DNA from: Candidatus Mediterraneibacter caccogallinarum | GTDB taxonomy: Bacteria > Bacillota > Clostridia > Lachnospirales > Lachnospiraceae | Direction: 5' to 3' | Assembly (NCBI GenBank): GCA_019120245.1 | Contig: DWVK01000055.1 | Span: 18,869 to 82,868 of the forward strand | Length of the DNA stretch: 64,000 bases | Part shown: one piece after another, positions 1 through 64,000 of the stretch | Layout of the letters: each line of letters starts with the position of its first letter | How positions within the stretch are numbered: position 1 is the first letter of the stretch | Position numbers and translations under genes: made by a program | Notes under the pieces: model-generated | The model's database searches: none | Seen by the model: the letters and a program-made list of their open reading frames with translations, nothing else | What the model was told of the DNA's origin: nothing

Positions 1-459
1 TGTACAGGCGCGAATCTGGACTGCATCGCCAGGGAAGTGTTCTGGAAGGAGCGCCTGAACTTCAATCACGGCACAGGACACGGCGTGGGATATCTTATGA
101 ATATCCACGAGGCTCCGATCAATTTCCGGTGGCGCGAGGGCAGGACACCTGCGCCGGTGCTGGAGAAGAACATGGTGATCACGGATGAGCCCGGCGTCTA
201 TATTGAGGATTCGCACGGGATCAGGCTGGAGAATGAACTTCTGGTGCAGGAGGATGAGAAGAACCAGTATGGGCAGTTTATGCACTTTGAGATCCTCACG
301 TTTGTCCCGATCGATCTTGATGCGGTCCTGCCGGAGCTGATGTCCGTGGAGGAACGCGCCATGCTCAATGCCTATCACGCAAAGGTATATGAGCTGATCG
401 GTCCTCGTCTGCCGGAAGAAGAACGAAAATGGCTGAGAGAGTATACCAGACCGGTTTGA
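1..459 (+). CDS. Aminopeptidase P family (M24) peptidase, C-terminal part (begins before window)
   Basis: Frame open from base 1; metal-binding motifs HGTGHGVG, IHE, DEPG and GIRLEN, plus the typical C-terminal YHAKVY...WL tail. Confidence 0.9.
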   Translation, partial: CTGANLDCIAREVFWKERLNFNHGTGHGVGYLMNIHEAPINFRWREGRTPAPVLEKNMVITDEPGVYIEDSHGIRLENELLVQEDEKNQYGQFMHFEILTFVPIDLDAVLPELMSVEERAMLNAYHAKVYELIGPRLPEEERKWLREYTRPV

Positions 460-491
460 AAAATAGTAGGAATAAGGAACTGAATGAAGTG

Positions 492-1445
492 ATGGAAGTA
501 ACAGAAAACAGTACGAATGAATTAATTGCCAGGATCGAGGCGAAATACGATAAGATGAGCAAGGGACAGAAACGGCTTGCCGACTATGTCTGCCAGAATT
601 ATGACAAAGCTGTCTTTCTCACCGCAGCCCGCCTGGGCGAGATCGTGGGAGTCAGTGAGTCCACTGTGGTCCGGTTCGCCACACAGCTGGGATACAAAGG
701 GTACCCGGGATTCCAGAAGGCGCTGGAAGAACTGGTGAGGAATAAGCTGAACTCGATCCAGAGGATGGAAGTGACTTACGGGAGGATCAGCCAGAGTGAG
801 ATCCTCGAGACAGTGCTTCAGTCCGATATAGAAAAGATCAAGCTCACGCTCGCGGCGATCGATCACAAAGCGTTCAATCTTGCCATTGATACGATACTGA
901 ATGCAAGAAAGATCTATGTGATCGGGATTCGGAGCTGCGCCCCCTTGGCGTCGTTCCTGACATTTTATCTGAATCTGGTCTGCGAGGATGTCACTGCGGT
1001 AAATACGAACAGTTCCAGTGAGATCTTTGAGCAGCTCATCCGGATTGGGGAGGAGGACGTGATCATCGGGATCAGTTTTCCGCGTTATTCTATGAGGACG
1101 CTGAAGGCGCTGGAGTTCGCCAGCAACCGGAAGGCGAAGGTGATCACGCTTACGGACAGCATCCATTCGCCCATGAATCTGTATTCTTCCTGCAACCTGA
1201 TCGCCCGCAGCGATATGGCGTCTATCGTGGATTCTCTTGTGGCACCGCTCAGTGTTGTGAACGCGCTGATCGTGGCGCTCTGCATGAAGAAGCAGAAGGA
1301 AGTCGTCAGCACTCTGGAGATGCTGGAAAAGATCTGGGGCGAATATCAGGTGTACAGCGGAGATGAACTGAACCCTGTAAGCGGCACCGTGTCCGTAGGA
1401 GGACAGGAAGATGAAGAAAAGAAGAAAGGCGGAGACAGCGAATGA
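492..1445 (+). CDS. MurR/RpiR family transcriptional regulator (HTH + SIS)
   Basis: HTH segment VSESTVVRFATQLGYKGY; SIS segments IYVIGIRS and IGISFPRYS; start chosen at ATG 492. Confidence 0.9.
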   Translation: MEVTENSTNELIARIEAKYDKMSKGQKRLADYVCQNYDKAVFLTAARLGEIVGVSESTVVRFATQLGYKGYPGFQKALEELVRNKLNSIQRMEVTYGRISQSEILETVLQSDIEKIKLTLAAIDHKAFNLAIDTILNARKIYVIGIRSCAPLASFLTFYLNLVCEDVTAVNTNSSSEIFEQLIRIGEEDVIIGISFPRYSMRTLKALEFASNRKAKVITLTDSIHSPMNLYSSCNLIARSDMASIVDSLVAPLSVVNALIVALCMKKQKEVVSTLEMLEKIWGEYQVYSGDELNPVSGTVSVGGQEDEEKKKGGDSE

Positions 1446-2677
1446 GCAGTGTGATCGTGATCGGCGGAGGCGCCGCGGGAATGATGGCGGCTGTTTTTGC
1501 CGCCCGCAGCGGCAGGAAGGTCCGCCTTCTGGAAAAGAATGAGAAACTTGGGAAGAAGCTGTTCATCACAGGAAAAGGCAGATGCAATATCACCAATGCC
1601 GCGGATGTGGAGGAACTCTTTCCGGCAGTTGTGAGCAATCCGAAATTTCTGTACAGCGGATTTTACAGCTTCACGAATGAAGCGGCCGTCGAGTTTTTTG
1701 AAGAGCTGGGTGTGAAGACAAAGGTGGAGAGAGGCGGCAGGGTATTCCCTGTCTCAGATCATTCTTCCGATGTGATCAGCGCCCTGAGCCGTGAGATGCG
1801 GAGGCTGGGCGTAAAGGTGTCTCTCGAAACAGAGGTGAAGCGTATCCTGTGCGAAGACGGGCGCGCATCGGGCGTTGAGACTGCCGGCGGGGAGCAGATA
1901 CAGGCGGACGCTGTGATCGTCGCTACGGGAGGAATCTCCTATCCATCGACAGGTTCCACGGGAGACGGATACCGTTTTGCCCGGGAGTGCGGACACCGGG
2001 TGACGGATCTGTCCCCCTCCCTTGTCCCGATGGAAGTGAAAGAGTGGTATGCCAGAGAACTTATGGGGCTGTCGCTGCGCAACATCGAGATCCGGGTGAC
2101 GGACGGCGGAAAGAAGCTGTATGAAGAGTTCGGCGAAATGCTCTTTACCCATTACGGAGTGACCGGTCCGGTCATCCTGAGTGCCAGCAGTATCGTGGGA
2201 AAGCGGCTCAAGGAGAGGGAACTCACGCTCCATATCGACCTGAAGCCGGCCCTGACCGAAGAACAGCTGGACAAGAGAGTTCTGCGGGAATTTGAGGCGA
2301 GCCGCAACCGGCAGTTCAAAAATGCAGTGGACAGCCTGTTTCCTGCAAAACTGAAGCCTGTGATGGTGGAACTTTCCGGGATACCGGAGGAGAAAAAGGT
2401 CAATGAGATCACCCGGGAGGAGCGAAGCCGGTTCGTCCGGCTGATCAAGGACTTTACCATGACGCTGACCGGACTCAGAGGATACAGTGAGGCGATCATC
2501 ACGAAGGGCGGCGTGTCCGTGAAAGAGATCGACCCCGGGACCATGGAGTCGAAGCTGGTGAAAGACCTGTACTTTGCAGGAGAGGTGCTGGACCTGGATG
2601 CGGTGACCGGAGGCTATAACCTGCAGATCGCCTGGTCCACCGGATATCTGGCGGGCGTAAACGCAGGGGGAGAATGA
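1442..2677 (+). CDS. NAD(P)/FAD-dependent oxidoreductase, HI0933/YhiN(BaiN-like) family
   Basis: GGGAAGMMAA Rossmann motif, GKGRCNITN, ATGGISYP, TKGGV, GEVLDLDAVTGGYNLQ. Confidence 0.92.
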   Translation: MSSVIVIGGGAAGMMAAVFAARSGRKVRLLEKNEKLGKKLFITGKGRCNITNAADVEELFPAVVSNPKFLYSGFYSFTNEAAVEFFEELGVKTKVERGGRVFPVSDHSSDVISALSREMRRLGVKVSLETEVKRILCEDGRASGVETAGGEQIQADAVIVATGGISYPSTGSTGDGYRFARECGHRVTDLSPSLVPMEVKEWYARELMGLSLRNIEIRVTDGGKKLYEEFGEMLFTHYGVTGPVILSASSIVGKRLKERELTLHIDLKPALTEEQLDKRVLREFEASRNRQFKNAVDSLFPAKLKPVMVELSGIPEEKKVNEITREERSRFVRLIKDFTMTLTGLRGYSEAIITKGGVSVKEIDPGTMESKLVKDLYFAGEVLDLDAVTGGYNLQIAWSTGYLAGVNAGGE

Positions 2678-2714
2678 GAAGAGAAAGGAATCTAGATTTA
2701 CGGAGGAGAGACAG

Positions 2715-3371
2715 ATGGGATACAATGTAGCGATCGACGGGCCCGCAGGCGCGGGAAAGAGCACTATCGCGAAGCTGGTGGCGAAGAAGAAAGGATATAT
2801 CTATGTGGATACAGGTGCGATGTACAGAGGACTTGCGATCCATTTTCTGAAGAAAAAGGCAGATCCGGAGGACCGGCAGGCAGTGGCGGAGGCGTGCAGG
2901 GACGCGGAGGTCACTATCGGATATGAGGATGGTGTCCAGCAGATCTATCTGAACGGGGAGAACGTGACCGGTATGCTCCGCACCGAAGAAGTAGGCAATA
3001 TGGCATCAAAGACATCCGCGATCCCGGAAGTGCGGGAGAAGCTCCTGGAGCTTCAGCGCTCTCTGGCAAGAGAGAAGGATGTGATCATGGACGGAAGGGA
3101 TATCGGAACGAATATCCTTCCCAATGCAGATGTCAAGATCTATCTTACCGCCAGCGTGGAGACAAGAGCCCGCCGCAGATATGATGAGCTGAAGGAAAAG
3201 GGGACAGACTGCAGTCTGGATGAGATCGCCCGTGATATCAGAGAACGGGATGAACGCGATATGACAAGAGAGATCGCTCCGCTTAAGAAAGCGGAGGACG
3301 CTATCCTTGTGGACAGCTCGGACATGACGATACAGCAGGTCGTTGATGAGATCTGCGGTTACTGCAGATAA
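2715..3371 (+). CDS. cmk: Cytidylate kinase
   Basis: AIDGPAGAGKST, DTGAMYR, MDGRDIGT motifs. Confidence 0.97.
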   Translation: MGYNVAIDGPAGAGKSTIAKLVAKKKGYIYVDTGAMYRGLAIHFLKKKADPEDRQAVAEACRDAEVTIGYEDGVQQIYLNGENVTGMLRTEEVGNMASKTSAIPEVREKLLELQRSLAREKDVIMDGRDIGTNILPNADVKIYLTASVETRARRRYDELKEKGTDCSLDEIARDIRERDERDMTREIAPLKKAEDAILVDSSDMTIQQVVDEICGYCR

Positions 3372-3388
3372 CGGGAGTCTTTGGTAAG

Positions 3389-4243
3389 ATGAAAGTGATC
3401 AAAGCGAAGACGGCGGGGTTCTGCTTCGGCGTGAAGCGGGCTGTCGAGACAGTCTATGAACAGGTGGAGAATTGCGGGAACGAGCAGATCTACACCTATG
3501 GTCCGATCATCCACAACGAAGAGGTGATCAAGGATATGGAGGCAAAGGGTGTGCGCGTCCTGAGATCAGAGGAAGATCTGGATGCGCTTTCGGGAGGAAC
3601 TGTGATCATACGCTCCCACGGTGTCGAGAAAAGGATCTATGACAGCCTGAATGAAAAAAATGTCAGGATCGTGGACGCTACCTGTCCTTTTGTCAAAAAG
3701 ATCCACAATATCGTCCGGGAGCAGAGCGCTCAGGGGAGATACATCGTGATCATCGGAAACCCGGAACATCCGGAAGTGATGGGGATCCGCGGATGGGCGG
3801 GAGATAAAGTGTCTGTGATACAGAACGCTTCGGATGCTGAAAATTTTTCTCCTGACAAAAATGAAAAAATCTGTATCGTTTCCCAGACGACATTTAATTA
3901 CAATAAATTTAAAGATTTAGTTGAAATTATTTCTGAAAAGAGTTATGATGTAAGTGTTTTAAATACAATCTGCAATGCTACGAAGGAGCGTCAGACAGAA
4001 GCGGAAAGCATTGCAGAAACGGTGGATGCTATGATAGTTATTGGCGACAAACATAGTTCCAATACCCAGAAGTTATTTGAAATTTGCCGCAAGGCATGTA
4101 ACAATACGTACTATATACAGACACTTGGCGATTTGGATTTGAATCAATTAGGGTCAGTGGAAACAGTAGGTATTACAGCAGGGGCATCCACGCCCAACAA
4201 TATAATTGAGGAGGTTCAAAATAATGTCGGAATTATCTTTTGA
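3389..4243 (+). CDS. ispH: 4-hydroxy-3-methylbut-2-enyl diphosphate reductase
   Basis: AGFCFGVKRA, DATCPFV, TICNAT (three Fe-S Cys), SSNT, ITAGASTP. Confidence 0.97.
   Translation: MKVIKAKTAGFCFGVKRAVETVYEQVENCGNEQIYTYGPIIHNEEVIKDMEAKGVRVLRSEEDLDALSGGTVIIRSHGVEKRIYDSLNEKNVRIVDATCPFVKKIHNIVREQSAQGRYIVIIGNPEHPEVMGIRGWAGDKVSVIQNASDAENFSPDKNEKICIVSQTTFNYNKFKDLVEIISEKSYDVSVLNTICNATKERQTEAESIAETVDAMIVIGDKHSSNTQKLFEICRKACNNTYYIQTLGDLDLNQLGSVETVGITAGASTPNNIIEEVQNNVGIIF
3921..3949 (+). promoter_or_regulatory. Putative internal sigma-A promoter within ispH, upstream of rpsA
   Basis: TTGAAA-17 nt-TATGAT inside an AT-rich 3' part of ispH. Confidence 0.5.
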
Positions 4244-5306
4244 ACAGATGTTAGATGAGTCATTTAAAACAATTCATAATGGTGAAGTGGTAGAAGGCAC
4301 TGTGATCGATGTGAAACCGGATGAGATCATCCTGAATATCGGATACAAGGCTGACGGTATCATCACAAAGAGTGAATATTCCAATGACCAGTCTATTGAT
4401 CTGACAACAGTTGTTTCTGTCGGGGATACGATGACAGTCAAAGTGCTGAAAGTAAACGATGGTGAAGGGCAGGTTCTTCTTACATATAAGAGACTTGCTG
4501 CAGAGAAGGGCAATGAGAGACTTCGCGAAGCATATGAGAACAAGGAAGTGCTGAAAGCGACAGTGACTCAGATCCTGGGCGGAGGTATCTGCGCTACAGT
4601 TGATGAGGTGCGTGTTTTCATTCCGGCAAGCCTTGTATCTGATTCTTATGAGAAAGATCTCAGCAAATATGAAGGAAAAGAGATCGAATTCGTGATCAGC
4701 GAGTTCAATCCGAGAAGAAACCGTGTGATCGGTGACAGAAGACAGCTTCTTGTTGCAGAGCGCACTGAGAAGCAGAAAGAACTCTTCGCAAAACTGAAGG
4801 TTGGCGATACAGTTGAAGGTACTGTTAAGAATGTAACGGATTTCGGTGCATTTGTTGATCTCGGCGGTGTTGACGGACTGCTCCACATCTCAGAGATGTC
4901 CTGGGGAAGAGTTGACAACCCGAAGAAACTGTTCCATGTTGGCGATCAGCTCAAAGTGCTTGTCAAGGATATCCATGACACGAAGATCGCGCTCAGTCTG
5001 AAGTTCCCGGAGACAAATCCGTGGGTAAACGCAGCAGAAGACTTTGCAGTTGGCAAAGTTATCACAGGCAAAGTTGCACGTATGACAGATTTCGGCGCAT
5101 TTGTTGAGCTTGCACCGGGAGTTGACGCACTCCTTCATGTTTCTCAGATTTCAAGAGCACATGTCGACAAGCCGTCAGATGTTCTCTCAATCGGTCAGGA
5201 GATCACAGCGAAGATTGTTGACCTCAATGAGGCGGAGAAGAAGATCAGCCTCAGCATGAAGGCTCTCGAGAATGAGAATCATGCAGAGGAGACTGCAGAG
5301 GAATAA
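4224..5306 (+). CDS. rpsA: 30S ribosomal protein S1
   Basis: Repeated S1 domains (DFGAFVDLGGVDGLLHISE, DFGAFVELAPGVDALLHVSQ); RBS GAGGAGG before ATG 4224. Confidence 0.96.
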   Translation: MSELSFEQMLDESFKTIHNGEVVEGTVIDVKPDEIILNIGYKADGIITKSEYSNDQSIDLTTVVSVGDTMTVKVLKVNDGEGQVLLTYKRLAAEKGNERLREAYENKEVLKATVTQILGGGICATVDEVRVFIPASLVSDSYEKDLSKYEGKEIEFVISEFNPRRNRVIGDRRQLLVAERTEKQKELFAKLKVGDTVEGTVKNVTDFGAFVDLGGVDGLLHISEMSWGRVDNPKKLFHVGDQLKVLVKDIHDTKIALSLKFPETNPWVNAAEDFAVGKVITGKVARMTDFGAFVELAPGVDALLHVSQISRAHVDKPSDVLSIGQEITAKIVDLNEAEKKISLSMKALENENHAEETAEE

Positions 5307-5326
5307 ATAATATCAGAGATTTTATC

Positions 5327-5357
5327 AAAAACAGCCGCACAGCGGCTGTTTTTTTTG
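5327..5357 (+). terminator. Rho-independent terminator after rpsA
   Basis: AAAAACAGCCGC-ACA-GCGGCTGTTTTT hairpin with T run. Confidence 0.9.
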
Positions 5358-5372
5358 TTAAAAAACCGACAG
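5355..5372. promoter_or_regulatory. Possible Rex operator upstream of rnfC
   Basis: TTGTTAA-AAAA-CCGACAG against clostridial Rex consensus TTGTTAA-N4-TTAACAA; left half perfect, TGT-N10-ACA spacing kept, right half weak. Confidence 0.3.
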
Positions 5373-5508
5373 GATGTATAGAAAAAGATGCAATATTTAC
5401 GGCTGATATACTGGATTTTGAATTTGTATTTTAGTAAAATAGTGGTATTGTGAAAATAAAGCGGGTTCTGCCGAAAAGACGGATGCCGCTAAAGAAAGGA
5501 AGAGTGAA

Positions 5509-6828
5509 ATGGGACTTTTGACATTTAAAGGCGGGATTCATCCTGATGATGGAAAACGTTTTTCGAAAGACCAGGCAGTGAAGCCCCTTTTACCAAAAGG
5601 AGATATGGTTTACCCTCTCTCCCAGCATATAGGTGCCCCTGCCAACCCTGTTGTTAAAAAAGGAGATCATGTCCTGAAAGGACAGATGATCGCCGATGCA
5701 GGCGGATTTGTTTCCGCGCCGATCTATTCTTCCGTGTCCGGAACAGTGAAAGGGCTGGAACAGAGATTTAATCCCACGGGCACAAAGGTCGAGTGTATTG
5801 TGATCGAGAATGACGGAGAGTATGCTGAAGCCGAGTATGCCCCTGTAAAACCGCTGGATGAACTGACCAGAGAGGAGATCCTTGACATGATCGCCCGGGC
5901 AGGTATTGTCGGTATGGGAGGAGCGGGTTTCCCGACCCGCGTGAAGCTTTCACCGAAGGAGCCGGATAAGATCGACTATATCATTGCCAACTGCGCGGAG
6001 TGTGAGCCGTACATCACGGCAGATTACAGAAGGATGCTCGAGAATACAGATGAACTGGTCAGCGGAATGCGGGTTGTGCTTTCTCTGTTCCCAAATGCAA
6101 AGGGAATTTTTGCGGTCGAGGACAACAAAAAGGACTGTATCGAGAAACTGAACCAGGCAGTGGCTGATGAGCCGCGCATGGACGTGAAAGCGCTGGTCAC
6201 AAAATATCCGCAGGGTGCTGAACGTCAGCTCATCTATGCCGTGACAAAGCGGGCAATAAATTCGTCTATGCTCCCCGCTGATGCGGGATGTATCGTGGAT
6301 AATGTGGAGACCCTGATCGGCATACATAACGCAGTCATCTGCGGAAGGCCTCTGACAGAGCGGATCGTTACAGTGAGCGGAGATGCAGTGGAATCTCCGG
6401 GTAATTTCCGTGTGCTTCTTGGAACGAACCACAGAGAGCTGATCGATGCTGCCGGAGGATTCAAGGCTGAGCCGGAGAAGCTGATCTCGGGCGGTCCGAT
6501 GATGGGATTTGCCATGGTGACGCTGGACGCGCCGGTGACGAAGACTTCTTCGGCAATCCTCGCCTTCAAAGAGGATGTAGTATCCAGAAGTCCGGAGACG
6601 GCATGCATCAACTGCGGCAGATGCGTGGAGGTCTGCCCGAGCAGGATCATTCCGTCCAGGCTGGCAGATTATGCGAGAAGACAGGATGAGGAATCCTTTG
6701 TTGCGATGAACGGACTGGAGTGCGTGGAGTGCGGTTCCTGCAGCTACGTCTGTCCGGCAAAACGCCAGTTAAAGCAGGCGATCGGAGCGATGAGAAAGAT
6801 CGCTCTTGCAAATAAAAGGAAAAAATGA
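5509..6828 (+). CDS. rnfC: Rnf complex subunit C
   Basis: FKGGIHP start, GIVGMGGAGFPT, NCAECEPY, two CxxCxxCxxxCP clusters. Confidence 0.97.
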   Translation: MGLLTFKGGIHPDDGKRFSKDQAVKPLLPKGDMVYPLSQHIGAPANPVVKKGDHVLKGQMIADAGGFVSAPIYSSVSGTVKGLEQRFNPTGTKVECIVIENDGEYAEAEYAPVKPLDELTREEILDMIARAGIVGMGGAGFPTRVKLSPKEPDKIDYIIANCAECEPYITADYRRMLENTDELVSGMRVVLSLFPNAKGIFAVEDNKKDCIEKLNQAVADEPRMDVKALVTKYPQGAERQLIYAVTKRAINSSMLPADAGCIVDNVETLIGIHNAVICGRPLTERIVTVSGDAVESPGNFRVLLGTNHRELIDAAGGFKAEPEKLISGGPMMGFAMVTLDAPVTKTSSAILAFKEDVVSRSPETACINCGRCVEVCPSRIIPSRLADYARRQDEESFVAMNGLECVECGSCSYVCPAKRQLKQAIGAMRKIALANKRKK

Positions 6829-6844
6829 GAGAGGTGACTGAAAA

Positions 6845-7777
6845 GTGAACGAGAATTATAAAGTATCGGCATCGCCGCATATCCGCGACAGGATAAAGAG
6901 CAGCAATATCATGCTCCTGGTCGTGATCGCGCTGCTCCCGGCGACCTTTTTCGGAATCTGGAATTTCCGTCACGAGAACGCGTGGATCCTCGTCGTCGTG
7001 ACGACAGCATCTGCGGTGCTTGCCGAGTACATCTATGAAAAACTGATGCACAAACCTATCACGATCAATGATTTCAGTGCGGTCGTCACAGGCCTTCTTC
7101 TGGCTCTGAACCTTCCGCCTACACTCCCATGGTGGATGGGAGTCCTCGGCGCTGTGTTTGCCATTGTGGTAGTCAAACAGCTTTTTGGAGGCCTGGGACA
7201 GAATTTTATGAATCCTGCTCTGGCGGCCAGATGTTTCCTTCTGATCTCATTTGCGGGAAATATGACGTACTTTGTATATGATGGTGTGACCGGTCCGACT
7301 CCTCTGGCAGAGCTGAAGGCAGGGGAAGCGGTGAACACGATGGATATGCTGCTGGGCAATATCCGAGGAACGATCGGTGAGACTTCAGTCATCGCCATTA
7401 TGATCGGAGCCATGTTCCTCCTCCTTATGGGGGTGATCGATCTGACGATCCCGGGGTCCTACCTTGTGTCATTCGTTGTATTTATCGTGATCTTCGGCGG
7501 ACATGGACTTGATCCACAGTATATCACTGCGCATCTGTGCGGAGGCGGACTGATGCTGGGAGCATGGTTCATGGCAACGGATTATGTGACTTCGCCGATC
7601 ACGACAAAAGGAAGGATCGTGTACGGCGTCTGTATGGGACTTCTGACAGGTCTGTTCAGACTTTTCGGAGGATCCGCAGAGGGAGTTTCCTATGCGATCA
7701 TCATCAGCAACCTTTTGGTTCCTCTGATCGAAAAAGTCACTCTTCCAAAACCATTCGGCAAAGGAGGAGAAAAGTAA
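6845..7777 (+). CDS. rnfD: Rnf complex subunit D
   Basis: SPH start, KQLFGGLGQNFMNPA, ATDYVTSP, EGVSYAI; FMN-site-like DGVTGPTPL. Confidence 0.96.
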   Translation: MNENYKVSASPHIRDRIKSSNIMLLVVIALLPATFFGIWNFRHENAWILVVVTTASAVLAEYIYEKLMHKPITINDFSAVVTGLLLALNLPPTLPWWMGVLGAVFAIVVVKQLFGGLGQNFMNPALAARCFLLISFAGNMTYFVYDGVTGPTPLAELKAGEAVNTMDMLLGNIRGTIGETSVIAIMIGAMFLLLMGVIDLTIPGSYLVSFVVFIVIFGGHGLDPQYITAHLCGGGLMLGAWFMATDYVTSPITTKGRIVYGVCMGLLTGLFRLFGGSAEGVSYAIIISNLLVPLIEKVTLPKPFGKGGEK

Positions 7778-8391
7778 TGAATAAGATTGTAAAAAATACA
7801 TTGATCCTGACAGCGATCACGGTGGTATCGGGACTTCTTCTCGGCGTTGTCTACGGCATTACAAAAGAACCTATCGCGGAAGCGCAGGAGAATACAAAGC
7901 AGGAGGCATACAGGTCCGTGCTGTCTGATGCCTCGTCTTTTGAGACGATGGAAGATTTTGACGCGGCGGACGCGGCTTCGATTCTGGAAGAAAATGGGTA
8001 TTCCTCTGATGAGATCACGGAAGTGGCGGAGGGGATCGACGACAGCGGCGAGACAGTCGGATATGTTGTCAACGTGATGTCCCACGAAGCCTATGACGGA
8101 GATCTGGAAGTTTCTGTCGGGATTGCGGCGGACGGAACGGTCAAGGGAATCGAGATGCTTTCCATCAGTGAGACTGCTGGTCTCGGAATGAAGGCGGATG
8201 AGGCCGAGTTCAAGGATCAGTTCAAGGATAAAAATGTAGAGAAGTTTACATATACAAAATCCGGCGAGAGCGGAGACGATAAGATCGACGCCATCAGCGG
8301 TGCGACGATCACGACAAATGCCGTGACCAATGCGGTGGACTCTGCGCTGGTATATTTTCAGAATGAGTTAGGAGGCGTTGTCAATGAATAA
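7777..8391 (+). CDS. rnfG: Rnf complex subunit G (FMN-binding)
   Basis: N-terminal TM helix, ETAGLG, flavinylation motif DAISGAT; ATG overlaps rnfD stop. Confidence 0.95.
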   Translation: MNKIVKNTLILTAITVVSGLLLGVVYGITKEPIAEAQENTKQEAYRSVLSDASSFETMEDFDAADAASILEENGYSSDEITEVAEGIDDSGETVGYVVNVMSHEAYDGDLEVSVGIAADGTVKGIEMLSISETAGLGMKADEAEFKDQFKDKNVEKFTYTKSGESGDDKIDAISGATITTNAVTNAVDSALVYFQNELGGVVNE

Positions 8392-9106
8392 GTGCACAGA
8401 GCGGATTTTCAACGGCCTTGTCAAGGAAAATCCGACGTTTGTCCTGATGCTCGGCATGTGTCCGACGCTTGCGGTCACTACGTCCGCGGTCAACGGAATC
8501 GGCATGGGACTTTCTACGACGGCCGTGCTCGTTATGTCGAACATGCTGATCTCCATGCTGAGAAAGATCATCCCGGATTCTGTCAGAATGCCGGCGTTCA
8601 TCGTTGTCGTGGCGTCTTTCGTCACAATTGTGGATTTCCTTCTGGAAGGCTTTGTCCCGAGTCTCTATGATTCTCTCGGACTGTACATTCCTCTGATCGT
8701 CGTGAACTGTATCATCCTCGGAAGGGCAGAGAGCTACGCATCGAAAAATCCGGTCCTCCCGTCAATCTTCGACGGACTTGGAATGGGACTGGGATTTACA
8801 GTGGGTCTTACCTGCATCGGTATCGTAAGAGAGCTGATCGGATCGGGAATGATCTTCGGCATGCAGGTCCTCCCGGATTCTTATGTCCCGATAACGATCT
8901 TCATCCTTGCACCGGGCGCTTTCTTCGTACTCGCGTGCCTTGTGGCGCTTCAGAATAAGATCAAGAGAAATCTTGCGAAGAAGGGCAGAAAGGTGCCGGA
9001 GAGCGCCGGATGCGGCGAGGGATGCGCCGCCTGCGGAAACCGTGCGGCGTGCAGCGGACACATGTTTCTCGATGTGACAGAGAAAAAAGAGAATGGACAG
9101 GAATAG
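8384..9106 (+). CDS. rnfE: Rnf complex subunit E
   Basis: LGMCPTLAVT, IPLIVVNCIILGRAE. Confidence 0.96.
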   Translation: MNKCTERIFNGLVKENPTFVLMLGMCPTLAVTTSAVNGIGMGLSTTAVLVMSNMLISMLRKIIPDSVRMPAFIVVVASFVTIVDFLLEGFVPSLYDSLGLYIPLIVVNCIILGRAESYASKNPVLPSIFDGLGMGLGFTVGLTCIGIVRELIGSGMIFGMQVLPDSYVPITIFILAPGAFFVLACLVALQNKIKRNLAKKGRKVPESAGCGEGCAACGNRAACSGHMFLDVTEKKENGQE

Positions 9107-9118
9107 GAGGAGACTGAT

Positions 9119-9721
9119 ATGGGAGAACAAATACAGAATCTTTTGCTGATCGCGGTCGGCTCCGCGTTTGTAAATAATGTGGTGCTCAGCCAGTTTCTTG
9201 GAATCTGTCCCTTCCTGGGAGTGTCAAAGAATGTAAAGACTGCTGCCGGCATGGGAAGCGCCGTGGTGTTTGTCATCACCATCGCTTCTTTTGTCACGGG
9301 ACTGATCTACAAGTTCATACTTGGAAACCCGAATATCATGGGCGGAGAGCTGGACTATCTGAATACGATCGTGTTCATCCTCGTGATCGCGGCGCTGGTA
9401 CAGTTTGTGGAGATGGTGCTGAAGAAATCCATGCCTGCTCTCTACAATGCGCTTGGAGTGTACCTTCCCCTGATCACGACGAACTGTGCGGTGCTCGGTG
9501 TGGCGCTGACGAACGTGCAGGAGGGATATGACATCCTCACCGGAGTCGTCAACGGTTTTGCCACAGCGGCGGGATTCCTCGTATCTATCGTACTGATGGC
9601 GGGGATCCGTGAGAAGATCGAGCACAATGACATTACGGAATCATTTCAGGGGACGCCGATCGTCCTTGTGACGGCAGGTCTGATGGCGATCGCGTTCTTC
9701 GGATTTTCAGGATTGATATAG
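9119..9721 (+). CDS. rnfA: Rnf complex subunit A
   Basis: NNVVLSQFLGICPFLG, YLPLITTNCAVLG. Confidence 0.96.
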   Translation: MGEQIQNLLLIAVGSAFVNNVVLSQFLGICPFLGVSKNVKTAAGMGSAVVFVITIASFVTGLIYKFILGNPNIMGGELDYLNTIVFILVIAALVQFVEMVLKKSMPALYNALGVYLPLITTNCAVLGVALTNVQEGYDILTGVVNGFATAAGFLVSIVLMAGIREKIEHNDITESFQGTPIVLVTAGLMAIAFFGFSGLI

Positions 9722-9734
9722 GAGGACAGAAGAT

Positions 9735-10532
9735 ATGGGTATTACCGGAATTATTTTAGCTGCCGTGATAGTCGGCGGCACAGGACTTTTTATCGGCGTC
9801 TTCCTTGGAATTGCCGGGAAAAAATTTGCTGTGGAAACGGATGAGAGAGAGGATGCGATCCTCGAGGTGCTCCCCGGAAACAACTGCGGCGGATGCGGAT
9901 ATGCCGGGTGCTCCGGCCTTGCCGCGGCGATCGTGGCAGGCGAGGCAGAGGTCGGCGGCTGTCCCGTCGGCGGCGCTCCTGTCGCAGAGCAGATTGGAAA
10001 GATCATGGGCGTCGATGCCGGTGCGCAGGAGAGAAAGACCGCATTTGTAAAATGCGGAGGAACCTGTGAGAAGGCAAAGAATGAATATGAATACTATGGC
10101 ATCAAAGACTGTGTCATGGCAGCCCAGATGCAGGACGGAGGAGCAAAAGGATGTGCTTACGGCTGCCTCGGCTACGGCTCCTGTGTAAAGGCGTGTCCGT
10201 TTGATGCGATCCATATTGTGGACGGCATTGCGGTTGTGGACAGGGAAGCGTGCAAAGCATGCGGAAAATGTGTGTCCGTATGTCCGAAACATCTGATCGA
10301 GCTGATCCCGTACAAGCAGCAGACCTTTGTACAGTGCAGCTCGAATGAGAAGGGAAAAGCGCTGATGTCGGTGTGCGAAGTCGGCTGTATCGGATGCCGC
10401 CTGTGCGAAAAGAACTGCGAGGCAGGGGCGGTCACGGTCAACAATTTCCTGGCACATATCGATGCAGATAAATGCACCGGCTGCGGTGTGTGCGCGGAAA
10501 AGTGCCCGCGGAAGATCATAAAATGCATATAA
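9735..10532 (+). CDS. rnfB: Rnf complex subunit B (polyferredoxin)
   Basis: LPGNNCGGCGYAGC and several CxxCxxCxxxCP motifs; last gene of the rnfCDGEAB order. Confidence 0.96.
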   Translation: MGITGIILAAVIVGGTGLFIGVFLGIAGKKFAVETDEREDAILEVLPGNNCGGCGYAGCSGLAAAIVAGEAEVGGCPVGGAPVAEQIGKIMGVDAGAQERKTAFVKCGGTCEKAKNEYEYYGIKDCVMAAQMQDGGAKGCAYGCLGYGSCVKACPFDAIHIVDGIAVVDREACKACGKCVSVCPKHLIELIPYKQQTFVQCSSNEKGKALMSVCEVGCIGCRLCEKNCEAGAVTVNNFLAHIDADKCTGCGVCAEKCPRKIIKCI

Positions 10533-10533
10533 G

Positions 10534-10590
10534 AAAATCCGGAAAGCGGAGGAAATGTCTGTGTTCAGATACTTCCGCTTTCCGGATTTT
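10534..10590. terminator. Bidirectional terminator between rnfB and apbE
   Basis: Perfect 17-bp inverted repeat AAAATCCGGAAAGCGGA / TCCGCTTTCCGGATTTT between convergent genes. Confidence 0.85.
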
Positions 10591-10607
10591 TGTTTTCGGG
10601 CGCACTG

Positions 10608-11591
10608 TCAGTCCAGAGTCACGCCGGATGTTTCATGTATCTCATAATCATCCGTGACAAATACTGCCTCCACACCGCTCATGCTCTCGATCAGATCCAT
10701 CCCTTTCTCAAGTCCCAGCGCGTAGCAGGTGGTGCTGAGGGCATCGCCGTCAACGGAGCTGTCGGATATGATGGTGACCTGATACAGATCATTCTGGATC
10801 GGATAGCCGGTTCGGGGATCAAGGATATGGTGATAGATGGTTCCGTCTTTTTCAAAATACCGCTCATAATTGCCGGAAGTCACAACAGACTGATCAGTGA
10901 TCTCAAGAGCGGCGAGAACGGTCCCCGTCTGATCAAACGGTCTCTGCAGGCCGATCCTGAACGGCGTGCCGTCACAGCGGTCCCCAACGGCAAGCATATT
11001 TCCTCCCAGGTTGATAAGGGCATGCCAGATTCCTTCGCTTTTCAGATAATCCTTCAGCCGGTCGGCAATGTAGCCCTTGGCGATACCTCCCAGATCGATC
11101 TTCGCATCCGGATCGGTCAGTGTGACGGTGTTCCCATCCACCTTTACCTTCCGGTAGTCGATGTGGGTGACAGCTTCTGCCAGAGCAGCTGCGTCGGGGA
11201 TGCTCTTATCCTCGTTGTCCGTAAAGTTCCAGAGGCTGCTGGCGGAGGCGATGGTAATATCAAACATACCTCCGGAGATATCACCGTATTCAAGACCGGC
11301 TTTTATCAGATCCGCGGTTTCCTCCGAGACCTCCGTCGGTGTTCCTGCCGCACGGTTGATGGCAGAGACCTCACTGTCCTCGATCGTCGGGCTCAGCATC
11401 TGTTCATAATGCGCACAGATCTCATCGCAGTGGTCAAGGATATCCTGATCTCCGCCCCAGACCTGTACTTCCACAACTGTATCGAAGTAAACTCCTGTCA
11501 TTGTCAGAGGCTCTGACCGGGGCGGGGACGAACAGCCGGCAGCGGCCAGCGCAATGGATACTGCGGTAAAAAGTGCTGCGGTACGTTTCAT
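10608..11591 (-). CDS. apbE: FAD:protein FMN transferase (ApbE) lipoprotein
   Basis: Lipobox LAAAGC, IDLGGIAKGY, LINLGGN, VVTSGNYERYF, HHILDPRTGYP, DGDALST. Confidence 0.95.
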   Translation of the reverse strand: MKRTAALFTAVSIALAAAGCSSPPRSEPLTMTGVYFDTVVEVQVWGGDQDILDHCDEICAHYEQMLSPTIEDSEVSAINRAAGTPTEVSEETADLIKAGLEYGDISGGMFDITIASASSLWNFTDNEDKSIPDAAALAEAVTHIDYRKVKVDGNTVTLTDPDAKIDLGGIAKGYIADRLKDYLKSEGIWHALINLGGNMLAVGDRCDGTPFRIGLQRPFDQTGTVLAALEITDQSVVTSGNYERYFEKDGTIYHHILDPRTGYPIQNDLYQVTIISDSSVDGDALSTTCYALGLEKGMDLIESMSGVEAVFVTDDYEIHETSGVTLD

Positions 11592-11624
11592 TTTCTGTCT
11601 CCTTCTTCTTTTCTGCACTCTGCT

Positions 11625-11705
11625 ATTATATCGGTTTTCCGGGAAATGCACAACGGGAAAAGAATCGAACGTGTGGTTGCATATTGCAGGAGGCTGTGCT
11701 ATGAT
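11625..11705. promoter_or_regulatory. Divergent sigma-A promoters for apbE (-) and nusG-II/gx (+)
   Basis: Minus strand TTGTGC-17-TATAAT (11653-11625); plus strand TTGCAT-17-TATGAT with TGn extension (11677-11705). Confidence 0.6.
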
Positions 11706-11727
11706 ATTGGACGAAAGAGGTATTGAA

Positions 11728-12084
11728 ATGAAGAAAAACGACTGGATTCTTGGGGGCGGGATCGTTCTGGCTGCCGGCATGATTCTCCTTTTTCAGCTGC
11801 TGAGGGACAGCGGCGGAGCAAAAGAGGTGACTATATCTGTAGATGGAGATGTGTTCGGCACCTACAGCCTTGAGGAAGATCAGACGGTGGAGATCGGCGG
11901 CACCAACCGGCTCGTCATCGAGGATGGAACAGCCCGGATGGAATGGGCTGACTGTCCGGATCAGATCTGCGTGAACCACAGACCTGTCTCCAGGAATGGC
12001 GAGAGCATCATCTGCCTGCCGAATGAGGTGGTCGTCTCGGTCAAAGGCGGAGAAGAGGTGGAGCTGGACGGAGTTGTTCAGTAG
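11728..12084 (+). CDS. NusG domain II-containing protein (DUF1312)
   Basis: N-terminal TM helix, then ADCPDQICVNH...ESIICLPNEVVV signature. Confidence 0.9.
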   Translation: MKKNDWILGGGIVLAAGMILLFQLLRDSGGAKEVTISVDGDVFGTYSLEEDQTVEIGGTNRLVIEDGTARMEWADCPDQICVNHRPVSRNGESIICLPNEVVVSVKGGEEVELDGVVQ

Positions 12085-12120
12085 CCAATAGATTCAGCAG
12101 AAGAGAGGACGACGGATAAA

Positions 12121-12615
12121 TTGAGAAACAGAGCGGCGTATTTTGGTGTATTTACTGCATTGGCCCTGATCCTCAGCTATGTGGAGATGCTGATCCCCGT
12201 GAATTTTGGGATTCAGGGAGCAAAGCTGGGACTGGCAAATCTGGTGATCGTTATCGTGCTGTACAAAACGGACTGGAAGGAAGCACTGCTTTTGTCCGCA
12301 GTGAGGATCCTTCTGTCCGGTTTTATTTTTGGGAACCTGTTCGGCATCCTGTACAGTCTGTCGGGCGGTGTCCTGAGCCTTGTACTGATGGCCCTGCTGA
12401 AAAAGAGTGACAGGTTCAGCGTTGTGGGCGTGAGCATAGCCGGAGGGGTGAGCCACAATATCGGACAGCTCTGCACAGCGATGCTCGTCGTCGAGACATA
12501 CCAGGTGGGGTATTATCTTCCGGCGCTTCTCGCCGCGGGCGCCCTGACAGGATTTCTCATCGGGATCATCTCGCAGGGAGTCCTGAGAAGGCTCCGGGGA
12601 TTCCGGTTTGTTTAA
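12121..12615 (+). CDS. Gx transporter family membrane protein (heptaprenyl diphosphate synthase component I-like / ECF S-component-like)
   Basis: GAKLGLAN, SLSGGVLS, VSIAGGVSHNIGQL; TTG start. Confidence 0.88.
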   Translation: MRNRAAYFGVFTALALILSYVEMLIPVNFGIQGAKLGLANLVIVIVLYKTDWKEALLLSAVRILLSGFIFGNLFGILYSLSGGVLSLVLMALLKKSDRFSVVGVSIAGGVSHNIGQLCTAMLVVETYQVGYYLPALLAAGALTGFLIGIISQGVLRRLRGFRFV

Positions 12616-12634
12616 GAACAGAAAGAGGTAGACC

Positions 12635-13249
12635 ATGATTTCATACGTAAGGGGAGAACTGGCGGCAGTGGGAGCAGACAAGGCAGTTGTGGATGTGGGC
12701 GGCATCGGGTATGCCGTGTTCATGCCGCAGCAGTCATTGGCGCTTCTGCCGCCGGCTGGAAGTGAAGTGAAGATTCATACATATCTCAATGTAAGAGAGG
12801 ATGCAGTGCAGTTATTCGGTTTTTTGACCCGGGATGACCTGGAGATCTTCCGGCTCGTGATCGGAGTCAGCGGAATCGGACCAAAGGGGGGACTGAATAT
12901 TCTGTCCTGTCTTTCTCCGGATGAACTGCGGTTCGCAGTCATGTCGGGAGATGTCAAGGCGATCTCCGCCGCCCCGGGGATCGGCAGGAAGACGGCGGAG
13001 AAACTGATCGTTGAGCTGAAGGATAAGCTGAAGATAGAGGATCTGCTGGACCACGCGGCGCATGGCGGTGACGGACCGGATGTGGTATCCGGAGGGGCGT
13101 CGGACAGCGGTATGCAGGCGGAAGCCGTGCAGGCTCTTGTGGCGCTGGGATATGGAAGCGCAGAGAGTATGCGGGCCGTGAAGAAGACCTCGACGGAGTG
13201 CACTACGGTGGAGGATATCCTGAAAGAAGCTTTGAAGTTTCTGTTTTAA
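12635..13249 (+). CDS. ruvA: Holliday junction branch migration protein RuvA
   Basis: VREDAVQLFGF, VSGIGPK, PGIGRKTAEKL, ALVALGY. Confidence 0.97.
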   Translation: MISYVRGELAAVGADKAVVDVGGIGYAVFMPQQSLALLPPAGSEVKIHTYLNVREDAVQLFGFLTRDDLEIFRLVIGVSGIGPKGGLNILSCLSPDELRFAVMSGDVKAISAAPGIGRKTAEKLIVELKDKLKIEDLLDHAAHGGDGPDVVSGGASDSGMQAEAVQALVALGYGSAESMRAVKKTSTECTTVEDILKEALKFLF

Positions 13250-13281
13250 TACGCATATGGCAGACAGATCAGAGGTAGAAC

Positions 13282-14289
13282 ATGAAGAAACGAATCATAA
13301 CAACAGAAAACCTGGAAGAGGATATTAAGATAGAAGGACAGCTGCGGCCGCAGTATCTGGAAGACTATATCGGACAGGCGAAGGCGAAGGAGACGCTGAA
13401 GATCTATATCGAGGCAGCGAAGGCTAGGGGAGAGGCGCTGGACCATGTACTTTTCTACGGACCGCCGGGGCTTGGAAAAACGACATTGGCGGGAATCATC
13501 GCGAATGAAATGGGCGTCAATCTGAAAGTGACTTCCGGTCCGGCCATCGAGAAGCCGGGCGAGATCGCTGCCATACTGAACAGCCTTCAGGAGAATGATG
13601 TCCTGTTCGTGGATGAGATCCACCGCCTGAACCGGCAGATTGAGGAGGTTCTGTATCCCGCAATGGAAGACTATGCCATTGATATTATGATCGGGAAAGG
13701 CGCCAGTGCCAGGTCCATCCGCCTGAATCTCCCGAAGTTTACTCTTGTGGGAGCAACGACAAGAGCGGGGATGCTCACTGCGCCGCTGCGCGACCGTTTC
13801 GGAGTGGTGAGCCGGCTGGAGTTTTATACGGATGAGGAGCTTAAGACGATCATCCAGCGCTCAGCCAGTGTGCTCCATGTGGAGATCGAGGAAGAGGGTG
13901 CTCTGGAACTGGCCAGACGGTCCAGAGGCACGCCGCGTCTTGCGAACAGACTGCTCAAGCGGGTCAGAGATTTTGCACAGGTCAAGTACGACGGAAGGAT
14001 CACGAGAAAGGTGGCGGATTATGCCCTTGACCTTCTGGATGTGGACAAGTACGGGCTGGATCATATTGACCGCAGCATCCTTCTGACGATGATCGAGAAG
14101 TTTCAGGGCGGCCCGGTGGGGCTGGATACACTTGCAGCGGCGATCTCGGAGGATGCGGGCACACTGGAGGACGTCTACGAACCCTATCTGCTGAAGAACG
14201 GGTTTATCCAGCGCACGCCCCGCGGGCGTGTTGTGACGGAGCTTGCCTACACCCATCTGGGGATTCCTTCTCCGCTCGAAGAAGGATGA
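13282..14289 (+). CDS. ruvB: Holliday junction branch migration helicase RuvB
   Basis: [26 protein letters not shown]. Confidence 0.98.
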
Positions 14290-14425
14290 AACCGTGAGAA
14301 AGATTCCGGCGGCGGGATTGCAGCAGTTCAGCCCGCTGCCCTGGATTTCCCATTTATTGAAAAAACAGTTGGTTTTTGCTGGTAAATAGTTTATAATAGC
14401 TTTTAAGAAACGCAAGGAGGATGCT

Positions 14426-14836
14426 ATGAGTTCAGCAAAACATTTTACGGAAGTATTAATCGGGGGCAAGGTATATACCCTCAGCGGCTTTGAAGGTGAA
14501 GAATATCTTCAGAAAGTGTCTTCCTATCTGAACCATAAGATAACAGAGTGTGCGAACAGCGAGGGGTACAGAAAGCAGAGCGCGGATACAAGGAATGTGC
14601 TTCTTGCGCTGAATATCGCAGATGACTATTTTAAGGCGAAGAAGCAGGGAGATTCCCTTGAGAACGATATTGAACTGAAAGACAAGGAAATGTATGATCT
14701 GAAGCATGAACTGATCTCCGCACAGATCAAGCTGGAGAACGCGGAGAAGGAACTTGCAAAGATGAAGGAAGAGAACAACGATCTTCAGATGCAGATCGTA
14801 AAACTGGAAACAGAGATGAAAAACCGGAGAAGGTAG
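14426..14836 (+). CDS. zapA: Cell division protein ZapA
   Basis: VLIGGKVYTLSG...VLLALNIADDY followed by a coiled coil. Confidence 0.85.
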   Translation: MSSAKHFTEVLIGGKVYTLSGFEGEEYLQKVSSYLNHKITECANSEGYRKQSADTRNVLLALNIADDYFKAKKQGDSLENDIELKDKEMYDLKHELISAQIKLENAEKELAKMKEENNDLQMQIVKLETEMKNRRR

Positions 14837-14842
14837 TGATGG

Positions 14843-14874
14843 ATAGGCTGTCAGAAACGACAGCCTATTTCATT
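14843..14874 (+). terminator. Terminator after zapA
   Basis: ATAGGCTGTC-AGAAAC-GACAGCCTAT hairpin then TTCATT. Confidence 0.7.
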
Positions 14875-14923
14875 AACGGGGAATCGGACGATAAAACGGA
14901 AGCGGTGAGGAAAGGTCGAAGAG

Positions 14924-17344
14924 ATGACGGAAAATACAGATAACAGAAAAATGAACAGGCAGATCGAAATACTTGCGCCGGCAGGCTCCTATGACTGCTT
15001 CAGGGCGGCAGTCTGCGCCGGCGCGGATGCTGTCTATGCGGGCGGTCCCCGGTTCGGAGCACGCGCTTATGCGGATAATTTTACAGAGGAGGAGCTGCTG
15101 TGTGCGGTAAAAGAAGCGCATCTTCACGGCTGCCGATTCTATCTGACGGTAAATACGCTGCTGAAGGATGAAGAGATCGATACACTGTATGATTATCTGG
15201 CTCCCCTCTATGAGGCAGGGCTGGATGCAGTCATCGTACAGGATATCGGCGTGTTCGAAGCGGTCAGGAAGTGGTTCCCGGAGATGGATATCCACGCAAG
15301 CACGCAGATGACGGCGGCAAATGTGTACGGTGCAAGATTCCTTGAAAAGAACGGGGCGAGGAGGATCGTTCCGGCAAGAGAGCTGTCACTGGAGGAGATA
15401 AGAAGCATCAGAGAGGGGACCGGCCTGGAGATTGAATGTTTTGTCCATGGAGCGCTGTGCTACTGTTATTCCGGACAGTGCCTCCTGAGCAGCCTCCTGG
15501 GCGGAAGAAGTGGAAACCGGGGACAGTGCGCGCAGCCCTGCCGCCTTCCCTACACAGTGGCCGGAAAGAAGCAGTATTTTCTGAGCCTGAAGGATATATG
15601 CACCCTGGAGCTGATCCCGGAGCTTGTGGAAGCCGGCATCGATTCTTTTAAGATCGAGGGGAGGATGAAGAGTCCTGAGTATGTGGCGGCAGTTACCGCA
15701 ATGTACAGAAAATATACAGATCTGTATCTGAACAGAGGAAAGAAGCAGTTCTCTGTCCGTCCGGAAGACAGGGAGATGCTTATGGATCTGTACAACAGAG
15801 GCGGAGCGCATACAGGATATTACCAGCGGCATAATGGAAGAGAAATGCTTGCCCTGGACCGTCCGAACCACGCTGGGGTGAACGCAGTGAGAGTGACGGA
15901 GCAGCGGGGAAGAGAAGTCCGTGGAACCGCACTCACAGAACTGCATAAGGGAGATGTCCTGCAGACCGGGAAAGGAAAGGAAAACCATACTCTGGGCAGC
16001 CCGGTAGGAAAGGGAGGCACGGTCACTTTTCTTGTGCCGAAGGGATCCCGTTTCAGGACTGGAACTATTGTGCGCAGGATCCGGAATGAGCAGCTTATCA
16101 GGAAGCTGGATGAAACCTATGTCTTTGCGGACAGGAAGGAGCAGATCAGCGGAAAACTCGTGCTGTCTCTGCACCGCCCTGCAGTGCTGACCGTGAGCTG
16201 CAGAGGCGTTTCTTTTACTGCAGAGACGGAGGAGCGCGTAGAGGCTGCTCAGAAGCGGCCCCTGGATGAAGAGGAAGTGCGCAGCCGCATGAAGAAGACC
16301 GGCAATTCTCCATTCTGTTTTGAAGAGCTGGAGCTTGTGGTGGACCGGCAGGTTTTCCTTCCGGTTCAGCAGCTGAACACTCTGAGAAGAGAGGCTCTCG
16401 CAGGACTGGAAGAAGCCATTGCGGAAGAGTTCAGGCGCGGGCCGGGAAAAAAAGAGGAGGAACCCTGTGCGGAACAAGAAAGGAAGACAGCGGCGGGCCG
16501 GGAAGGTGCTGCGCCGTTTTCCGTGCTGACAGAGACAGAGGAGCAGCTCAGAGCTGTTGCAGAGTGGATCGGAAGAAAGCGCGGCGCAGTCCAGAGGATC
16601 TATGCGGAGTGCGGTATGAGAGCGGATTTCTTCCGAAACCAGGGCGTCAGGGAGTTCTTTGAAAAACTGCGGGAGAGCGGTGTGGGAGTATTCCCTGCGA
16701 TGCCTCATATTTTCCGTCAGAATGCCGCGGATCAATATGAGCGCGAGTTCGGATGGATCCAAAGCTTCCCCATGGATGGCATCCTGGTGAGAAATTATGA
16801 TACGATCCAGTTCCTGAGAGAACATGGATTTGACAAACCGGTGATCTTGGACCATAATCTATATGTATTTAACCGGTATGGAAAAAGATTCTGGCGGGAA
16901 GACGGTACAGCTGAATTCACTGCTCCGCTGGAACTTAACGAAGGCGAACTTTCGAGGCTCGGGATCTCCGATGCCGAGCTGATCGTATACGGACATATCC
17001 CGGTCATGCTCTCGGCCCAGTGCCTTGTCAATACGGCTTCCGGATGTACGGGAAAGCCCGGGATCACGTTCCTGACTGACCGGTATAAAAAGAAATTTCC
17101 GGTAAGGAACTGCTGCAGGTTCTGCTATAACATTATCTATAACTCCGAGCCTCTGTATCTGGGCGCCCAGGCGGAGAAGATCAGAGCTCTGTGCCCGAAG
17201 CGGCTGAGGCTGCAGTTCAGTACAGAGAGCGGGAGGGAGACATCAGAGATCCTGGAGCTGGCAGATCGCGCTTTCGCGTCATCCGGAGAAATTGTCCCGG
17301 ATTTTTCTTATACTCAGGGGCATTTTAAAAGAGGAATAATATAA
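14924..17344 (+). CDS. U32 family protein with DUF3656 (RlhA-like putative Fe-S RNA hydroxylase)
   Basis: EILAPAGS, GADAVY, IHASTQM, HGALCYCYSGQC...NRGQCAQPCR, FKIEGRMKS; long C-terminal region. Start could be 14951. Confidence 0.88.
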   Translation: MTENTDNRKMNRQIEILAPAGSYDCFRAAVCAGADAVYAGGPRFGARAYADNFTEEELLCAVKEAHLHGCRFYLTVNTLLKDEEIDTLYDYLAPLYEAGLDAVIVQDIGVFEAVRKWFPEMDIHASTQMTAANVYGARFLEKNGARRIVPARELSLEEIRSIREGTGLEIECFVHGALCYCYSGQCLLSSLLGGRSGNRGQCAQPCRLPYTVAGKKQYFLSLKDICTLELIPELVEAGIDSFKIEGRMKSPEYVAAVTAMYRKYTDLYLNRGKKQFSVRPEDREMLMDLYNRGGAHTGYYQRHNGREMLALDRPNHAGVNAVRVTEQRGREVRGTALTELHKGDVLQTGKGKENHTLGSPVGKGGTVTFLVPKGSRFRTGTIVRRIRNEQLIRKLDETYVFADRKEQISGKLVLSLHRPAVLTVSCRGVSFTAETEERVEAAQKRPLDEEEVRSRMKKTGNSPFCFEELELVVDRQVFLPVQQLNTLRREALAGLEEAIAEEFRRGPGKKEEEPCAEQERKTAAGREGAAPFSVLTETEEQLRAVAEWIGRKRGAVQRIYAECGMRADFFRNQGVREFFEKLRESGVGVFPAMPHIFRQNAADQYEREFGWIQSFPMDGILVRNYDTIQFLREHGFDKPVILDHNLYVFNRYGKRFWREDGTAEFTAPLELNEGELSRLGISDAELIVYGHIPVMLSAQCLVNTASGCTGKPGITFLTDRYKKKFPVRNCCRFCYNIIYNSEPLYLGAQAEKIRALCPKRLRLQFSTESGRETSEILELADRAFASSGEIVPDFSYTQGHFKRGII

Positions 17345-17357
17345 AGCAGGTGAAAAA

Positions 17358-18833
17358 GTGGTCAACATAATTATTCAGATATCAAAATACCTAATCATTA
17401 TCCTTATGGCGGCTTATACGTTTTCCTGTTTCTCTATCTTTACACAGAGTTACGAGGATGAAGAAAAGCGGACGCTGATCGTGCAGGATGTGCTGATGTT
17501 CCTGCTGCAGCTTACGGCATTCACGGCAATGTACCTGGCTACGGATGACATCAGAGTCCTGTTCATCTATGCGGCGCTGGCAGTTGTCCTGCTGGCGGTG
17601 ATCCTTCTGTACAATCTGATCTATCCGAATGTCTCCAGGCTTGTTGTGAACAATATGTGCATGCTGATCACAGCCGGCATGATCATGATCACAAGGCTGT
17701 CTTCGGATAATCCGACTCCCTATGGGAGCTCGGTGAGGCAGCTTGTCTTTATCATTGTAGGGATCATATTCGGCCTTGTCGTTCCTGTACTGATCCGTAA
17801 GCTGACATTCCTTGATCAGTGGACTTACGTCTATGCGGGAGTGGGCGGGGCGGCGCTTCTGGCGGTCGCACTGTTTGCGGGAAGATCCGGCGGAGCGAAA
17901 CTGAGTTTTGATCTTGGACCGGTCAATATACAGCCGTCAGAATTTGTAAAGATCCTGTTTGTTTTCTTCGTTGCCGCAAGTCTGAAGAAATCAACGGAGT
18001 TCAAGAACGTAGTCGTCACTACTGCGATCGCGGCGGCTCATGTGCTCATTCTTGTGGTTTCTACAGATTTGGGAGCCGCCCTGATCTTTTTTATAGTGTA
18101 TCTTATCATGCTGTACGTGGCGACGCGCCAGCCTCTGTATGCGCTCGCGGGCATTGCGGCGGGATGCGGGGCTGCCGTGGTCGGATATCATCTGTTTTCG
18201 CATATACAGGTCAGGGTAGAAGCGTGGCAGGATCCTTTTGCCGCTTACAGCGAAGGCGGATATCAGATCGCACAGTCGCTTTTTGCGATCGGGAGCGGAA
18301 GCTGGTTCGGAACGGGCCTGTTCCAGGGACAGCCTGATACGATCCCTGTAGCGGAGACAGACCTTATCTTCTCGGCGGTCACGGAAGAGATGGGTGTGAT
18401 CTTCTCATTGTGCCTGATCCTGATCTGCGTGAGCTGTTATGTGATGTTCCTGAATATTGCGATGGAGCTGAAAAATCAATTCTATAAGCTGGTGGCCCTG
18501 GGACTCGGGACATGCTATGTGTTCCAGGTGTTCCTGCAGATCGGCGGCGTGACGAAGTTTATCCCTCTGACCGGACTTACCCTTCCGCTTGTGAGCTACG
18601 GCGGAAGTTCCATGCTCAGTACAATGATCATGTTCGGCATCATCCAGGGATTGTATATCCTCCGGGAGGATGAAGAGGCGGAGATAGAGAAAAAGAAAGA
18701 AAGGGAGTTAAGAGATGGATCGGGAAAGACGACCAGACAGAACAAGGCAAAGAGCAGACCGAGATTCGAGGAAGTCCCGAAACAGAGGACGCGTCAAAAG
18801 CAAAGAGCGCGCACAAAACAAAGAGTTCGCTAG
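17358..18833 (+). CDS. FtsW/RodA/SpoVE family SEDS glycosyltransferase
   Basis: IQPSEFVKI, DLGAAL, GYQIAQSL, TDLIFS, TGLTLPLVSYGGSS. Confidence 0.95.
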   Translation: MVNIIIQISKYLIIILMAAYTFSCFSIFTQSYEDEEKRTLIVQDVLMFLLQLTAFTAMYLATDDIRVLFIYAALAVVLLAVILLYNLIYPNVSRLVVNNMCMLITAGMIMITRLSSDNPTPYGSSVRQLVFIIVGIIFGLVVPVLIRKLTFLDQWTYVYAGVGGAALLAVALFAGRSGGAKLSFDLGPVNIQPSEFVKILFVFFVAASLKKSTEFKNVVVTTAIAAAHVLILVVSTDLGAALIFFIVYLIMLYVATRQPLYALAGIAAGCGAAVVGYHLFSHIQVRVEAWQDPFAAYSEGGYQIAQSLFAIGSGSWFGTGLFQGQPDTIPVAETDLIFSAVTEEMGVIFSLCLILICVSCYVMFLNIAMELKNQFYKLVALGLGTCYVFQVFLQIGGVTKFIPLTGLTLPLVSYGGSSMLSTMIMFGIIQGLYILREDEEAEIEKKKERELRDGSGKTTRQNKAKSRPRFEEVPKQRTRQKQRARTKQRVR

Positions 18834-20220
18834 AGTCACTTATTTCTTTGTGATCCTTTTTATCGCCCTGATGGGATATCTTGTATATTTTACCGCGGTG
18901 AGGGCGCGCCGCGTTGTGAACAGTCCGTACAATCAGAGACAGGATGCGTTTGCCGAGAGGGTCGTGCGGGGAGATATCGTGGACCGCAGCGGCAATGTCC
19001 TGGCGACGACGGACGTTGCGGAGGATGGGACGGAGACGAGAAGTTATCCCTATGGTTCCGTTTTCGCTCACGTAGTCGGATACAGCGACAAAGATCTGGG
19101 GACGACAGGTCTGGAATCGGTCGAGAATTTTGAGCTTCTCACTTCCAATGCCTTTTTTATGGAAAAACTGCAGAATGAATTCAGCGGTTCGAAAAACATC
19201 GGCGATACTGTGGTGACCACACTGGATGCTGACCTTCAGCAGGCAGCGTACAATGCTCTCGGAGACAACAAGGGCGCCGTGGTCGTGATGGAAGCGGATA
19301 CAGGGAAGATCCTTTCTATGGTCTCGAAGCCGGATTATGATCCGAACTATATCGTGAGCGACTGGTCCACTCTGAACACGGATGAGGAGAACAGTCCTCT
19401 CCTGAACAGGGCGACACAGGGCTCTTATGCGCCGGGGTCTACGTTTAAGATCGTGACGACGCTCGCCTTTATGAGGCAGAACGCGGATTATGCCAATTAT
19501 ACTTATGACTGTATCGGAGAGATCACAACAGGGGATACGACGATCCACTGCTTTGGCGGGACAGCCCATGGGTACGAGGACCTGAGGTCTTCCATCGCAA
19601 ACTCCTGTAATTCCTCCTTTGCCCATATCGGAACGCTGCTGGCCATCTCCGGATACCGGGATACTGCGGAGGCCCTGTTGTTCAACAAGGAGCTTCCCTC
19701 TGTGCTGGGATATACAAAGAGTTCTTTTGCCCTGACAGAGGATTCCCCGGAGGCGGAGGTGATGATGACTGCCATGGGACAGGGAAAGACAACAGTGAGC
19801 CCGTATCACATGGCGCTGATCACTCAGGCGATCGCCAATGACGGAGTAATGATGGAGCCTTATCTTGTTGACAGCGTGACGAATTATACAGGAACCGAGA
19901 TCCGCAGGAATGTACCGAAGAGTTACAAAAGACTGATGACCACGGATGAGGCGGCCCAGCTGAGAGAATACATGACGGCCGTGGTCGAAGAGGGGACAGG
20001 TTCGGTCCTGAGCGGGAGCAGTTACACCGCGGCGGGGAAAACCGGTACTGCGGAGTACAGTCTTTCGGATGGAGAGAAAACCCATTCCTGGTTTATGGGA
20101 TTTACCAATGTAGATGATCCGGAACTGGTCATCAGTGTGATCACGGAGGGATCGGACGGAAGCGCCAGCGGAAAAGCGGTTGTGATCGCCAAGCAGATTC
20201 TTGATTCATATTATAACTGA
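18715..20220 (+). CDS. Class B penicillin-binding protein (transpeptidase)
   Basis: RGDIVDR; SxxK (PGSTFK), SxN (SCN) and KTG motifs; one N-terminal TM helix. Confidence 0.93.
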   Translation: MDRERRPDRTRQRADRDSRKSRNRGRVKSKERAQNKEFARVTYFFVILFIALMGYLVYFTAVRARRVVNSPYNQRQDAFAERVVRGDIVDRSGNVLATTDVAEDGTETRSYPYGSVFAHVVGYSDKDLGTTGLESVENFELLTSNAFFMEKLQNEFSGSKNIGDTVVTTLDADLQQAAYNALGDNKGAVVVMEADTGKILSMVSKPDYDPNYIVSDWSTLNTDEENSPLLNRATQGSYAPGSTFKIVTTLAFMRQNADYANYTYDCIGEITTGDTTIHCFGGTAHGYEDLRSSIANSCNSSFAHIGTLLAISGYRDTAEALLFNKELPSVLGYTKSSFALTEDSPEAEVMMTAMGQGKTTVSPYHMALITQAIANDGVMMEPYLVDSVTNYTGTEIRRNVPKSYKRLMTTDEAAQLREYMTAVVEEGTGSVLSGSSYTAAGKTGTAEYSLSDGEKTHSWFMGFTNVDDPELVISVITEGSDGSASGKAVVIAKQILDSYYN

Positions 20221-20235
20221 CGGGGATGACTGGAC

Positions 20236-20586
20236 ATGCAGGTGAAGTTTTACTGTGATCTATATATCAGTGAAAACTGGATGAATAAAAAGCGGAAGAT
20301 AATGGCAAGACTACAGAAGAACAGGCTTCAGCCTGCGGTTTATGTCATCGCGCTGTCGCAGGGAGAACAGAATCAGTTTGAGATCTTTTCCGCCATGCTG
20401 ATGAAGCAGCATGTTTTTGACGACAAGGAACTTTTTGTCGTGGGAATCGCGGACGGATATCTGGATGCGCTCTATCTTGTGGAAGAGATGACAGAGGAGG
20501 CGTACCGGGAGACCGGAGATGCTGATATCCGCCGCTGGATTCTCCGGCGGCAGCATGAATATGACGGGACGGAGCGGAAATACTGA
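20236..20586 (+). CDS. Conserved hypothetical protein
   Basis: Intact ORF with RBS in the operon; no motif recognised. Confidence 0.7.
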   Translation: MQVKFYCDLYISENWMNKKRKIMARLQKNRLQPAVYVIALSQGEQNQFEIFSAMLMKQHVFDDKELFVVGIADGYLDALYLVEEMTEEAYRETGDADIRRWILRRQHEYDGTERKY

Positions 20587-21524
20587 TGTTACATATACTT
20601 CTGTTTATTTTGAAAATTGTAGGAATCCTTCTGCTTGCGGTTCTCTGTCTTTTTATCCTTGCAGCCGCAGTATTCGTCTTGGATCCGGTCAGATATCGTC
20701 TGGAGGGTTCCGCGGAAGAATGGGCGGATACGATCCGCGGAAGCTGCAGATTTCACTGGCTGTTCCATCTGATCCGCGGTGAGGCGGCATTTGAAAAGGG
20801 CGAGCTGAAGTGGAGGATAAGGGTTGCATGGAAGAAGTTTGAAAGCCATGCTGATCCTGAAGAGAAAGCGCCAGCTCCTGAAAGAGAGACAGTCTCTTCC
20901 CATACGGAACAGGAAGCACGAGGGACAAAGAATAATGTTCCAAAGAAAAAGGAACATATTCGGGAAACGGGCAGCGGTTCTGCCCCGGAGAAACCGTCTC
21001 CGAGAATGATGAATAAAGAAACCATAGCTGAACCTGAAAGCCGGCAGGACGCCGGGAAGGAAGAAAAAGAAGATACGCTGTATCAGAAACTCTGCGGTAA
21101 GATCGAGCGGATGAAGGAGACATTCCGGAGATTCTGTAATAAGATGAAGGCGCTTATGAGGAGAAAAGAACGGCTGAGCGCATTCCTTGCCAATGAGACG
21201 CACAAGAATGCTTTTCGAAAGGTCCTTTCGGAGTTCAGGCGTTTTCTGGGATATCTGCATCCGAAGCGTCTGAAGGCGGAACTGGAATTCGGCTTTGAGG
21301 ATCCGGCGCTCACCGGATATACACTTGCGTGGCTCAGCCTGATCTATCCGGCTGTGGGAGAAGCTGTGGAGATCCGGCCTGATTTTCATCACAGGATCCT
21401 GAAGGGAAATCTATATGCGGAGGGCAGGATCCGCATCGTGTATGCCTTGATCCCGGCCTGGAATCTGGTCCGGGATAAGAATGTAAGGACAACGTTCCGG
21501 CGTATCCGGAAACTGATGTCATAG
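20586..21524 (+). CDS. DUF2953 (YtfI-like) membrane-anchored protein
   Basis: N-terminal TM, C-terminal FGFEDPALTG...IRPDF; directly upstream of a GerW/YtfJ gene. Confidence 0.82.
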   Translation: MLHILLFILKIVGILLLAVLCLFILAAAVFVLDPVRYRLEGSAEEWADTIRGSCRFHWLFHLIRGEAAFEKGELKWRIRVAWKKFESHADPEEKAPAPERETVSSHTEQEARGTKNNVPKKKEHIRETGSGSAPEKPSPRMMNKETIAEPESRQDAGKEEKEDTLYQKLCGKIERMKETFRRFCNKMKALMRRKERLSAFLANETHKNAFRKVLSEFRRFLGYLHPKRLKAELEFGFEDPALTGYTLAWLSLIYPAVGEAVEIRPDFHHRILKGNLYAEGRIRIVYALIPAWNLVRDKNVRTTFRRIRKLMS

Positions 21525-21550
21525 AAAGTCATAAGAGGAGGAAATGAACA

Positions 21551-21952
21551 ATGGCAGAGGAAAACAATTTTAAATCGACGGTGAAGGCGCTCTTTGAAGG
21601 AATGGACAGTGTCGTGTCGTCAAAGACAGTCGTGGGAGATGCGATCCATATCAACGGAACGATCATACTTCCTCTTGTGGATGTATCCTTTGGAATCGGA
21701 GCAGGCTCCTTCCTTGCGGATAAAAAGGAAAAGGGGATGGGAGGAATGGGAGGAAGGATATCTCCCAGCGCGGTGATCGTGATCCAGGACGGAAGAACGA
21801 AGCTCGTTAATATCAAGAATCAGGATACGATCACGAAGATCCTGGATATGATCCCGGATGTGGTAGACCGATTCACCTCGGAGAAGGAAGAGAAGATGAC
21901 GGAAAAGGACGTGATGGATATTCTTGATTCCGAGGAAGAGACAAAGGAATAA
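21551..21952 (+). CDS. GerW/YtfJ family sporulation protein
   Basis: KTVVGDAI, IILPLVDVSFGIGAG, GGMGGRISPSAVIVI. Confidence 0.9.
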   Translation: MAEENNFKSTVKALFEGMDSVVSSKTVVGDAIHINGTIILPLVDVSFGIGAGSFLADKKEKGMGGMGGRISPSAVIVIQDGRTKLVNIKNQDTITKILDMIPDVVDRFTSEKEEKMTEKDVMDILDSEEETKE

Positions 21953-22004
21953 TATCCGGAAAAAAGTCATAGAATAGGATAACAGATTTTTCGGAAGTGA
22001 CGGA

Positions 22005-22142
22005 ATGAAAAGAGTACTTGGATTCGCGCTGTTCTGGATGGCGCTCGGAATGTTTCTCATGATGCTGCTTCCGAATCTTGTATGCGGTGTGATCCTGACA
22101 GTGCTTTTTCTGATCATAGGATACCGCCTGTTCTGCTGCTAA
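22005..22142 (+). CDS. Small hydrophobic protein, 45 aa (MKRVLGFALFWMALGMFLMMLLPNLVCGVILTVLFLIIGYRLFCC)
   Basis: Translated by hand; two hydrophobic segments; below the ORF-track length cut-off; followed by a terminator. Confidence 0.7.
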   Translation: MKRVLGFALFWMALGMFLMMLLPNLVCGVILTVLFLIIGYRLFCC

Positions 22143-22183
22143 AACGGAGCCTGCAGGAAAGTACAGCAACTTGCCTGCAGGAT

Positions 22184-22222
22184 AAAAAAATAAAGAGACA
22201 GTTTAAAACTGCCTCTTTATTT
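22184..22222. terminator. Likely bidirectional terminator between the small ORF and rpmB
   Basis: AAATAAAGAGACAGT-TTAAA-ACTGCCTCTTTATTT imperfect hairpin flanked by A/T runs. Confidence 0.7.
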
Positions 22223-22251
22223 TCATTCCAATACTGTATGTCCGAATCTTC

Positions 22252-22437
22252 TTATGCGCGCTCTACGCGTCCTGATTTTAAGCAGGATGTACATACATAC
22301 ATTTTCTTGGATCCGCCTTCTGTCTTAACTCTGACGGACTTCACATTTGATTTCCACATTTTTGGTGTTTTTCTATGAGAGTGGCTTACATTGTTACCAA
22401 AATGAGCACCCTTATCACAAATAGCACATTTAGCCAT
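22252..22437 (-). CDS. rpmB: 50S ribosomal protein L28 (Zn-ribbon type)
   Basis: MAKCAICDK...GNNVSHSHRKT...VCTSCLKSG. Confidence 0.97.
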   Translation of the reverse strand: MAKCAICDKGAHFGNNVSHSHRKTPKMWKSNVKSVRVKTEGGSKKMYVCTSCLKSGRVERA

Positions 22438-22488
22438 GACTGCACCTCCTAACCATCTGGACTGGTCATATAGACTCATAACAATGAT

Positions 22489-22573
22489 ATTCTAGCAGAA
22501 AGATTTTCTTATTGCAAGTATTTTTTAAAAAAACTGAATCTATATTGTAAAAACTACAAACTAATAGTATAAT
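22489..22573. promoter_or_regulatory. Divergent sigma-A promoters for rpmB (-) and asp23-DAK2 (+)
   Basis: Minus TTGCAA-17-TAGAAT (22517-22489); plus TTGTAA-17-TATAAT (22545-22573). Confidence 0.7.
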
Positions 22574-22624
22574 AAGCATGTTATTTATGGCAGAATCCAT
22601 TAATAGAACTGGAGGTAATACAGG

Positions 22625-22984
22625 ATGAAGGGAAGTATGAGCACAGATCTTGGAATCATAACAGTCAACCCTGAAGTAATCGCCAAATATGCCGGATCGG
22701 TCGCGGTTGAGTGTTTCGGAATCGTAGGCATGGCGGCAGTCAGCATGAAGGACGGGCTGGTGCGTCTCCTGAAGAGAGACAGTCTTACGCACGGGATCCA
22801 GGTCGAGATTTCAGACGAGAATGTTCTTACCTTAAACTTTCACGTCATTGTCTCATACGGGGTAAATATTCTTTCGGTTTCCGACAACCTTATGAACAAT
22901 GTCAAATATAAGGTGGAAGAATTTACCGGTATGACGGTAGATAAAATAAACGTCTTCGTAGAAGGTGTTAGAGTGATAGATTAA
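22625..22984 (+). CDS. Asp23/Gls24 family protein (YloU-like)
   Basis: ECFGIVGMA, HVIVSYGVNI, INVFVEGV; canonical rpmB-yloU-yloV synteny. Confidence 0.93.
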   Translation: MKGSMSTDLGIITVNPEVIAKYAGSVAVECFGIVGMAAVSMKDGLVRLLKRDSLTHGIQVEISDENVLTLNFHVIVSYGVNILSVSDNLMNNVKYKVEEFTGMTVDKINVFVEGVRVID

Positions 22985-22997
22985 GGAGGATCTTGTC

Positions 22998-24674
22998 GTG
23001 GCTGTGAAAACGATAAATACGGAGATGCTTCAGAAGATGTTCCTTGCCGGAGCGGCGAATCTGGAAGCAAAAAAAGAATACATTAATGAGCTGAATGTAT
23101 TTCCCGTGCCTGACGGAGATACGGGGACAAATATGACACTGACGATCATGTCGGCGGCAAAAGAAGTAAACGCGCTGGAGAAACCTGACATGGCGTCCAT
23201 CGCAAAGGCGATCTCTTCCGGATCCCTGCGGGGCGCGAGAGGCAATTCGGGCGTTATCCTCTCCCAGCTTCTCCGCGGATTTACGAAGGAAATACGCGAG
23301 TATGAAGAGATTGATGCCGCGGTGCTGGCCAGGGCATGCGAACGTGCGACTGCGACGGCATACAAGGCTGTCATGAAGCCGAAGGAGGGCACGATCCTGA
23401 CCGTGGCCAAAGGAGCCGCTCAGAAAGCCCAGGAGATGGCTGAGACGACAGAGGATCTGGAGGTCTTTCTCGCTGAGGTGATCAAATATGCGGAGGAAGT
23501 CCTTGCACAGACGCCGGAGATGCTCCCGGTGCTGAAGGAAGCCGGCGTCGTGGATTCCGGCGGACAGGGCCTGGTAGAGGTGCTCCACGGTGCCTTCGAT
23601 GCTTTCCAGGGAAAAGAAGTGGACTATACGGCGATCGAAGCGGGACCGGCGGTAAAGATGGTGAAGCCGGGAGAACAGGCGGAAACGGACATCAAGTTCG
23701 GATACTGTACAGAATTTATCATCATGACAGAGAAGCAGTTCAGTGAGAAGGACGAGACAGAGTTCAAGGCATACCTGGAGTCCATCGGTGATTCCATCGT
23801 GTGCGTGGCGGATGAGGATGTGGTGAAAGTCCATGTGCACACGAATGATCCGGGGCTTGCAATACAGAAGGCTCTGACATTCGGACAGCTCTCTCGGATA
23901 AAGATCGATAACATGCGCGAAGAGCATCAGGAGAAATTGATCAAAGATGCGGAGAAGGCTGCGGCGGCACAGGCCCAGGCATCCGCGCAGGAGAAGAAGA
24001 AAAAAGAGCCTAGGAAACCGGTGGGATTTATCGCTGTCTCGATCGGAGACGGGATGAACGAGATCTTCCGCGAGCTCGGTGTGGACTATATCATTGAAGG
24101 CGGGCAGACGATGAATCCGAGCACAGATGATATGCTCACTGCGATCGACAATGTGAATGCAGATCATATCTTCATTCTTCCGAATAATAAAAATATTATC
24201 CTTGCCGCAAATCAGGCACGGTCTCTGACAAAGGACAAGGATATCCTTGTTGTTCCGACAAAGACGGTACCTCAGGGAATCACTGCGGTGATCAATTATA
24301 TGCCGGAAGCGGATGTGGATACGAATTTTGAGACCATGCAGGAAGGAATCAAAAATGTCAAGACCGGTCAGGTGACTTACGCTGTACGTGATACCAAGAT
24401 CGACGATAAAGTGATCCACGAGGGCGATATCATGGGAATCGGCGACCAGGGCATCCTTTCAGTGGGACAATCTGTGGAGGAGACGACAAAATCGATGCTC
24501 AGCCAGATGGTGGATGAAGACACGGAACTGATCAGTATCTATTACGGACAGGACGTGCTGGCTGAAGATGCGGAAAGACTTGCGGAGACAATCGGAGAAA
24601 AGTATCCGGATGCGGATGTGGATCTTCATTCCGGAGGTCAGCCGATTTATTATTATGTTGTTTCCGTGGAATAA
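22998..24674 (+). CDS. DAK2 domain protein, fatty acid kinase subunit A (FakA/YloV)
   Basis: LNVFPVPDGDTGTNM, GARGNSGVILSQ, VVDSGGQG, YCTEF, GGQTMNPS. Confidence 0.95.
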   Translation: MAVKTINTEMLQKMFLAGAANLEAKKEYINELNVFPVPDGDTGTNMTLTIMSAAKEVNALEKPDMASIAKAISSGSLRGARGNSGVILSQLLRGFTKEIREYEEIDAAVLARACERATATAYKAVMKPKEGTILTVAKGAAQKAQEMAETTEDLEVFLAEVIKYAEEVLAQTPEMLPVLKEAGVVDSGGQGLVEVLHGAFDAFQGKEVDYTAIEAGPAVKMVKPGEQAETDIKFGYCTEFIIMTEKQFSEKDETEFKAYLESIGDSIVCVADEDVVKVHVHTNDPGLAIQKALTFGQLSRIKIDNMREEHQEKLIKDAEKAAAAQAQASAQEKKKKEPRKPVGFIAVSIGDGMNEIFRELGVDYIIEGGQTMNPSTDDMLTAIDNVNADHIFILPNNKNIILAANQARSLTKDKDILVVPTKTVPQGITAVINYMPEADVDTNFETMQEGIKNVKTGQVTYAVRDTKIDDKVIHEGDIMGIGDQGILSVGQSVEETTKSMLSQMVDEDTELISIYYGQDVLAEDAERLAETIGEKYPDADVDLHSGGQPIYYYVVSVE

Positions 24675-24701
24675 GACGGAAAAGCACAGTTTGATGAAAG
24701 C

Positions 24702-24736
24702 GGGACATTCTTCCCTCGGGAGGAGTGTCCCTTTTT
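24702..24736 (+). terminator. Terminator-like hairpin after the DAK2 gene
   Basis: GGGACATTCTT...AGGAGTGTCCC followed by TTTTT. Confidence 0.65.
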
Positions 24737-24767
24737 AACATAAATCAAAAGCTTCAGGGAGAAAATT

Positions 24768-26828
24768 ATGAACAGAAACTCAAAGATCAGTGAGCTGAAA
24801 GGAATCGGTGAAAAGACAGAAAAGCTTTTTGAAAAGGTCGGCGTGCGCACTGTGGGAGATCTGATCCGTTACTATCCGAGGACATATGAGATATTCGAGG
24901 ATCCGGTCTCCATCGGAGAGATATGTGAAGGAAAGATCTGTACGGTAACAGGCGTGGTGTTCGGAAGAATCCAGGTGTCCGGCAGCCGGAACATGCAGGT
25001 GACCACGCTGCACCTGAAGGATCTGACCGGCACGCTCAAAGTGATCTGGTTCAGAATGCCTTTTCTTCGGAATACTCTCGGCCGCGGAGGAACGGTCACG
25101 CTCCGCGGAAGAGTGGTCCGCAGAAGGGACGGGCTCGTCATGGAGCACCCGGAGATCTATTATCCTTCTTCAAAATATGAGGAGAAGAGAAATACAATGC
25201 AGCCGGTCTACGGACTGACCGCGGGACTTACGAACAATGCGGTCGTAAAGGCGGTGCGTCAGGCGCTCGACTGCACAGGAGACCGTCAGGATATCCTTCC
25301 GGAGAGCCTTGCCAGAAAATACAGTTTCATGCCCTATGATGAGGCGGTGCGGAAAATGCATTTCCCGGGGAATAAGGAAGAATTTGCCGCTGCAAGAGAG
25401 CGCTTTGTTTTTGAGGAATTCCTTGTGTTCGTGCTGTCTCTCAGGAGACTGCGGGATGAGGAGAGCCGGGCGGTAAACCGATTCGTGTTCCGGGACCAGC
25501 CGCGGATCGAAAAGTTCCTGGAAGATCTTCCGTACAGCCTCACTGCCGCGCAGCGGAAAGTGTGGGGAGAGATCAAGGCAGATATGCAGAGCGGCCATGT
25601 GATGTCAAGGCTTGTCCAGGGAGATGTAGGATCCGGAAAGACGCTCGTCGCATTCCTCGCGCTGCTCCTGGCAGGTCTGAACGGATATCAGGGCGCCCTG
25701 ATGGCGCCCACGGAAGTCCTTGCAAGACAGCATTATGAGAACATATCCGGCATGCTGGAGGGATACGGGATTCCACTGAAGGCGGGGCTTTTGACCGGTT
25801 CTATGACTGCCAGACAGAAAAAAGATACTTACGCGGAGATCGAACAGGGAAAGGTGTCGATCATCATCGGCACCCATGCCCTGATCCAGGATAAAGTGAA
25901 CTATCGGGACCTGGCTCTGGTGGTCACTGATGAGCAGCACAGATTCGGCGTAAAGCAGAGAGAGTCGCTTGCGGGAAAAGGGGATACACCTCATATCCTG
26001 GTGATGAGTGCGACGCCGATCCCAAGGACACTGGCGATCATCCTGTACGGTGATCTTGACATTTCCGTGATCGACGAGATGCCGAAAAACCGGCTCCCGA
26101 TCAAGAACTGCGTAGTTGATACAGGATACAGGGAGACCGCGTACCGTTTTATGAAAAAGCAGGTGGCGGAGGGACGGCAGTGTTACGTCATCTGTCCGAT
26201 GGTGGAAGAGAGCGAAAGTCTGGAAGCTGAAAATGTCATGGACTATTCCCATATGCTCTCTGAAGAGATGGGGAATGATATCTGTGTCGCGTGTCTTCAC
26301 GGCAGGATGAAGCAGCAGGAAAAGGACAGGATCATGGAGGCGTTCGGACGAAACGAAATACAGATACTTGTGTCTACAACGGTGATCGAGGTCGGCATTG
26401 ACGTGCCTAATGCAGCGGTCATCATGATCGAAAATGCGGAGCGATTCGGCCTCGCGCAGCTCCATCAGCTGCGGGGGCGCGTGGGAAGAGGGAAATATCA
26501 GTCCTATTGTATCTTTATGACCGCTTCAAAATCAGCCGAGACGAAAGAGCGGCTTGACATCCTGAACCATTCCAATGACGGATTCTTTATCGCCGGTGAG
26601 GATCTGAAACTGAGAGGCCCGGGCGATTTGTTCGGAATCCGTCAGAGCGGAATCCTTGATTTTAAAATTGCTGATGTGTTTCAGGATGCAAAGCTCCTGC
26701 AGAGCGCAAACGAGGATGCCGAAAAAATCCTGAGAGAGGATCCTGACCTGGCATTCCCGGAGAATGCGGGGCTTCGGCGTTATATCGACAGAAAGATCAG
26801 CGAGATTATGCTGGAGACGACGCTGTGA
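24768..26828 (+). CDS. recG: ATP-dependent DNA helicase RecG
   Basis: QGDVGSGKT, MAPTEVLA, DEQHRFG, MSATPIPR, QLRGRVGRG, DLKLRGPG. Confidence 0.98.
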   Translation: MNRNSKISELKGIGEKTEKLFEKVGVRTVGDLIRYYPRTYEIFEDPVSIGEICEGKICTVTGVVFGRIQVSGSRNMQVTTLHLKDLTGTLKVIWFRMPFLRNTLGRGGTVTLRGRVVRRRDGLVMEHPEIYYPSSKYEEKRNTMQPVYGLTAGLTNNAVVKAVRQALDCTGDRQDILPESLARKYSFMPYDEAVRKMHFPGNKEEFAAARERFVFEEFLVFVLSLRRLRDEESRAVNRFVFRDQPRIEKFLEDLPYSLTAAQRKVWGEIKADMQSGHVMSRLVQGDVGSGKTLVAFLALLLAGLNGYQGALMAPTEVLARQHYENISGMLEGYGIPLKAGLLTGSMTARQKKDTYAEIEQGKVSIIIGTHALIQDKVNYRDLALVVTDEQHRFGVKQRESLAGKGDTPHILVMSATPIPRTLAIILYGDLDISVIDEMPKNRLPIKNCVVDTGYRETAYRFMKKQVAEGRQCYVICPMVEESESLEAENVMDYSHMLSEEMGNDICVACLHGRMKQQEKDRIMEAFGRNEIQILVSTTVIEVGIDVPNAAVIMIENAERFGLAQLHQLRGRVGRGKYQSYCIFMTASKSAETKERLDILNHSNDGFFIAGEDLKLRGPGDLFGIRQSGILDFKIADVFQDAKLLQSANEDAEKILREDPDLAFPENAGLRRYIDRKISEIMLETTL

Positions 26829-26856
26829 AACGCGGCTCCGGCAGGGAGGAACGAAA

Positions 26857-27681
26857 ATGGAAGACGCATATGTGCTCACATTGAAAAACCGAAAATTTTC
26901 TGAATTCTATCTGTGTTACTGCGGCTACGCAAAATGTGAGCCGCTGCATAGTTTCGGACCGGCAGTCCGCCCGAATTACCTGATCCATCTGATCCTCGAC
27001 GGGAAAGGGGTCTACCAGATCGGAGATACTAAGTATGAGCTGTCAAAGGGACAGGGGTTCCTGATCGAACCGGAAGTGCAGACATTCTATCAGGCTGACA
27101 AAGAGGAACCGTGGACCTATCTCTGGATCGGATTCAGCGGCAGCCGGGCCAAAGAATATCTGGCGGACATCGGACTGGGGAGCGGACATAAGATTTTTCG
27201 CTGCAAAGACACCTCGGGACTCAGGGAGATCCTGAATGAAATCCTGAAAAGAAACACCTATACCGTAGAAAATGATTTTTACCGCGAAGGATTTCTGTAT
27301 TCGTTTTTCGGTCTTCTGTCGCAGAATATAAAGAGCGAAGCTGCCTCGCAGAAGGAGACAGAAAATCTGTATGTGAGGGAAGCGCTGGAATATACACAGA
27401 ATAATTATCACTATGGAATCCGCGTGTCTGACATCGCAGATTACGTGGGCGTCAGCCGCGGCTACCTTCACACGCTTTTTACGAAAACCCTCGGTCAGTC
27501 GCCGCAGGAATATCTTGTCAATTACCGGATCACCCGCGCCCAGCAGCTCCTTGAGATCACAGATCTGCCGGTAGAGGGCGTGGCGCAGTCCTGCGGATAC
27601 TCCGATCCTCTTGTATTTTCAAAACTGTTTAAAAAGAGGACCGGAAAAACGCCTTCCGCATATCGGAAGGAAAGTACATAA
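26857..27681 (+). CDS. AraC family transcriptional regulator (MsmR/RafR-like)
   Basis: Cupin sensor (HSFGPAVRPNYLIH) and C-terminal double HTH (GYSDPLVFSKLFKK). Confidence 0.92.
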   Translation: MEDAYVLTLKNRKFSEFYLCYCGYAKCEPLHSFGPAVRPNYLIHLILDGKGVYQIGDTKYELSKGQGFLIEPEVQTFYQADKEEPWTYLWIGFSGSRAKEYLADIGLGSGHKIFRCKDTSGLREILNEILKRNTYTVENDFYREGFLYSFFGLLSQNIKSEAASQKETENLYVREALEYTQNNYHYGIRVSDIADYVGVSRGYLHTLFTKTLGQSPQEYLVNYRITRAQQLLEITDLPVEGVAQSCGYSDPLVFSKLFKKRTGKTPSAYRKEST

Positions 27682-27766
27682 TGACTGTTTTTTCTTACAT
27701 TTTCTCCTGTTTATTGCCGCAAAAATCAATATAATAAGATGCAGCAGTAAACAGGAGGAATACATC

Positions 27767-29986
27767 ATGAACATTTCTGTAAATGAAACCACCCATACAT
27801 TTCATCTTTATAACAATGAGATCAGCTACATTATGACTGTACTCAGAAACGGACAGATGGGACAGCTGTATTTCGGGAAAAAAGTCCATGAGCGCGACGA
27901 CTATTCCTATCTTATCGAAGTACGGTCCCGTCCCATGACATCCTGCGTATTCGACACAGACAAATGCTTTTCTATGGAACATCTGAAGCAGGAATACGCT
28001 GTGTTCGGCACAACAGATTACCGCTCGCCTGCAACGGAAGTCCTGCAGAATAACGGAAGCCGTATCTCGGAATTCGTGTTCCACGACTACCGGATTGAAA
28101 ATGGGAAACCCTCGCTTGAGGGACTTCCCGCCACTTATACTGAGTCAGATGAAGAAGCGAGTACACTGGTCATCGGTCTGATGGATCCGCTCACGCAGAT
28201 CCGTCTGGAACTATTCTATACGATTTTTGAGAAGGGCGGTATTATCGCGCGAAGCGCGCGCTTTATCAATAAAGGGAAAGAAGATGTTCATCTGACTACT
28301 GCCATGAGTCTGTGCGTGGATCTTCCGGACAGTGAGTATGACTGGATCCAGTTTTCCGGGGCATGGGCGAGAGAGCGCTGTCCGAAAAGGCGGCGTCTCG
28401 AGCAGGGAATCCAGTCCGTAGGAAGCATGAGAGGTAATTCTTCCCACAACCACAACCCGTTTGTGATCCTGAAACGGCCGACTGCCGATGAATTTCAGGG
28501 TGAAGCCATCGGTTTCAGCCTGATCTACAGCGGCAACTTCCTTGCGCAGGCAGAAGTAGACGCATATAATACGACAAGATTTCTCATGGGAATCCATCCG
28601 GCAGGCTTTGACTGGAAACTGTCAGCAGGCACGTCTTTTCAGACGCCGGAGGCTGTGATGATATATACCGATCAGGGTCTGAACCGCTTAAGCCAGACAT
28701 TCCACCGCCTGTACCAAAAGCGGCTTGCCAGAGGATACTGGAGAGACAGGGAGCGCCCGATCCTGATCAATAACTGGGAAGCCACCTATTTTGATTTTAC
28801 TGAAGAAAAGCTTCTGCAGATTGCAGGGAAAGCAAAGGAGTGCGGAGTAGAACTGTTCGTACTTGACGACGGCTGGTTCGGACAGCGCAATACAGAACAT
28901 GCGGGTCTCGGCGACTGGACCGCAAATACCGATAAGCTTCCCTCCGGAATTGCCGGGCTCTCGGAGAAGATCGAAAAAATGGGCATGATGTTCGGTCTCT
29001 GGTTCGAGCCCGAGATGGTCAATAAAGATTCTGACCTTTACCGTGAACATCCGGACTGGATCCTGCAGGCTCCCGGCCGAAAACCTTCCCACGGACGTTT
29101 CCAGTATGTGCTGGACTTTTCCAGAAAGGAAGTCGTAGACCGGATTTATGAGATGATGGCAAAGCTTCTCTCTGAGGCGAAAATATCCTATGTAAAGTGG
29201 GATATGAACCGCAGTATTACAGAGTGCTGCTCCGCGTCGCTCCCGGCTGACCGACAGGGCGAAGTGTATCACAGATATATCCTCGGAGTCTATGACCTGT
29301 ATGAAAGGCTCACAAGCAGGTTCCCGCAGGTACTGTTTGAGTCCTGCGCAAGCGGAGGCGGCCGTTTTGATCCGGGGCTTCTCTACTATGCGCCGCAGGG
29401 CTGGACAAGTGATGATACGGATGCAGTGGAGCGTCTCAAAATCCAGTACGGGACCTCATACTGTTATCCGGTAAGCTGTATGGGGAGCCATGTCTCTGTG
29501 ACGCCAAACCACCAGGTAAACAGGAACACGCCTCTTGAGACAAGAGCAGACGTGGCATATTTCGGCACATTCGGATATGAACTTGACCTGAACCGGATGA
29601 CAGACGAAGAACTGAACGCGGTAAAAGAGCAGGTGCGCTTTATGAAAAAATACCGCCGCCTGATCCAGTATGGTACCTTCTACCGTCTGCAGAGTCCATT
29701 CGATAACAATGTGGCAGGATGGATGGTCGTAAGCGGTGACAGGCGGCAGGCCATCGCCGGGAGATATAAGATCCTCAACGGTCCCAACCAGCCCTTTGAG
29801 AGAATGTACTTAAAAGGCCTGGATGCGGATACAGAGTATCTGGTAAACGGATCAGAAACGCATTACGGCGATGAGCTGATGAACTGCGGCCTGGTCACCA
29901 CGGATGCTTCCGCCGGCGAGGCCGGTCCTGGGGAGAAAATGAGCTGTGATTTTGAGTCAGAGCTGTATGTGATTGAGTCTGTTTAA
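27767..29986 (+). CDS. Alpha-galactosidase, glycoside hydrolase family 36
   Basis: INNWEATYF, VLDDGWFG, FEPEMV, YVKWDMNR (nucleophile), CASGGGRFD, WTSDDTD (acid/base); RBS AGGAGG. Confidence 0.96.
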   Translation: MNISVNETTHTFHLYNNEISYIMTVLRNGQMGQLYFGKKVHERDDYSYLIEVRSRPMTSCVFDTDKCFSMEHLKQEYAVFGTTDYRSPATEVLQNNGSRISEFVFHDYRIENGKPSLEGLPATYTESDEEASTLVIGLMDPLTQIRLELFYTIFEKGGIIARSARFINKGKEDVHLTTAMSLCVDLPDSEYDWIQFSGAWARERCPKRRRLEQGIQSVGSMRGNSSHNHNPFVILKRPTADEFQGEAIGFSLIYSGNFLAQAEVDAYNTTRFLMGIHPAGFDWKLSAGTSFQTPEAVMIYTDQGLNRLSQTFHRLYQKRLARGYWRDRERPILINNWEATYFDFTEEKLLQIAGKAKECGVELFVLDDGWFGQRNTEHAGLGDWTANTDKLPSGIAGLSEKIEKMGMMFGLWFEPEMVNKDSDLYREHPDWILQAPGRKPSHGRFQYVLDFSRKEVVDRIYEMMAKLLSEAKISYVKWDMNRSITECCSASLPADRQGEVYHRYILGVYDLYERLTSRFPQVLFESCASGGGRFDPGLLYYAPQGWTSDDTDAVERLKIQYGTSYCYPVSCMGSHVSVTPNHQVNRNTPLETRADVAYFGTFGYELDLNRMTDEELNAVKEQVRFMKKYRRLIQYGTFYRLQSPFDNNVAGWMVVSGDRRQAIAGRYKILNGPNQPFERMYLKGLDADTEYLVNGSETHYGDELMNCGLVTTDASAGEAGPGEKMSCDFESELYVIESV

Positions 29987-30006
29987 GACAGCGAGGGGAG
30001 AGAAAA

Positions 30007-30527
30007 ATGGAATCCAGAGGATATTTTGTCAAACGGTGCGCCATGATGCTGACGGGAATTCTTTTTATCAGTATATGCGTAGGCTGTTACCGCCTCAGCG
30101 GCTTCGGAGTGGATGCGTTTACATGTATGCAGCTGAAATGACGCTGGCGCTTCGGATTTTCGCCCTGCTGCTCGGATGCATCTTTGCAGGGCTTGGCGTA
30201 GCCTTTTACATGGTGGCTGAGATGGGAATCGCACCTTATGACAGCGCAGCTCTTATTCTCCAGAAATGGACAAAGGGGAGGATACCATTTCAGTTTGCCC
30301 GTGTCATAACAGATGTTGTCTGCGTGCTGACCGGCATAGTATTCTGCCTGTTCGCTGGGGATGATATATGGATGATTGTCGGGATCGGTACGATCATCAA
30401 CGCCTTTTTTAATGGTCCGCTGATCCAGTTTTTCAGGACGCATGTTACGGAACTGCTCCTGTACGGAAACGCGCAACAGAAAGCTGCGTTTGACATCATA
30501 CAGGAAAAGAAGAAAAAACAAAAATAG
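30007..30527 (+). pseudogene. YczE/YyaS/YitT-like membrane protein, internally deleted and frameshifted
   Basis: Frame 1: MESRGYFVKRCAMMLTGILF...FGVDAFTCM, stop at 30141; frame 3 continues EMTLALRIF...MGIAPYDS...GIGTIINAFFNGPLIQFF. Confidence 0.75.
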
Positions 30528-30543
30528 CTGCTACGAATTTCCA

Positions 30544-30572
30544 GTTTAAAAGTAAAGATCCTCCATATACTA
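30544..30572 (+). promoter_or_regulatory. Putative forespore (sigma-G/F-type) promoter for the SASP gene
   Basis: GTTTA-17-TATACTA upstream of an alpha/beta SASP gene. Confidence 0.45.
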
Positions 30573-30722
30573 TGGATGTAACATGAAGCACCGAACAGCA
30601 GATGTATGATAACCGGCTGCACACAGGCGGCAGATTACATACAGATGCAGCCGGACTGCATGTTGCATGACAAACGAGAGCAGCTTAAAAAAGCTGCCAA
30701 AACGCAAAAGGAGGAAATGATC

Positions 30723-30929
30723 ATGGCAAGTCGTTCATCTAACAGAGCAGCAGTGCCTGAGGCAAAGAGCGCTCTGGACAAATTCAAGTATGAGGTGGCA
30801 AATGAGCTCGGAGTACCGTTATCTGACGGCTACAACGGAGACCTTACCTCCAAACAGAACGGATCTGTGGGCGGATATATGGTCAAGAAAATGATCGAAC
30901 AGCAGGAAAAACAGATGGCAGGCAAATAA
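30723..30929 (+). CDS. Alpha/beta-type small acid-soluble spore protein
   Basis: KFKYEVANELGV...GDLTSKQNGSVGGYMVKKMI; RBS AGGAGG. Confidence 0.96.
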   Translation: MASRSSNRAAVPEAKSALDKFKYEVANELGVPLSDGYNGDLTSKQNGSVGGYMVKKMIEQQEKQMAGK

Positions 30930-30971
30930 GCAGTCTGCGGCTGAAGAGAAACTGCTTCGTCCGAAAAGGGG

Positions 30972-31004
30972 AAAAGCACTCGGGATTGACCTGAGTGCTT
31001 TTTT
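30972..31004 (+). terminator. Terminator after the SASP gene
   Basis: AAAAGCACTCGG-GATTGAC-CTGAGTGCTTTTTT. Confidence 0.85.
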
Positions 31005-31046
31005 CTGCTAAAATTCAGCATAGTTATAGAAAAGAGGTGCTGCTTT

Positions 31047-31616
31047 ATGAGAGTGATCGCTGGAAGTGCGAAAAGGCTGCCTTTAAAGACGATCGAAGGC
31101 ATGGACACAAGACCGACTACAGACAGGATCAAAGAGACGCTGTTCAATATGATAGCTCCCGGCATGTATGACTGTATCTTTCTCGATCTTTTCAGCGGGA
31201 GCGGCGGCATCGGGATCGAGGCGCTGAGCCGGGGTGCCCGCGAGGCTGTTTTTGTGGAGAATAGTCCGCGAGCGATGGCGGTGATCAAGGAAAACCTGAA
31301 GTTTACCAGGCTGGAGCAGAAGGCTGTCACGATGACGCGGGACGTGATGAACGCTCTGTATCAGCTGGAGGGGGAGAAGGTATTCGATTACATTTTTATG
31401 GATCCTCCTTATGACAGAGGGCTGGAGCGGAAGGTTCTGGAGTATCTGGCTGATTCTGCACTTGTGTATGAGGATACGGTCATCATCGTGGAGGCGTCGA
31501 AGAATACGGATTTTTCCTATGCTGACGGACTCGGCTTCAGTATTATAAAAGAGAAGGTCTATAAGACGAATAAGCATGTTTTTTTAGAAAAAGCAGGAAA
31601 GGAAGAAATATGTTGA
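31047..31616 (+). CDS. rsmD: 16S rRNA m2G966 methyltransferase
   Basis: [36 protein letters not shown]. Confidence 0.96.
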
Positions 31617-32101
31617 GAGGAGTCTATCCGGGAAGCTTCGACCCGGTTACATACGGACATTATGATATCATCGTGAGGTCCTGCAAAATCGTGGATGAAT
31701 TAATTGTCGGGGTATTGAACAATAAGGCAAAAATGCCGTTGTTTTCTGTTGAAGAACGTGTTAAAATGTTAAAGGAAGTGACGAAAGATCTGACAAACGT
31801 AAAGATCGTGCCTTTTGACGGGCTCCTGGTTGATTTCGCTTCAAGAATGGATGCGGATATCGTTATCAGGGGACTGCGTGCGATCACAGATTTTGAGTAT
31901 GAACTGCAGATGTCACAGACAAATCATAAGCTGGCTCCGAACGTGGAGACCATGTTTCTGACAACAAGTATTGAATATTCCTATCTGAGTTCTACAACGG
32001 TAAGAGAGATCGCTGCTTTTGGGGGAGATTTATCACAGTTTGTGCCGGAAGCAGTGGCGGAAGAACTTAAGAAAAAGATGAATACAAAAAGGAGAGTGTA
32101 A
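31610..32101 (+). CDS. coaD: Pantetheine-phosphate adenylyltransferase
   Basis: [32 protein letters not shown]. Confidence 0.98.
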
Positions 32102-32103
32102 GA

Positions 32104-32688
32104 ATGAGCAGCCGTATTGAGCAGATTATTGAAGAGATCGAGGAATATATCGACAGGGATTGTAAGTTCCAGCCGCTTTCCACGACAAAGATCATTGTGA
32201 ATAAGGAGCATCTGGATGAACTGCTTAGAGAGCTCCGTATGAAGACACCGGACGAGATCAAGCGTTATCAGAAGATCATTGCCAACAGAGATGCGATCCT
32301 TGCGGATGCGAAGGCAAAGGCTGACGCGATGATCGAGGAAGCGCAGGTGCAGACAACAGAACTTGTCAGCGAGCATGAGATCATGCAGCAGGCATATGCG
32401 CAGGCGAATGAGATCGTGACTCAGGCAACAGCACAGGCGCAGGAGATCATTGACAATGCTACGTCGGATGCCAATGCGATCCGTATCGGTGCGATCCAGT
32501 ATACGGATGACCTGCTTGCCAATGCGGAGAGCATCATCGGCCACACACTTGACAGTTATACTACAAAGTATGACGGGCTGATCAATTCTCTGCAGGAGTG
32601 CTATGATACGGTGCGTTCTAACAGAGCTGAGCTTGATATCCCGGACGAGGATGACGACGGATATCATTCCCAGGACAGCAGCAATTAG
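32104..32688 (+). CDS. Conserved coiled-coil protein typical downstream of coaD in Clostridia (ATPase subunit-like)
   Basis: Helical Ala/Gln/Glu-rich repeats; conserved position. Confidence 0.75.
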   Translation: MSSRIEQIIEEIEEYIDRDCKFQPLSTTKIIVNKEHLDELLRELRMKTPDEIKRYQKIIANRDAILADAKAKADAMIEEAQVQTTELVSEHEIMQQAYAQANEIVTQATAQAQEIIDNATSDANAIRIGAIQYTDDLLANAESIIGHTLDSYTTKYDGLINSLQECYDTVRSNRAELDIPDEDDDGYHSQDSSN

Positions 32689-33629
32689 TGGAACGGTGAA
32701 AATAGAGTAAGATATAGGATTGCTAAAAGACTGGCTGCCGCTGCGGCAGTCAGTTTTTGTATGGTATAGGGAATCACGGACAGTCCTGTGCCCTCCAGCA
32801 TGCACTGAGTCTGGGCAATCGAGCAGAGCCCTCCGAAGGATGTAAGGCCGAGGACTGCGGCAAAGCAGAGCCCCGGATCGCTGACCGTGCTGCGGATCAG
32901 GAGGATGCCGTTGGTGACTTCCAGCACCGGGGCTGCCGCCATAACAGCAGGGCTCTGTCCGGCGAGTTCCCTAAGAAGAGACAGAAGTACAGAGAACAGG
33001 ATGATATAGCCGCCCACTTTCACGATCGCTTCGAAGCTGTTCATCATACAGGAATCCAGGACGGAAAAATTGAAACAAGTCTTTTTTTCTTTCAGGGCAG
33101 GAGAAGGATCCGGAAAAGCACGCCTGCCTTTCAGATAATATTTTCGGAAAGCAAAGCTGAGAAGGACCGGGGTGCCGATCAGAATGGACAGTCCCGGAAG
33201 CATCAGACTTTCATTTCCAAACGTTTTCCATACGATAAAATTAATGATAAATACCGGGCTTGTATTGTTGCAGAATGAGAGGAGATACCGAGCTTCGTCC
33301 TGAGAGATCCTGCCCGCCCGCAGCAGATCCGCCGTGACCTTCGCACCCATGGGATAGCCGCAGAGGAACCCTGAAAGAACTGCAAAAGTCCCATTTTTTG
33401 AGACCCGGAAAATGCGGCGGAACACTCCTCCGAAAATCCCTGCGATCAGTGAAAGACCGCCGGAAGAAAGGAGGAGGCTTGTCGCGACGAGAAAGGGAAA
33501 AAGCGTCGGGAAGATAATCTGGAACCAAAGGAGCAGTCCTTCTTCCGCTCCGCTGAACACTGCTTTCGGGAAAAGGAGCATCGCCGCGAAGAGCGCGGTG
33601 ACAAAGAGTCCTGCCGGAAAATGTTTCAT
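32685..33629 (-). CDS. Sporulation integral membrane protein YlbJ-like (nucleoside recognition domain)
   Basis: IIFPTLFPF, GFLCGYPMGAK, FCNNTSP, LEVTNG, FGGLCSIAQ. Confidence 0.88.
   Translation of the reverse strand: MKHFPAGLFVTALFAAMLLFPKAVFSGAEEGLLLWFQIIFPTLFPFLVATSLLLSSGGLSLIAGIFGGVFRRIFRVSKNGTFAVLSGFLCGYPMGAKVTADLLRAGRISQDEARYLLSFCNNTSPVFIINFIVWKTFGNESLMLPGLSILIGTPVLLSFAFRKYYLKGRRAFPDPSPALKEKKTCFNFSVLDSCMMNSFEAIVKVGGYIILFSVLLSLLRELAGQSPAVMAAAPVLEVTNGILLIRSTVSDPGLCFAAVLGLTSFGGLCSIAQTQCMLEGTGLSVIPYTIQKLTAAAAASLLAILYLTLFSPFH
32725..32758 (+). terminator. Terminator for the rsmD-coaD operon, embedded in the ylbJ coding strand
   Basis: AAAAGACTGGCTGCCGC-T-GCGGCAGTCAGTTTTT. Confidence 0.6.
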
Positions 33630-33739
33630 TGCCCTGCCTTCTGTCTGTGCATGGTTATTTCAGATATATGTAAGAAGAATGCTTTTTATGAGCTGTTCAT
33701 ATAGTAAAAGAAACAGGCAGAGAGAAGGAGAAGCTCTGG

Positions 33740-34573
33740 GTGAGGGGTAAAAAACACATTTTAAGACCGGGGTATTTTCTGATCCTGTTCCTTCTTGTGC
33801 TGGGCTCAGGAATCTGGATCCCACGGCTGAAATATATGAGCGAGGCCGGCAAGCTGACGGAAGACATTCTGTTCACGGCAGACTTCCGCAGACAGCCTGT
33901 CACTGAGGAACTCCTGAAGGAAATAAAGAATGTGGACCAGCCGGGAGAAATGCTTGGGATCTACTGGCTGGAGACGGATTTTGGGAGAACAGAGAAAGCA
34001 TTTTCAAAGATGGACCGAAGCAGATGGACAGTGCGCCCGGGGTGGTCAGAATTTGCGGCGGCGTGCAGGGCAGTATGGGATGACGCGGTCTATTTTCCAG
34101 TGGCAGAGGCAGCCAACAGGACAGATGCGAAAGTTACTTTTGAAGATTCCTGGATGTTCGGGAGAAGCTATAAAGGAGACCGGGGACATGAAGGGACAGA
34201 TATCATGGCCTCGGTCAATGAGCGGGGACTTTACCCCGTGGTCAGCATGACGGACGGAACAGTCAGGAGCAAGGGCTGGCTGGAACTCGGGGGCTGGCGT
34301 CTGGGCATAGAGACAGAGCAGGGAGCCTATTTCTATTATGCCCATCTTGACTCCTATGCGCAGATCGAAGAGGGGGATGCGGTGAAGGCCGGCGATCTTC
34401 TCGGCTATATGGGAGATACCGGCTACAGTACCGTCGAGGGTACCACAGGAAACTTTCCGGTGCACCTGCACCTGGGGATCTACCTCTATCCCGGCGGCCG
34501 GGAGATCAGTGTGGATCCCTATGGAGTACTGAAATATGTGGAGGACAGGAGAATCAGCTGCATTTTCCGGTAG
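33740..34573 (+). CDS. M23 family metallopeptidase, membrane-anchored
   Basis: HEGTD (HxxxD), YYAHL, GYMGDTG, HLH motifs. Confidence 0.92.
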   Translation: MRGKKHILRPGYFLILFLLVLGSGIWIPRLKYMSEAGKLTEDILFTADFRRQPVTEELLKEIKNVDQPGEMLGIYWLETDFGRTEKAFSKMDRSRWTVRPGWSEFAAACRAVWDDAVYFPVAEAANRTDAKVTFEDSWMFGRSYKGDRGHEGTDIMASVNERGLYPVVSMTDGTVRSKGWLELGGWRLGIETEQGAYFYYAHLDSYAQIEEGDAVKAGDLLGYMGDTGYSTVEGTTGNFPVHLHLGIYLYPGGREISVDPYGVLKYVEDRRISCIFR

Positions 34574-34627
34574 GGGGTTTTATGCACCCTGAAATCATGT
34601 TATACTGTCCTTTATGGAGGAAATGAG

Positions 34628-36016
34628 ATGAATTTACCGATAGCATTTGAAGAGGAAATGAAGGCCCTTCTCGGGCCAGAGGAATATGAAGAATACCTGA
34701 AATGCTTTGATGAGCCGAGGCATTACGGACTGCGCGTGAACACGGCGAAGATCTCTGTGGAAGACTTCCTGAAGATCGCCCCCTGGCCGCTGGAGAGGGT
34801 GCCATGGATCCGGAATGGATTCTATTATGACGGGGAGAGTGTTCAGCCGGCAAAGCATCCCTATTATTTTGCCGGCCTTTATTATCTGCAGGAGCCCAGC
34901 GCAATGACGCCTGCGGACCGCCTTCCGGTGGAGCCGGGAGACAGGGTGCTGGATGTATGTGCAGCTCCGGGAGGGAAAGCGACGGAACTGGGAGCAAAAT
35001 TAAACGGAACGGGAGTGCTGGCGGCAAATGACCTGAGCAGCTCGAGGGCAAAAGGACTTTTAAAGAACCTGGAGCTCTTCGGGATCGGCAATGCGCTTGT
35101 CCTGAGCGAAGAGCCGGGAAAACTGGTACCGTATTTCAGAGAATATTTTGACAAGATCCTGATCGATGCCCCGTGTTCCGGGGAAGGCATGTTCCGGAAG
35201 GACAGAAAGATGGTGCGCGCCTGGGAGGAGCACGGTCCGGAGTATTTCTCGAAGATACAGCGGAGCATCGTCACTCAGGCCGCGGAGATGCTCCGTCCCG
35301 GCGGCATGATGCTCTATTCTACCTGTACTTTTTCTCCGCTGGAGAATGAGCAGACCATAGAATATCTCCTGCAGCAGTATCCGGAGTTCAGGATCTGTGA
35401 GATGGAGGGATACGAGGGATTCGCTCAGGGGATCCCGGAAGCATCAGAGAGCGGAGATGAGGCGCTGCGCAGGACAGTGCGGATCTTTCCCCACCGGATG
35501 AAGGGTGAAGGGCATTTCCTCGCACTGCTCAGAAAGGGAGAGGCGGGCAGCCAACCGTGTTCTCCGGCTTTAAAAGCAAAGGGGATCAAACTCCCCGCGG
35601 AGCTGGAGGAATTTCTCAGAGACGTAGACCGGGACATGGAACCGTCCAGGATCGATCTCCGGGGAGGAAGAGTGTACTATATGCCGGAGAATCTCCCGTC
35701 TCTGAAAGGAATCCGCTTCCTGCGGACAGGGCTGCTGCTGGGAGAATTGAAGAAGAACCGTTTTGAACCCAGCCAGGCCTTTGCCATGAACCTGAAAAAG
35801 GAGGAGTACCGCCGTACGCTGGATCTGCCGGCGGAGGATCCACGGGTGATCCGGTATTTAAAGGGAGAGACGCTGGATGTGGAGGACCTTGTATCTACGC
35901 GGGAGAAGGGATGGTTCCTGGTCTGCGTTGACGGCTATCCCCTTGGATTCGGCAAGCTGGTGAACCAGACGCTGAAGAACAAATATCTCCCGGGATGGCG
36001 GTGGCAGTCACAATGA
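34628..36016 (+). CDS. RsmF/NOL1/NOP2 family rRNA m5C methyltransferase
   Basis: YLQEPSAM, DVCAAPGGK, DAPCSGEG, YSTCTF, KNKYLPGWR. Confidence 0.94.
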   Translation: MNLPIAFEEEMKALLGPEEYEEYLKCFDEPRHYGLRVNTAKISVEDFLKIAPWPLERVPWIRNGFYYDGESVQPAKHPYYFAGLYYLQEPSAMTPADRLPVEPGDRVLDVCAAPGGKATELGAKLNGTGVLAANDLSSSRAKGLLKNLELFGIGNALVLSEEPGKLVPYFREYFDKILIDAPCSGEGMFRKDRKMVRAWEEHGPEYFSKIQRSIVTQAAEMLRPGGMMLYSTCTFSPLENEQTIEYLLQQYPEFRICEMEGYEGFAQGIPEASESGDEALRRTVRIFPHRMKGEGHFLALLRKGEAGSQPCSPALKAKGIKLPAELEEFLRDVDRDMEPSRIDLRGGRVYYMPENLPSLKGIRFLRTGLLLGELKKNRFEPSQAFAMNLKKEEYRRTLDLPAEDPRVIRYLKGETLDVEDLVSTREKGWFLVCVDGYPLGFGKLVNQTLKNKYLPGWRWQSQ

Positions 36017-36720
36017 AGATCAGGCTGGATAAATACCTTGCCGATATGGGATGCGGCACAAGGAGTCAGGTGAAGCGCGGGATCACAAAAGGCGGCGCTG
36101 AGGTCAACGGCGTCAAAGTGACCAGGCCGGAGGAGAAGATCGACACAGAGAGGGATACTGTTCTTTTTAACGGCATGACAGTTGGGTATGCAGAATTCGA
36201 GTACTACATGCTGAACAAGCCGGCAGGAGTCGTGTCGGCGACAGAGGACAGACGAGAGAGGACTGTCCTGGACCTGATCGGGGAGAAGCGGAGGAAGGAT
36301 CTTTTTCCTGTGGGGCGCCTGGACAAGGACACAGAAGGACTCCTTCTCATTACCAACGACGGCGAACTGGCTCACAGGCTCCTGTCCCCGAAAAAGCACG
36401 TGGATAAGACGTATTATGCCAGGGTGGCGGGAAGGATCACAGAGGAGCATAAGAAGATCTTTGCCGCCGGAGTGGACATCGGCGATGAGAAGCCGGCTCT
36501 CCCCGCTGAACTTCGGATCCTTTCTTCCGAAGAGATATCAGAGGTTGAACTTACGATCCACGAGGGCAGATTCCATCAGGTGAAACGGATGTTCCACGCC
36601 GTGGGCGGGGAAGTCCTGTATCTGAAGCGTACGAGCATGGGCAGTCTCAGGCTGGACGAATGTCTGGAACCGGGACAGTACAGAAGACTGACGGAGGATG
36701 AGATCAGAGCGTTATGTTAA
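36013..36720 (+). CDS. RsuA-family pseudouridine synthase
   Basis: S4 domain RLDKYL, VGRLDKDTEGLL, EGRFHQVKRM. Confidence 0.95.
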   Translation: MKIRLDKYLADMGCGTRSQVKRGITKGGAEVNGVKVTRPEEKIDTERDTVLFNGMTVGYAEFEYYMLNKPAGVVSATEDRRERTVLDLIGEKRRKDLFPVGRLDKDTEGLLLITNDGELAHRLLSPKKHVDKTYYARVAGRITEEHKKIFAAGVDIGDEKPALPAELRILSSEEISEVELTIHEGRFHQVKRMFHAVGGEVLYLKRTSMGSLRLDECLEPGQYRRLTEDEIRALC

Positions 36721-37388
36721 AAGGGAAAAAAGCAGTGATATTTGATATGGACGGATCTCTCGTGGATTCTATGTGGATCTGGCCGGAGGTGGACCGTATT
36801 TACATGGACAAGTATGGTCTGACGCAGCCGGCAGATTTCCACAAGGCTATTGAGGGAAAAAGCTATACCGAGACAGCCCAGTATTTTGTTGACACGTTCG
36901 AGACGCTGCACAGAACAGTGGAGCAAGTGAAGGCGGAATGGAAAGAGATGACCATGGAGCTGTACAGCACGAAGGTCTTTCCGAAGCCGGGGGCTGTGGA
37001 GTTCCTGGACGAGATGAAGCGGCACGGGATCCTGCTGGGAATCGCAACCAGCAATGACCGTACACTGGCGGAAGCGGCGCTTCGGGCGCGTGGAATGATG
37101 CAGTATTTTGATTCTGTCCGCACCTCCTGCGAGGTGGCGGCGGGAAAACCGGCGCCTGATGTCTATCTGAAAGTGGCTGAGGACCTGCAGGTGAAGCCGC
37201 AGGAGTGCCTCGTGTTTGAGGACGTGCCGAACGGGATCCTGGCGGGAAAGAATGCGGGAATGGAAGTATGTGCTGTGGATGATGTGTTTTCCAGGCCGGA
37301 CGAGGCAGAGAAGAAGCGCCTGGCGGATTATTTCATCCATGATTATTTTGAGATCAGAGACAATACTTATGAAAGATGCAGGAGGTAG
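36714..37388 (+). CDS. HAD family phosphatase
   Basis: FDMDGSLVDS, ATSN, GKPAPD, FEDVPNG. Confidence 0.93.
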   Translation: MLKGKKAVIFDMDGSLVDSMWIWPEVDRIYMDKYGLTQPADFHKAIEGKSYTETAQYFVDTFETLHRTVEQVKAEWKEMTMELYSTKVFPKPGAVEFLDEMKRHGILLGIATSNDRTLAEAALRARGMMQYFDSVRTSCEVAAGKPAPDVYLKVAEDLQVKPQECLVFEDVPNGILAGKNAGMEVCAVDDVFSRPDEAEKKRLADYFIHDYFEIRDNTYERCRR

Positions 37389-37389
37389 A

Positions 37390-39309
37390 ATGGAACAGAA
37401 GTTTTTGCCGGTCAGCAGGAAGGATATGGAAGAGCGGGGCTGGGATCAGGTGGATTTTGTCTATGTGACGGGAGATGCCTATGTGGACCACCCGTCGTTC
37501 GGGCACGCGATCATAAGCCGGGTCCTGGAAGCTAAGGGATACCGGGTGGGAATCATTTCCCAGCCCGACTGGAAAGATCCTGACAGTGTCAGCGTGTTCG
37601 GGGAGCCGAGACTGGCGTTTCTCGTCTCGTCAGGGAATATGGATTCCATGGTGAACCATTACTCTGTCTCGAAAAAGAGGAGGAAGACGGATGCCTACAC
37701 TCCCGGAGGCGTGATGGGGAGGCGTCCGGACCGCGCATGCGTTGTGTACGGAAACCTGATCCGCCGGACTTATAAGAAGACACCGGTCATCCTGGGAGGG
37801 ATCGAGGCCAGCTTAAGGCGTCTCGCCCATTATGATTACTGGTCGGACCAGGTCAAGCGGTCCGTTCTTCTGGATTCCGGGGCGGATCTCATCTCCTACG
37901 GGATGGGAGAGCGCTCCATTGTCGAGATCGCGGAGGCGCTGGAGGCGGGGATACCGGTGGAGGAGATCACTTATATTGACGGGACGGCAGTGAAGGTGAA
38001 GTCTCTTGAGGGCGTCTATGACGCGGAACTGCTGCCGTCATTTGAAGAGGTCAGACGGGATAAGAGAAAATATGCGGAGAGCTTCTACACTCAGTATCTG
38101 AATACAGACGCATTCAACGGGAAGCGGCTGGCGGAGCCTTATTCCGAACATCTGTATGTAGTCCAGAATCCTCCGGCAAAGCCTCTGAGCCAGATGGAGA
38201 TGGACGATATCTATGATCTGCCCTATATGCGGACATACCATCCGTCCTATGAGGAAGCGGGCGGCGTGCCGGCGATCTCTGAGATCCGGTTCAGCCTGAC
38301 CAGCAGCCGCGGCTGTTTCGGCGGATGCAGCTTCTGTGCACTGACCTTCCATCAGGGCAGGATTGTACAAGTGCGGAGCCATGAGTCTCTCTTAAAAGAG
38401 GCGGAGCAGATCACGCAGGAGAAAGATTTCAAGGGATATATCCACGACGTGGGCGGACCGACGGCAAACTTCCGCCATCCTTCCTGTAAAAAGCAGCTGA
38501 AATACGGAGTGTGCAGGAACAGGCAGTGTCTGTTCCCGCAGCCGTGCAGAAATCTGGATGCGGACCACAGTGATTATGTGAGCCTTTTAAAGAAACTCAG
38601 GGCAGTGCCGGGGGTAAAAAAAGTATTTATCCGCTCGGGTATCCGGTTTGATTATCTGCTTGCTGACAGGAAGCAGGAGTTCCTTCGGGAGCTGTGCGAG
38701 TACCATGTCAGCGGCCAGCTTAAGGTGGCGCCTGAGCATGTGAGCGCACCGGTGCTCTCCCTTATGGGAAAACCGGAGCACAGAGTGTATGAAGAGTTTA
38801 TCCGACGGTTCAGGAGGATGAACGAGAGACTGGGGAAAAAGCAGTATCTTGTCCCTTATCTGATGTCCTCCCATCCGGGATCCGGACTGAAGGAAGCGGT
38901 GGAACTGGCGGAGTACTGCCGGGATCTGGGGTATATGCCTGAACAGGTACAGGACTTCTATCCGACGCCGTCCACCCTCTCCACCTGTATGTATTATACC
39001 GGGCTCGATCCACGTACCATGCAGCCGGTCTATGTACCGAAAAATCCCCATGAGAAGGCGATGCAGCGAGCGCTGATCCAGTACAGGGATCCAAAGCTCT
39101 ATGATCTGGTGCTGGAAGCCCTTCGGAAGGCGGGACGGATGGACCTGGTCGGCTTTGGACCGAAGTGCCTGATCCGTCCGAGGGGCAGACATCAGCAGAC
39201 GGAGGCGCGCGGGAGCGGAAAAGGTAAGCCCGGGAAGAAGCCGGGGCACATGAACGCGCCCCGGCAGAAAAAGAAGAAAACAATACGGAATATTCATAAA
39301 AAGAAATGA
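37390..39309 (+). CDS. YgiQ (UPF0313) family radical SAM protein
   Basis: GDAYVDHPSFG, GNMDSMVNHY, CFGGCSFC, DVGGPTAN, QVQDFYPTP. Confidence 0.95.
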   Translation: MEQKFLPVSRKDMEERGWDQVDFVYVTGDAYVDHPSFGHAIISRVLEAKGYRVGIISQPDWKDPDSVSVFGEPRLAFLVSSGNMDSMVNHYSVSKKRRKTDAYTPGGVMGRRPDRACVVYGNLIRRTYKKTPVILGGIEASLRRLAHYDYWSDQVKRSVLLDSGADLISYGMGERSIVEIAEALEAGIPVEEITYIDGTAVKVKSLEGVYDAELLPSFEEVRRDKRKYAESFYTQYLNTDAFNGKRLAEPYSEHLYVVQNPPAKPLSQMEMDDIYDLPYMRTYHPSYEEAGGVPAISEIRFSLTSSRGCFGGCSFCALTFHQGRIVQVRSHESLLKEAEQITQEKDFKGYIHDVGGPTANFRHPSCKKQLKYGVCRNRQCLFPQPCRNLDADHSDYVSLLKKLRAVPGVKKVFIRSGIRFDYLLADRKQEFLRELCEYHVSGQLKVAPEHVSAPVLSLMGKPEHRVYEEFIRRFRRMNERLGKKQYLVPYLMSSHPGSGLKEAVELAEYCRDLGYMPEQVQDFYPTPSTLSTCMYYTGLDPRTMQPVYVPKNPHEKAMQRALIQYRDPKLYDLVLEALRKAGRMDLVGFGPKCLIRPRGRHQQTEARGSGKGKPGKKPGHMNAPRQKKKKTIRNIHKKK

Positions 39310-39319
39310 GGACGTGAGT

Positions 39320-40078
39320 ATGAAAATTGCAGTCGTGACAGGAGCTTCCTCGGGAATGGGACGGGAGTTTGTCCGTCAGATCAGTTCTTTCTACCGTTCT
39401 CTGGATGAAATCTGGGTGATCGCAAGACGCCGGGAACGCCTGGAAGAACTCAGAGGGGAGAGCAGGGTCCCGCTCCGCATCTTTGAAGGAAATCTGATAA
39501 AAAAGCAGGTGTACAGAGAACTCTCCTGTGCTCTTGAGGAGAGACAGCCTGATATCCGGATGCTTGTCAATGCCGCCGGATTCGGAAAATCCGGGAGCGT
39601 GGAGGCGATTGCTTCAGTGGACTTCCGTGCGCAGACGGACATGGTGGATCTGAACTGCCGTGCTCTGACCAGGATGACGCTGTTCTGTCTGCCCTATCTG
39701 GGACGGGGAAGCCGTATCATCAATCTGGCGTCTGCGGCGGCGTTCTGTCCGCAGCCGGGCTTTGCAGTGTACGCCGCCACAAAATCTTATGTGCTCAGCT
39801 TTTCGAGGGCTCTGGGAGCAGAGCTGCGGCGGAGAGGCATCTATGTGACAGCGGTCTGTCCGGGACCGGTAGATACAGAATTCTTCAATATCAGCGGTGC
39901 GCTCACGAATCCGCTGAAAAAGCTGACAATGGCGAAAGCAGAGGACGTGGTGCACAGGGCGCTGAAGGACAGCCGCGCGGGCCGGGAGATGTCTGTTTAT
40001 GGAATTGCCATGCGCGCGGCCTTTCTCGGGACCAGGCTGGTGCCACATGGATTGATCATGAAACTGATGAGGCCATGA
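39320..40078 (+). CDS. SDR family NAD(P)-dependent oxidoreductase
   Basis: TGASSGMG, NAAG, YAATK (YxxxK), CPGPVDT. Confidence 0.93.
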   Translation: MKIAVVTGASSGMGREFVRQISSFYRSLDEIWVIARRRERLEELRGESRVPLRIFEGNLIKKQVYRELSCALEERQPDIRMLVNAAGFGKSGSVEAIASVDFRAQTDMVDLNCRALTRMTLFCLPYLGRGSRIINLASAAAFCPQPGFAVYAATKSYVLSFSRALGAELRRRGIYVTAVCPGPVDTEFFNISGALTNPLKKLTMAKAEDVVHRALKDSRAGREMSVYGIAMRAAFLGTRLVPHGLIMKLMRP

Positions 40079-40136
40079 CATAAGGCGCATGGCCGTGAAG
40101 GCGAAGATATGAAAACCAACAGAGGATAAAGACAGG

Positions 40137-40715
40137 ATGAAAAAAATAGAAAAAGGGGTTCCAGGTTATCTGGATTATAAGAAGAAGATCGAGATCATAA
40201 GAACGGTCATTTATTTCGGGATTGTGGCCGCTATCTTTTTTCTCGGATATTTTCAGACGCATACGCGGCTGAATCTGCTGACAGTCATAGCAGTGCTTGG
40301 CTGCCTTCCGGCATCCAAAGCACTGGTCGGCGTGATCGCGAGGATGCCGTATAAGTCTGTTGACAGGGGGCTGGCGGCGGATGTTGCATCCAAGACTACG
40401 CATCTGACTGTCTGCTATGATATGGTGATCACGAGCACGGAGAAGATCATGCCCGTTGACTGCATCGTGATATCCGGACACAATGTATTCGGATATACAC
40501 ATTCGGAGAAAGTGGACACGGAGGAACTGTCAAAGCATATCAAGAAAATTCTTGAGGACAACCGTTTTACAGGGCTGACGGTGAAAGTGCTGAACAAGTA
40601 TAAGGCATTTATCGCCCGCGCTGAAGGACTTGATCATATCGCAGCGGTGGAGCGGGAGGATTCGAAGGAACGGGAAGAAGCCATCCGGGGCATTATTCTC
40701 AATATCTCACTATAG
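40137..40715 (+). CDS. Conserved hypothetical membrane protein
   Basis: Two N-terminal TM helices (NLLTVIAVLGCLPA) followed by a soluble domain. Confidence 0.75.
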   Translation: MKKIEKGVPGYLDYKKKIEIIRTVIYFGIVAAIFFLGYFQTHTRLNLLTVIAVLGCLPASKALVGVIARMPYKSVDRGLAADVASKTTHLTVCYDMVITSTEKIMPVDCIVISGHNVFGYTHSEKVDTEELSKHIKKILEDNRFTGLTVKVLNKYKAFIARAEGLDHIAAVEREDSKEREEAIRGIILNISL

Positions 40716-40730
40716 GACAGGGAGTTTTAC

Positions 40731-41714
40731 ATGAAAGAGATCAGGATCGGAGAAAATGAGTCAGGACAGCGCCTGGACAAATTTCTCCTGAAATATATGA
40801 GCCGTGCACCGAAGAGTTTTATCTATAAGATGCTCCGGAAGAAAAATATCACGCTGAACGGGAAGAAAGCACAGGGAAATGAGCAGCTCAGGCAGGGAGA
40901 TGCGGTCAAGCTCTTCCTCTCTGACGATACGATAGGAAAGTTTTCGGAAACCCGCACCGCAGGGTACGCGGAGACAGAACTGGACATATTATATGAGGAT
41001 AAGCATACAATCTTTATAAACAAGCCGGCAGGAATGCTCTCCCAGAAGGCGGCTGCGGAGGACGTGTCGCTTGTGGAGCATCTGATCGCCTACCTTCTGA
41101 AGACCGGTCAGATCAGTGAGGAGGCGCTTGCCACTTTCCGGCCGTCCGTGTGCAACCGGCTGGACCGGAATACCAGCGGTATCGTGGCTGCGGGAAAGTC
41201 ACTGGCAGCTCTGCAGCAGCTGAGCGCCATGTTCCGTGAGAGGAGCCTGAAGAAGTACTACCTCTGCCTCGTGCACGGAAGAGTGACTGAGGCGCGCAGG
41301 ATCAGCGGCTTCCTTTCAAAGGATGAACGGACAAACCGTGTCCGGGTGCAGAGAGCAGGTGAGAGAAGATCTCCGCAGAAAGAGGAAGCCCGCATCGAGA
41401 CAGAATACCGTCCACTCCGGAGCGGAGACGGCGTCACTCTGCTGGAAGTCCATCTGATCACCGGAAAGACCCACCAGATCCGTGCTCATCTTGCAGCGGA
41501 AGGGCATCCGATCATCGGGGACTACAAGTACGGAATGCGGAGCGTCAACGACAGCTTTAAGAGGGAGTACGGACTTTCTACCCAGCTTCTTCACTCCTGC
41601 CGGCTTTGTTTTCCTGAATGCACCGGCGCCCTTTCAGAACTTTCGGGCAGGGAGATCACAGCCCCGGTCCCGGATCTGTTCCGCAGAATCTGCAGGGAGA
41701 AGGGAGTGATGTGA
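40731..41714 (+). CDS. RluA/RluC family pseudouridine synthase
   Basis: S4 domain QRLDKFL, NKPAG, NRLDRNTSG, TGKTHQIRAH, GDYKYG. Confidence 0.95.
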   Translation: MKEIRIGENESGQRLDKFLLKYMSRAPKSFIYKMLRKKNITLNGKKAQGNEQLRQGDAVKLFLSDDTIGKFSETRTAGYAETELDILYEDKHTIFINKPAGMLSQKAAAEDVSLVEHLIAYLLKTGQISEEALATFRPSVCNRLDRNTSGIVAAGKSLAALQQLSAMFRERSLKKYYLCLVHGRVTEARRISGFLSKDERTNRVRVQRAGERRSPQKEEARIETEYRPLRSGDGVTLLEVHLITGKTHQIRAHLAAEGHPIIGDYKYGMRSVNDSFKREYGLSTQLLHSCRLCFPECTGALSELSGREITAPVPDLFRRICREKGVM

Positions 41715-41715
41715 G

Positions 41716-42249
41716 ATGGCGACATGGAATTCAAGAGGACTCAGAGGTTCCACTCTGGAGGAGCTGGTCAACCGTACCAACGAGCGGTACGATGAGATGG
41801 GGCTGGCACTGATCCAGAAGATCCCTACGCCGATCACACCGGTCAGGATCGACAAGGAGCACCGGCATATCACGCTTGCCTATTTCGATAAGATCAGTAC
41901 GGTGGATTATATCGGCGCAGTGCAGGGCATTCCGGTCTGCTTTGATGCCAAAGAGTGCAGCGCGGACACTTTCCCTCTGCAGAACGTTCATGAGCATCAG
42001 ATGGAGTTCATGGATAAGTTCGAGAAGCAGGGGGGAATTTCTTTTCTGCTGATCTATTACAGTACGAGAGACGAGCTTTATTATATGAGATACGAACAGA
42101 TCAGAAAATTCTGGGACAGGGCGGCGCAGGGCGGCAGAAAGAGTTTCCGCCTGGAAGAACTGGAGCCGGGCTGGTTCATGGAGCTGAAGAACGGCTGCTT
42201 TGTCCCTTATCTGGACTACATTCAGAAGGATTTGGACTGCAGGGATTGA
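41716..42249 (+). CDS. recU: Holliday junction resolvase RecU
   Basis: RGSTLE, IQKIPTP, STVDYIG, FDAKE, HEHQ. Confidence 0.93.
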   Translation: MATWNSRGLRGSTLEELVNRTNERYDEMGLALIQKIPTPITPVRIDKEHRHITLAYFDKISTVDYIGAVQGIPVCFDAKECSADTFPLQNVHEHQMEFMDKFEKQGGISFLLIYYSTRDELYYMRYEQIRKFWDRAAQGGRKSFRLEELEPGWFMELKNGCFVPYLDYIQKDLDCRD

Positions 42250-42274
42250 CAGAGCGGAGGAAAGTTCGTATAAT
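42246..42274 (+). promoter_or_regulatory. Consensus sigma-A promoter of the his operon
   Basis: Perfect TTGACA-17-TATAAT overlapping the recU stop codon. Confidence 0.85.
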
Positions 42275-42323
42275 GACAAAAGGTTTTAGCGTGTTAGCAC
42301 GATAAAGTGAAAGGGGACTGCAA

Positions 42324-43574
42324 ATGGAACAGAAAATGCACACTCCGGAGGGAGTCCGGGATATTTACAATAGAGAATGTGAGACAAAACTTGCCATCCA
42401 GAAGAAGCTGAGTACTGTGCTGCATCTGTACGGCTATCAGGATATACAGACACCGACGTTTGAATATGATGACGTGTTCCGCAAGGAGATCGGCTCTACG
42501 TCCACAAAAGAACTCTACCGTTTCTTTGACCGGGAGGGCAATATTCTTACGCTCCGCCCGGATATTACACCTTCCGTGGCGAGAGCGGCGGCAACGCTTT
42601 TTGAGACAGAGGATTTTCCGATCCGTCTCTGTTATGCGGGTAATACATTTACCAACCATACGAGCTATCAGGGGAGACTGAAAGAGAATACTCAGCTTGG
42701 CGCTGAGCTGATCGGGCTGGATTCTATTGAGGCGGATGCCGAGATGCTTGCCATGGTGGTGGACGGTCTGAAAAGGACAGGACTGAAGGAGTTCCAGGTC
42801 AATATCGGCCATGTGGACTTTATCCAGAGCCTCCTCGAGGCAACCGGGCTTGAGGACGACGAGATGGACGAGATCCGCACGCTGATCAATAACCGGAATT
42901 ATTTCGGCGTAGAAGAGATCCTGGACAACCGTTCGGTAAAAGAGAGCGTGAAGGAAGCCTTCCACATCCTTCCCGAGCTGATGGGGGGACCGGAAATCCT
43001 GGAGAGTGCTGCGAGGATCGCCCCCAGTGCGGAGGCCAGACTTGCAGTCACAAGGCTGCAGCAGATCTATAAGCTCCTGAGGCTGTACAAGGCAGAGGAT
43101 CATGTCACCTTTGATCTGAGCATGAGCGGAAGCTACGGATATTATACCGGGATCATTTTCCGCGCGTATACATACGGGACCGGGGACGCTGTGGTCAGGG
43201 GCGGACGGTATGACCATCTTCTGGAAAAATTCGGGAAGAGCACTCCGTCCATCGGATTCGCCATTATCATTGACGAGCTGATGAGCGCACTGAACCGACA
43301 GAAGATCAGTGTGCAGACGGCGAAGAGGAATCTCCTTGTGTACACGGAGGCAACGGAAAAATGGGCAGTCTCTCTGGCGCGAAGCTTCCGCGCCAAAGGG
43401 AAGAATATCGAGATGCTCAAACGGGAGCCGGAAGAGGAACGAGAAGTCTATGAGGCGTACGGAAAGCGTTCGTCCATTGCGGGCATACTGTATCTGAGGG
43501 ATGACTTTAAAATAGAAATGGTGAATCTGCGGACCGGTGAGGAAAAGACAGTAGATGCCAGAAAGCACAGATAA
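42324..43574 (+). CDS. hisZ: ATP phosphoribosyltransferase regulatory subunit
   Basis: HisRS-like: TPEGVRD, LRPDITP, YYTGIIF, GGRYD; precedes a short-form hisG. Confidence 0.95.
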   Translation: MEQKMHTPEGVRDIYNRECETKLAIQKKLSTVLHLYGYQDIQTPTFEYDDVFRKEIGSTSTKELYRFFDREGNILTLRPDITPSVARAAATLFETEDFPIRLCYAGNTFTNHTSYQGRLKENTQLGAELIGLDSIEADAEMLAMVVDGLKRTGLKEFQVNIGHVDFIQSLLEATGLEDDEMDEIRTLINNRNYFGVEEILDNRSVKESVKEAFHILPELMGGPEILESAARIAPSAEARLAVTRLQQIYKLLRLYKAEDHVTFDLSMSGSYGYYTGIIFRAYTYGTGDAVVRGGRYDHLLEKFGKSTPSIGFAIIIDELMSALNRQKISVQTAKRNLLVYTEATEKWAVSLARSFRAKGKNIEMLKREPEEEREVYEAYGKRSSIAGILYLRDDFKIEMVNLRTGEEKTVDARKHR

Positions 43575-43587
43575 AGGAGCAGGACTT

Positions 43588-44232
43588 ATGAGATATTTGA
43601 CATTTGCCCTCACAAAGGGGCGCCTTGCGAACAAGACCCTGGAGATGCTTGAAAAGCTGGGGATCACCTGCGAGGAGATGAAAGATAAGAATTCAAGAAA
43701 ACTGATCTTTGTCAACGAAGAACTGAAGCTGAAGTTCTTCCTTGCAAAGGGACCGGATGTGCCTACCTATGTGGAGTACGGCGCTGCGGATATCGGCGTT
43801 GTCGGTAAAGATACGATCATAGAGGAAGGCAGAAAAGTGCATGAAGTGCTGGATCTTGGATTTGGAAAATGCAGGATGTGCGTCTGCGGATATGCGGAGG
43901 CGGCGGAACTCCTGAAGCACCATGAGCTGATCCGTGTGGCGACGAAGTACCCGAATATCGCGAAAGACTATTTTTATAATAAAAAGCATCAGACTGTTGA
44001 GATCATCAAAATGCACGGTTCGATCGAACTTGCGCCGATCGTGGGGCTTTCAGAGGTTATCGTCGATATTGTGGAGACCGGCTCCACACTGAAGGAGAAC
44101 GGTCTTGTCGTCCTTGAGGAAGTATGTCCGCTCTCTGCCCGCATGATCGTAAATCCGGTCAGCATGAGGATGGAGAACGACAGGATCAAGGAACTGATCA
44201 ACAATCTGAGAAGCCTGCTTAGGGAGGAATAG
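43588..44232 (+). CDS. hisG: ATP phosphoribosyltransferase, short form
   Basis: ALTKGRL, DVPTYVEYGAADIG, VATKYP, DIVETGSTL. Confidence 0.97.
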   Translation: MRYLTFALTKGRLANKTLEMLEKLGITCEEMKDKNSRKLIFVNEELKLKFFLAKGPDVPTYVEYGAADIGVVGKDTIIEEGRKVHEVLDLGFGKCRMCVCGYAEAAELLKHHELIRVATKYPNIAKDYFYNKKHQTVEIIKMHGSIELAPIVGLSEVIVDIVETGSTLKENGLVVLEEVCPLSARMIVNPVSMRMENDRIKELINNLRSLLREE

Positions 44233-44235
44233 AAA

Positions 44236-45534
44236 ATGCGTATTGAGAAACTTGACGAAAGCACAAAGAAGAATCTGCTGGAGGATCTGCTGAAACGCAG
44301 TCCCAACAGTTACGGAAAATATGAACAGAGCGTCAAAGAGATCCTTGACGATGTCAGAGAGAAAAAGGACCAGGCGCTGTTCGACTATACAGAGAAGTTT
44401 GACGGAGTCCGGCTGGATGGCTCCAGTATCCAGGTGACAGAGGAGGAGATCAGGGAAGCGTACGGGGAAGTTGGAGAGGAGCTTCTGGGGATCATCCGCC
44501 GCGCGCTTGAGAATATCCGGTCGTATCACGCCAAACAGATGCAGTACAGCTGGTTCGACAGCAGACCGGACGGCACGATCCTGGGCCAGAAGGTGACGGC
44601 ACTCCAGCGGGTGGGCGTTTATGTGCCGGGCGGAAAGGCTGCCTATCCTTCCTCCGTGCTGATGAATATCATGCCCGCCAAGGTTGCCGGCGTGGACGAA
44701 ATCATTATGGTCACACCGCCGGGGAGAGACGGGAAAGTAACGCCGACCACCCTGGTCGCGGCAAAGGAAGCCGGCGCGGACCGGATCTACAAGGTTGGCG
44801 GCGCGCAGGCGATCGGCGCCCTTGCGTACGGAACGGAAAGCATACCGAAGGTGGACAAGATCGTAGGACCCGGAAATATTTATGTGGCACTGGCGAAAAA
44901 GGCAGTGTACGGACATGTGAGCATTGACTCCATCGCAGGCCCCAGTGAGATCCTAGTCCTTGCGGATGAGACTGCAAATCCAAGGTATGTGGCTGCTGAC
45001 CTGCTGTCCCAGGCGGAGCACGACGAACTTGCGAGCGCGATCCTTGTCACGACTAGCATGGAACTGGCGGAGAAGGTTTCCGCGCAGACTGAGGTGTTTA
45101 TCAAAGAGCTTTCCAGAGGAGAGATCATCCGGAAGTCTCTGGACAACTATGGACATATCCTTGTTGCAGACACGCTGGCGGATGCTATCGACGCTGTAAA
45201 TGAGATCGCGTCGGAACATATGGAGATCATGACAGCGAATCCTTTTGAGGTAATGACAAAGATCCGAAATGCCGGGGCAATCTTCATCGGTGAATATTCC
45301 AGTGAGCCGCTGGGAGATTATTTCGCAGGACCTAACCATGTCCTGCCGACAAACGGAACCGCAAAGTTCTTCTCACCGCTGTCAGTGGATGACTTCATCA
45401 AGAAGTCCAGTATCATTTCCTATTCAAGGGACGCGCTGGAGAAGATCCATACAGACATTGAGAAGTTCGCTGAGGCGGAGCACCTGACAGCTCATGCAAA
45501 TTCGATCAAAGTCCGTTTTGACGGGAAAGAATAA
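44236..45534 (+). CDS. hisD: Histidinol dehydrogenase
   Basis: VYVPGG, GGAQAI, GPGN, AGPSE, SQAEH, GDYFAGPNHVLPT. Confidence 0.98.
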   Translation: MRIEKLDESTKKNLLEDLLKRSPNSYGKYEQSVKEILDDVREKKDQALFDYTEKFDGVRLDGSSIQVTEEEIREAYGEVGEELLGIIRRALENIRSYHAKQMQYSWFDSRPDGTILGQKVTALQRVGVYVPGGKAAYPSSVLMNIMPAKVAGVDEIIMVTPPGRDGKVTPTTLVAAKEAGADRIYKVGGAQAIGALAYGTESIPKVDKIVGPGNIYVALAKKAVYGHVSIDSIAGPSEILVLADETANPRYVAADLLSQAEHDELASAILVTTSMELAEKVSAQTEVFIKELSRGEIIRKSLDNYGHILVADTLADAIDAVNEIASEHMEIMTANPFEVMTKIRNAGAIFIGEYSSEPLGDYFAGPNHVLPTNGTAKFFSPLSVDDFIKKSSIISYSRDALEKIHTDIEKFAEAEHLTAHANSIKVRFDGKE

Positions 45535-45650
45535 GCCGACGGTCAATAAGATAAACCGCCGGATCGCGCCTGATCCGGAAAGAGAAACGGCATTCCGGAA
45601 AAGGACGGCGTTTTCAGAAAAAATAATACTACAGAGCGGAGGAGCGCTAG

Positions 45651-46241
45651 ATGAGAGCACGCATCGGAAAATGTACAAGAAAAACAAAAGAGACAGAGAT
45701 CGATCTCGCGATCAGGCTGGACGGACAGGGGAAGAACAGGATCGATACCGGAATCCCTTTTTTCGACCATATGCTGGACGGCTTTGCCCGTCACGGCCTG
45801 TTTGACCTGGAAGTAAGTGTTAAGGGAGATCTGGAGGTGGACTGCCATCACACGATCGAGGATACCGGGATCGTGCTGGGCACGGCGATCGCAGAGGCGC
45901 TCGGAGACAAGACGGGAATCCGAAGATACGGATATTTTATTCTGCCCATGGATGAAACCCTTGCCCTGAGTGCAGTGGATCTCTCGGGAAGGCCTTACCT
46001 GAATTTCCAGGCAGAATTTACCGTGCCGAGTCTGGGAGGGATGGATACGGAGATGGTACGGGAATTTTTCTATGCAGTGTCCTACAGCGCGTCCATGAAC
46101 CTGCATCTCAAGATCCTGGATGGCGGCAATAACCACCATATGGCGGAAGCGATGTTCAAGGCGTTCGGCAAGGCGCTTGATATGGCGGTGTCGGCGGAGC
46201 CGAGGATCAAGGGAGTATGGTCTACAAAAGGCAGTTTATAA
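45651..46241 (+). CDS. hisB: Imidazoleglycerol-phosphate dehydratase
   Basis: RKTKET, FFDHML, DCHHTIED, PMDE, NNHHMAE, STKGSL. Confidence 0.97.
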   Translation: MRARIGKCTRKTKETEIDLAIRLDGQGKNRIDTGIPFFDHMLDGFARHGLFDLEVSVKGDLEVDCHHTIEDTGIVLGTAIAEALGDKTGIRRYGYFILPMDETLALSAVDLSGRPYLNFQAEFTVPSLGGMDTEMVREFFYAVSYSASMNLHLKILDGGNNHHMAEAMFKAFGKALDMAVSAEPRIKGVWSTKGSL

Positions 46242-46256
46242 AGGAGAAGGTACTAC

Positions 46257-47540
46257 ATGAGTTATAAAAGATTAACCCCCTGTATCTTTATCAGGGGAGG
46301 AAAAGCAGTAAAATGGTTCGACGACAGGACTGTGGTCTCGGATGATGTGATCGAGCTGGCGAAACAGTACAGTGAGAAGGGAGCGGACGAACTGATTGTT
46401 TTTGACCTTTCTGATTCCGACGAAGAGCACGATGAGTCGATCGACCTGATCAAGAAAATACACCGTGTCATCAGTATCCCGATGATCGCAGGGGGAAATA
46501 TACGAAGGACAGAGGATGTGAAAAAGATCCTCTATGCAGGCGCAAAGCGGGCAGTACTGAACTTCTCAAAGCGGCTGTCCATCGATCTGATCGAGGAAGT
46601 GGCGAAGCGGTTCGGAAAAGAGCGCATCGCAGTGTCCCTCAATGATTTTGACACTCTGTTCAAGCAGCAGCATCTGATCGAGGAATACAGCACGGAGATC
46701 GTGTTCATGCACCGCCTGGACCTGAACTCTGTCATGAACATGACAAAGCTTCCTTGCGTTGTCCTCACAGATACAATGAAGGAGAGCGAGATACTCCGGA
46801 TCCTGAAATGTGACGGCGTGAAAGGCGTATCCGGAATGTTCGTGAGCCGGACTGATATGGACTTCAATGCGTTCAAGGATGTCTGCATGGAGAATGGAAT
46901 CCAGATGACTTCTTTTGAGAGCCTGATGGATTTCAGTGAATTCAAGCTGAATTCTGACGGGCTGATCCCGGTCATCGTGCAGGACTACAAGACAAACGAA
47001 GTGCTGATGATGGCCTACATGAACGAGGAGGCGTTTGACCATACGGTCAAGACAGGACGGATGACATATTACAGCCGGAGCCGTCAGTGCCAGTGGGTGA
47101 AAGGCGAGACTTCCGGACATTTCCAGTATGTAAAATCCATTGCCGCGGACTGTGACAAGGATACACTCCTTGCCAAAGTAGAGCAGGTAGGCGCGGCGTG
47201 CCATACAGGAAATCGTTCCTGCTTCTATACAACGATCGTGGGCTCGGATTATGACAGCAAGAATCCGCTTCAGGTATTCGATGAGGTCTACGATACGATC
47301 GTTGACCGCAGAGAGCATCCGAAGGAAGGCTCCTATACAAACTATCTGTTCGAGAAGGGAATCGACAAGATCCTGAAAAAGGTAGGAGAAGAGGCGACAG
47401 AGATCGTGATCGCAGCAAAGAACCCGAATCCGGAGGAAGTAAAATATGAGATCTGTGACTTCCTCTACCATGCGATGGTGCTCATGGTGGAACGGGGCGT
47501 GACCTGGGAAGACATCACGAAGGAGCTGGCGGACCGCTAG
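46257..47540 (+). CDS. hisIE: Bifunctional HisI/HisE with an N-terminal degenerate HisF-like domain
   Basis: N-terminus aligns with HisF ([22 protein letters not shown]); HisI motifs KGETSG, DCDKD, ACHTG; HisE motifs YTNYL, KKVGEE, DFLYH. Confidence 0.92.
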
Positions 47541-47566
47541 TATCCTGAGAAGCTGACGGAATACGG

Positions 47567-47644
47567 AAAACAGCCGGAAGGAAATAGTGCATACAGGGAC
47601 CTGATTGTTTCCTGTTCTGCACGGTATTTCCTTCCGGCTGTTTT
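47567..47644. terminator. Long hairpin, probable bidirectional terminator between hisIE and hypE
   Basis: Perfect 20-bp inverted repeat AAAACAGCCGGAAGGAAATA / TATTTCCTTCCGGCTGTTTT with further inner pairing. Confidence 0.8.
47585..47594. repeat. Left copy of 10-bp direct repeat TAGTGCATAC flanking the hyp-ech block
   Basis: Identical 10-mer at 58877-58886. Confidence 0.4.
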
Positions 47645-47687
47645 AACGTTTGACCTCGTCCATGCCTGATGGCGGAAGTGCCTGATC

Positions 47688-48707
47688 CTAACAGATCCGG
47701 GGAAGCTGCATCCCGCTCAGTTTGGAGAGGATCCTGGTCCCGCCGATGGGAGTTCTGAGCAGGACTCTGCCGGGAAGATCCTCGGTTACAGTGCCGATCC
47801 GGGCAGCATGCTCTCCCCCGGGGACAGAACGCATGGCAGAGAGAAGTCTGTCCGCGGCCTCCGGCGCACAGACGGCCAGCATCCTTCCCTCGCAGGCGCA
47901 GTAGAGCGGATCCAGTCCGAGGATATCGCAGGCCGCTTCCACCTCAGGATCTATGGGGACTGCTGTCTGCTCCAGCTCAATGGAGAACGGCATGCCCTCC
48001 GTAAATTCGTTCAGTGTGGTGGCAATCCCTCCACGGGTGGGATCTCTGAGGATCCTCACAGCCTCCGAAATGGCGGGATCAAGGACGGCTGAGGCAGTCC
48101 TTAAGAGAGACTGGCAGTCGGAGCGCAGCGGACTGTCTTCCCGGAGAAGACCGGCGCGCTCCATCATCACAGCGGCTCCGTGCCTGCCTGCAGTGCCGCT
48201 GATCAGGACTGCATCCCCGGGGCGGATCCCGGAGCGGCCGGGAAGAGCGGCACGGCGGAAGCCGATGCCTGCTGTGTTGATATAGATCCCATCGCCTTTT
48301 CCTGATTCTACTACCTTCGTATCTCCGGTGACGATCGAGACGCCGGAACCGGCAGCTTCCTCAGCGATGGACATGATGATCTCCTTGAGATCGGAAATCA
48401 GAAATCCTTCTTCAAGGATAAAGGAAAGGCTCAGATATTTTGGAGTTCCTCCCGCCATACAAAGATCGTTGACCGTGCCGCAGACAGAAAGTTTCCCGAT
48501 ATCGCCGCCGGGGAAACGCCAGGGAGATACCACGAAGCTGTCTGTAGAAAATACAAGAGTGTCCGCTCCCTGCAGCACGGCCCCGTCCCCCAGCTGGGCA
48601 AGCGCCGGATTGTCAAGCGCAGGAAGGAGCAGCGACTCGATCAATTCTGATGTCTTGAGCCCTCCACTTCCATAATCCAGTGTAATTCGTTCATCCATAT
48701 TGCTCAA
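47688..48707 (-). CDS. hypE: Hydrogenase maturation protein HypE
   Basis: GSGG, TDSFVV, GDIGKL, GDTKVV, RDPTRGG, CEG, C-terminal PRIC. Confidence 0.97.
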   Translation of the reverse strand: MSNMDERITLDYGSGGLKTSELIESLLLPALDNPALAQLGDGAVLQGADTLVFSTDSFVVSPWRFPGGDIGKLSVCGTVNDLCMAGGTPKYLSLSFILEEGFLISDLKEIIMSIAEEAAGSGVSIVTGDTKVVESGKGDGIYINTAGIGFRRAALPGRSGIRPGDAVLISGTAGRHGAAVMMERAGLLREDSPLRSDCQSLLRTASAVLDPAISEAVRILRDPTRGGIATTLNEFTEGMPFSIELEQTAVPIDPEVEAACDILGLDPLYCACEGRMLAVCAPEAADRLLSAMRSVPGGEHAARIGTVTEDLPGRVLLRTPIGGTRILSKLSGMQLPRIC

Positions 48708-48715
48708 ACCTCCTG

Positions 48716-49819
48716 TTATGATGGATCATATTCATACTGATATGCTGCAGCGCACGCTCCTTCACCGGACACCATGCATGGACCGACCGGATTCTCAGGC
48801 GAACAGATCCTGCCGAAGAGAGGACATCCGGAGGGAGCCTGAACTCCGCGGATGACCTGGGCGCAGCGGCATCCTGGAATCTCTTTTCCCGGTGCCGGAC
48901 AGAGGGAGAATTTTTTCCATGCATCCCATGGAGCATATTTCTCCTGCAGTATATAGCCGCTTTCCTCGATCCGGCCGAGTCCCCGCCAGTCAGCAGAGGA
49001 AACAGTGAATACCTGTTCCATCAGACGGAGGGCAGAAACATTGCCCTCTGCATGCACCAGGCGGGTGTATTCGTTCTTCAGGGCGGGGCGTCTGTCCCTG
49101 ACCATCCGGACAAGCTCCAGGATGGAGCCGAGCAGATCTGCGGGCTCAAAGCCGCTCACGACGCCCGGGAGACCGTAATCCCGGGGAAGAAAAGCAAATG
49201 CATCTGAACCGGTGACCGCAGCAACATGACCGGGACATAAAAATCCGTCCACAGCAAAATCCGGTGACTCGATGAGGGAGCGCAGGGCAGGTTCGGTCCT
49301 TTTCAGAAGGCAGAGGACGGAAAAGTTCTTTACGCGGCGCTCAGCTGCCTCCAGGATGCAGGCGGCAGTCCCGGGGGCCGTGGTCTCGAATCCGACTCCC
49401 AAAAAGACTATTTCCAGCTCAGGATGTGCTTCTGCAAGATGCACTGCATCCACCGGAGAGTAGACCGACTCCACCAGAGCTCCCTGTGCCCGGCGGCTCA
49501 GAAGGCTGTCTCCCTGCCTGGAACCCGGGACCCGGAGCAGATCTCCATAACTGGCGATCAGGACGCCGGGGCGCTGTGCCAGTTCAAGGATCATGTCGAT
49601 CATGCCCGCAGGAGTCACGCAGACCGGACATCCTGGGCCGGAGAGAAGACGGACTGACGCCGGCAGGACACTGCGGATCCCGCTGCGGGCGATCGCCATT
49701 GTATGGGTGCCGCAGATCTCCATCAGGCGGATCTGGCCGGAACCGTCTGAACAGTGTTCGATCTTTCTGAGGATTTCAGCCGCATCCTTTGGATTTTTGA
49801 ATAAGTTTTCATAAAGCAT
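48716..49819 (-). CDS. hypD: Hydrogenase maturation protein HypD
   Basis: MEICGTH, GPGCPVC, GFETTAP, PCMVSGEGAC. Confidence 0.97.
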   Translation of the reverse strand: MLYENLFKNPKDAAEILRKIEHCSDGSGQIRLMEICGTHTMAIARSGIRSVLPASVRLLSGPGCPVCVTPAGMIDMILELAQRPGVLIASYGDLLRVPGSRQGDSLLSRRAQGALVESVYSPVDAVHLAEAHPELEIVFLGVGFETTAPGTAACILEAAERRVKNFSVLCLLKRTEPALRSLIESPDFAVDGFLCPGHVAAVTGSDAFAFLPRDYGLPGVVSGFEPADLLGSILELVRMVRDRRPALKNEYTRLVHAEGNVSALRLMEQVFTVSSADWRGLGRIEESGYILQEKYAPWDAWKKFSLCPAPGKEIPGCRCAQVIRGVQAPSGCPLFGRICSPENPVGPCMVSGEGACAAAYQYEYDPS

Positions 49820-50027
49820 CTTTGATTTCCTCCAGAAGCTGCAGATTCTCCAGCGCTTCTTTTTCCGACATTTTTTCGATGGCGAATCCGGCATGTACCA
49901 TGACATATTCGCCGGGGGCCGCATCCTGTATGAAATCGATCCGGACAGACTGAGTCAGCCCGCCGGCCTCGCAGTCTGCGGTTTTTCCATTGATCTGTTT
50001 AATCTTCATTGGCATTGCTAAACACAT
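49809..50027 (-). CDS. hypC: Hydrogenase maturation chaperone HypC
   Basis: N-terminal MCLAMP (Cys2), VMVHAGFAI. Confidence 0.96.
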   Translation of the reverse strand: MCLAMPMKIKQINGKTADCEAGGLTQSVRIDFIQDAAPGEYVMVHAGFAIEKMSEKEALENLQLLEEIKDAL

Positions 50028-52329
50028 GATTCATACTCCTTTTCTTCTGGGCAATCGCAAGCTGTCCGAGGCAGATCCCCTCGTCGTTAGGGGAGACCTG
50101 TCTGTGGGGATAAACTGTAAATCCTTTTTCCTCCAGCAGAGAAGTGATCCCTGTCAGAAGAAAGCGGTTCTGGAATACTCCGCCGGAAAGGACGACGGGG
50201 AGTTCCTTTTTGTTCAGGGCAGTGCATTGATCCAGCGCCATGCAGCACATTGTTGACATAAAACGAAGTGCAATGGCGCCGCGGTCCCTGTGCTCCTTCA
50301 GGTCACTTAGAATCTCCGAGATCATCGGACGGGTATCAAATACGCGGAGTCCGTTCTCCTCCGTCAGATAAAATCGGCGGGAATAGGAAAGCCCGTAAAG
50401 GGATTCCGTATCTTCACCGGGCGCTTCCACAGGAGACAGGGCTTCTGTCAGAGCAGCGCCTTCTCCCTCATAAGAAACTTCCGATCTCTGCAGAAGAAGA
50501 GCACATATTCCGTCAAAGAGGCGTCCAGCGCTGCTGGCAGGAGGAGAAAACTCCGGATTCAGCAGAGAGCGGAGCATACGGCATTTTTCCGGTGGAAGAG
50601 GAACGCAGGAGAAATCTTCCGTCCCGGTGTCGCAGACAAGGGCCAGAGCGATCCGTCCGATCTCGCGGACCGCCCGGTCTCCTCCGGGAAGGAGGACCGG
50701 ACGGATGGAGCCTCTGCGCAGAAAGTTTCCAAAGTCCCCTTCCAGGAATTCACCACCCCAGATGGTGCCGTCTGTGCCGAGACCTGTCCCGTCCCAGACG
50801 ATACCGAAACAGGGACCGTTCAATCCGTTATCCGCCATGCAGGATGCCATGTGAGCCCAATGATGCTGCACGCGGATCAGCGGCACACCCTCGGCGGCCG
50901 CGGCTCCTGCGGCTTCCTGTGTGGACAGGTAATCCGGATGGAGGTCGCAGACATAGAGACGGGGCTGCAGGCGGAATAATTCGCGGTAAGTCCCGAGGGC
51001 ATCCTTATAGTGCTGAAGTGTCTCACCGTTTTTCAAGTCTCCGATATGGGGACTCAAAAAAGCCTGAGAGCCCCGTCCCAGGGCAAAAGAAGCCTTCTGT
51101 TCCGCACCCATGGCGAAAATGCCGTCCACATCCGAATCAAGACAGACAGGCAGGGGAACATATCCGCGGCTCCTGCGGAAAAAATAAGGTCTGCCCCGAA
51201 ATTCCGCCGCAAGAGAATCGTCACAGCGGTTCTGGATCGGACGGTCGTGCAGAAGGAAGCCGTCTGCGATCCCCTGCAGATGGGAGAGCGCCTCGGAATT
51301 GTCTGTGATCACAGGACATCCGGGAACGTTTCCACTGGTCATGACAAGGGAGTCCGGTCCTCCGTATACTCCGTCAAGGAGGAGCATATGGAGCGGCGTG
51401 TAAGGGAGCATGACGCCAAGCCTCGGGCTGAAGCTGAGTTCTGGGAAAGCATCCCTGTCCTTCTTGGCAAGCAGGATGATGGGGCGGGCGGGACTGGAGA
51501 GAAGCTCTTCTTCTTTTGGCGTGATCCGGCAGATGCGCCGGATCGCTCCCGTCGAGCGGCACATCAGCGCCAGCGGCTTTTCTGCCCGGTGTTTTCTGGC
51601 ACGAAGCCGTTTTACTGCAGCGGGATTTAAAGCGTCACACGCCAGATGGATCCCGCCCAGCCCTTTGACTGCGAGGATCCCGCCTGCCGCCAGCAGCTGC
51701 TGGGAAGCACGGAACGGATCGCCCTCCGACTCTGTGAGCGATGTACCGTCCACATAGAATGCGCGGGGACCACATGCGGGACAGCAGTCCGGCTGAGCGT
51801 GATATCTGCGGTCGCTGATGTCGGAATACTCTTCATGGCAGTCACCGCACATGACAAACCTCTCCATAGTGGTCCGTTTTCTGTCATAGGGCAGACTGCG
51901 GATGATCGTATAACGGGGGCCGCAGTTCGTGCAGTTGATAAAAGGGTAGCGGTATCTCCGGTCAGAGGGATCATACAGCTCTGCCGCACATTCCGGACAG
52001 ACGGCAAGATCAGGAGAGACAAGAGTACTTCCCGGCAGGATCCGGCTCTCTCTGATCTCGAATCTGTCATAGTCTCTGTCATCTTCTTCCGGCACGGCAT
52101 CGATCTTCTCGATTACAGCCATGGGCGGAGCCGAGGACCTGACAGCGTTGAGAAACTGTTCCAGGCACCGGCTGCTGCCGGATGCGACTCCCTCCAGTCC
52201 GCGGGATGTATTCCTCACCCATCCGCAGATATGATATTCTTCCGCAAGCCGGTGCAGGAACGGGCGGAAGCCGACCCCCTGGACTACTCCCTCGATGGTA
52301 ATGCGGAGGCACTTGCGGGAAGCGCTCAT
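49999..52329 (-). CDS. hypF: Carbamoyltransferase HypF
   Basis: VQGVGFRPF acylphosphatase domain, two Zn fingers (CPEC...NCTNCGPR; CGDC...CCPACGP), KGLGG, DLHPDY, QHHWAH, DGTG. Confidence 0.97.
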   Translation of the reverse strand: MSASRKCLRITIEGVVQGVGFRPFLHRLAEEYHICGWVRNTSRGLEGVASGSSRCLEQFLNAVRSSAPPMAVIEKIDAVPEEDDRDYDRFEIRESRILPGSTLVSPDLAVCPECAAELYDPSDRRYRYPFINCTNCGPRYTIIRSLPYDRKRTTMERFVMCGDCHEEYSDISDRRYHAQPDCCPACGPRAFYVDGTSLTESEGDPFRASQQLLAAGGILAVKGLGGIHLACDALNPAAVKRLRARKHRAEKPLALMCRSTGAIRRICRITPKEEELLSSPARPIILLAKKDRDAFPELSFSPRLGVMLPYTPLHMLLLDGVYGGPDSLVMTSGNVPGCPVITDNSEALSHLQGIADGFLLHDRPIQNRCDDSLAAEFRGRPYFFRRSRGYVPLPVCLDSDVDGIFAMGAEQKASFALGRGSQAFLSPHIGDLKNGETLQHYKDALGTYRELFRLQPRLYVCDLHPDYLSTQEAAGAAAAEGVPLIRVQHHWAHMASCMADNGLNGPCFGIVWDGTGLGTDGTIWGGEFLEGDFGNFLRRGSIRPVLLPGGDRAVREIGRIALALVCDTGTEDFSCVPLPPEKCRMLRSLLNPEFSPPASSAGRLFDGICALLLQRSEVSYEGEGAALTEALSPVEAPGEDTESLYGLSYSRRFYLTEENGLRVFDTRPMISEILSDLKEHRDRGAIALRFMSTMCCMALDQCTALNKKELPVVLSGGVFQNRFLLTGITSLLEEKGFTVYPHRQVSPNDEGICLGQLAIAQKKRSMNHVFSNANED

Positions 52330-52982
52330 GAGCGTGCGCCCTCGATCTTTCCGGCCAGATACTCCGCGAGAGCATCCAGGCCTTCCCCGCTGCGGCTGCT
52401 GACACAGAAGAGGGGAGCATCAGGATTCACGCTGTCGTAATTAGCGGAGACTTTCTTCTCATCAAATTCAAAGTATGGCATCATATCATATTTATTCAGC
52501 ACAAGACAGTCCGTGTCCGTGAACATCAGGGGATATTTTTCCACCTTGTCGTCGCCCTCCGGGATGCTCAGTATGGTGATCCTCAGGGATTCGCCGATGC
52601 GGAACTCGGCGGGACATACCAGATTGCCGATATTTTCCACAAAAATAACATCCAGCTCATCCAAGGGAAGAAAGGGGAGGATGTTCTGAATGCTCATCGC
52701 TTCGATATGACAGGCGCCGTCCGTGTTCAGCTGGACTGTCGGAACCCCCAGGTCTGCGATCCTGTCCGCATCCACCTGCCCCGCGATATCCCCCTCGATG
52801 ACTCCGATGCGGAATTTGTCCTTCAGCCTGCCGATCAGGGAAGTGATCAGGCTTGTCTTGCCTGCTCCCGGGCTTCCCATTACATTGATCATGCAGATCC
52901 CGTATTCGGCCAGCCTGGCCCTTACGTCTTCACTGACGTCTTCATTCCAGTCCATGATCTGGTGCAGTACTTTTATCTCCAT
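52326..52982 (-). CDS. hypB: Hydrogenase nickel incorporation GTPase HypB
   Basis: GSPGAGKT, ACH, ENIGNLVCPA, EGDDKVEKYP, NKYD. Confidence 0.97.
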   Translation of the reverse strand: MEIKVLHQIMDWNEDVSEDVRARLAEYGICMINVMGSPGAGKTSLITSLIGRLKDKFRIGVIEGDIAGQVDADRIADLGVPTVQLNTDGACHIEAMSIQNILPFLPLDELDVIFVENIGNLVCPAEFRIGESLRITILSIPEGDDKVEKYPLMFTDTDCLVLNKYDMMPYFEFDEKKVSANYDSVNPDAPLFCVSSRSGEGLDALAEYLAGKIEGARS

Positions 52983-53325
52983 CGATATCTACCTCCATGC
53001 TCTTGATATAAAACTCTTTCCCGGAAAGGATCTGCAGCCTGAGACTTCCACAGTGAGGACAGGCGAGATGATGGGGAGTGATCTCTCCGTCTAGTCCGCA
53101 GTCCCGGCACCTGACCTTCACAGGGAGAAATTCCGACTCGATGAGTGCTCCCTCAGCGATCGTGCCCTCGGACAGCATGTCCAGATAAATCTGGATGCAG
53201 TCCGGGACGAGCCCGTTGAGCTGTCCGATGCAAAGCCTGATGACACGGATCTTCTCCGCATGCTGTTTTTTTGCTTCCCGGATGCAGTGGTCCAGGAGAT
53301 GTTCTGTAATACTGAGTTCGTGCAA
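52942..53325 (-). CDS. hypA: Hydrogenase nickel metallochaperone HypA
   Basis: MHELSI (TTG start), two CxxC motifs (CRDC, CPHC). Confidence 0.96.
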   Translation of the reverse strand: MHELSITEHLLDHCIREAKKQHAEKIRVIRLCIGQLNGLVPDCIQIYLDMLSEGTIAEGALIESEFLPVKVRCRDCGLDGEITPHHLACPHCGSLRLQILSGKEFYIKSMEVDIDGDKSTAPDHGLE

Positions 53326-53396
53326 GATTCCATCCTCCAGGAAATCGATTAAAACTTAATTCTGTCATCTGTCCGGAAATGACTCCGAACATGTCT

Positions 53397-53475
53397 ATTC
53401 TAGCACATTTTTTTGGAAAGAAAACAGGAAAAAAACAAATTCACTATTGTAAAATTTTAAAAACCGGATTATAAC
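53397..53475. promoter_or_regulatory. Divergent promoters for hyp (-) and ech (+)
   Basis: AT-rich 230-bp intergenic region; plus TTGTAA-17-TATAAC (53447-53475); minus extended -10 TGC-TAGAAT (53405-53397). Confidence 0.55.
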
Positions 53476-53557
53476 TGATATAGACAATATTTTTTGGCTA
53501 AAACAGAGTATCAATCAAAGTATTGTACAAAAAAATGACAGAAAGGACGGGCAGTTT

Positions 53558-55453
53558 ATGACAATAATACTATTTTTGATTGGTATTCCGGCAGTGCTTG
53601 CGGTAATATTTCCCTTTTTGCACAATCAGCGCATAAGAGGGTATGTAGTGTACACGGGCGCCGGGATCGTGATGCTGACAACGGTTGTGTTCATCGCTCA
53701 GTGGATAGGGAACGGCGCGGAAACGATGATGCTCTATCCGTCAACAGAATTTGTGGATCATCTGATGACGGTGGGGGATCTTTTTCTTATGTGCCTGATC
53801 GTGTATCTGAGCATTAAGTATGGGAAGATCCTTCCAATCCTGCTCTCCGTCGGACAGACGGCTTTGGTACTCTACATAGAATTTACGACGGAACTCCCGG
53901 AAGCCCCGCACATGACAGTGGACTGGCTGACGATCCTGATGTGCCTTATCATTGCGTTCATCGGAGGATTTATCTGTATCTATACGGTAGGTTATATGAA
54001 GGGGTATCACAGGCATCATGAGGATGTACAGGACAGACAGCCGTTTTTCTTTTCCATGCTGTTTCTGTTCCTTGCGGCCATGTTCGGCCTTGTCCTGTCA
54101 CAGAACCTGATCTGGATGTATTTCTTCTGGGAGGTCACCAGCGTGATCTCATTCCTGATGATCGGATATACACGCTCGGACGAGGCTGTCTCCAACAGTT
54201 TTATGGCACTGTGGATGAACCTTCTGGGCGGCTGCGGATTTGCAGTTGCGATCGCGTGGATGGCGAAGATGGGAGGTTCCGTCCAGCTCCTTGACGTGGT
54301 CGCGGCAGGAGCTCAGCTGCCTCTGTTCTGTCTGTCTCTGGCAGGACTTACGAAGTCGGCCCAGCTTCCGTTCTCATCCTGGCTTGTCGGAGCCATGGTG
54401 GCGCCGACGCCTTCCAGCGCGCTGCTCCACAGCGCCACGATGGTGAAGGCGGGCGTTTATCTGCTGATCCGCATCTCGCCTGCCCTGGAGGGCAATCTGA
54501 CCGGGATCATCGTATCCAGTATCGGCGGACTGACCTTTATCATGGCAAGTATGATGGCCATCGCACAGAATGACGGAAAGAAGGTACTTGCATTTTCCAC
54601 GATCTCGAATCTCGGACTGATCGTCGGCTGCGCCGGAATCGGTGTAGAGGAGACCGTCTGGGGCGCCGTGTTCCTGATGATCTTCCATTCCGTGAGCAAG
54701 TCCATGCTGTTCCAGTCTGTGGGTGCGGCAGAGAATACACTCGGATCCAGAGATATCGAGGATATGCACGGCCTGATCATCAAGGTCCCGAAACTGGCAT
54801 ATATCATGGGGATCGGGATAGCAGGGATGTACCTTGCCCCCTTTGGAATGCTGATCTCCAAGTGGGTGGCGCTTAGAGCTTTTGTAGATTCAGGGAACTT
54901 CGTCCTTGTTCTTTTCATCGCATACGGAAGCGCGACAACAATGTTTTACTGGACCAAGTGGCTGGCGAAGCTGATTTCCTATCATGTTCCGAGAGAGAGC
55001 GTGCAGGATGTCACGCGGAAGGATGAGTACATATCCATGTTTTTCCACGCCGTGGTCATGATCCTGCTCTGTCTGCTCCTTCCGCTTATCGCAAAATGGC
55101 TGGTGAACCCGATCGTGAAAGTACTTTTCGGAAATTCAAAGGATGTGCTCTCCATGAGCGTGCTCGCCACAATGGCGATCATGCTTGTGTCGGTATTCAT
55201 CGTGCCGGCGGTCATGTTTTTTGTGAGCAGGGCCTCCCGGAGAGAACTTGTCCCGATCTATATGAACGGGATCAATGAAGGTGACAACCGTTTCTTCACG
55301 AACAGCTTCGGAGAAAAGGAACATCTGTATCTGAGCAACTGGTATCTGCGCTTTGAATTCGGGCGGCGGCATCTGCGGATCCCGTCGATCTTGATCGCAG
55401 CCGCAGTCCTTGTCCTCGGATTCTGTCTTGTGATAGGAGGGGTGAATATCTGA
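53558..55453 (+). CDS. echA: Energy-converting hydrogenase subunit A (NuoL/MrpA-like antiporter subunit)
   Basis: FFWEVTS, KSAQLPF, AMVAPTPSSALLHSATMVKAG, KKVLAFST, FHSVSK. Confidence 0.92.
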   Translation: MTIILFLIGIPAVLAVIFPFLHNQRIRGYVVYTGAGIVMLTTVVFIAQWIGNGAETMMLYPSTEFVDHLMTVGDLFLMCLIVYLSIKYGKILPILLSVGQTALVLYIEFTTELPEAPHMTVDWLTILMCLIIAFIGGFICIYTVGYMKGYHRHHEDVQDRQPFFFSMLFLFLAAMFGLVLSQNLIWMYFFWEVTSVISFLMIGYTRSDEAVSNSFMALWMNLLGGCGFAVAIAWMAKMGGSVQLLDVVAAGAQLPLFCLSLAGLTKSAQLPFSSWLVGAMVAPTPSSALLHSATMVKAGVYLLIRISPALEGNLTGIIVSSIGGLTFIMASMMAIAQNDGKKVLAFSTISNLGLIVGCAGIGVEETVWGAVFLMIFHSVSKSMLFQSVGAAENTLGSRDIEDMHGLIIKVPKLAYIMGIGIAGMYLAPFGMLISKWVALRAFVDSGNFVLVLFIAYGSATTMFYWTKWLAKLISYHVPRESVQDVTRKDEYISMFFHAVVMILLCLLLPLIAKWLVNPIVKVLFGNSKDVLSMSVLATMAIMLVSVFIVPAVMFFVSRASRRELVPIYMNGINEGDNRFFTNSFGEKEHLYLSNWYLRFEFGRRHLRIPSILIAAAVLVLGFCLVIGGVNI

Positions 55454-56313
55454 TGAATGTCTGTTTTGTAATCGCATACTTACTTTTTGCTCCCCTGCTC
55501 GGGGGACTCCTCGACGGCGTGGATCGGATCATCAGCGCCCGGATGCAGCGGCGCAGAGGTCCCAGTATCCTGCAGCCGTTCTATGACCTTGGGAAATTGT
55601 TCTCAAAGGAACTGATCGCGGTAAACAACGTCCAGTTCCTTCTGAACCTCAGCTATCTTGTGATCCTGGTGATCGCGGGTGCGCTCCTGTTCGCAGGCGC
55701 CGATCTGCTGATGACACTGTTCATCCTCAGCACGGCTGATATGTTCCTGATCATGGCGGCATCCAGCGATTCATCGCCTTATGCCAATATGGGCGCGAGC
55801 AGAGAGATGCTCCAGATGATGGCATATGAGCCGCTGACCCTTCTGATCGCGGTAGGATTCTATCTGACAGAAGGCTCCTTCCAGGTATCAGCGATCATTG
55901 ACGCTCCGGTCAGCGCGATCCTCTGGATGCCCGGACTCTTTGTCGGATTTATGTATACGGCGGCGATCAAACTGAGAAAATCGCCTTTTGATCTGTCAAC
56001 AAGCCATCACGCCCATCAGGAGATGGTAAAGGGGATCACAACAGAGATGTCAGGGCCGGCGCTGGCGATCATGAATATCGCGGAGTACTATGAGCTTGTC
56101 CTTCTCCTTGGCATTTTCTGCCTGTTCTTTATCAACAGCACCTGGTGGAGCTGGATCGTGGCGGTCATTGCCTGCGGACTGGTGTTTTTCATCGAGACTC
56201 TCTGGGATAATGTGAGTGCCAGAGTGAAGTGGAAATCACTGCTCTACAGCTGCTGGATCGTTACTCTGGTGGCGGGCGGAGTCAATATTCTGATTCTGAT
56301 GCTGATCAAATAG
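55453..56313 (+). CDS. echB: Energy-converting hydrogenase subunit B (NuoH-like)
   Basis: DRIISARMQRRRGP, QPFYDLGKL, PFDL, HQEMVKG. Confidence 0.92.
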   Translation: MNVCFVIAYLLFAPLLGGLLDGVDRIISARMQRRRGPSILQPFYDLGKLFSKELIAVNNVQFLLNLSYLVILVIAGALLFAGADLLMTLFILSTADMFLIMAASSDSSPYANMGASREMLQMMAYEPLTLLIAVGFYLTEGSFQVSAIIDAPVSAILWMPGLFVGFMYTAAIKLRKSPFDLSTSHHAHQEMVKGITTEMSGPALAIMNIAEYYELVLLLGIFCLFFINSTWWSWIVAVIACGLVFFIETLWDNVSARVKWKSLLYSCWIVTLVAGGVNILILMLIK

Positions 56314-56330
56314 GCAGGAGGTAGATCGTT

Positions 56331-56768
56331 ATGAATAAAGTGTCAAAATCACCATGGCTGCTCCACTATGATGCGAGCAGCTGCAATGGATGCGATATTG
56401 AAGTGCTCGACTGTCTGACGCCAAAGTACGATATCGAGCGTTTCGGAATCATCAATACAGGGGATCCCTTCCAGGCGGATATCCTGCTCATAACAGGAGG
56501 CGTCAACAGCCAGACCGAGAGCGTGGTAAAGCAGCTGTACAGCCAGATGCCGGAGCCGAAGGTTGTCGTGGCTGTCGGGATCTGTGCCTGTACCGGAGGG
56601 ATTTTCAAAGAGTGTTATAATATCAGGGGCGGGATCGACACCGTGATCCCTGTGGACGTATATGTCCCGGGATGCGCGGCACGTCCGGAATCCATTATCG
56701 ACGGAGTAGTCAAAGCACTGGCGGTACTGGACGAGAAGCAGAAGGCGATGAAGGAAGAGCGGAGGTGA
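56331..56768 (+). CDS. echC: Energy-converting hydrogenase small subunit C (NuoB-like)
   Basis: SCNGCDIE, ADILLITG, GICACTGGIF, VYVPGC. Confidence 0.94.
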   Translation: MNKVSKSPWLLHYDASSCNGCDIEVLDCLTPKYDIERFGIINTGDPFQADILLITGGVNSQTESVVKQLYSQMPEPKVVVAVGICACTGGIFKECYNIRGGIDTVIPVDVYVPGCAARPESIIDGVVKALAVLDEKQKAMKEERR

Positions 56769-56773
56769 CGGAG

Positions 56774-57127
56774 ATGGACTACAAGAGCGAGATAAAGAAG
56801 ATCACCAGAGCACAGTTTTTCCACGCGATCGTACAGATGAAAGCAGACAACTGGCGCCTGGTCCAGATCTGTGCGGTCTCTCTTGACCACGGATATGAGA
56901 TGAGCTATTCATTCTGCGGAGGCAGGGACTACCGGATGGTGACACTGCGGCTTGAAGTGGGGGAGGACGAGGAGATCGCGAGCATTACCCAGATCTATCC
57001 ATGCGCTTCCCTGCAGGAAAATGAAGCGGCAGAGCTGTTCGGTGTGAAGATAAGAAATATCGATCCGGATTATCATGACAAGCTGTATCGGATCGACGCT
57101 GTCGCACCATTTAAGAAGAAGGAGTAG
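56774..57127 (+). CDS. echD: Energy-converting hydrogenase subunit D (NuoC-like)
   Basis: WRLVQICA, YSF, SITQIYPCASLQENEAAELFG; position between echC and echE. Confidence 0.88.
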   Translation: MDYKSEIKKITRAQFFHAIVQMKADNWRLVQICAVSLDHGYEMSYSFCGGRDYRMVTLRLEVGEDEEIASITQIYPCASLQENEAAELFGVKIRNIDPDYHDKLYRIDAVAPFKKKE

Positions 57128-57131
57128 AACT

Positions 57132-58211
57132 ATGGCTAAGAGAAGTATCGTACCTTTCGGTCCGCAGCATCCTGTACTGCCGGAGCCTGTACATCTGGAT
57201 CTGGTACTGGAGGATGAGACGGTGGTCGGCGCGATCCCGAGCATCGGCTTTGTTCACAGGGGACTGGAAAAACTGGTAGAAAAAAGAGATTATAAACAAT
57301 ATGTCTATATTGCCGAGCGAGTCTGCGGGATCTGCAGCTGCGGCCACGGGCTGGGCTACTGCGAATCCGTGGAACAGGTGATGGGGATTGAAGTGCCTGA
57401 CAGGGCAAGATATCTGAGAACGATCTGGATGGAGATGAGCCGTGTGCACAGTCATCTGCTCTGGCTCGGACTTCTGGCAGACGCGATGGGATTTGAAAGT
57501 CTGTACATGGAGAGCTGGAGACTCAGAGAAAAGATCCTCGATATGTTTGATGAGACGACAGGTGGAAGGCTCATCCATTCAGTGAACTGTGTCGGCGGCG
57601 TACAGAAAGATATGGACAGCACGATGCTGGAGCATATCCTGCGCGCGGTGGATGAAATCCAGGGGGAGATGAAGCCTCTTGTGGAGACATTCATGCAGGA
57701 TTACACCGTACAGAGCCGTCTGAAAGGGACGGGGATCCTTACGAGAGACAGCGCCATCGAACTCGGCGCGGTGGGACCTGTCCTGCGTGCGTGCGGTGAA
57801 CCGTACGATGCACGGCGCCTGGGATATGCGGCATACAGGGATCTTGCCGTAGAACCTATTACGGAGAAAGACGGCGATTCTTTCGCCCGCTGTAAGGTGA
57901 GGCTGAGAGAGCTCTTCCAGGCGTTTGATCTGATCCGTGAAGCAATCGGAAAGATCCCCGGGGGAGAGATCAGTGTTCCGGTAAAGGGCAATCCTTCCGG
58001 AGAATATTTTATGCGGATCGAGCAGCCCAGGGGAGAGGCGATCTACTACGTCAAGGGGAACGGGACAAAATATCTGGACCGCTTCCGCATGAGGACGCCG
58101 ACAACAAGCAACCTCTCTCCGCTGGTTGAGATGCTCAAGGGCTGCCAGCTGTCTGACGTGCCCCTTCTGATCCTGACCATTGATCCGTGCATCAGCTGCA
58201 CAGAGAGGTAG
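57132..58211 (+). CDS. echE: [NiFe] hydrogenase large subunit EchE (group 4)
   Basis: PFGPQHP, GFVHRGLEK, L1 ERVCGIC, EQPRGE, L2 DPCISC ending TER-stop. Confidence 0.95.
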   Translation: MAKRSIVPFGPQHPVLPEPVHLDLVLEDETVVGAIPSIGFVHRGLEKLVEKRDYKQYVYIAERVCGICSCGHGLGYCESVEQVMGIEVPDRARYLRTIWMEMSRVHSHLLWLGLLADAMGFESLYMESWRLREKILDMFDETTGGRLIHSVNCVGGVQKDMDSTMLEHILRAVDEIQGEMKPLVETFMQDYTVQSRLKGTGILTRDSAIELGAVGPVLRACGEPYDARRLGYAAYRDLAVEPITEKDGDSFARCKVRLRELFQAFDLIREAIGKIPGGEISVPVKGNPSGEYFMRIEQPRGEAIYYVKGNGTKYLDRFRMRTPTTSNLSPLVEMLKGCQLSDVPLLILTIDPCISCTER

Positions 58212-58273
58212 GAAACGACTGGAATAAATGAGATCACACCGCTTTCAGCGGAGAAACGGAGCAGTGGCAAGGT

Positions 58274-58834
58274 ATGGAAGATAAGACGAGAGTATTTACA
58301 TTAGCGGGAAGAGTCCTGAGGAATCTCTTCCGAAAGCCGGCAACAGTGCAGTACCCGTTTCAGCCGGCAGAATATCCGGAGCGGATGCGGGGACATGTGG
58401 AGATACAGATCAGCAGCTGTATCTGCTGCGGGCTCTGCGCGAGATCCTGTCCTTCGACAGCGATCAAGGTAGACAGAGCGGCAGGAACATGGACGATCGA
58501 CCGGTTCGACTGTGTGCAGTGCGGCAGCTGCGTTGCCGCCTGCCCGAAGAAATGTCTGAGCATGGCAAAGGGGTATACAGAACCGGGAGTCGCAAAAAAG
58601 AGCGAGACATTTATCAAACCGAAGGAAGAACAGCCGGCGGCTGCCGCTTCCGGAGGGGGAAAACCGTCCGTTGACGTTGAGAAATGCGTCTACTGTACGC
58701 TCTGTGCAAAGAAGTGCCCACAGGAGGCGATCCTGGTGGACCGGAAAGAAAAGATCTGGAAACTGGACGAAGAAAAATGTGTGCAGTGCGGGATCTGTGC
58801 ATCGGCATGTCCGAAACATGCGATCGAGATGTAG
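58274..58834 (+). CDS. echF: EchF-like ferredoxin subunit with four CxxCxxCxxxCP motifs
   Basis: LFRKPATVQYP...RGH start; CICCGLC, CVQCGSC, CVYCTLC, CVQCGIC. Confidence 0.9.
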   Translation: MEDKTRVFTLAGRVLRNLFRKPATVQYPFQPAEYPERMRGHVEIQISSCICCGLCARSCPSTAIKVDRAAGTWTIDRFDCVQCGSCVAACPKKCLSMAKGYTEPGVAKKSETFIKPKEEQPAAAASGGGKPSVDVEKCVYCTLCAKKCPQEAILVDRKEKIWKLDEEKCVQCGICASACPKHAIEM

Positions 58835-58876
58835 GATAAAAAAGAAAATAGAAGAAGTGCAGGAACAGAAAAGTTC

Positions 58877-58886
58877 TAGTGCATAC
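58877..58886. repeat. Right copy of 10-bp direct repeat TAGTGCATAC flanking the hyp-ech block
   Basis: Identical 10-mer at 47585-47594. Confidence 0.4.
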
Positions 58887-58928
58887 GGCAGGGGCATAGG
58901 TTATGATGAACAGACTTATGCCCCTGTC
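58887..58928 (+). terminator. Hairpin after echF (possible terminator)
   Basis: CAGGGGCATA / TATGCCCCTG 10-bp stem; weak T tail. Confidence 0.5.
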
Positions 58929-58972
58929 TGATTTCCTGCGGAACAGGCGACAGAGGGAAGAGAGGTATGTAC

Positions 58973-59290
58973 ATGAACGATGCTGAGATGCGCCGCCGTG
59001 AACTCCTGCGGCAGACGAGGAAACTGTATGATGAGAAGCCGGATATTCCGGCTGTACATCCGCGGTACGGGAATATCTACCACAGTCTCTACGAGAACGA
59101 GGAGGAACAGGAAGCCTCCGGAAGCAGTTTTTACATAAGGCTTGTGATCGGGATTCTGTGCTTTATCTGCTTCGTCTATATGGATCAGAGCAAAGTGAGC
59201 GTAGCTGAAGTGGACAGCACTGCGATCGTGAACCAGATTGAGAAAGATATGGATGCGGAGACGATAAAAGAAGTGTGGAAGCAGCTGTAG
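58973..59290 (+). CDS. Hypothetical single-pass membrane protein
   Basis: RBS GAGG; charged N-terminus with PAVHPRY, then a TM helix (IRLVIGILCFICFVYM). Confidence 0.72.
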   Translation: MNDAEMRRRELLRQTRKLYDEKPDIPAVHPRYGNIYHSLYENEEEQEASGSSFYIRLVIGILCFICFVYMDQSKVSVAEVDSTAIVNQIEKDMDAETIKEVWKQL

Positions 59291-59386
59291 TCTCCGCGAA
59301 TACCTGAGGAGGAAGAGAAAACTGCCGGCGTGGCCGCGGCTGCCTGACCTAACGATGTCCGCATACGCAATTCCGTCAGGTTCGCC

Positions 59387-59415
59387 TTGCAGTTCTTTCA
59401 CAAAGTGTTTATAAT
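59387..59415 (+). promoter_or_regulatory. Sigma-A promoter of the TIGR03960 operon
   Basis: TTGCAG-17-TATAAT. Confidence 0.65.
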
Positions 59416-59472
59416 ATGGTAGATTGCTGAGAAAGCTGATACTTGTTTATAAAAATTAGAAGGAACGGATTT

Positions 59473-61338
59473 ATGAGAAAATTAGCGTTAGATGATGAGA
59501 TTTTGATGAAGATCGAGAAGCCCGCCCGGTATATCGGCGGAGAAGTCAACTCGGTCATGAAGGACCCCGAGAAGGTCGACATTCGATTCGCCATGTGTTT
59601 TCCGGACGTTTACGAGATCGGAATGTCCCATCTGGGTATCCAGATCCTCTACGATATGTTCAACCGCAGGGAGGATGTATGGTGCGAGCGTGTTTACTCC
59701 CCATGGCTGGATCTGGACAGAGTGATGCGTGAGGAGAAGATCCCGCTGTTCGCCCTTGAATCACAGGATCTGGTAAAGAACTTTGATTTTCTGGGCATTA
59801 CGATCCAGTTTGAGATGTGCTATACGAATATTCTGCAGATCCTGGATCTGAGCGGGATTCCCCTCCACGCGGCGGACCGGACAGAGGAGGATCCCTTCGT
59901 GATCGGAGGAGGGCCTTGTACGTATAATCCCGAGCCTCTTGCGGACTTCTTTGATATTTTCTACATCGGAGAAGGAGAGACTGTTTATGACGAGCTGCTG
60001 GATGTCTATAAAGAGTGGAAGAAATCAGGGGAGAGCAGAGAGCAGTTTCTCCGGCGGGCTGCCGGCATCGAAGGTCTCTATGTTCCTATGTTCTATGACG
60101 CTGAATACAATGCGGACGGAACACTGAAATCCTTCCGTCCGAACGATCCATGTGCGCCTGAGTCAGTAAAAAAACAGGTAGTGACAGATGTGACGGCAGC
60201 CCCCTATCCGCTGTCCCCTGTCGTACCCTTTATTAAGGCGACACAGGACAGGGTCGTGCTGGAGATCCAGCGAGGCTGTATCCGGGGCTGCAGGTTCTGC
60301 CAGGCAGGCATGCTCTACAGACCCACAAGAGAAAGGAATGTGGAGCGGCTGAAGGAATATGCCAGAGCAATGCTTCAGAGCACCGGACATGAGGAGATCT
60401 CACTGAGTTCCCTCAGCTCAAGCGACTATTCTGAGCTGAAGGAGCTGGTCCTTTTCCTGATCGACGAGTTCAGGGATAAGGGAATCAACATTTCTCTCCC
60501 GTCTCTGCGGATCGATGCATTTTCTCTGGATGTCATGAGCAGAGTGCAGGATATCCGGAAGAGCAGTCTTACATTTGCTCCGGAGGCTGGATCCCAGCGG
60601 ATGCGCAATGTGATCAACAAAGGGCTGACGGAAGAAGATATCCTCGACGGAGCGGGACAGGCTTTTGAGGGCGGATGGACAAAGGTAAAGCTCTACTTCA
60701 TGCTCGGACTCCCGACCGAGACCGAGGAGGACATGAAGGAAATCGCGCGGCTCTCGGACAGGGTTGCCCGAAGATATTATGAGATTCCTAAGGAGCAGCG
60801 CCACGGAAAATGCCAGATCACGGCCAGCTCATCCTTCTTTGTGCCCAAGCCGTTCACGCCGTTCCAGTGGGCGTCTATGTGCACGGCAGAGGAGTACATG
60901 CAGAAAGCATCCGTTGTAAAGAATGAGTTCCAGGAGCAGCTCAACCGCAAGAGCCTGAAGTACAACTGGCATGACGCACAGGTCACGGTGCTTGAGGGAG
61001 TGATGGCTCGGGGAGACCGCAGGATCTCCCGCGTGATCGAGGAGGCGTACCGACTGGGCTGTCTGTTTGATTCCTGGACGGAGAGTTTCCACAACGATCT
61101 CTGGATGCAGGCGTTTGAGAATACGGGGACGGACATCGCATTTTACAATCTTCGGAAGCGGGAAAAGGACGAGCTGTTCCCATGGGATTTTATCGATATC
61201 GGTGTGAGCAGGAAGTTCCTGTACAGAGAGTGGGAGCGCGCCATGGCAGAAGAAGTCACGCCGAACTGCCGGGTACAGTGCTCCGGCTGCGGCGCGGCGA
61301 AATACGGAGGAGGTGTCTGCTATGAAGGCAAGAATTAA
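59473..61338 (+). CDS. TIGR03960 family radical SAM protein
   Basis: IEKPARYIGGE, FPDVYEIGMSHLG, GCIRGCRFC, APEAGSQRMR, PKPFTPFQW, C-terminal Cys cluster. Confidence 0.94.
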   Translation: MRKLALDDEILMKIEKPARYIGGEVNSVMKDPEKVDIRFAMCFPDVYEIGMSHLGIQILYDMFNRREDVWCERVYSPWLDLDRVMREEKIPLFALESQDLVKNFDFLGITIQFEMCYTNILQILDLSGIPLHAADRTEEDPFVIGGGPCTYNPEPLADFFDIFYIGEGETVYDELLDVYKEWKKSGESREQFLRRAAGIEGLYVPMFYDAEYNADGTLKSFRPNDPCAPESVKKQVVTDVTAAPYPLSPVVPFIKATQDRVVLEIQRGCIRGCRFCQAGMLYRPTRERNVERLKEYARAMLQSTGHEEISLSSLSSSDYSELKELVLFLIDEFRDKGINISLPSLRIDAFSLDVMSRVQDIRKSSLTFAPEAGSQRMRNVINKGLTEEDILDGAGQAFEGGWTKVKLYFMLGLPTETEEDMKEIARLSDRVARRYYEIPKEQRHGKCQITASSSFFVPKPFTPFQWASMCTAEEYMQKASVVKNEFQEQLNRKSLKYNWHDAQVTVLEGVMARGDRRISRVIEEAYRLGCLFDSWTESFHNDLWMQAFENTGTDIAFYNLRKREKDELFPWDFIDIGVSRKFLYREWERAMAEEVTPNCRVQCSGCGAAKYGGGVCYEGKN

Positions 61339-62053
61339 GTTCAGAAAATATGGAGCGCTCCGCTTTATCGGGCATCTCGATGTGATGCGCTTTTTTCAGA
61401 AGGTGATGAGGAGGGCGGATATCCCCATCGCATTCACAGGCGGATACAGCCCGCATATGATCATGTCTTTCGCAAGCCCTCTGGGCATCGGTCTGAGCAG
61501 CGACGGTGAATACTTTGACATTGAGCTGAGAGAAGCGGTCAGCAGCCCGGAGGCAGTGCGCAGAATGAATGAAGCCTGCGTGGAAGGTATCGAGGTCGTC
61601 AGCCTGAGACAGATCGCAGAGGAGAAGAAGATGACCGGCATGACCATCCTTGCCGGAGCGGACTACCTTGTATCACTGAAGAAAGGATGTCTGCCGGAGG
61701 ACTGGAAGAAGAAGTTCGTTGAATTCATGTCCCAGCCGGAGATCAGGGTCGTCAAGCAGACAAAGCGCAGTGAGAAAGAAGTAGATATCCGCCCCATGAT
61801 CTATCAGTGGGAGATCCGGGGGGATGATCTCTTTCTTCAGCTTGCAGCCGGGAGCGCACAGAACCTGAAACCGGATCTGGTCATGGAGACTTTCTGCCAG
61901 TATCTGGATCTTCCGTGCGGTGACGTAACGTTCGGATACCACAGGCTTGAGATGTACGCGGATATCGGCAAAGACGGAAGAAGAGAACTTGTCACACTGG
62001 AATCCCTTGGGTGGGAAATGGAGCAGCAAGATGAAGCGAAAAATTCTGATTGA
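61322..62053 (+). CDS. TIGR03936 (DUF2344) radical SAM-associated protein
   Basis: RFIGHLDVMR, GYSPHMIMSFASPLGIG, VDIRP; overlaps the TIGR03960 stop. Confidence 0.92.
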   Translation: MKARIKFRKYGALRFIGHLDVMRFFQKVMRRADIPIAFTGGYSPHMIMSFASPLGIGLSSDGEYFDIELREAVSSPEAVRRMNEACVEGIEVVSLRQIAEEKKMTGMTILAGADYLVSLKKGCLPEDWKKKFVEFMSQPEIRVVKQTKRSEKEVDIRPMIYQWEIRGDDLFLQLAAGSAQNLKPDLVMETFCQYLDLPCGDVTFGYHRLEMYADIGKDGRRELVTLESLGWEMEQQDEAKNSD

Positions 62054-63224
62054 AAAAACGGAGGGCCAGATACGGACCTTCTTCCTGGAAAATGACGAGA
62101 TCGTCGAGATCCACTGTGCGCCCGCCGACGAAGAGAGCGCGGGGAGGCATCTTCTGGGAAACATCTATGTCGGAAAAGTTAAAAATATCGTGCCCAATAT
62201 CGGAGCCGCATTTGTAGAGATCGAGAGCGGTGTGAACTGCTATTATGATATGAAGGATGCGGAGCATGCAGTATTTACCCATAAGATCGGGAAGAAGCCT
62301 CTGTGCATCGGTGATGAGCTTGTAGTCCAGATCAGCAAGGAGGCTGTGAAGACAAAGGCTCCTACCGTGACGGGAAATATCAGCTTTACAGGAAGATATG
62401 CGGTCCTGACCCACGGGAATACCCGGATCGGCGTCTCCTCCAAGATCCCGAAAAAGGTGAGGGAAGAATATAAGGAAAGACTCCGCCAGTTCCAGAACGA
62501 CAGATTCGGGATCATCGTGCGGACGAACGCCAAGGATGCTCCTTTTCAGGACGTGCTGGATGAGATCAGCCGGCTGAAAGCTGAATATGAGAAGATTATG
62601 TCCGCGGCGCCCACACGAGTCTGTTTCTCCTGCCTGAGATCAGCACCCCCGTCCTACATATCGGATCTGAAAAATGTCTATATGGAAGGGATGGAGGAGA
62701 TCATTGTCGGGGATCCGGAATTGTATACCAGAATACAGGCGTTTTTTGCGGCGGAGATACCGGAGAAGGAAGGTCTGCTGCGCCTCTATGACGACAGCGC
62801 CTTCCCCCTCGGGAAGCTGTACAGCACTCAGACCGCCATTGAGAAAGCGCTGCGGGAAAAGGTATGGCTCCGAAACGGCGGCTATCTTGTGATCCAGCCC
62901 ACAGAGGCGCTCACCGTGATCGATGTGAATTCCGGGAAGAGTGCAGGAAAAGGAAAAAATGAAGAAGGCATCTTGAAGATCAACCTGGAGGCTGCGAGGG
63001 AAGCTGCCAGGCAGATCCGGCTCAGAAATCTATCCGGCATCATCATCATTGATTTTATCAATCTGGAATCAGAAGAGAATGTCGGTCTTCTCCTGAAAGA
63101 GTTCCGTATGCGCCTTGCAGGAGATCCGATCCAGACAACGCTTGTAGATATTACGCCTTTGAACCTGGTTGAAGTGACACGAAAGAAAGTACATCGGCCG
63201 CTGTACGAGCAGATCCGGATGTGA
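62031..63224 (+). CDS. Ribonuclease E/G family protein
   Basis: GNIYVGKV, VQISKE, IVRT, TEALTVIDVNSG, LRNLSGIIIIDF, VEVTRKK. Confidence 0.94.
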   Translation: MKRKILIEKTEGQIRTFFLENDEIVEIHCAPADEESAGRHLLGNIYVGKVKNIVPNIGAAFVEIESGVNCYYDMKDAEHAVFTHKIGKKPLCIGDELVVQISKEAVKTKAPTVTGNISFTGRYAVLTHGNTRIGVSSKIPKKVREEYKERLRQFQNDRFGIIVRTNAKDAPFQDVLDEISRLKAEYEKIMSAAPTRVCFSCLRSAPPSYISDLKNVYMEGMEEIIVGDPELYTRIQAFFAAEIPEKEGLLRLYDDSAFPLGKLYSTQTAIEKALREKVWLRNGGYLVIQPTEALTVIDVNSGKSAGKGKNEEGILKINLEAAREAARQIRLRNLSGIIIIDFINLESEENVGLLLKEFRMRLAGDPIQTTLVDITPLNLVEVTRKKVHRPLYEQIRM

Positions 63225-63292
63225 GATGTAAAAAGAGAATGTCTGCCTCTGAAAAAGAGCGAAAAACGGACATATTCAGTTGAAATTTTTCG

Positions 63293-63321
63293 TTTACAAT
63301 CAGACGGCAAGGCGTTATAAT
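63293..63321 (+). promoter_or_regulatory. Sigma-A promoter of the aspartokinase gene
   Basis: TTTACA-17-TATAAT. Confidence 0.65.
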
Positions 63322-63430
63322 ATTGTACCGAGAGTGCGGTCCGGGGAGTCGGGCTGCGTGAGAGAAAGCGGGCAGAACATCTTGAAAACGCGGTTCTGCT
63401 CTCTGACTACAGTTTGGAGGAAGAATAAGA

Positions 63431-64000
63431 ATGAAGAAAGTAGTAAAGTTCGGCGGAAGCTCTCTTGCCAGCGCGGAGCAGTTTAAAAAAGTCGGAAATA
63501 TCATACATCAGGACGAATCAAGAAGATATGTAGTTCCTTCTGCTCCCGGCAAGCGTTTCCCGGACGACACAAAAGTGACGGATATGCTGTACGCCTGCTA
63601 TGCCGCGGCAGAGGAAGGAAAGGATTTTTCAGAACAGCTTGCTAAGATCCATGAGAGGTACCAGGAGATCATTGACGGGCTGAACCTTGATTTCACCCTG
63701 GATAAGGATTTTGAGGTGATCCGGTCTGAGTTTGAAAGAAAAGCAGGAAAGGATTACGCGGCATCCAGGGGAGAGTTCCTTAACGGGAAGATCATGGCTG
63801 CCTATCTCGGCTATGAATTCGTCGATGCGGCGGAGGTTGTCCGCTTTAATGACGACGGCTCCTTCAACGATGAAATGACTAACGAGCTTCTGTCCCAGCG
63901 CCTCGGACAGCTCGAGCATGCGGTCGTTCCGGGATTTTACGGAGCGAAGGAGGACGGAACTGTTGTGACCTTCTCCAGAGGAGGTTCCGATGTCAGCGGT
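63431..64000 (+). CDS. Aspartate kinase, N-terminal part (runs off the window end)
   Basis: Translated by hand: MKKVVKFGGSSLA...VVPSAPG...KVTDML...SRGE...GFYG...TFSRGGSDVSG; RBS GGAGG. Confidence 0.96.
   Translation, partial: MKKVVKFGGSSLASAEQFKKVGNIIHQDESRRYVVPSAPGKRFPDDTKVTDMLYACYAAAEEGKDFSEQLAKIHERYQEIIDGLNLDFTLDKDFEVIRSEFERKAGKDYAASRGEFLNGKIMAAYLGYEFVDAAEVVRFNDDGSFNDEMTNELLSQRLGQLEHAVVPGFYGAKEDGTVVTFSRGGSDVSG

What the first reader, a model, noticed from the sequence alone, without database searches (positions are those of the whole stretch)
5509..58834. Both Rnf and Ech ferredoxin-driven ion pumps in one genome segment
Seen: complete rnfCDGEAB (5.5-10.5 kb) and complete echABCDEF with hypA-F (47.7-58.8 kb). 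Established: Rnf couples ferredoxin to NAD+ and Ech couples ferredoxin to H+/H2; dual Rnf+Ech respiration has been described in rumen Butyrivibrio/Pseudobutyrivibrio. Inference: this organism may run two chemiosmotic circuits (possibly Na+ and H+) during fermentation and be an H2 producer with raised ATP yield.
Basis: partly seen in the sequence, partly recalled or inferred. Interest (0 to 1): 0.66.

Follow-up and report, generated by a model that had tools for sequence, protein, structure and literature searches.

The report
Separate Rnf and Ech ion pumps
This stretch of a gut Mediterraneibacter-like (Lachnospiraceae) chromosome does encode an intact Rnf complex and an intact Ech [NiFe] hydrogenase with its maturation genes, but they are two unlinked loci, and having both is common and already described in this bacterial family, so the finding is real but ordinary.

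Summary
rnfCDGEAB (5509-10532, +) is complete. apbE sits next to it. hypABFCDE (53325-47688, -) lies back to back with echABCDEF (53558-58834, +). Every cofactor-binding motif I could check is present, and all the genes are under strong purifying selection (dN/dS 0.02-0.14). Chicken-gut metatranscriptome assemblies cover both loci.

The 37 kb between the two loci holds only housekeeping genes (ruvAB, ftsW, recG, the his operon and others). In a related isolate, rnf and ech lie about 630 kb apart, so finding them in "one genome segment" is incidental.

The hyp-ech cluster is conserved as a unit in at least 79 species-level genomes of gut Clostridia. Three named isolates that carry it also carry a close RnfC. 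Published work already reports Rnf plus Ech in butyrivibrios, in unclassified rumen Lachnospiraceae and in Catenibacillus. The two-circuit mechanism has been shown in Pseudobutyrivibrio ruminis.

The sequence cannot show which ion each pump moves, which way Ech runs, or whether two ATP synthases exist; none of these can be read from this window.

One small new point: EchF here carries an extra C-terminal 2x[4Fe-4S] ferredoxin domain. This domain is present in 55 and absent in 30 of 85 related loci.

Verdict: a new member of a known kind, of low interest.

The parts
5509..6828 (+). rnfC: NADH/FMN-binding subunit with 2x[4Fe-4S] (motifs at C366 and C405)
   Evidence: TIGR01945, 505 bits; motifs found; the identical protein is on many public contigs
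6845..7777 (+). rnfD: membrane flavoprotein. The FMN-acceptor Thr is kept, in a variant motif DGVTGPTPL
   Evidence: TIGR01946; aligns end to end with RnfD of 7zc6 and 9eri
7777..8391 (+). rnfG: FMN-binding subunit with the SGAT flavinylation motif (T177)
   Evidence: TIGR01947; motif and alignment to 7zc6_G and 9eri_G
8384..9106 (+). rnfE: membrane subunit. Two Cys (MCPT, VNC) stand in the motifs where A. woodii RnfE has its [2Fe-2S] ligands
   Evidence: TIGR01948/NF009070; sequence; ligand positions from PMC11889175; matched by motif, not by alignment
9119..9721 (+). rnfA: membrane subunit. Two Cys (ICPF, TNC) stand in the motifs where A. woodii RnfA has its [2Fe-2S] ligands; the Asn before the second Cys is kept
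   Evidence: TIGR01943, 249 bits; matched by motif, not by alignment
9735..10532 (+). rnfB: membrane-anchored polyferredoxin, the ferredoxin entry site
   Evidence: TIGR01944, 105 bits against a cut-off of 68.7; NF005503 251.5 bits, just under its cut-off of 252; 4Fe-4S motifs
10608..11591 (-). apbE: FMN transferase that would flavinylate RnfG and RnfD
   Evidence: PF02424, E = 1.4e-90; same position in related contigs
11701..12615 (+). NusG_II-domain gene (11701-12084) and Hpre_diP_synt_I gene (12121-12615). They sit next to apbE; any link to Rnf is uncertain
   Evidence: Pfam hits; gene calls on related contigs
47688..48698 (-). hypE
   Evidence: TIGR02124, 376 bits
48716..49819 (-). hypD
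   Evidence: TIGR00075, 407 bits
49809..50027 (-). hypC (72 aa, N-terminal MCLAMP)
   Evidence: PF01455, E = 1.5e-25; sequence
49999..52329 (-). hypF carbamoyltransferase
   Evidence: TIGR00143, 717 bits
52326..52982 (-). hypB nickel-insertion GTPase
   Evidence: TIGR00073, 233 bits
52942..53325 (-). hypA nickel metallochaperone
   Evidence: TIGR00100, 93 bits
53326..53557 (.). AT-rich intergenic region between the divergent hyp and ech genes; presumably holds both promoters
   Evidence: Sequence. Only weak promoter-like matches, no more than in shuffled sequence
53558..55453 (+). echA: antiporter-like (NuoL/MrpA-type) membrane subunit
   Evidence: Proton_antipo_M/N domains; NCBIfam Mrp/NuoL/Hyf hits; PDB MrpA and ND5
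55453..56313 (+). echB: NuoH-like membrane subunit
   Evidence: PF00146; NuoH hits
56331..56768 (+). echC: hydrogenase small subunit (NuoB-like). Cys at CNGC, GICACTGG and PGCA for one [4Fe-4S]
   Evidence: NF005012, 137 bits; sequence
56774..57127 (+). echD: NuoC-like hydrophilic subunit
   Evidence: PF00329, E = 3e-9
57132..58211 (+). echE: [NiFe] large subunit. L1 motif RVCGICSCGH; L2 motif DPCISCTER ends the protein, so there is no C-terminal extension
   Evidence: Sequence; MbhL 6cfw_L E = 1.7e-72, aligned to the last residue; homologues named 'ech hydrogenase subunit E' by JGI
58274..58834 (+). echF: NuoI-like 2x[4Fe-4S] subunit plus an extra C-terminal 2x[4Fe-4S] ferredoxin domain (aa ~130-186)
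   Evidence: Four CxxCxxCxxxC motifs; split alignment to MbhN/HycF and to RnfB/PorD; long and short forms in relatives

Best explanation
The window is core chromosome of a gut Mediterraneibacter-like member of the Lachnospiraceae. It carries two independent, functional membrane complexes that oxidise ferredoxin.

1. Rnf (RnfCDGEAB, flavinylated by the adjacent ApbE) passes electrons from reduced ferredoxin to NAD+ and pumps Na+ or H+ outward.
2. A six-subunit Ech-type (group 4) [NiFe] hydrogenase, matured by the neighbouring HypABFCDE, passes ferredoxin electrons to protons. It makes H2 and most likely pumps H+.

Together they would split the ferredoxin electrons produced in fermentation between NADH regeneration and H2 release. 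Both would add to the ion-motive force used for ATP synthesis, as shown for Pseudobutyrivibrio ruminis.

What is shown: gene identity, completeness, cofactor motifs, conservation, purifying selection, and presence in metatranscriptome assemblies.

What is inferred: enzyme activities, the H2-evolving direction, the ion each pump moves, and any gain in ATP.

The closeness of the two loci in this window has no functional meaning.
For: Family assignments:
- All six Rnf subunits, and HypA, B, D, E and F, score above curated cut-offs. HypC, EchD and ApbE are confirmed by Pfam.

Ech motifs and architecture:
- The [NiFe] ligand motifs L1 and L2 are present, and EchE ends at the L2 motif as MbhL does.
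- The Cys ligands of EchC and EchF are present.
- The set of six subunits fits the definition of Ech given in PMC9356269.

Rnf motifs:
- RnfG has SGAT, RnfD keeps its acceptor Thr, and RnfA and RnfE have Cys in the motifs of the [2Fe-2S] ligands.

Conservation and selection:
- dN/dS is 0.017-0.134 for ech, 0.05-0.14 for hyp and 0.036-0.078 for rnf, measured against orthologues.
- The hyp-ech cluster is conserved as a unit in 79 species-level genomes.
- It is present in 10 of 10 contig contexts that carry the identical HisFIE protein.
- Close RnfC and EchE homologues occur in the same named organisms: Clostridium sp. Marseille-P3244 (same 2.6-Mb contig), Ruminococcus turbiniformis CLA-AA-H200 (same strain), and M. 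glycyrrhizinilyticus (same species name).

Expression:
- Chicken-gut metatranscriptome assemblies hold 85-94% of the sampled words of the ech region. They cover rnf, hyp and ech at depths similar to or above the neighbouring genes. The S1 gene is 10-50 times higher, which shows that these libraries are RNA-like.

Precedent:
- PMC4478896, PMC11187502, PMC11170127.
Against: - No biochemical data exist for this organism.
- Ion specificity cannot be read from the sequence.
- The window holds no ATP synthase, PFOR, Bcd-Etf or other hydrogenase, so the metabolic setting is unknown.
- Contig depth is a poor measure of expression, and DNA carry-over in the metatranscriptomes is not excluded.
- RnfD has Pro in place of the usual Ala in its flavinylation motif. 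This could affect covalent FMN attachment.
- Ech enzymes are reversible (PMC9356269).
Confidence: 0.8

Rival explanations
1. One circuit, used as a redox valve. Both pumps move the same ion. Rnf can run backwards, using the ion gradient to reduce ferredoxin with NADH. Ech then oxidises that ferredoxin to H2 and restores the gradient. The pair would act mainly as a membrane-coupled route from NADH to H2 at low H2 pressure, not as two additive energy-conserving circuits using different ions.
For: Rnf and Ech are both reversible (PMC11889175; PMC9356269). Both H+- and Na+-dependent Rnf complexes are known, and purified T. kivui Ech2 pumps H+. Nothing in the window points to Na+.
Against: In the only organism tested with both pumps (P. 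ruminis), Rnf used Na+, Ech is taken to pump H+, and two ATP synthases were present (PMC11187502). The nearest solved Rnf relatives (C. tetanomorphum, A. woodii) are Na+ pumps, though similarity does not prove ion specificity.
Confidence: 0.3
2. Ech works mainly in the uptake direction. H2, which is abundant in the gut, would reduce ferredoxin at the expense of the ion gradient built by Rnf or an ATPase. This would feed reductive pathways, as in Methanosarcina barkeri or in acetogens.
For: Ech catalyses H2-dependent ferredoxin reduction in some methanogens and acetogens (PMC9356269). Some relatives that carry the cluster belong to genera that include hydrogen-using or acetogenic species; this last point rests on my own knowledge and was not tested here.
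Against: No Wood-Ljungdahl or other ferredoxin-consuming reductive genes lie next to the cluster or anywhere in the window. In fermentative Lachnospiraceae, Ech has been linked to H2 production (PMC4478896; PMC11170127).
Confidence: 0.12
3. Rnf and Ech form one functional or mobile unit: a co-regulated supercluster or an acquired island. That would explain why they share a segment.
For: They lie within 53 kb of each other on the same chromosome stretch. The same spacing recurs in independent assemblies of this species.
Against: - The intervening 37 kb is ordinary housekeeping: ruvAB, zapA, ftsW, a PBP, recG, GH36, SASP, rsmF, recU and the his operon.
- No mobile-element genes were seen.
- In Clostridium sp. 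Marseille-P3244 the two loci are about 630 kb apart on one contig.
- In most species the hyp-ech cluster sits in a different neighbourhood; only L009 and L022 share the his/rSAM flanks.
- GC content is only slightly higher over hyp.
Confidence: 0.03
4. The ech/hyp genes are silent or decaying remnants, and only Rnf is used.
For: One metagenome contig (L001) replaces hypCDE with a flavodoxin-like gene at a contig end.
Against: All 12 reading frames are intact with their ligand motifs. dN/dS is 0.02-0.14. The cluster is present in 10 of 10 contexts within the species. Metatranscriptome contigs cover ech at or above the depth of neighbouring genes.
Confidence: 0.03

Closest known systems
Rnf plus Ech of rumen butyrivibrios, especially Pseudobutyrivibrio ruminis (Hackmann & Firkins 2015, PMC4478896; Schoelmerich et al. 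2020 as summarised in PMC11187502)
   Same: Same family (Lachnospiraceae). Complete RnfABCDEG plus six-subunit EchABCDEF in one genome, with the same predicted roles (Fd:NAD+ and Fd:H+).
   Different: A different genus, Mediterraneibacter-like, from chicken and other gut samples, with about 52% GC. No biochemistry here. Two ATP synthases, Na+ dependence and the butyrate pathway are not shown. I could not compare EchF of the butyrivibrios with the long form found here.
Catenibacillus scindens Ech cluster next to hyp maturase genes, plus Rnf (PMC11170127)
   Same: A human-gut member of the Lachnospiraceae with a six-subunit Rnf and an Ech-type [NiFe] hydrogenase directly next to a six-gene hyp cluster. 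A Catenibacillus MAG EchE is 79% identical to the one in the window.
   Different: That description is genomic only. The neighbourhood and the EchF form were not compared.
Thermoanaerobacter kivui Ech2 (PMC9356269)
   Same: An energy-converting, ferredoxin-dependent [NiFe] hydrogenase with the same six-subunit core. It is the only purified Ech shown to pump H+.
   Different: [quoted passage not shown] The window enzyme has six subunits and five predicted clusters: one in EchC and four in EchF.
Pyrococcus furiosus MBH (6cfw) and E. coli formate hydrogenlyase (7z0s)
   Same: The closest solved structures for EchE (E = 1.7e-72 and 2.6e-67) and for the N-terminal half of EchF. They share the complex-I-like module.
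   Different: MBH has 14 subunits including an Mrp module. FHL is coupled to a formate dehydrogenase. Neither has the ferredoxin-domain extension on its NuoI-like subunit.
Rnf of Clostridium tetanomorphum (7zc6) and Acetobacterium woodii (9eri)
   Same: The best structural relatives of RnfD and RnfG (E = 4e-88 and 3e-25). Same subunit set and flavin sites; the Cys motifs of the [2Fe-2S] ligands are present.
   Different: RnfD has TGPT where these have TTAT. The ion specificity of the window enzyme is unknown.

Membership tests
Rnf complex (RnfABCDGE ferredoxin:NAD+ oxidoreductase) | All six subunits C, D, G, E, A and B encoded together | tested here: met
   Six adjacent genes, each above a curated NCBIfam cut-off; same gene calls on related contigs
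Rnf complex (RnfABCDGE ferredoxin:NAD+ oxidoreductase) | Covalent-FMN acceptor Thr in RnfG (SGAT) and in RnfD, with an ApbE flavin transferase available | tested here: met
   RnfG has SGAT at residues 174-177. The RnfD Thr aligns with that of 7zc6 and 9eri, but the motif is TGPT. apbE is adjacent. Actual flavinylation was not tested
Rnf complex (RnfABCDGE ferredoxin:NAD+ oxidoreductase) | Four Cys ligands of the intramembrane [2Fe-2S] cluster in RnfA and RnfE | tested here: met
   RnfA has ICPF and TNC; RnfE has MCPT and VNC. These are the motifs of C25/C113 (RnfA) and C25/C108 (RnfE) in A. woodii. I matched them by motif and position, not by a printed alignment
Rnf complex (RnfABCDGE ferredoxin:NAD+ oxidoreductase) | Fd:NAD+ oxidoreductase activity coupled to Na+ or H+ transport | not testable with these tools
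   Needs membranes or vesicles from an isolate
Ech-type energy-converting [NiFe] hydrogenase (group 4) | Six-subunit core: large and small hydrogenase subunits, two more hydrophilic subunits, two integral membrane subunits (PMC9356269) | tested here: met
   EchA-F have the expected domains
Ech-type energy-converting [NiFe] hydrogenase (group 4) | [NiFe]-binding CxxC pairs (L1 and L2) in the large subunit | tested here: met
   RVCGICSCGH and DPCISCTER, aligned with MbhL
Ech-type energy-converting [NiFe] hydrogenase (group 4) | Fe-S ligands in the small subunit and in the NuoI-like subunit | tested here: met
   EchC has CNGC, CAC and PGC. EchF has two core CxxCxxCxxxC motifs plus two extra ones
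Ech-type energy-converting [NiFe] hydrogenase (group 4) | Hyp maturation machinery available | tested here: met
   hypABFCDE are adjacent and intact. No endopeptidase gene is in the window, which fits the lack of a C-terminal extension on EchE
Ech-type energy-converting [NiFe] hydrogenase (group 4) | Assignment to subgroup 4e by a hydrogenase phylogeny (a HydDB-type classification) | not tested
   No classifier was available. JGI names homologues 'ech hydrogenase subunit E'
Ech-type energy-converting [NiFe] hydrogenase (group 4) | Ferredoxin-dependent H2 evolution coupled to ion transport | not testable with these tools
   Needs biochemistry
Two-circuit (Na+ and H+) fermentative respiration of the P. 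ruminis type | Both Rnf and Ech encoded in one genome | tested here: met
   Both are in the window and together on a 1.7-Mb public contig
Two-circuit (Na+ and H+) fermentative respiration of the P. ruminis type | The two pumps use different coupling ions | not testable with these tools
   No diagnostic sequence motif exists; the Na+ site is built mostly from backbone carbonyls
Two-circuit (Na+ and H+) fermentative respiration of the P. ruminis type | Two ATP synthases, one Na+-dependent and one H+-dependent | not tested
   No ATP synthase genes are in the window. The rest of the genome could not be reached with the tools
Two-circuit (Na+ and H+) fermentative respiration of the P. ruminis type | Ferredoxin-generating PFOR and Bcd-Etf (butyrate pathway) | not tested
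   Not in the window

The most novel reading that the evidence does not exclude
Ech combined with Rnf may be a widespread trait of gut Clostridia, possibly exchanged between lineages (Mediterraneibacter, Eisenbergiella, Gemmiger, Subdoligranulum, Faecalibacterium-like MAGs). The long EchF form, with its fused 2x[4Fe-4S] ferredoxin domain, would then act as a built-in electron-entry module that changes the donor or the wiring of the hydrogenase. In that case the presence or absence of this domain would mark functionally different Ech enzymes and different H2 and ATP budgets among close gut species, possibly with separate Na+ and H+ circuits.
Probability: 0.2. Interest if true: 0.45.

Novelty: new member of a known kind. 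Interest (0 to 1): 0.15.

Why it matters
If both pumps work as predicted, this common gut commensal gains extra ATP from fermentation and releases H2, which feeds methanogens, acetogens and sulfate reducers. That principle is already established for related Lachnospiraceae. What this window adds is one more lineage, evidence that the hyp-ech module is very widespread in gut Clostridia, and a variable ferredoxin-domain extension on EchF that may deserve a biochemical look. It does not open a new question.

Tried and rejected
1. Strain-variable island. The exact EchE occurs in far fewer collection blocks (57) than the exact RnfC (1068) or HisFIE (601). I tested whether hyp-ech is an accessory island within the species. 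It is not: all 10 contexts shown for the identical HisFIE carry hyp-ech next door. The difference in counts most likely reflects sequence variation in EchE.

2. Functional linkage of the two loci. Rejected, because the genes between them are housekeeping and the loci are about 630 kb apart in a relative.

3. Gene fission of EchF. I looked for a separate small ferredoxin gene downstream of short-form echF. None was found in 30 short-form loci.

4. Transcript ends. Two metatranscriptome contigs end at 58889 and 58891, just before a hairpin that follows echF. An assembler can also break at an inverted repeat, so I do not count this as evidence of a terminator. The simple terminator scan did not report that site.

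5. Ion specificity from sequence. The Na+ site in the A. woodii Rnf structure is made mainly of backbone carbonyls, so there is no motif to test.

6. RNA elements. There is no Rfam match and no tRNA in the 64 kb. In particular there is no riboswitch near hyp or ech.

7. A solved Ech structure. None was found by sequence search; MBH and FHL are the nearest.

8. One paper search failed because the phrase was too long.

Full report
**What is in the window**

The ORF list and the family scans show two separate gene sets.

At 5509-10532 on the + strand lie six adjacent genes. They score above the curated NCBIfam cut-offs for RnfC, D, G, E, A and B. Directly after rnfB, on the - strand, is an ApbE flavin transferase gene (10608-11591; PF02424, E = 1.4e-90). 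It is followed by a NusG_II-domain gene and an Hpre_diP_synt_I gene.

At 47688-53325 on the - strand lie hypE, hypD, hypC, hypF, hypB and hypA. All are recognised. They are transcribed away from six + strand genes at 53558-58834 that have the domain set of EchA-F. These are an antiporter-like subunit, a NuoH-like subunit, a NuoB-like small subunit, a NuoC-like subunit, a [NiFe] large subunit and a NuoI-like iron-sulfur subunit.

**Integrity of the parts**

Ech:
- EchE has both nickel-iron ligand motifs, RVCGICSCGH and DPCISCTER. It ends at the second motif, exactly as P. furiosus MbhL does in the alignment. No C-terminal processing protease is needed, and none is encoded nearby.
- EchC has the Cys residues for its cluster.
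- EchF has the two canonical 4Fe-4S motifs plus two extra ones.

Rnf:
- RnfG carries the SGAT flavinylation motif.
- RnfD keeps the acceptor threonine but reads TGPT where solved relatives read TTAT or TGAT. A related isolate has the same variant.
- RnfA and RnfE have Cys in the motifs where the A. woodii structure places the four ligands of the membrane [2Fe-2S] cluster. I matched these by motif and position, not by a printed alignment.

Selection: pairwise dN/dS against orthologues is 0.017-0.134 for ech, 0.05-0.14 for hyp and 0.036-0.078 for rnf. dS is high but mostly not saturated. These genes are maintained by selection.

**The organism and the spread of the genes**

The closest species-level genomes for EchE are an uncultured Mediterraneibacter sp. 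(89%) and Candidatus Mediterraneibacter faecigallinarum (88%). RnfC is 95% identical to that of M. glycyrrhizinilyticus. Identical proteins occur in many chicken-gut and other gut metagenome assemblies.

A scan of one genome per species returned 79 distinct loci that encode a relative of EchE at 62-89% identity (the tool returns at most 80 loci). Nearly all carry the same divergent hyp-ech arrangement. They come from:
- Lachnospiraceae and records labelled as related taxa: Mediterraneibacter, Eisenbergiella, Lachnoclostridium, Ruminococcus turbiniformis, Clostridium sp. Marseille-P3244.
- Oscillospiraceae: Gemmiger, Subdoligranulum and a Faecalibacterium-labelled MAG.

Only the two closest species share the window's flanks, with hisF-hisIE on one side and orf107, a radical SAM gene, DUF2344 and RNase G on the other. 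The cluster has therefore moved or been exchanged during evolution.

Within the species it is fixed: all 10 contexts shown for the identical HisFIE protein have hyp-ech next door.

**Is "one genome segment" meaningful?**

No. The 37 kb between rnfB and hypE encodes:
- ruvAB, zapA, a U32 peptidase, ftsW and a PBP;
- sporulation and envelope proteins, fakA and recG;
- an AraC regulator with a GH36 alpha-galactosidase, and a SASP;
- rRNA and tRNA modification enzymes, and recU;
- hisZ, hisG, hisD, hisB and hisF-hisIE.

The same layout appears on a 1.7-Mb NCBI contig and on independent ENA contigs, so it is genuine chromosome.

In Clostridium sp. Marseille-P3244, rnfC lies near 2.15 Mb and ech near 1.51 Mb of the same 2.6-Mb contig. 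The loci are functionally related only through their shared substrate, ferredoxin.

**Expression**

Fourteen RNA-type runs, mostly chicken-gut metatranscriptomes, hold 70-94% of the sampled words of the ech region.

Laying the contigs of four such runs on the window gives these depths:
- ech: about 5-37;
- hyp: about 1-29;
- rnf: about 10-32;
- ribosomal protein S1 gene: 60-690;
- some neighbouring genes: 0-3 in the most RNA-like run.

This fits moderate transcription of both loci in vivo. However, contig depth is crude and DNA carry-over is not excluded.

**Comparison with what is known**

- Hackmann and Firkins (PMC4478896) found complete Rnf plus Ech in 76% of rumen butyrivibrio genomes and in nine unclassified rumen Lachnospiraceae.
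- According to a later review (PMC11187502), the mechanism was confirmed in P. ruminis: a Na+-Rnf, Ech, and two ATP synthases that use different ions.
- The Catenibacillus genome paper (PMC11170127) describes the same pairing in human-gut Lachnospiraceae, with the same Ech-next-to-hyp layout.
- PMC9356269 defines the six-subunit Ech core and shows H+ pumping by a purified Ech.

The window fits all the gene-level criteria. It cannot be tested for different coupling ions, two ATP synthases, direction of catalysis or ATP yield. The A. woodii structure paper shows that the Rnf Na+ site is built mainly from backbone carbonyls, so I made no sequence-based call on the ion.

**What is mildly new**

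EchF in the window has 186 residues. Residues 11-104 align with MbhN and HycF. Residues ~130-186 form a second 2x[4Fe-4S] ferredoxin-like domain that aligns with the C-terminus of RnfB, with PorD and with HydB. An Ala/Gly/Pro linker joins the two parts.

Of 85 related loci, 55 have this long form. The other 30 have a short form of 109-163 aa with two motifs, often ending in a low-complexity tail. The two forms are interleaved among close species. The short-form loci have no separate small ferredoxin gene downstream.

With the extra domain, the complex would hold five predicted [4Fe-4S] clusters. I found no mention of this variant in the papers I read, but I did not search for it specifically.

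**Verdict**

This is another member of a known kind: Lachnospiraceae that carry both Rnf and Ech. The closeness of the two loci is incidental. Interest is low. The variable ferredoxin domain on EchF and the TGPT motif in RnfD are the only details that might repay a small follow-up.

Noticed in passing
window 58274-58834 (EchF aa ~105-186); related loci L009-L087: EchF carries an extra C-terminal 2x[4Fe-4S] ferredoxin domain behind an Ala/Gly/Pro linker. Of 85 related loci, 55 have this long form and 30 a short two-cluster form, and the two forms are interleaved among close species. The short-form loci have no separate ferredoxin gene downstream.
   Followed up: partly
window 6845-7777 (RnfD residues 146-154): The flavinylation motif reads DGVTGPTPL, with Pro where the solved Rnf complexes have Ala (TTAT/TGAT). 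The acceptor Thr is kept. Clostridium sp. Marseille-P3244 (L091) has the same variant.
   Followed up: partly
L001 1-605 (ENA ERZ27240196 k141_126716), breakpoint at window 50039: This contig is 100% identical to window 50039-64000. To the left of the last codons of hypF it continues into a 156-aa flavodoxin-like gene instead of hypC-hypD-hypE. It may be a strain variant or an assembly chimera at a contig end.
   Followed up: partly
window 58967-59290 (+): A 107-aa ORF with no Pfam match and one hydrophobic segment lies between echF and the radical SAM gene. It is conserved only in the window species and its two closest species, so it probably belongs to the downstream housekeeping block and not to ech.
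   Followed up: partly
window 10608-12615: apbE (- strand) is followed by a NusG_II-domain gene and an Hpre_diP_synt_I gene directly after rnfB. This looks like a flavin-transferase-associated trio. The role of the last two genes is unknown.
   Followed up: no
L088 1-1025 (just upstream of window position 1): Related contigs carry a 471-aa HMGL-like/PYC_OADA protein (oxaloacetate decarboxylase alpha-like or pyruvate carboxylase subunit B-like) just before the window starts. If it belongs to a membrane decarboxylase, it would point to a Na+ cycle.
   Followed up: no
window 26764-29986: An AraC-family regulator and a GH36 alpha-galactosidase are inserted among DNA-repair and sporulation genes. 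This suggests use of raffinose-family sugars.
   Followed up: no
window 4206-5306: The gene for the S1-domain protein is by far the most highly covered gene in the gut metatranscriptome assemblies (60-690 against about 10-30 for its neighbours). It serves as an internal sign that those libraries are RNA.
   Followed up: no
L055-L077 (Gemmiger, Subdoligranulum, Faecalibacterium-labelled MAG L065): Members of the Oscillospiraceae carry hyp-ech clusters with EchE 73-76% identical to the Lachnospiraceae one. This is high for different families and hints at horizontal exchange of the module.
   Followed up: no

Follow-up and report, generated by a model that had tools for sequence, protein, structure and literature searches.

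A divergent hyp–ech cassette for an Ech-type [NiFe]-hydrogenase at the his site of Candidatus Mediterraneibacter caccogallinarum

Judged from its sequence, the window analysed here (the whole 64-kb stretch of DNA) carries an Ech-type (group 4e-like) energy-converting [NiFe]-hydrogenase together with a full HypABFCDE maturation set. In our reading, which we hold to be quite likely, this is a functional, H2-evolving six-subunit Ech with its Hyp proteins, an old resident of Mediterraneibacter that came to be placed at the his site. All twelve genes, six hyp on the minus strand and six ech on the plus strand, lie at the coordinates of Table 1 with no frameshift or internal stop.

The hyp and ech blocks diverge from a single AT-rich control region, as the first-pass annotation had described, and its placing of them between the his operon and the TIGR03960 locus agrees with the flanking genes, which are hisZ-G-D-B and a hisIE fusion on the his side (upstream) and TIGR03960, TIGR03936 and RNase G on the other side (downstream). 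The cluster had also been called self-contained, and no further hydrogenase-related gene is conserved beside it across 65 related loci; a nickel transporter, PFOR and a ferredoxin gene were not seen in the 64-kb window. At the left edge, hisIE and hypE converge on a hairpin that is likely a bidirectional terminator, with an analogous counterpart of different sequence in two related loci, L001 and L014. At the right edge, beyond echF, lies the native his terminator hairpin (CAGGGGCATA...TATGCCCCTG), which at the empty sites L107 and L137 stands immediately behind hisIE; displaced here, it is predicted to serve ech termination now too.

Table 1. Features of the hyp–ech cassette and its edges, in window coordinates.
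Feature	Coordinates	Strand	Description
Inserted segment	47541..58888		Entire hyp-ech cassette, ~11.35 kb; delimited from the ancestral order hisIE / terminator / small ORF / TIGR03960
Hairpin	47567..47644		20-bp perfect stem, 38-nt loop; between hisIE and hypE
hyp block	47688-53325	-	Six genes
hypE	47688..48707	-	339 aa; AIRS N and C domains
hypD	48716..49819	-	367 aa from M36 of ORF; PF01924 match, E = 1e-137
hypC	49809..50027	-	72 aa; N-terminal Met-Cys
hypF	49999..52329	-	776 aa; acylphosphatase, two Zn fingers, YrdC and Kae1-like domains
hypB	52326..52982	-	218 aa; GTPase P-loop GSPGAGKT, CH motif
hypA	52942..53325	-	127 aa; TTG start behind GGAGGA ribosome-binding site
Divergent control region	53326..53557		232 bp; 31% GC versus ~52% for the window
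Putative hyp promoter	53396..53406	-	Extended -10 TGTGCTAGAAT, read from sequence
Putative ech promoter	53447..53475	+	-35 TTGTAA, 17-nt spacer, -10 TATAAC, read from sequence
ech block	53558-58834	+	Six genes
echA	53558..55453	+	631 aa; NuoL/MrpA-like antiporter subunit
echB	55453..56313	+	286 aa; NuoH-like membrane subunit
echC	56331..56768	+	145 aa; NuoB-like small subunit, four Cys for proximal [4Fe-4S] cluster
echD	56774..57127	+	117 aa; short NuoC-like subunit
echE	57132..58211	+	359 aa; [NiFe] large subunit
echF	58274..58834	+	186 aa; NuoI-like 2x[4Fe-4S] core at aa 11-104
Native his-operon terminator hairpin	58889..58926	+	Moved to right of insert

The maturation operon encodes all six HypABCDEF proteins with their catalytic motifs. 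HypA has the MHE nickel site and two CxxC zinc-site motifs, HypB is without a His-rich tract, HypD carries CGTH, GPGCPVC and a Cys cluster at its C-terminus, and HypE has PRIC at its C-terminus. The hypD ORF extends to 49924; homologues and the Pfam match start at M36. Codon usage is somewhat atypical in hypE, hypD and hypF (z = -2.2 to -3.1), which could reflect low expression or a different history.

Pfam and NCBIfam assign the ech genes, in order, as NuoL-, NuoH-, NuoB-, NuoC-, NuoD- and NuoI-like, the six-subunit echABCDEF set. EchA bears the antiporter signatures, with a TM5 Glu in WEVTS, a TM7 Lys in TKSAQ, the motif LHSATMVKAG and a TM12 Lys in HSVSKS, and its conserved antiporter residues are E192, K266 and K381. 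The Cys ligands of EchC are C18/C21, GICAC at 83-87 and PGC (Cys115). EchE, which has the length of nearly all of its best 120 homologues, carries the Ni-ligand motifs RVCGICSCGH at 63-72 and, at the C-terminus, DPCISCTER at 351-359; a check of these motifs in EchE, EchC, HypE and HypC confirms the earlier statement that all Ni/Fe-S ligands are present. The protein stops three residues past its last Cys and has no cleavable C-terminal extension. With EchE ending at DPCISCTER, a maturation endopeptidase would be needless, and the twelve genes would therefore suffice. EchF continues past its core through an Ala/Gly linker into a second 2x[4Fe-4S] ferredoxin domain (aa ~130-186, nt 58661-58831), giving four CxxCxxCxxxC motifs in two halves that are 45% identical.

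Group-4 enzymes carry two Ni-binding motifs, L1 C[GS][ILV]C[AGNS]xxH and L2 [DE][PL]Cx[AGST]Cx[DE][RL], as defined in HydDB and in Greening 2016; EchE has both. The first-pass identification as Ech holds on the subunit set, the gene order, the unfused 359-aa large subunit and the intact Ni ligands, and the identity of EchE (64% to Butyrivibrio Ech versus ~35% to HycE) likewise favours Ech over formate hydrogenlyase. Homologues 78-79% identical to EchE bear the JGI name 'ech hydrogenase subunit E'. A different group-4 enzyme, whether formate hydrogenlyase (FHL), CO-dependent Coo hydrogenase or an Ehr complex without catalytic activity, might be entertained on the grounds that EchE matches the large subunits of the solved MBH (6cfw_L, E = 2e-72) and FHL (7z0s_E, E = 2e-67) structures about equally and that NCBIfam has no Ech-specific model, but we regard it as extremely improbable. 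FHL (group 4a) is defined by a fused NuoC-NuoD protein of ~570 aa and was rejected, EchD being a separate gene and EchE having no NuoC-domain fusion; identity of EchE to HycE and HyfG is merely 34-36%, and neither the window flanks nor 65 related contexts contain a formate dehydrogenase or HycB gene. Coo (group 4c, cooMKLXUH) was rejected because the ferredoxin subunit comes last here and not before the NuoC- and NuoD-like genes, so that the gene order is that of ech (D-E-F) and not of coo (X-U-H). Near the cassette there is no CODH gene, nor FdhF, HycB, CooS or CooF. An Ehr complex was dismissed because EchE keeps all four Ni-ligand Cys.

The prototype Ech enzymes, those of Methanosarcina barkeri and of Caldanaerobacter (Thermoanaerobacter) tengcongensis (echABCDEF-hypABFCDE), have six subunits in the same order as here. 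Similar to EchE, their large subunit has ~358 aa and is without a cleavable C-terminal extension, and they couple ferredoxin:H+ oxidoreduction to ion translocation. In Caldanaerobacter the maturation genes are linked as they are here, but the hyp genes run in the same direction as ech and do not diverge from it; prototype EchF, unlike the present one, holds just two [4Fe-4S] clusters. [quoted passage not shown] The likeness extends to adjacent hyp genes, a divergent hypA and the presence of Ech and Rnf in one organism. In Butyrivibrio, however, echF is followed in the same orientation by hypFCDE and hypB is not adjacent, whereas here all six hyp genes make up a single divergent operon; EchF is a short 128-aa form there and has the extra ferredoxin domain here, and the Butyrivibrio cluster sits on a 243-kb secondary replicon as opposed to the chromosome.

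Thermoanaerobacter kivui Ech1/Ech2 (PMC4320612) are also energy-converting, ferredoxin-dependent, H+-pumping hydrogenases of a Firmicute, of which Ech2 belongs to HydDB group 4g (PMC13582414). In both T. kivui and the present Ech, extra FeS modules prolong the electron-input wire, but T. kivui relies on HycB-like polyferredoxins as separate subunits and on additional or duplicated EchA subunits, in sets of 8-9 genes in a different order, whereas the set here is a minimal six genes and carries the extra clusters as a fusion to EchF. Pyrococcus furiosus MBH (PDB 6CFW) and Escherichia coli FHL (PDB 7Z0S) have homologous catalytic and membrane-anchor modules, and their subunits 6cfw_N and 7z0s_F are matched by the core of EchF. 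As opposed to the present enzyme, MBH is built from 14 subunits and includes an Mrp-type module, and FHL has the fused NuoCD large subunit, HycB and FdhF.

The two operons would be transcribed divergently from putative sigma-A-type promoters within the AT-rich spacer. The words of the putative ech promoter are the most conserved of this intergenic region, TTGTAAAA recurring in 34 and GATTATAA in 27 of 60 related regions; on the hyp side, a TAGCACATTT block (53401-53410) overlapping the putative -10 recurs in 16/60. Chicken-gut metatranscriptome contigs span every cassette gene and break only at the promoter region, with hyp-side contigs ending at 53355 and 53374 and ech-side contigs starting at 53498 and 53529; one contig continues from echC into the TIGR03960 gene. 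The cassette is intact and, on the basis of these contigs, in which DNA carry-over is possible, expressed in the chicken gut.

The position of the cassette between hisIE and the native his terminator is confined to the present genome and its two closest relatives (L001/L081 and L014/L080). The hisIE/TIGR03960 junction is empty, with the same terminator and small ORF retained, in at least 15 related genomes; several of these have the cassette at another place, and in other genomes the junction holds different cargo. The cassette lies ~0.6 and 1.2 Mb from the junction in two isolate genomes, and Marseille-P3244 and M. massiliensis have it away from the his/TIGR03960 site; related loci show at least 5-6 distinct downstream contexts, and a homologous module resides on the 243-kb Butyrivibrio plasmid pNP243. 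Empty junctions, shifted positions, varied contexts and the plasmid homologue agree with the first-pass wording that the cassette is 'lodged' and 'portable'. The reverse history, in which the cassette first stood at the his/TIGR03960 position and every other lineage deleted or moved it, would fit a junction that is variable in many genomes; it is highly improbable, for the cassette is there in just three closely related genomes, the direct hisIE-small ORF-TIGR03960 adjacencies extend to other genera (Schaedlerella, L109), and the cassette persists elsewhere in several species with direct adjacency. Such a history would require many independent precise excisions.

The first-pass annotation had further called the cassette an island, probably acquired horizontally. 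The term is partly apt, since the insertion is lineage-specific and has empty sites; recent foreign acquisition is not supported. GC, GC3 and codon usage of the ech genes lie within the host range, no integrase, transposase or relaxase ORF occurs within 47541-58888, and neither direct or inverted flanking repeats nor a tRNA target was found at the cassette edges. In the Ech tree the cassette nests inside the Mediterraneibacter clade, its dS to two sister genomes is 0.8-1.7 versus 1.1-1.7 for flanking housekeeping genes, and its divergence across the genus resembles housekeeping divergence. A recently acquired genomic island from a distant donor, the strong form of the earlier claim, could draw on the empty sites, the variable contexts and the plasmid-borne Butyrivibrio homologue, on the frequent horizontal transfer reported for group 4 hydrogenases (PMC13582414) and on the just moderate correlation of ech with housekeeping distances within the genus (rho = 0.34), but the native composition, the lack of mobility genes and repeats, the tree and the flank-like dS make it very unlikely. 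In the reading we favour, the cassette has long belonged to Mediterraneibacter, and to gut Clostridia more broadly, and behaves as a single unit; ech and hyp distances co-vary (rho = 0.81). Its arrival between hisIE and the his terminator would date to the ancestor shared by the present genome and the two genomes nearest to it, whether through relocation within the genome or through transfer from a congener.

From subunit homology to modules of complex I, MBH and FHL, and from published Ech work, we infer the mechanism, catalytic direction and coupling ion included. Pyruvate:ferredoxin oxidoreductase and similar enzymes would supply reduced ferredoxin, which would pass electrons to EchF, where the extra tethered domain would make the input wire longer. 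From the core clusters of EchF, electrons would travel through the proximal cluster of EchC to the [NiFe] site of EchE, at which protons would be reduced to H2, and the free energy released would drive H+ (or Na+) export via EchB and the antiporter-like EchA. The Ni-Fe(CN)2CO centre of EchE would be built by the six Hyp proteins. All twelve genes have dN/dS of 0.02-0.13 in comparison with sister genomes. An rnfCDGEAB operon lies within the window, 43 kb from the cassette, so the reduced-ferredoxin pool could be split between NAD+ reduction by Rnf and H+ reduction by Ech, a division reported for Pseudobutyrivibrio ruminis.

The reaction would be reversible in principle, and Methanosarcina uses Ech in the uptake direction, in which membrane potential drives ferredoxin reduction by H2, for example for biosynthesis or acetogenesis. 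H2 is on offer in the gut and some relatives are described as acetogens, such as the source of the Faecalicatena acetigenes homologue (P0057). As the main direction here, uptake is nevertheless unlikely: across 65 contexts the cassette has no linked genes of the Wood-Ljungdahl pathway, for CODH or for other consumers of ferredoxin, the host is of a sugar-fermenting Lachnospiraceae type with Rnf, and in P. ruminis, the closest studied case, Ech and Rnf are both functional and Ech evolves H2, as cited in PMC11187502. H2 evolution remains our preferred reading, and Ech function and H+ pumping have published support (PMC11187502; PMC4478896).

Published figures put group 4e hydrogenases at ~0.06 copies per genome across stool metagenomes (PMC12578642) and in 15% of the bacterial species of the human gut (bioRxiv 10.64898/2026.06.24.733704). 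The rarity implied in the first pass was overstated on both figures, and given the second, the present Ech belongs to a known type. That type is common in gut Clostridia, and here it merely stands at an unusual chromosomal position.

Twelve intact cassette genes occupy the interval that the first-pass annotation had assigned to a hyp–ech hydrogenase, and ORF listing and profile searches agree with it on the identity and position of every one. The two operons diverge from a 232-bp spacer with a GC content of 31%. Three starts were refined: hypD at M36 of its ORF (49819), echD at 56774 and echE at 57132, the last giving a protein of 359 residues that matches nearly all of its 120 nearest homologues in length. 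The hyp genes overlap to an unusual extent, by 41 nt at hypA/hypB (52942–52982), 29 nt at hypF/hypC (49999–50027) and 11 nt at hypC/hypD (49809–49819); hypB may in fact begin at a Met farther downstream. Every ligand listed in the annotation was found, together with further ones. EchE carries RVCGIC and a C-terminal DPCISCTER, EchC carries C18, C21, a GICAC motif at 83–87 and C115, and EchF has four CxxCxxCxxxC motifs. Among the maturation proteins, HypE has PRIC, HypC Met-Cys, HypA MHE and two CxxC, HypB a P-loop and CH, HypD the CGTH and GPGCPVC motifs and a C-terminal cluster, and HypF two zinc fingers. EchA keeps its antiporter signatures (Glu in WEVTS, Lys in TKSAQ, LHSATMVKAG and Lys in HSVSKS), and MrpA and NuoL structures align with it. 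Because the last EchE cysteine lies three residues before the protein end, there is no C-terminal peptide to cleave and an endopeptidase gene is not expected. No gene for a Ni transporter, protease, PFOR, FDH or CODH lies beside the cassette, and the downstream genes in 65 related loci are unrelated housekeeping genes. The twelve-gene cluster is genuinely self-sufficient.

Features of the hyp–ech region and its surroundings (window coordinates, or related loci where given)
Feature	Position	Strand	Remarks
rnfCDGEAB, complete	5509–10532	plus	six subunits above NCBIfam cutoffs; 43 kb upstream of cassette
Last his gene, 427-aa fusion	46257–47540	plus	residues 228–427 are HisIE
hypA-B-F-C-D-E	53325 down to 47688	minus	strong Pfam match each
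HypA		minus	PF01155
HypB		minus	cobW/GTPase
HypF		minus	acylphosphatase, two HypF fingers, YrdC, Kae1-like domains
HypC		minus	PF01455
HypD		minus	PF01924, E = 1e-137
HypE		minus	AIRS N and C domains
Putative hyp extended −10 element TGTGCTAGAAT	53396–53406	minus	overlapped by TAGCACATTT
Conserved TAGCACATTT	53401–53410		footprint across 60 related spacers
Putative ech promoter TTGTAA, 17-nt spacer, TATAAC	53447–53475	plus	footprint of 60 spacers; about 75 nt upstream of echA
echA–F	53558–58834	plus	in order NuoL/MrpA, NuoH, NuoB, NuoC, NuoD/[NiFe] large subunit, NuoI
Predicted 105-aa membrane protein	58973–59290	plus	between echF and TIGR03960 radical-SAM gene; no family match
Junction cargo	L082, L083, L100, L112, L119, L125, L126, L132, L144		between small ORF and TIGR03960 gene

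The cassette has the subunits of an Ech, in Ech order (A-B-C-D-E-F). Formate hydrogenlyase (FHL), in which NuoC and NuoD are fused into one large subunit of about 570 residues and HycB and FdhF are partners, is unlike the cassette, as are Coo, with the order M-K-L-X-U-H plus CooS and CooF, and MBH, with 14 subunits including an Mrp-type module. Ehr has lost its Ni cysteines, whereas EchE keeps them. None of these four types fits the cassette, and none of their partner genes occurs in the window flanks or downstream of the cassette in the 65 related loci. EchE matches solved large subunits of MBH (6cfw_L, 2e-72) and FHL (7z0s_E, 2e-67) about equally, yet is neither; no Ech structure was found in the PDB. 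HycE and HyfG are only 34–36% identical to it, and homologues 78–79% identical are named ‘ech hydrogenase subunit E’ in JGI annotation. Two word-indexed searches for EchE homologues gave near relatives only, a homologue search at 50% representatives with cluster look-up returned no EchE from Methanosarcina, Caldanaerobacter or Carboxydothermus, and a genome scan with a 45%-identical EchE representative, P0245, led to three MAG-type loci. The assignment to group 4e is a probable one, made from architecture, motifs and the Butyrivibrio link.

That link came from a tblastn search of plasmid records, which found an annotated homologous cluster on pNP243, a 243-kb secondary, non-mobilizable replicon of Butyrivibrio fibrisolvens D1. 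In the pNP243 module (L163, 222–235 kb of the record), hypA points away from echABCDEF, hypFCDE come after echF, and hypB is not among the neighbours; window and plasmid proteins are 64% (EchE), 74% (EchC), 59% (EchF core) and 49% (EchA) identical. Linkage of ech and hyp genes is well known from Firmicutes, with Caldanaerobacter and Acetivibrio as examples beside Butyrivibrio. The published Ech of Lachnospiraceae is that of rumen butyrivibrios, and the combination of Ech and Rnf has been described in the family (PMC4478896); one study reports that Ech of P. ruminis works beside Rnf (PMC11187502). In this organism too, the complete Rnf and Ech operons within the window mean that both ferredoxin-oxidising ion pumps are encoded. 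More widely, group 4e hydrogenases have been reported in 15% of human-gut bacterial species (bioRxiv 10.64898/2026.06.24.733704) and, in stool metagenomes, at about 0.06 copies per genome, moderately abundant and with their gut function flagged as uncharacterised (PMC12578642). The locus thus adds to an established kind, linked ech–hyp genes and Ech with Rnf being already known.

One difference between the cassette and its Butyrivibrio counterpart is EchF, which is short there and long here. In the 186-residue window protein, residues 11–104 form a NuoI/MbhN/HycF-like core, followed by an Ala/Gly-rich linker and, from about 130 to 186, by a second 2x[4Fe-4S] domain, of clostridial type. Aligned with each other, the halves show 45% identity (E = 3e-19), and they share a 38-nt DNA repeat of 76% identity, which suggests that the second domain arose by internal duplication. 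Related loci encode either a long form (179–202 residues, nearly all with four cluster motifs) or a short one (109–163 residues, two motifs, many ending in a Pro/Ala-rich tail), and both coexist even within Mediterraneibacter and Gemmiger. T. kivui has a similar wire extension through separate HycB-like subunits (PMC4320612), whereas in the window the domain is fused to EchF. We infer from sequence that the extra domain would serve as a tethered electron-entry module; its presence or absence, giving four or two clusters, may tune the electron donor of Ech.

The surroundings are ordinary core chromosome (cmk, ispH, S1, ruvAB, PBP, fakA, recG, a GH36 enzyme and his genes). The closest loci are those of Mediterraneibacter MAGs and isolates, with EchE 80–89% identical, and chicken-gut metagenomes contain near-identical DNA. 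The his operon next to the cassette contains no full hisA, hisF, hisH or hisC; residues 1 to about 150 of its terminal fusion align with the HisA/HisF barrel over its first half only (PF00977, profile positions 1–132 of 228), and the hisIE fusion is kept in related genomes at 83–89% identity.

hypA and echA are divergent neighbours in 60 of the 79 EchE-anchored loci, and most loci of sufficient length show the full set of twelve laid out as in the window. The pattern extends through Mediterraneibacter, Eisenbergiella, other Lachnospiraceae and Oscillospirales (Gemmiger, Subdoligranulum). Distances of ech and hyp co-vary (rho = 0.81). The pairing is breakable, since in one uncultured Mediterraneibacter MAG (E0_RP0 bin151; L004, 1–6133) glycosyltransferase and GtrA-like genes precede echA, replacing the hyp operon; this MAG is among the closest relatives outside the three-genome clade, and its his/TIGR03960 junction (L128) is empty.

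Besides the window, only the two genomes nearest to it, uncultured Mediterraneibacter BRZ_RF bin127 and Ca. M. faecigallinarum, hold the cassette at this position. At least 15 genomes have an empty site, in which the TIGR03960 gene follows hisG-D-B-IE after 440–760 bp and the gap holds the conserved 105-aa membrane-protein gene found right of echF in the window. This gene is present at every empty site and, away from the window, always follows hisIE. Two empty sites (L107, L137) share a terminator hairpin, CAGGGGCATA...TATGCCCCTG, which in the window lies after echF (58889–58926). With terminator and small ORF both displaced to the right of echF, the insert spans about 47541–58888, having entered after the stop codon of hisIE and ahead of the terminator of the his operon. 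Several empty-site genomes hold the cassette somewhere else. In Clostridium sp. Marseille-P3244, cassette (1.50 Mb) and junction (2.10 Mb) lie on one scaffold; in M. massiliensis they lie at 0.45 and 1.65 Mb, and in Ca. M. norwichensis and R. turbiniformis on different contigs. Cultured carriers of the cassette include M. glycyrrhizinilyticus An427, M. massiliensis Marseille-P2086, Clostridium sp. Marseille-P3244 and R. turbiniformis. Genus-wide, at least five or six unrelated contexts occur downstream of echF. In other species, 2–8 kb of unrelated cargo sits at the junction, for example BglG/PTS/6-phospho-beta-glucosidase genes, GH13/GH5/GH43 genes with an AraC regulator, amino-acid ABC transporters or a LytR-family gene, and the junction looks like a flexible hotspot. 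Unit character, restricted position, empty sites, cassettes elsewhere and the variable junction all agree with the earlier description of the cassette as ‘lodged’ and ‘portable’.

The same annotation called the cassette an island, probably horizontally acquired. Positional insertion into a flexible junction upholds one half of this; foreign import is not supported, although horizontal transfer is considered frequent among group 4 hydrogenases (PMC13582414). Set against 36 background genes, the ech genes do not stand out in GC, in GC3 (z −0.03 to +1.3) or in synonymous codon usage (z +0.2 to +1.8). The only compositional signal is a weak one in hypE, hypD and hypF, where codon fit is lower (z −2.2 to −3.1) and GC3 is normal, a pattern that weak expression bias could produce. 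The insert contains no integrase, transposase or tRNA, and no direct or inverted repeats, terminal inverted repeats included, flank it. A 10-nt TAGTGCATAC near both insert borders was considered as a target-site duplication and rejected; its right-hand copy is absent from the sister loci L080 and L081, so that it was judged a chance occurrence.

In 23 genomes with both loci, Ech divergence (0.00–0.24) falls in the same range as housekeeping divergence (0.04–0.30), with a positive but imperfect correlation (rho = 0.34 for ech, 0.57 for hyp). A neighbour-joining tree of concatenated EchA–F splits into a Lachnospiraceae and an Oscillospirales clade and places the window and its two sisters within the Mediterraneibacter group; labels out of place in it are Ca. 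Butyricicoccus avicola and one ‘Oscillospiraceae’ MAG. Implausible taxon labels are attached to related loci L071 (‘Moraxellaceae bacterium’), L078 (Ca. Merdibacter, Erysipelotrichales, on a 5-kb contig) and L041 (Ca. Butyricicoccus among Mediterraneibacter). Such labels may stem from inter-order transfer or from errors of binning and naming. Measured against its two sisters, the cassette has dS values (0.8–1.7) equal to those of its neighbours TIGR03960, TIGR03936 and rng (1.1–1.7). It was therefore already in place when the three genomes last shared an ancestor, and dN/dS of 0.02–0.13 in all twelve genes indicates strong purifying selection. The most economical history is that the cassette has long resided in the genus and was repeatedly relocated or lost and occasionally exchanged; it is no recent foreign import.

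Four metatranscriptome runs (chicken or gut) yielded contigs that together cover the twelve genes at 95–100% identity; DNA carry-over is possible, and one of the contigs continues from echC into TIGR03960. Contigs of three runs halt within the spacer (hyp-side ends at 53355 and 53374, ech-side starts at 53498 and 53529), which is what divergent transcripts would give. Phylogenetic footprinting of the spacer was more informative than a generic promoter and terminator scan, whose counts were not above those of shuffles and which missed the TTGTAA/TATAAC pair. Transcription is predicted to start near 53482 (plus strand) for ech and near 53388 (minus strand) for hyp. No palindromic operator is evident in the spacer, and no riboswitch or other known RNA was found window-wide at Rfam gathering thresholds. 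A contig from run X24 joins 47552 to 47631, skipping 78 nt (47553–47630) that make up most of a long hairpin between hisIE and hypE, and looks like a strain variant lacking it.

Taken jointly, these observations allow a tentative and rather doubtful picture, in which the junction is a recombination hotspot catching operon cassettes that lack mobility genes, the 11.3-kb hyp–ech unit hops between sites and replicons, and the EchF polymorphism tunes its donor. If the hotspot reading is true, the unit would hop among sites and replicons of gut Clostridia with no recognisable mobile element. The locus leaves the current understanding of Ech unchanged, and the fusion of EchF to a ferredoxin domain is a small structure–function variant that can be tested. 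The empty-site comparison indicates that a complete respiratory module can shift chromosomal position without mobile-element genes. As a documented case of Ech with Rnf in a poultry-gut Lachnospiraceae, the locus supports a place for chemiosmotic H2 production, beside soluble [FeFe]-hydrogenases, in gut H2 cycling.
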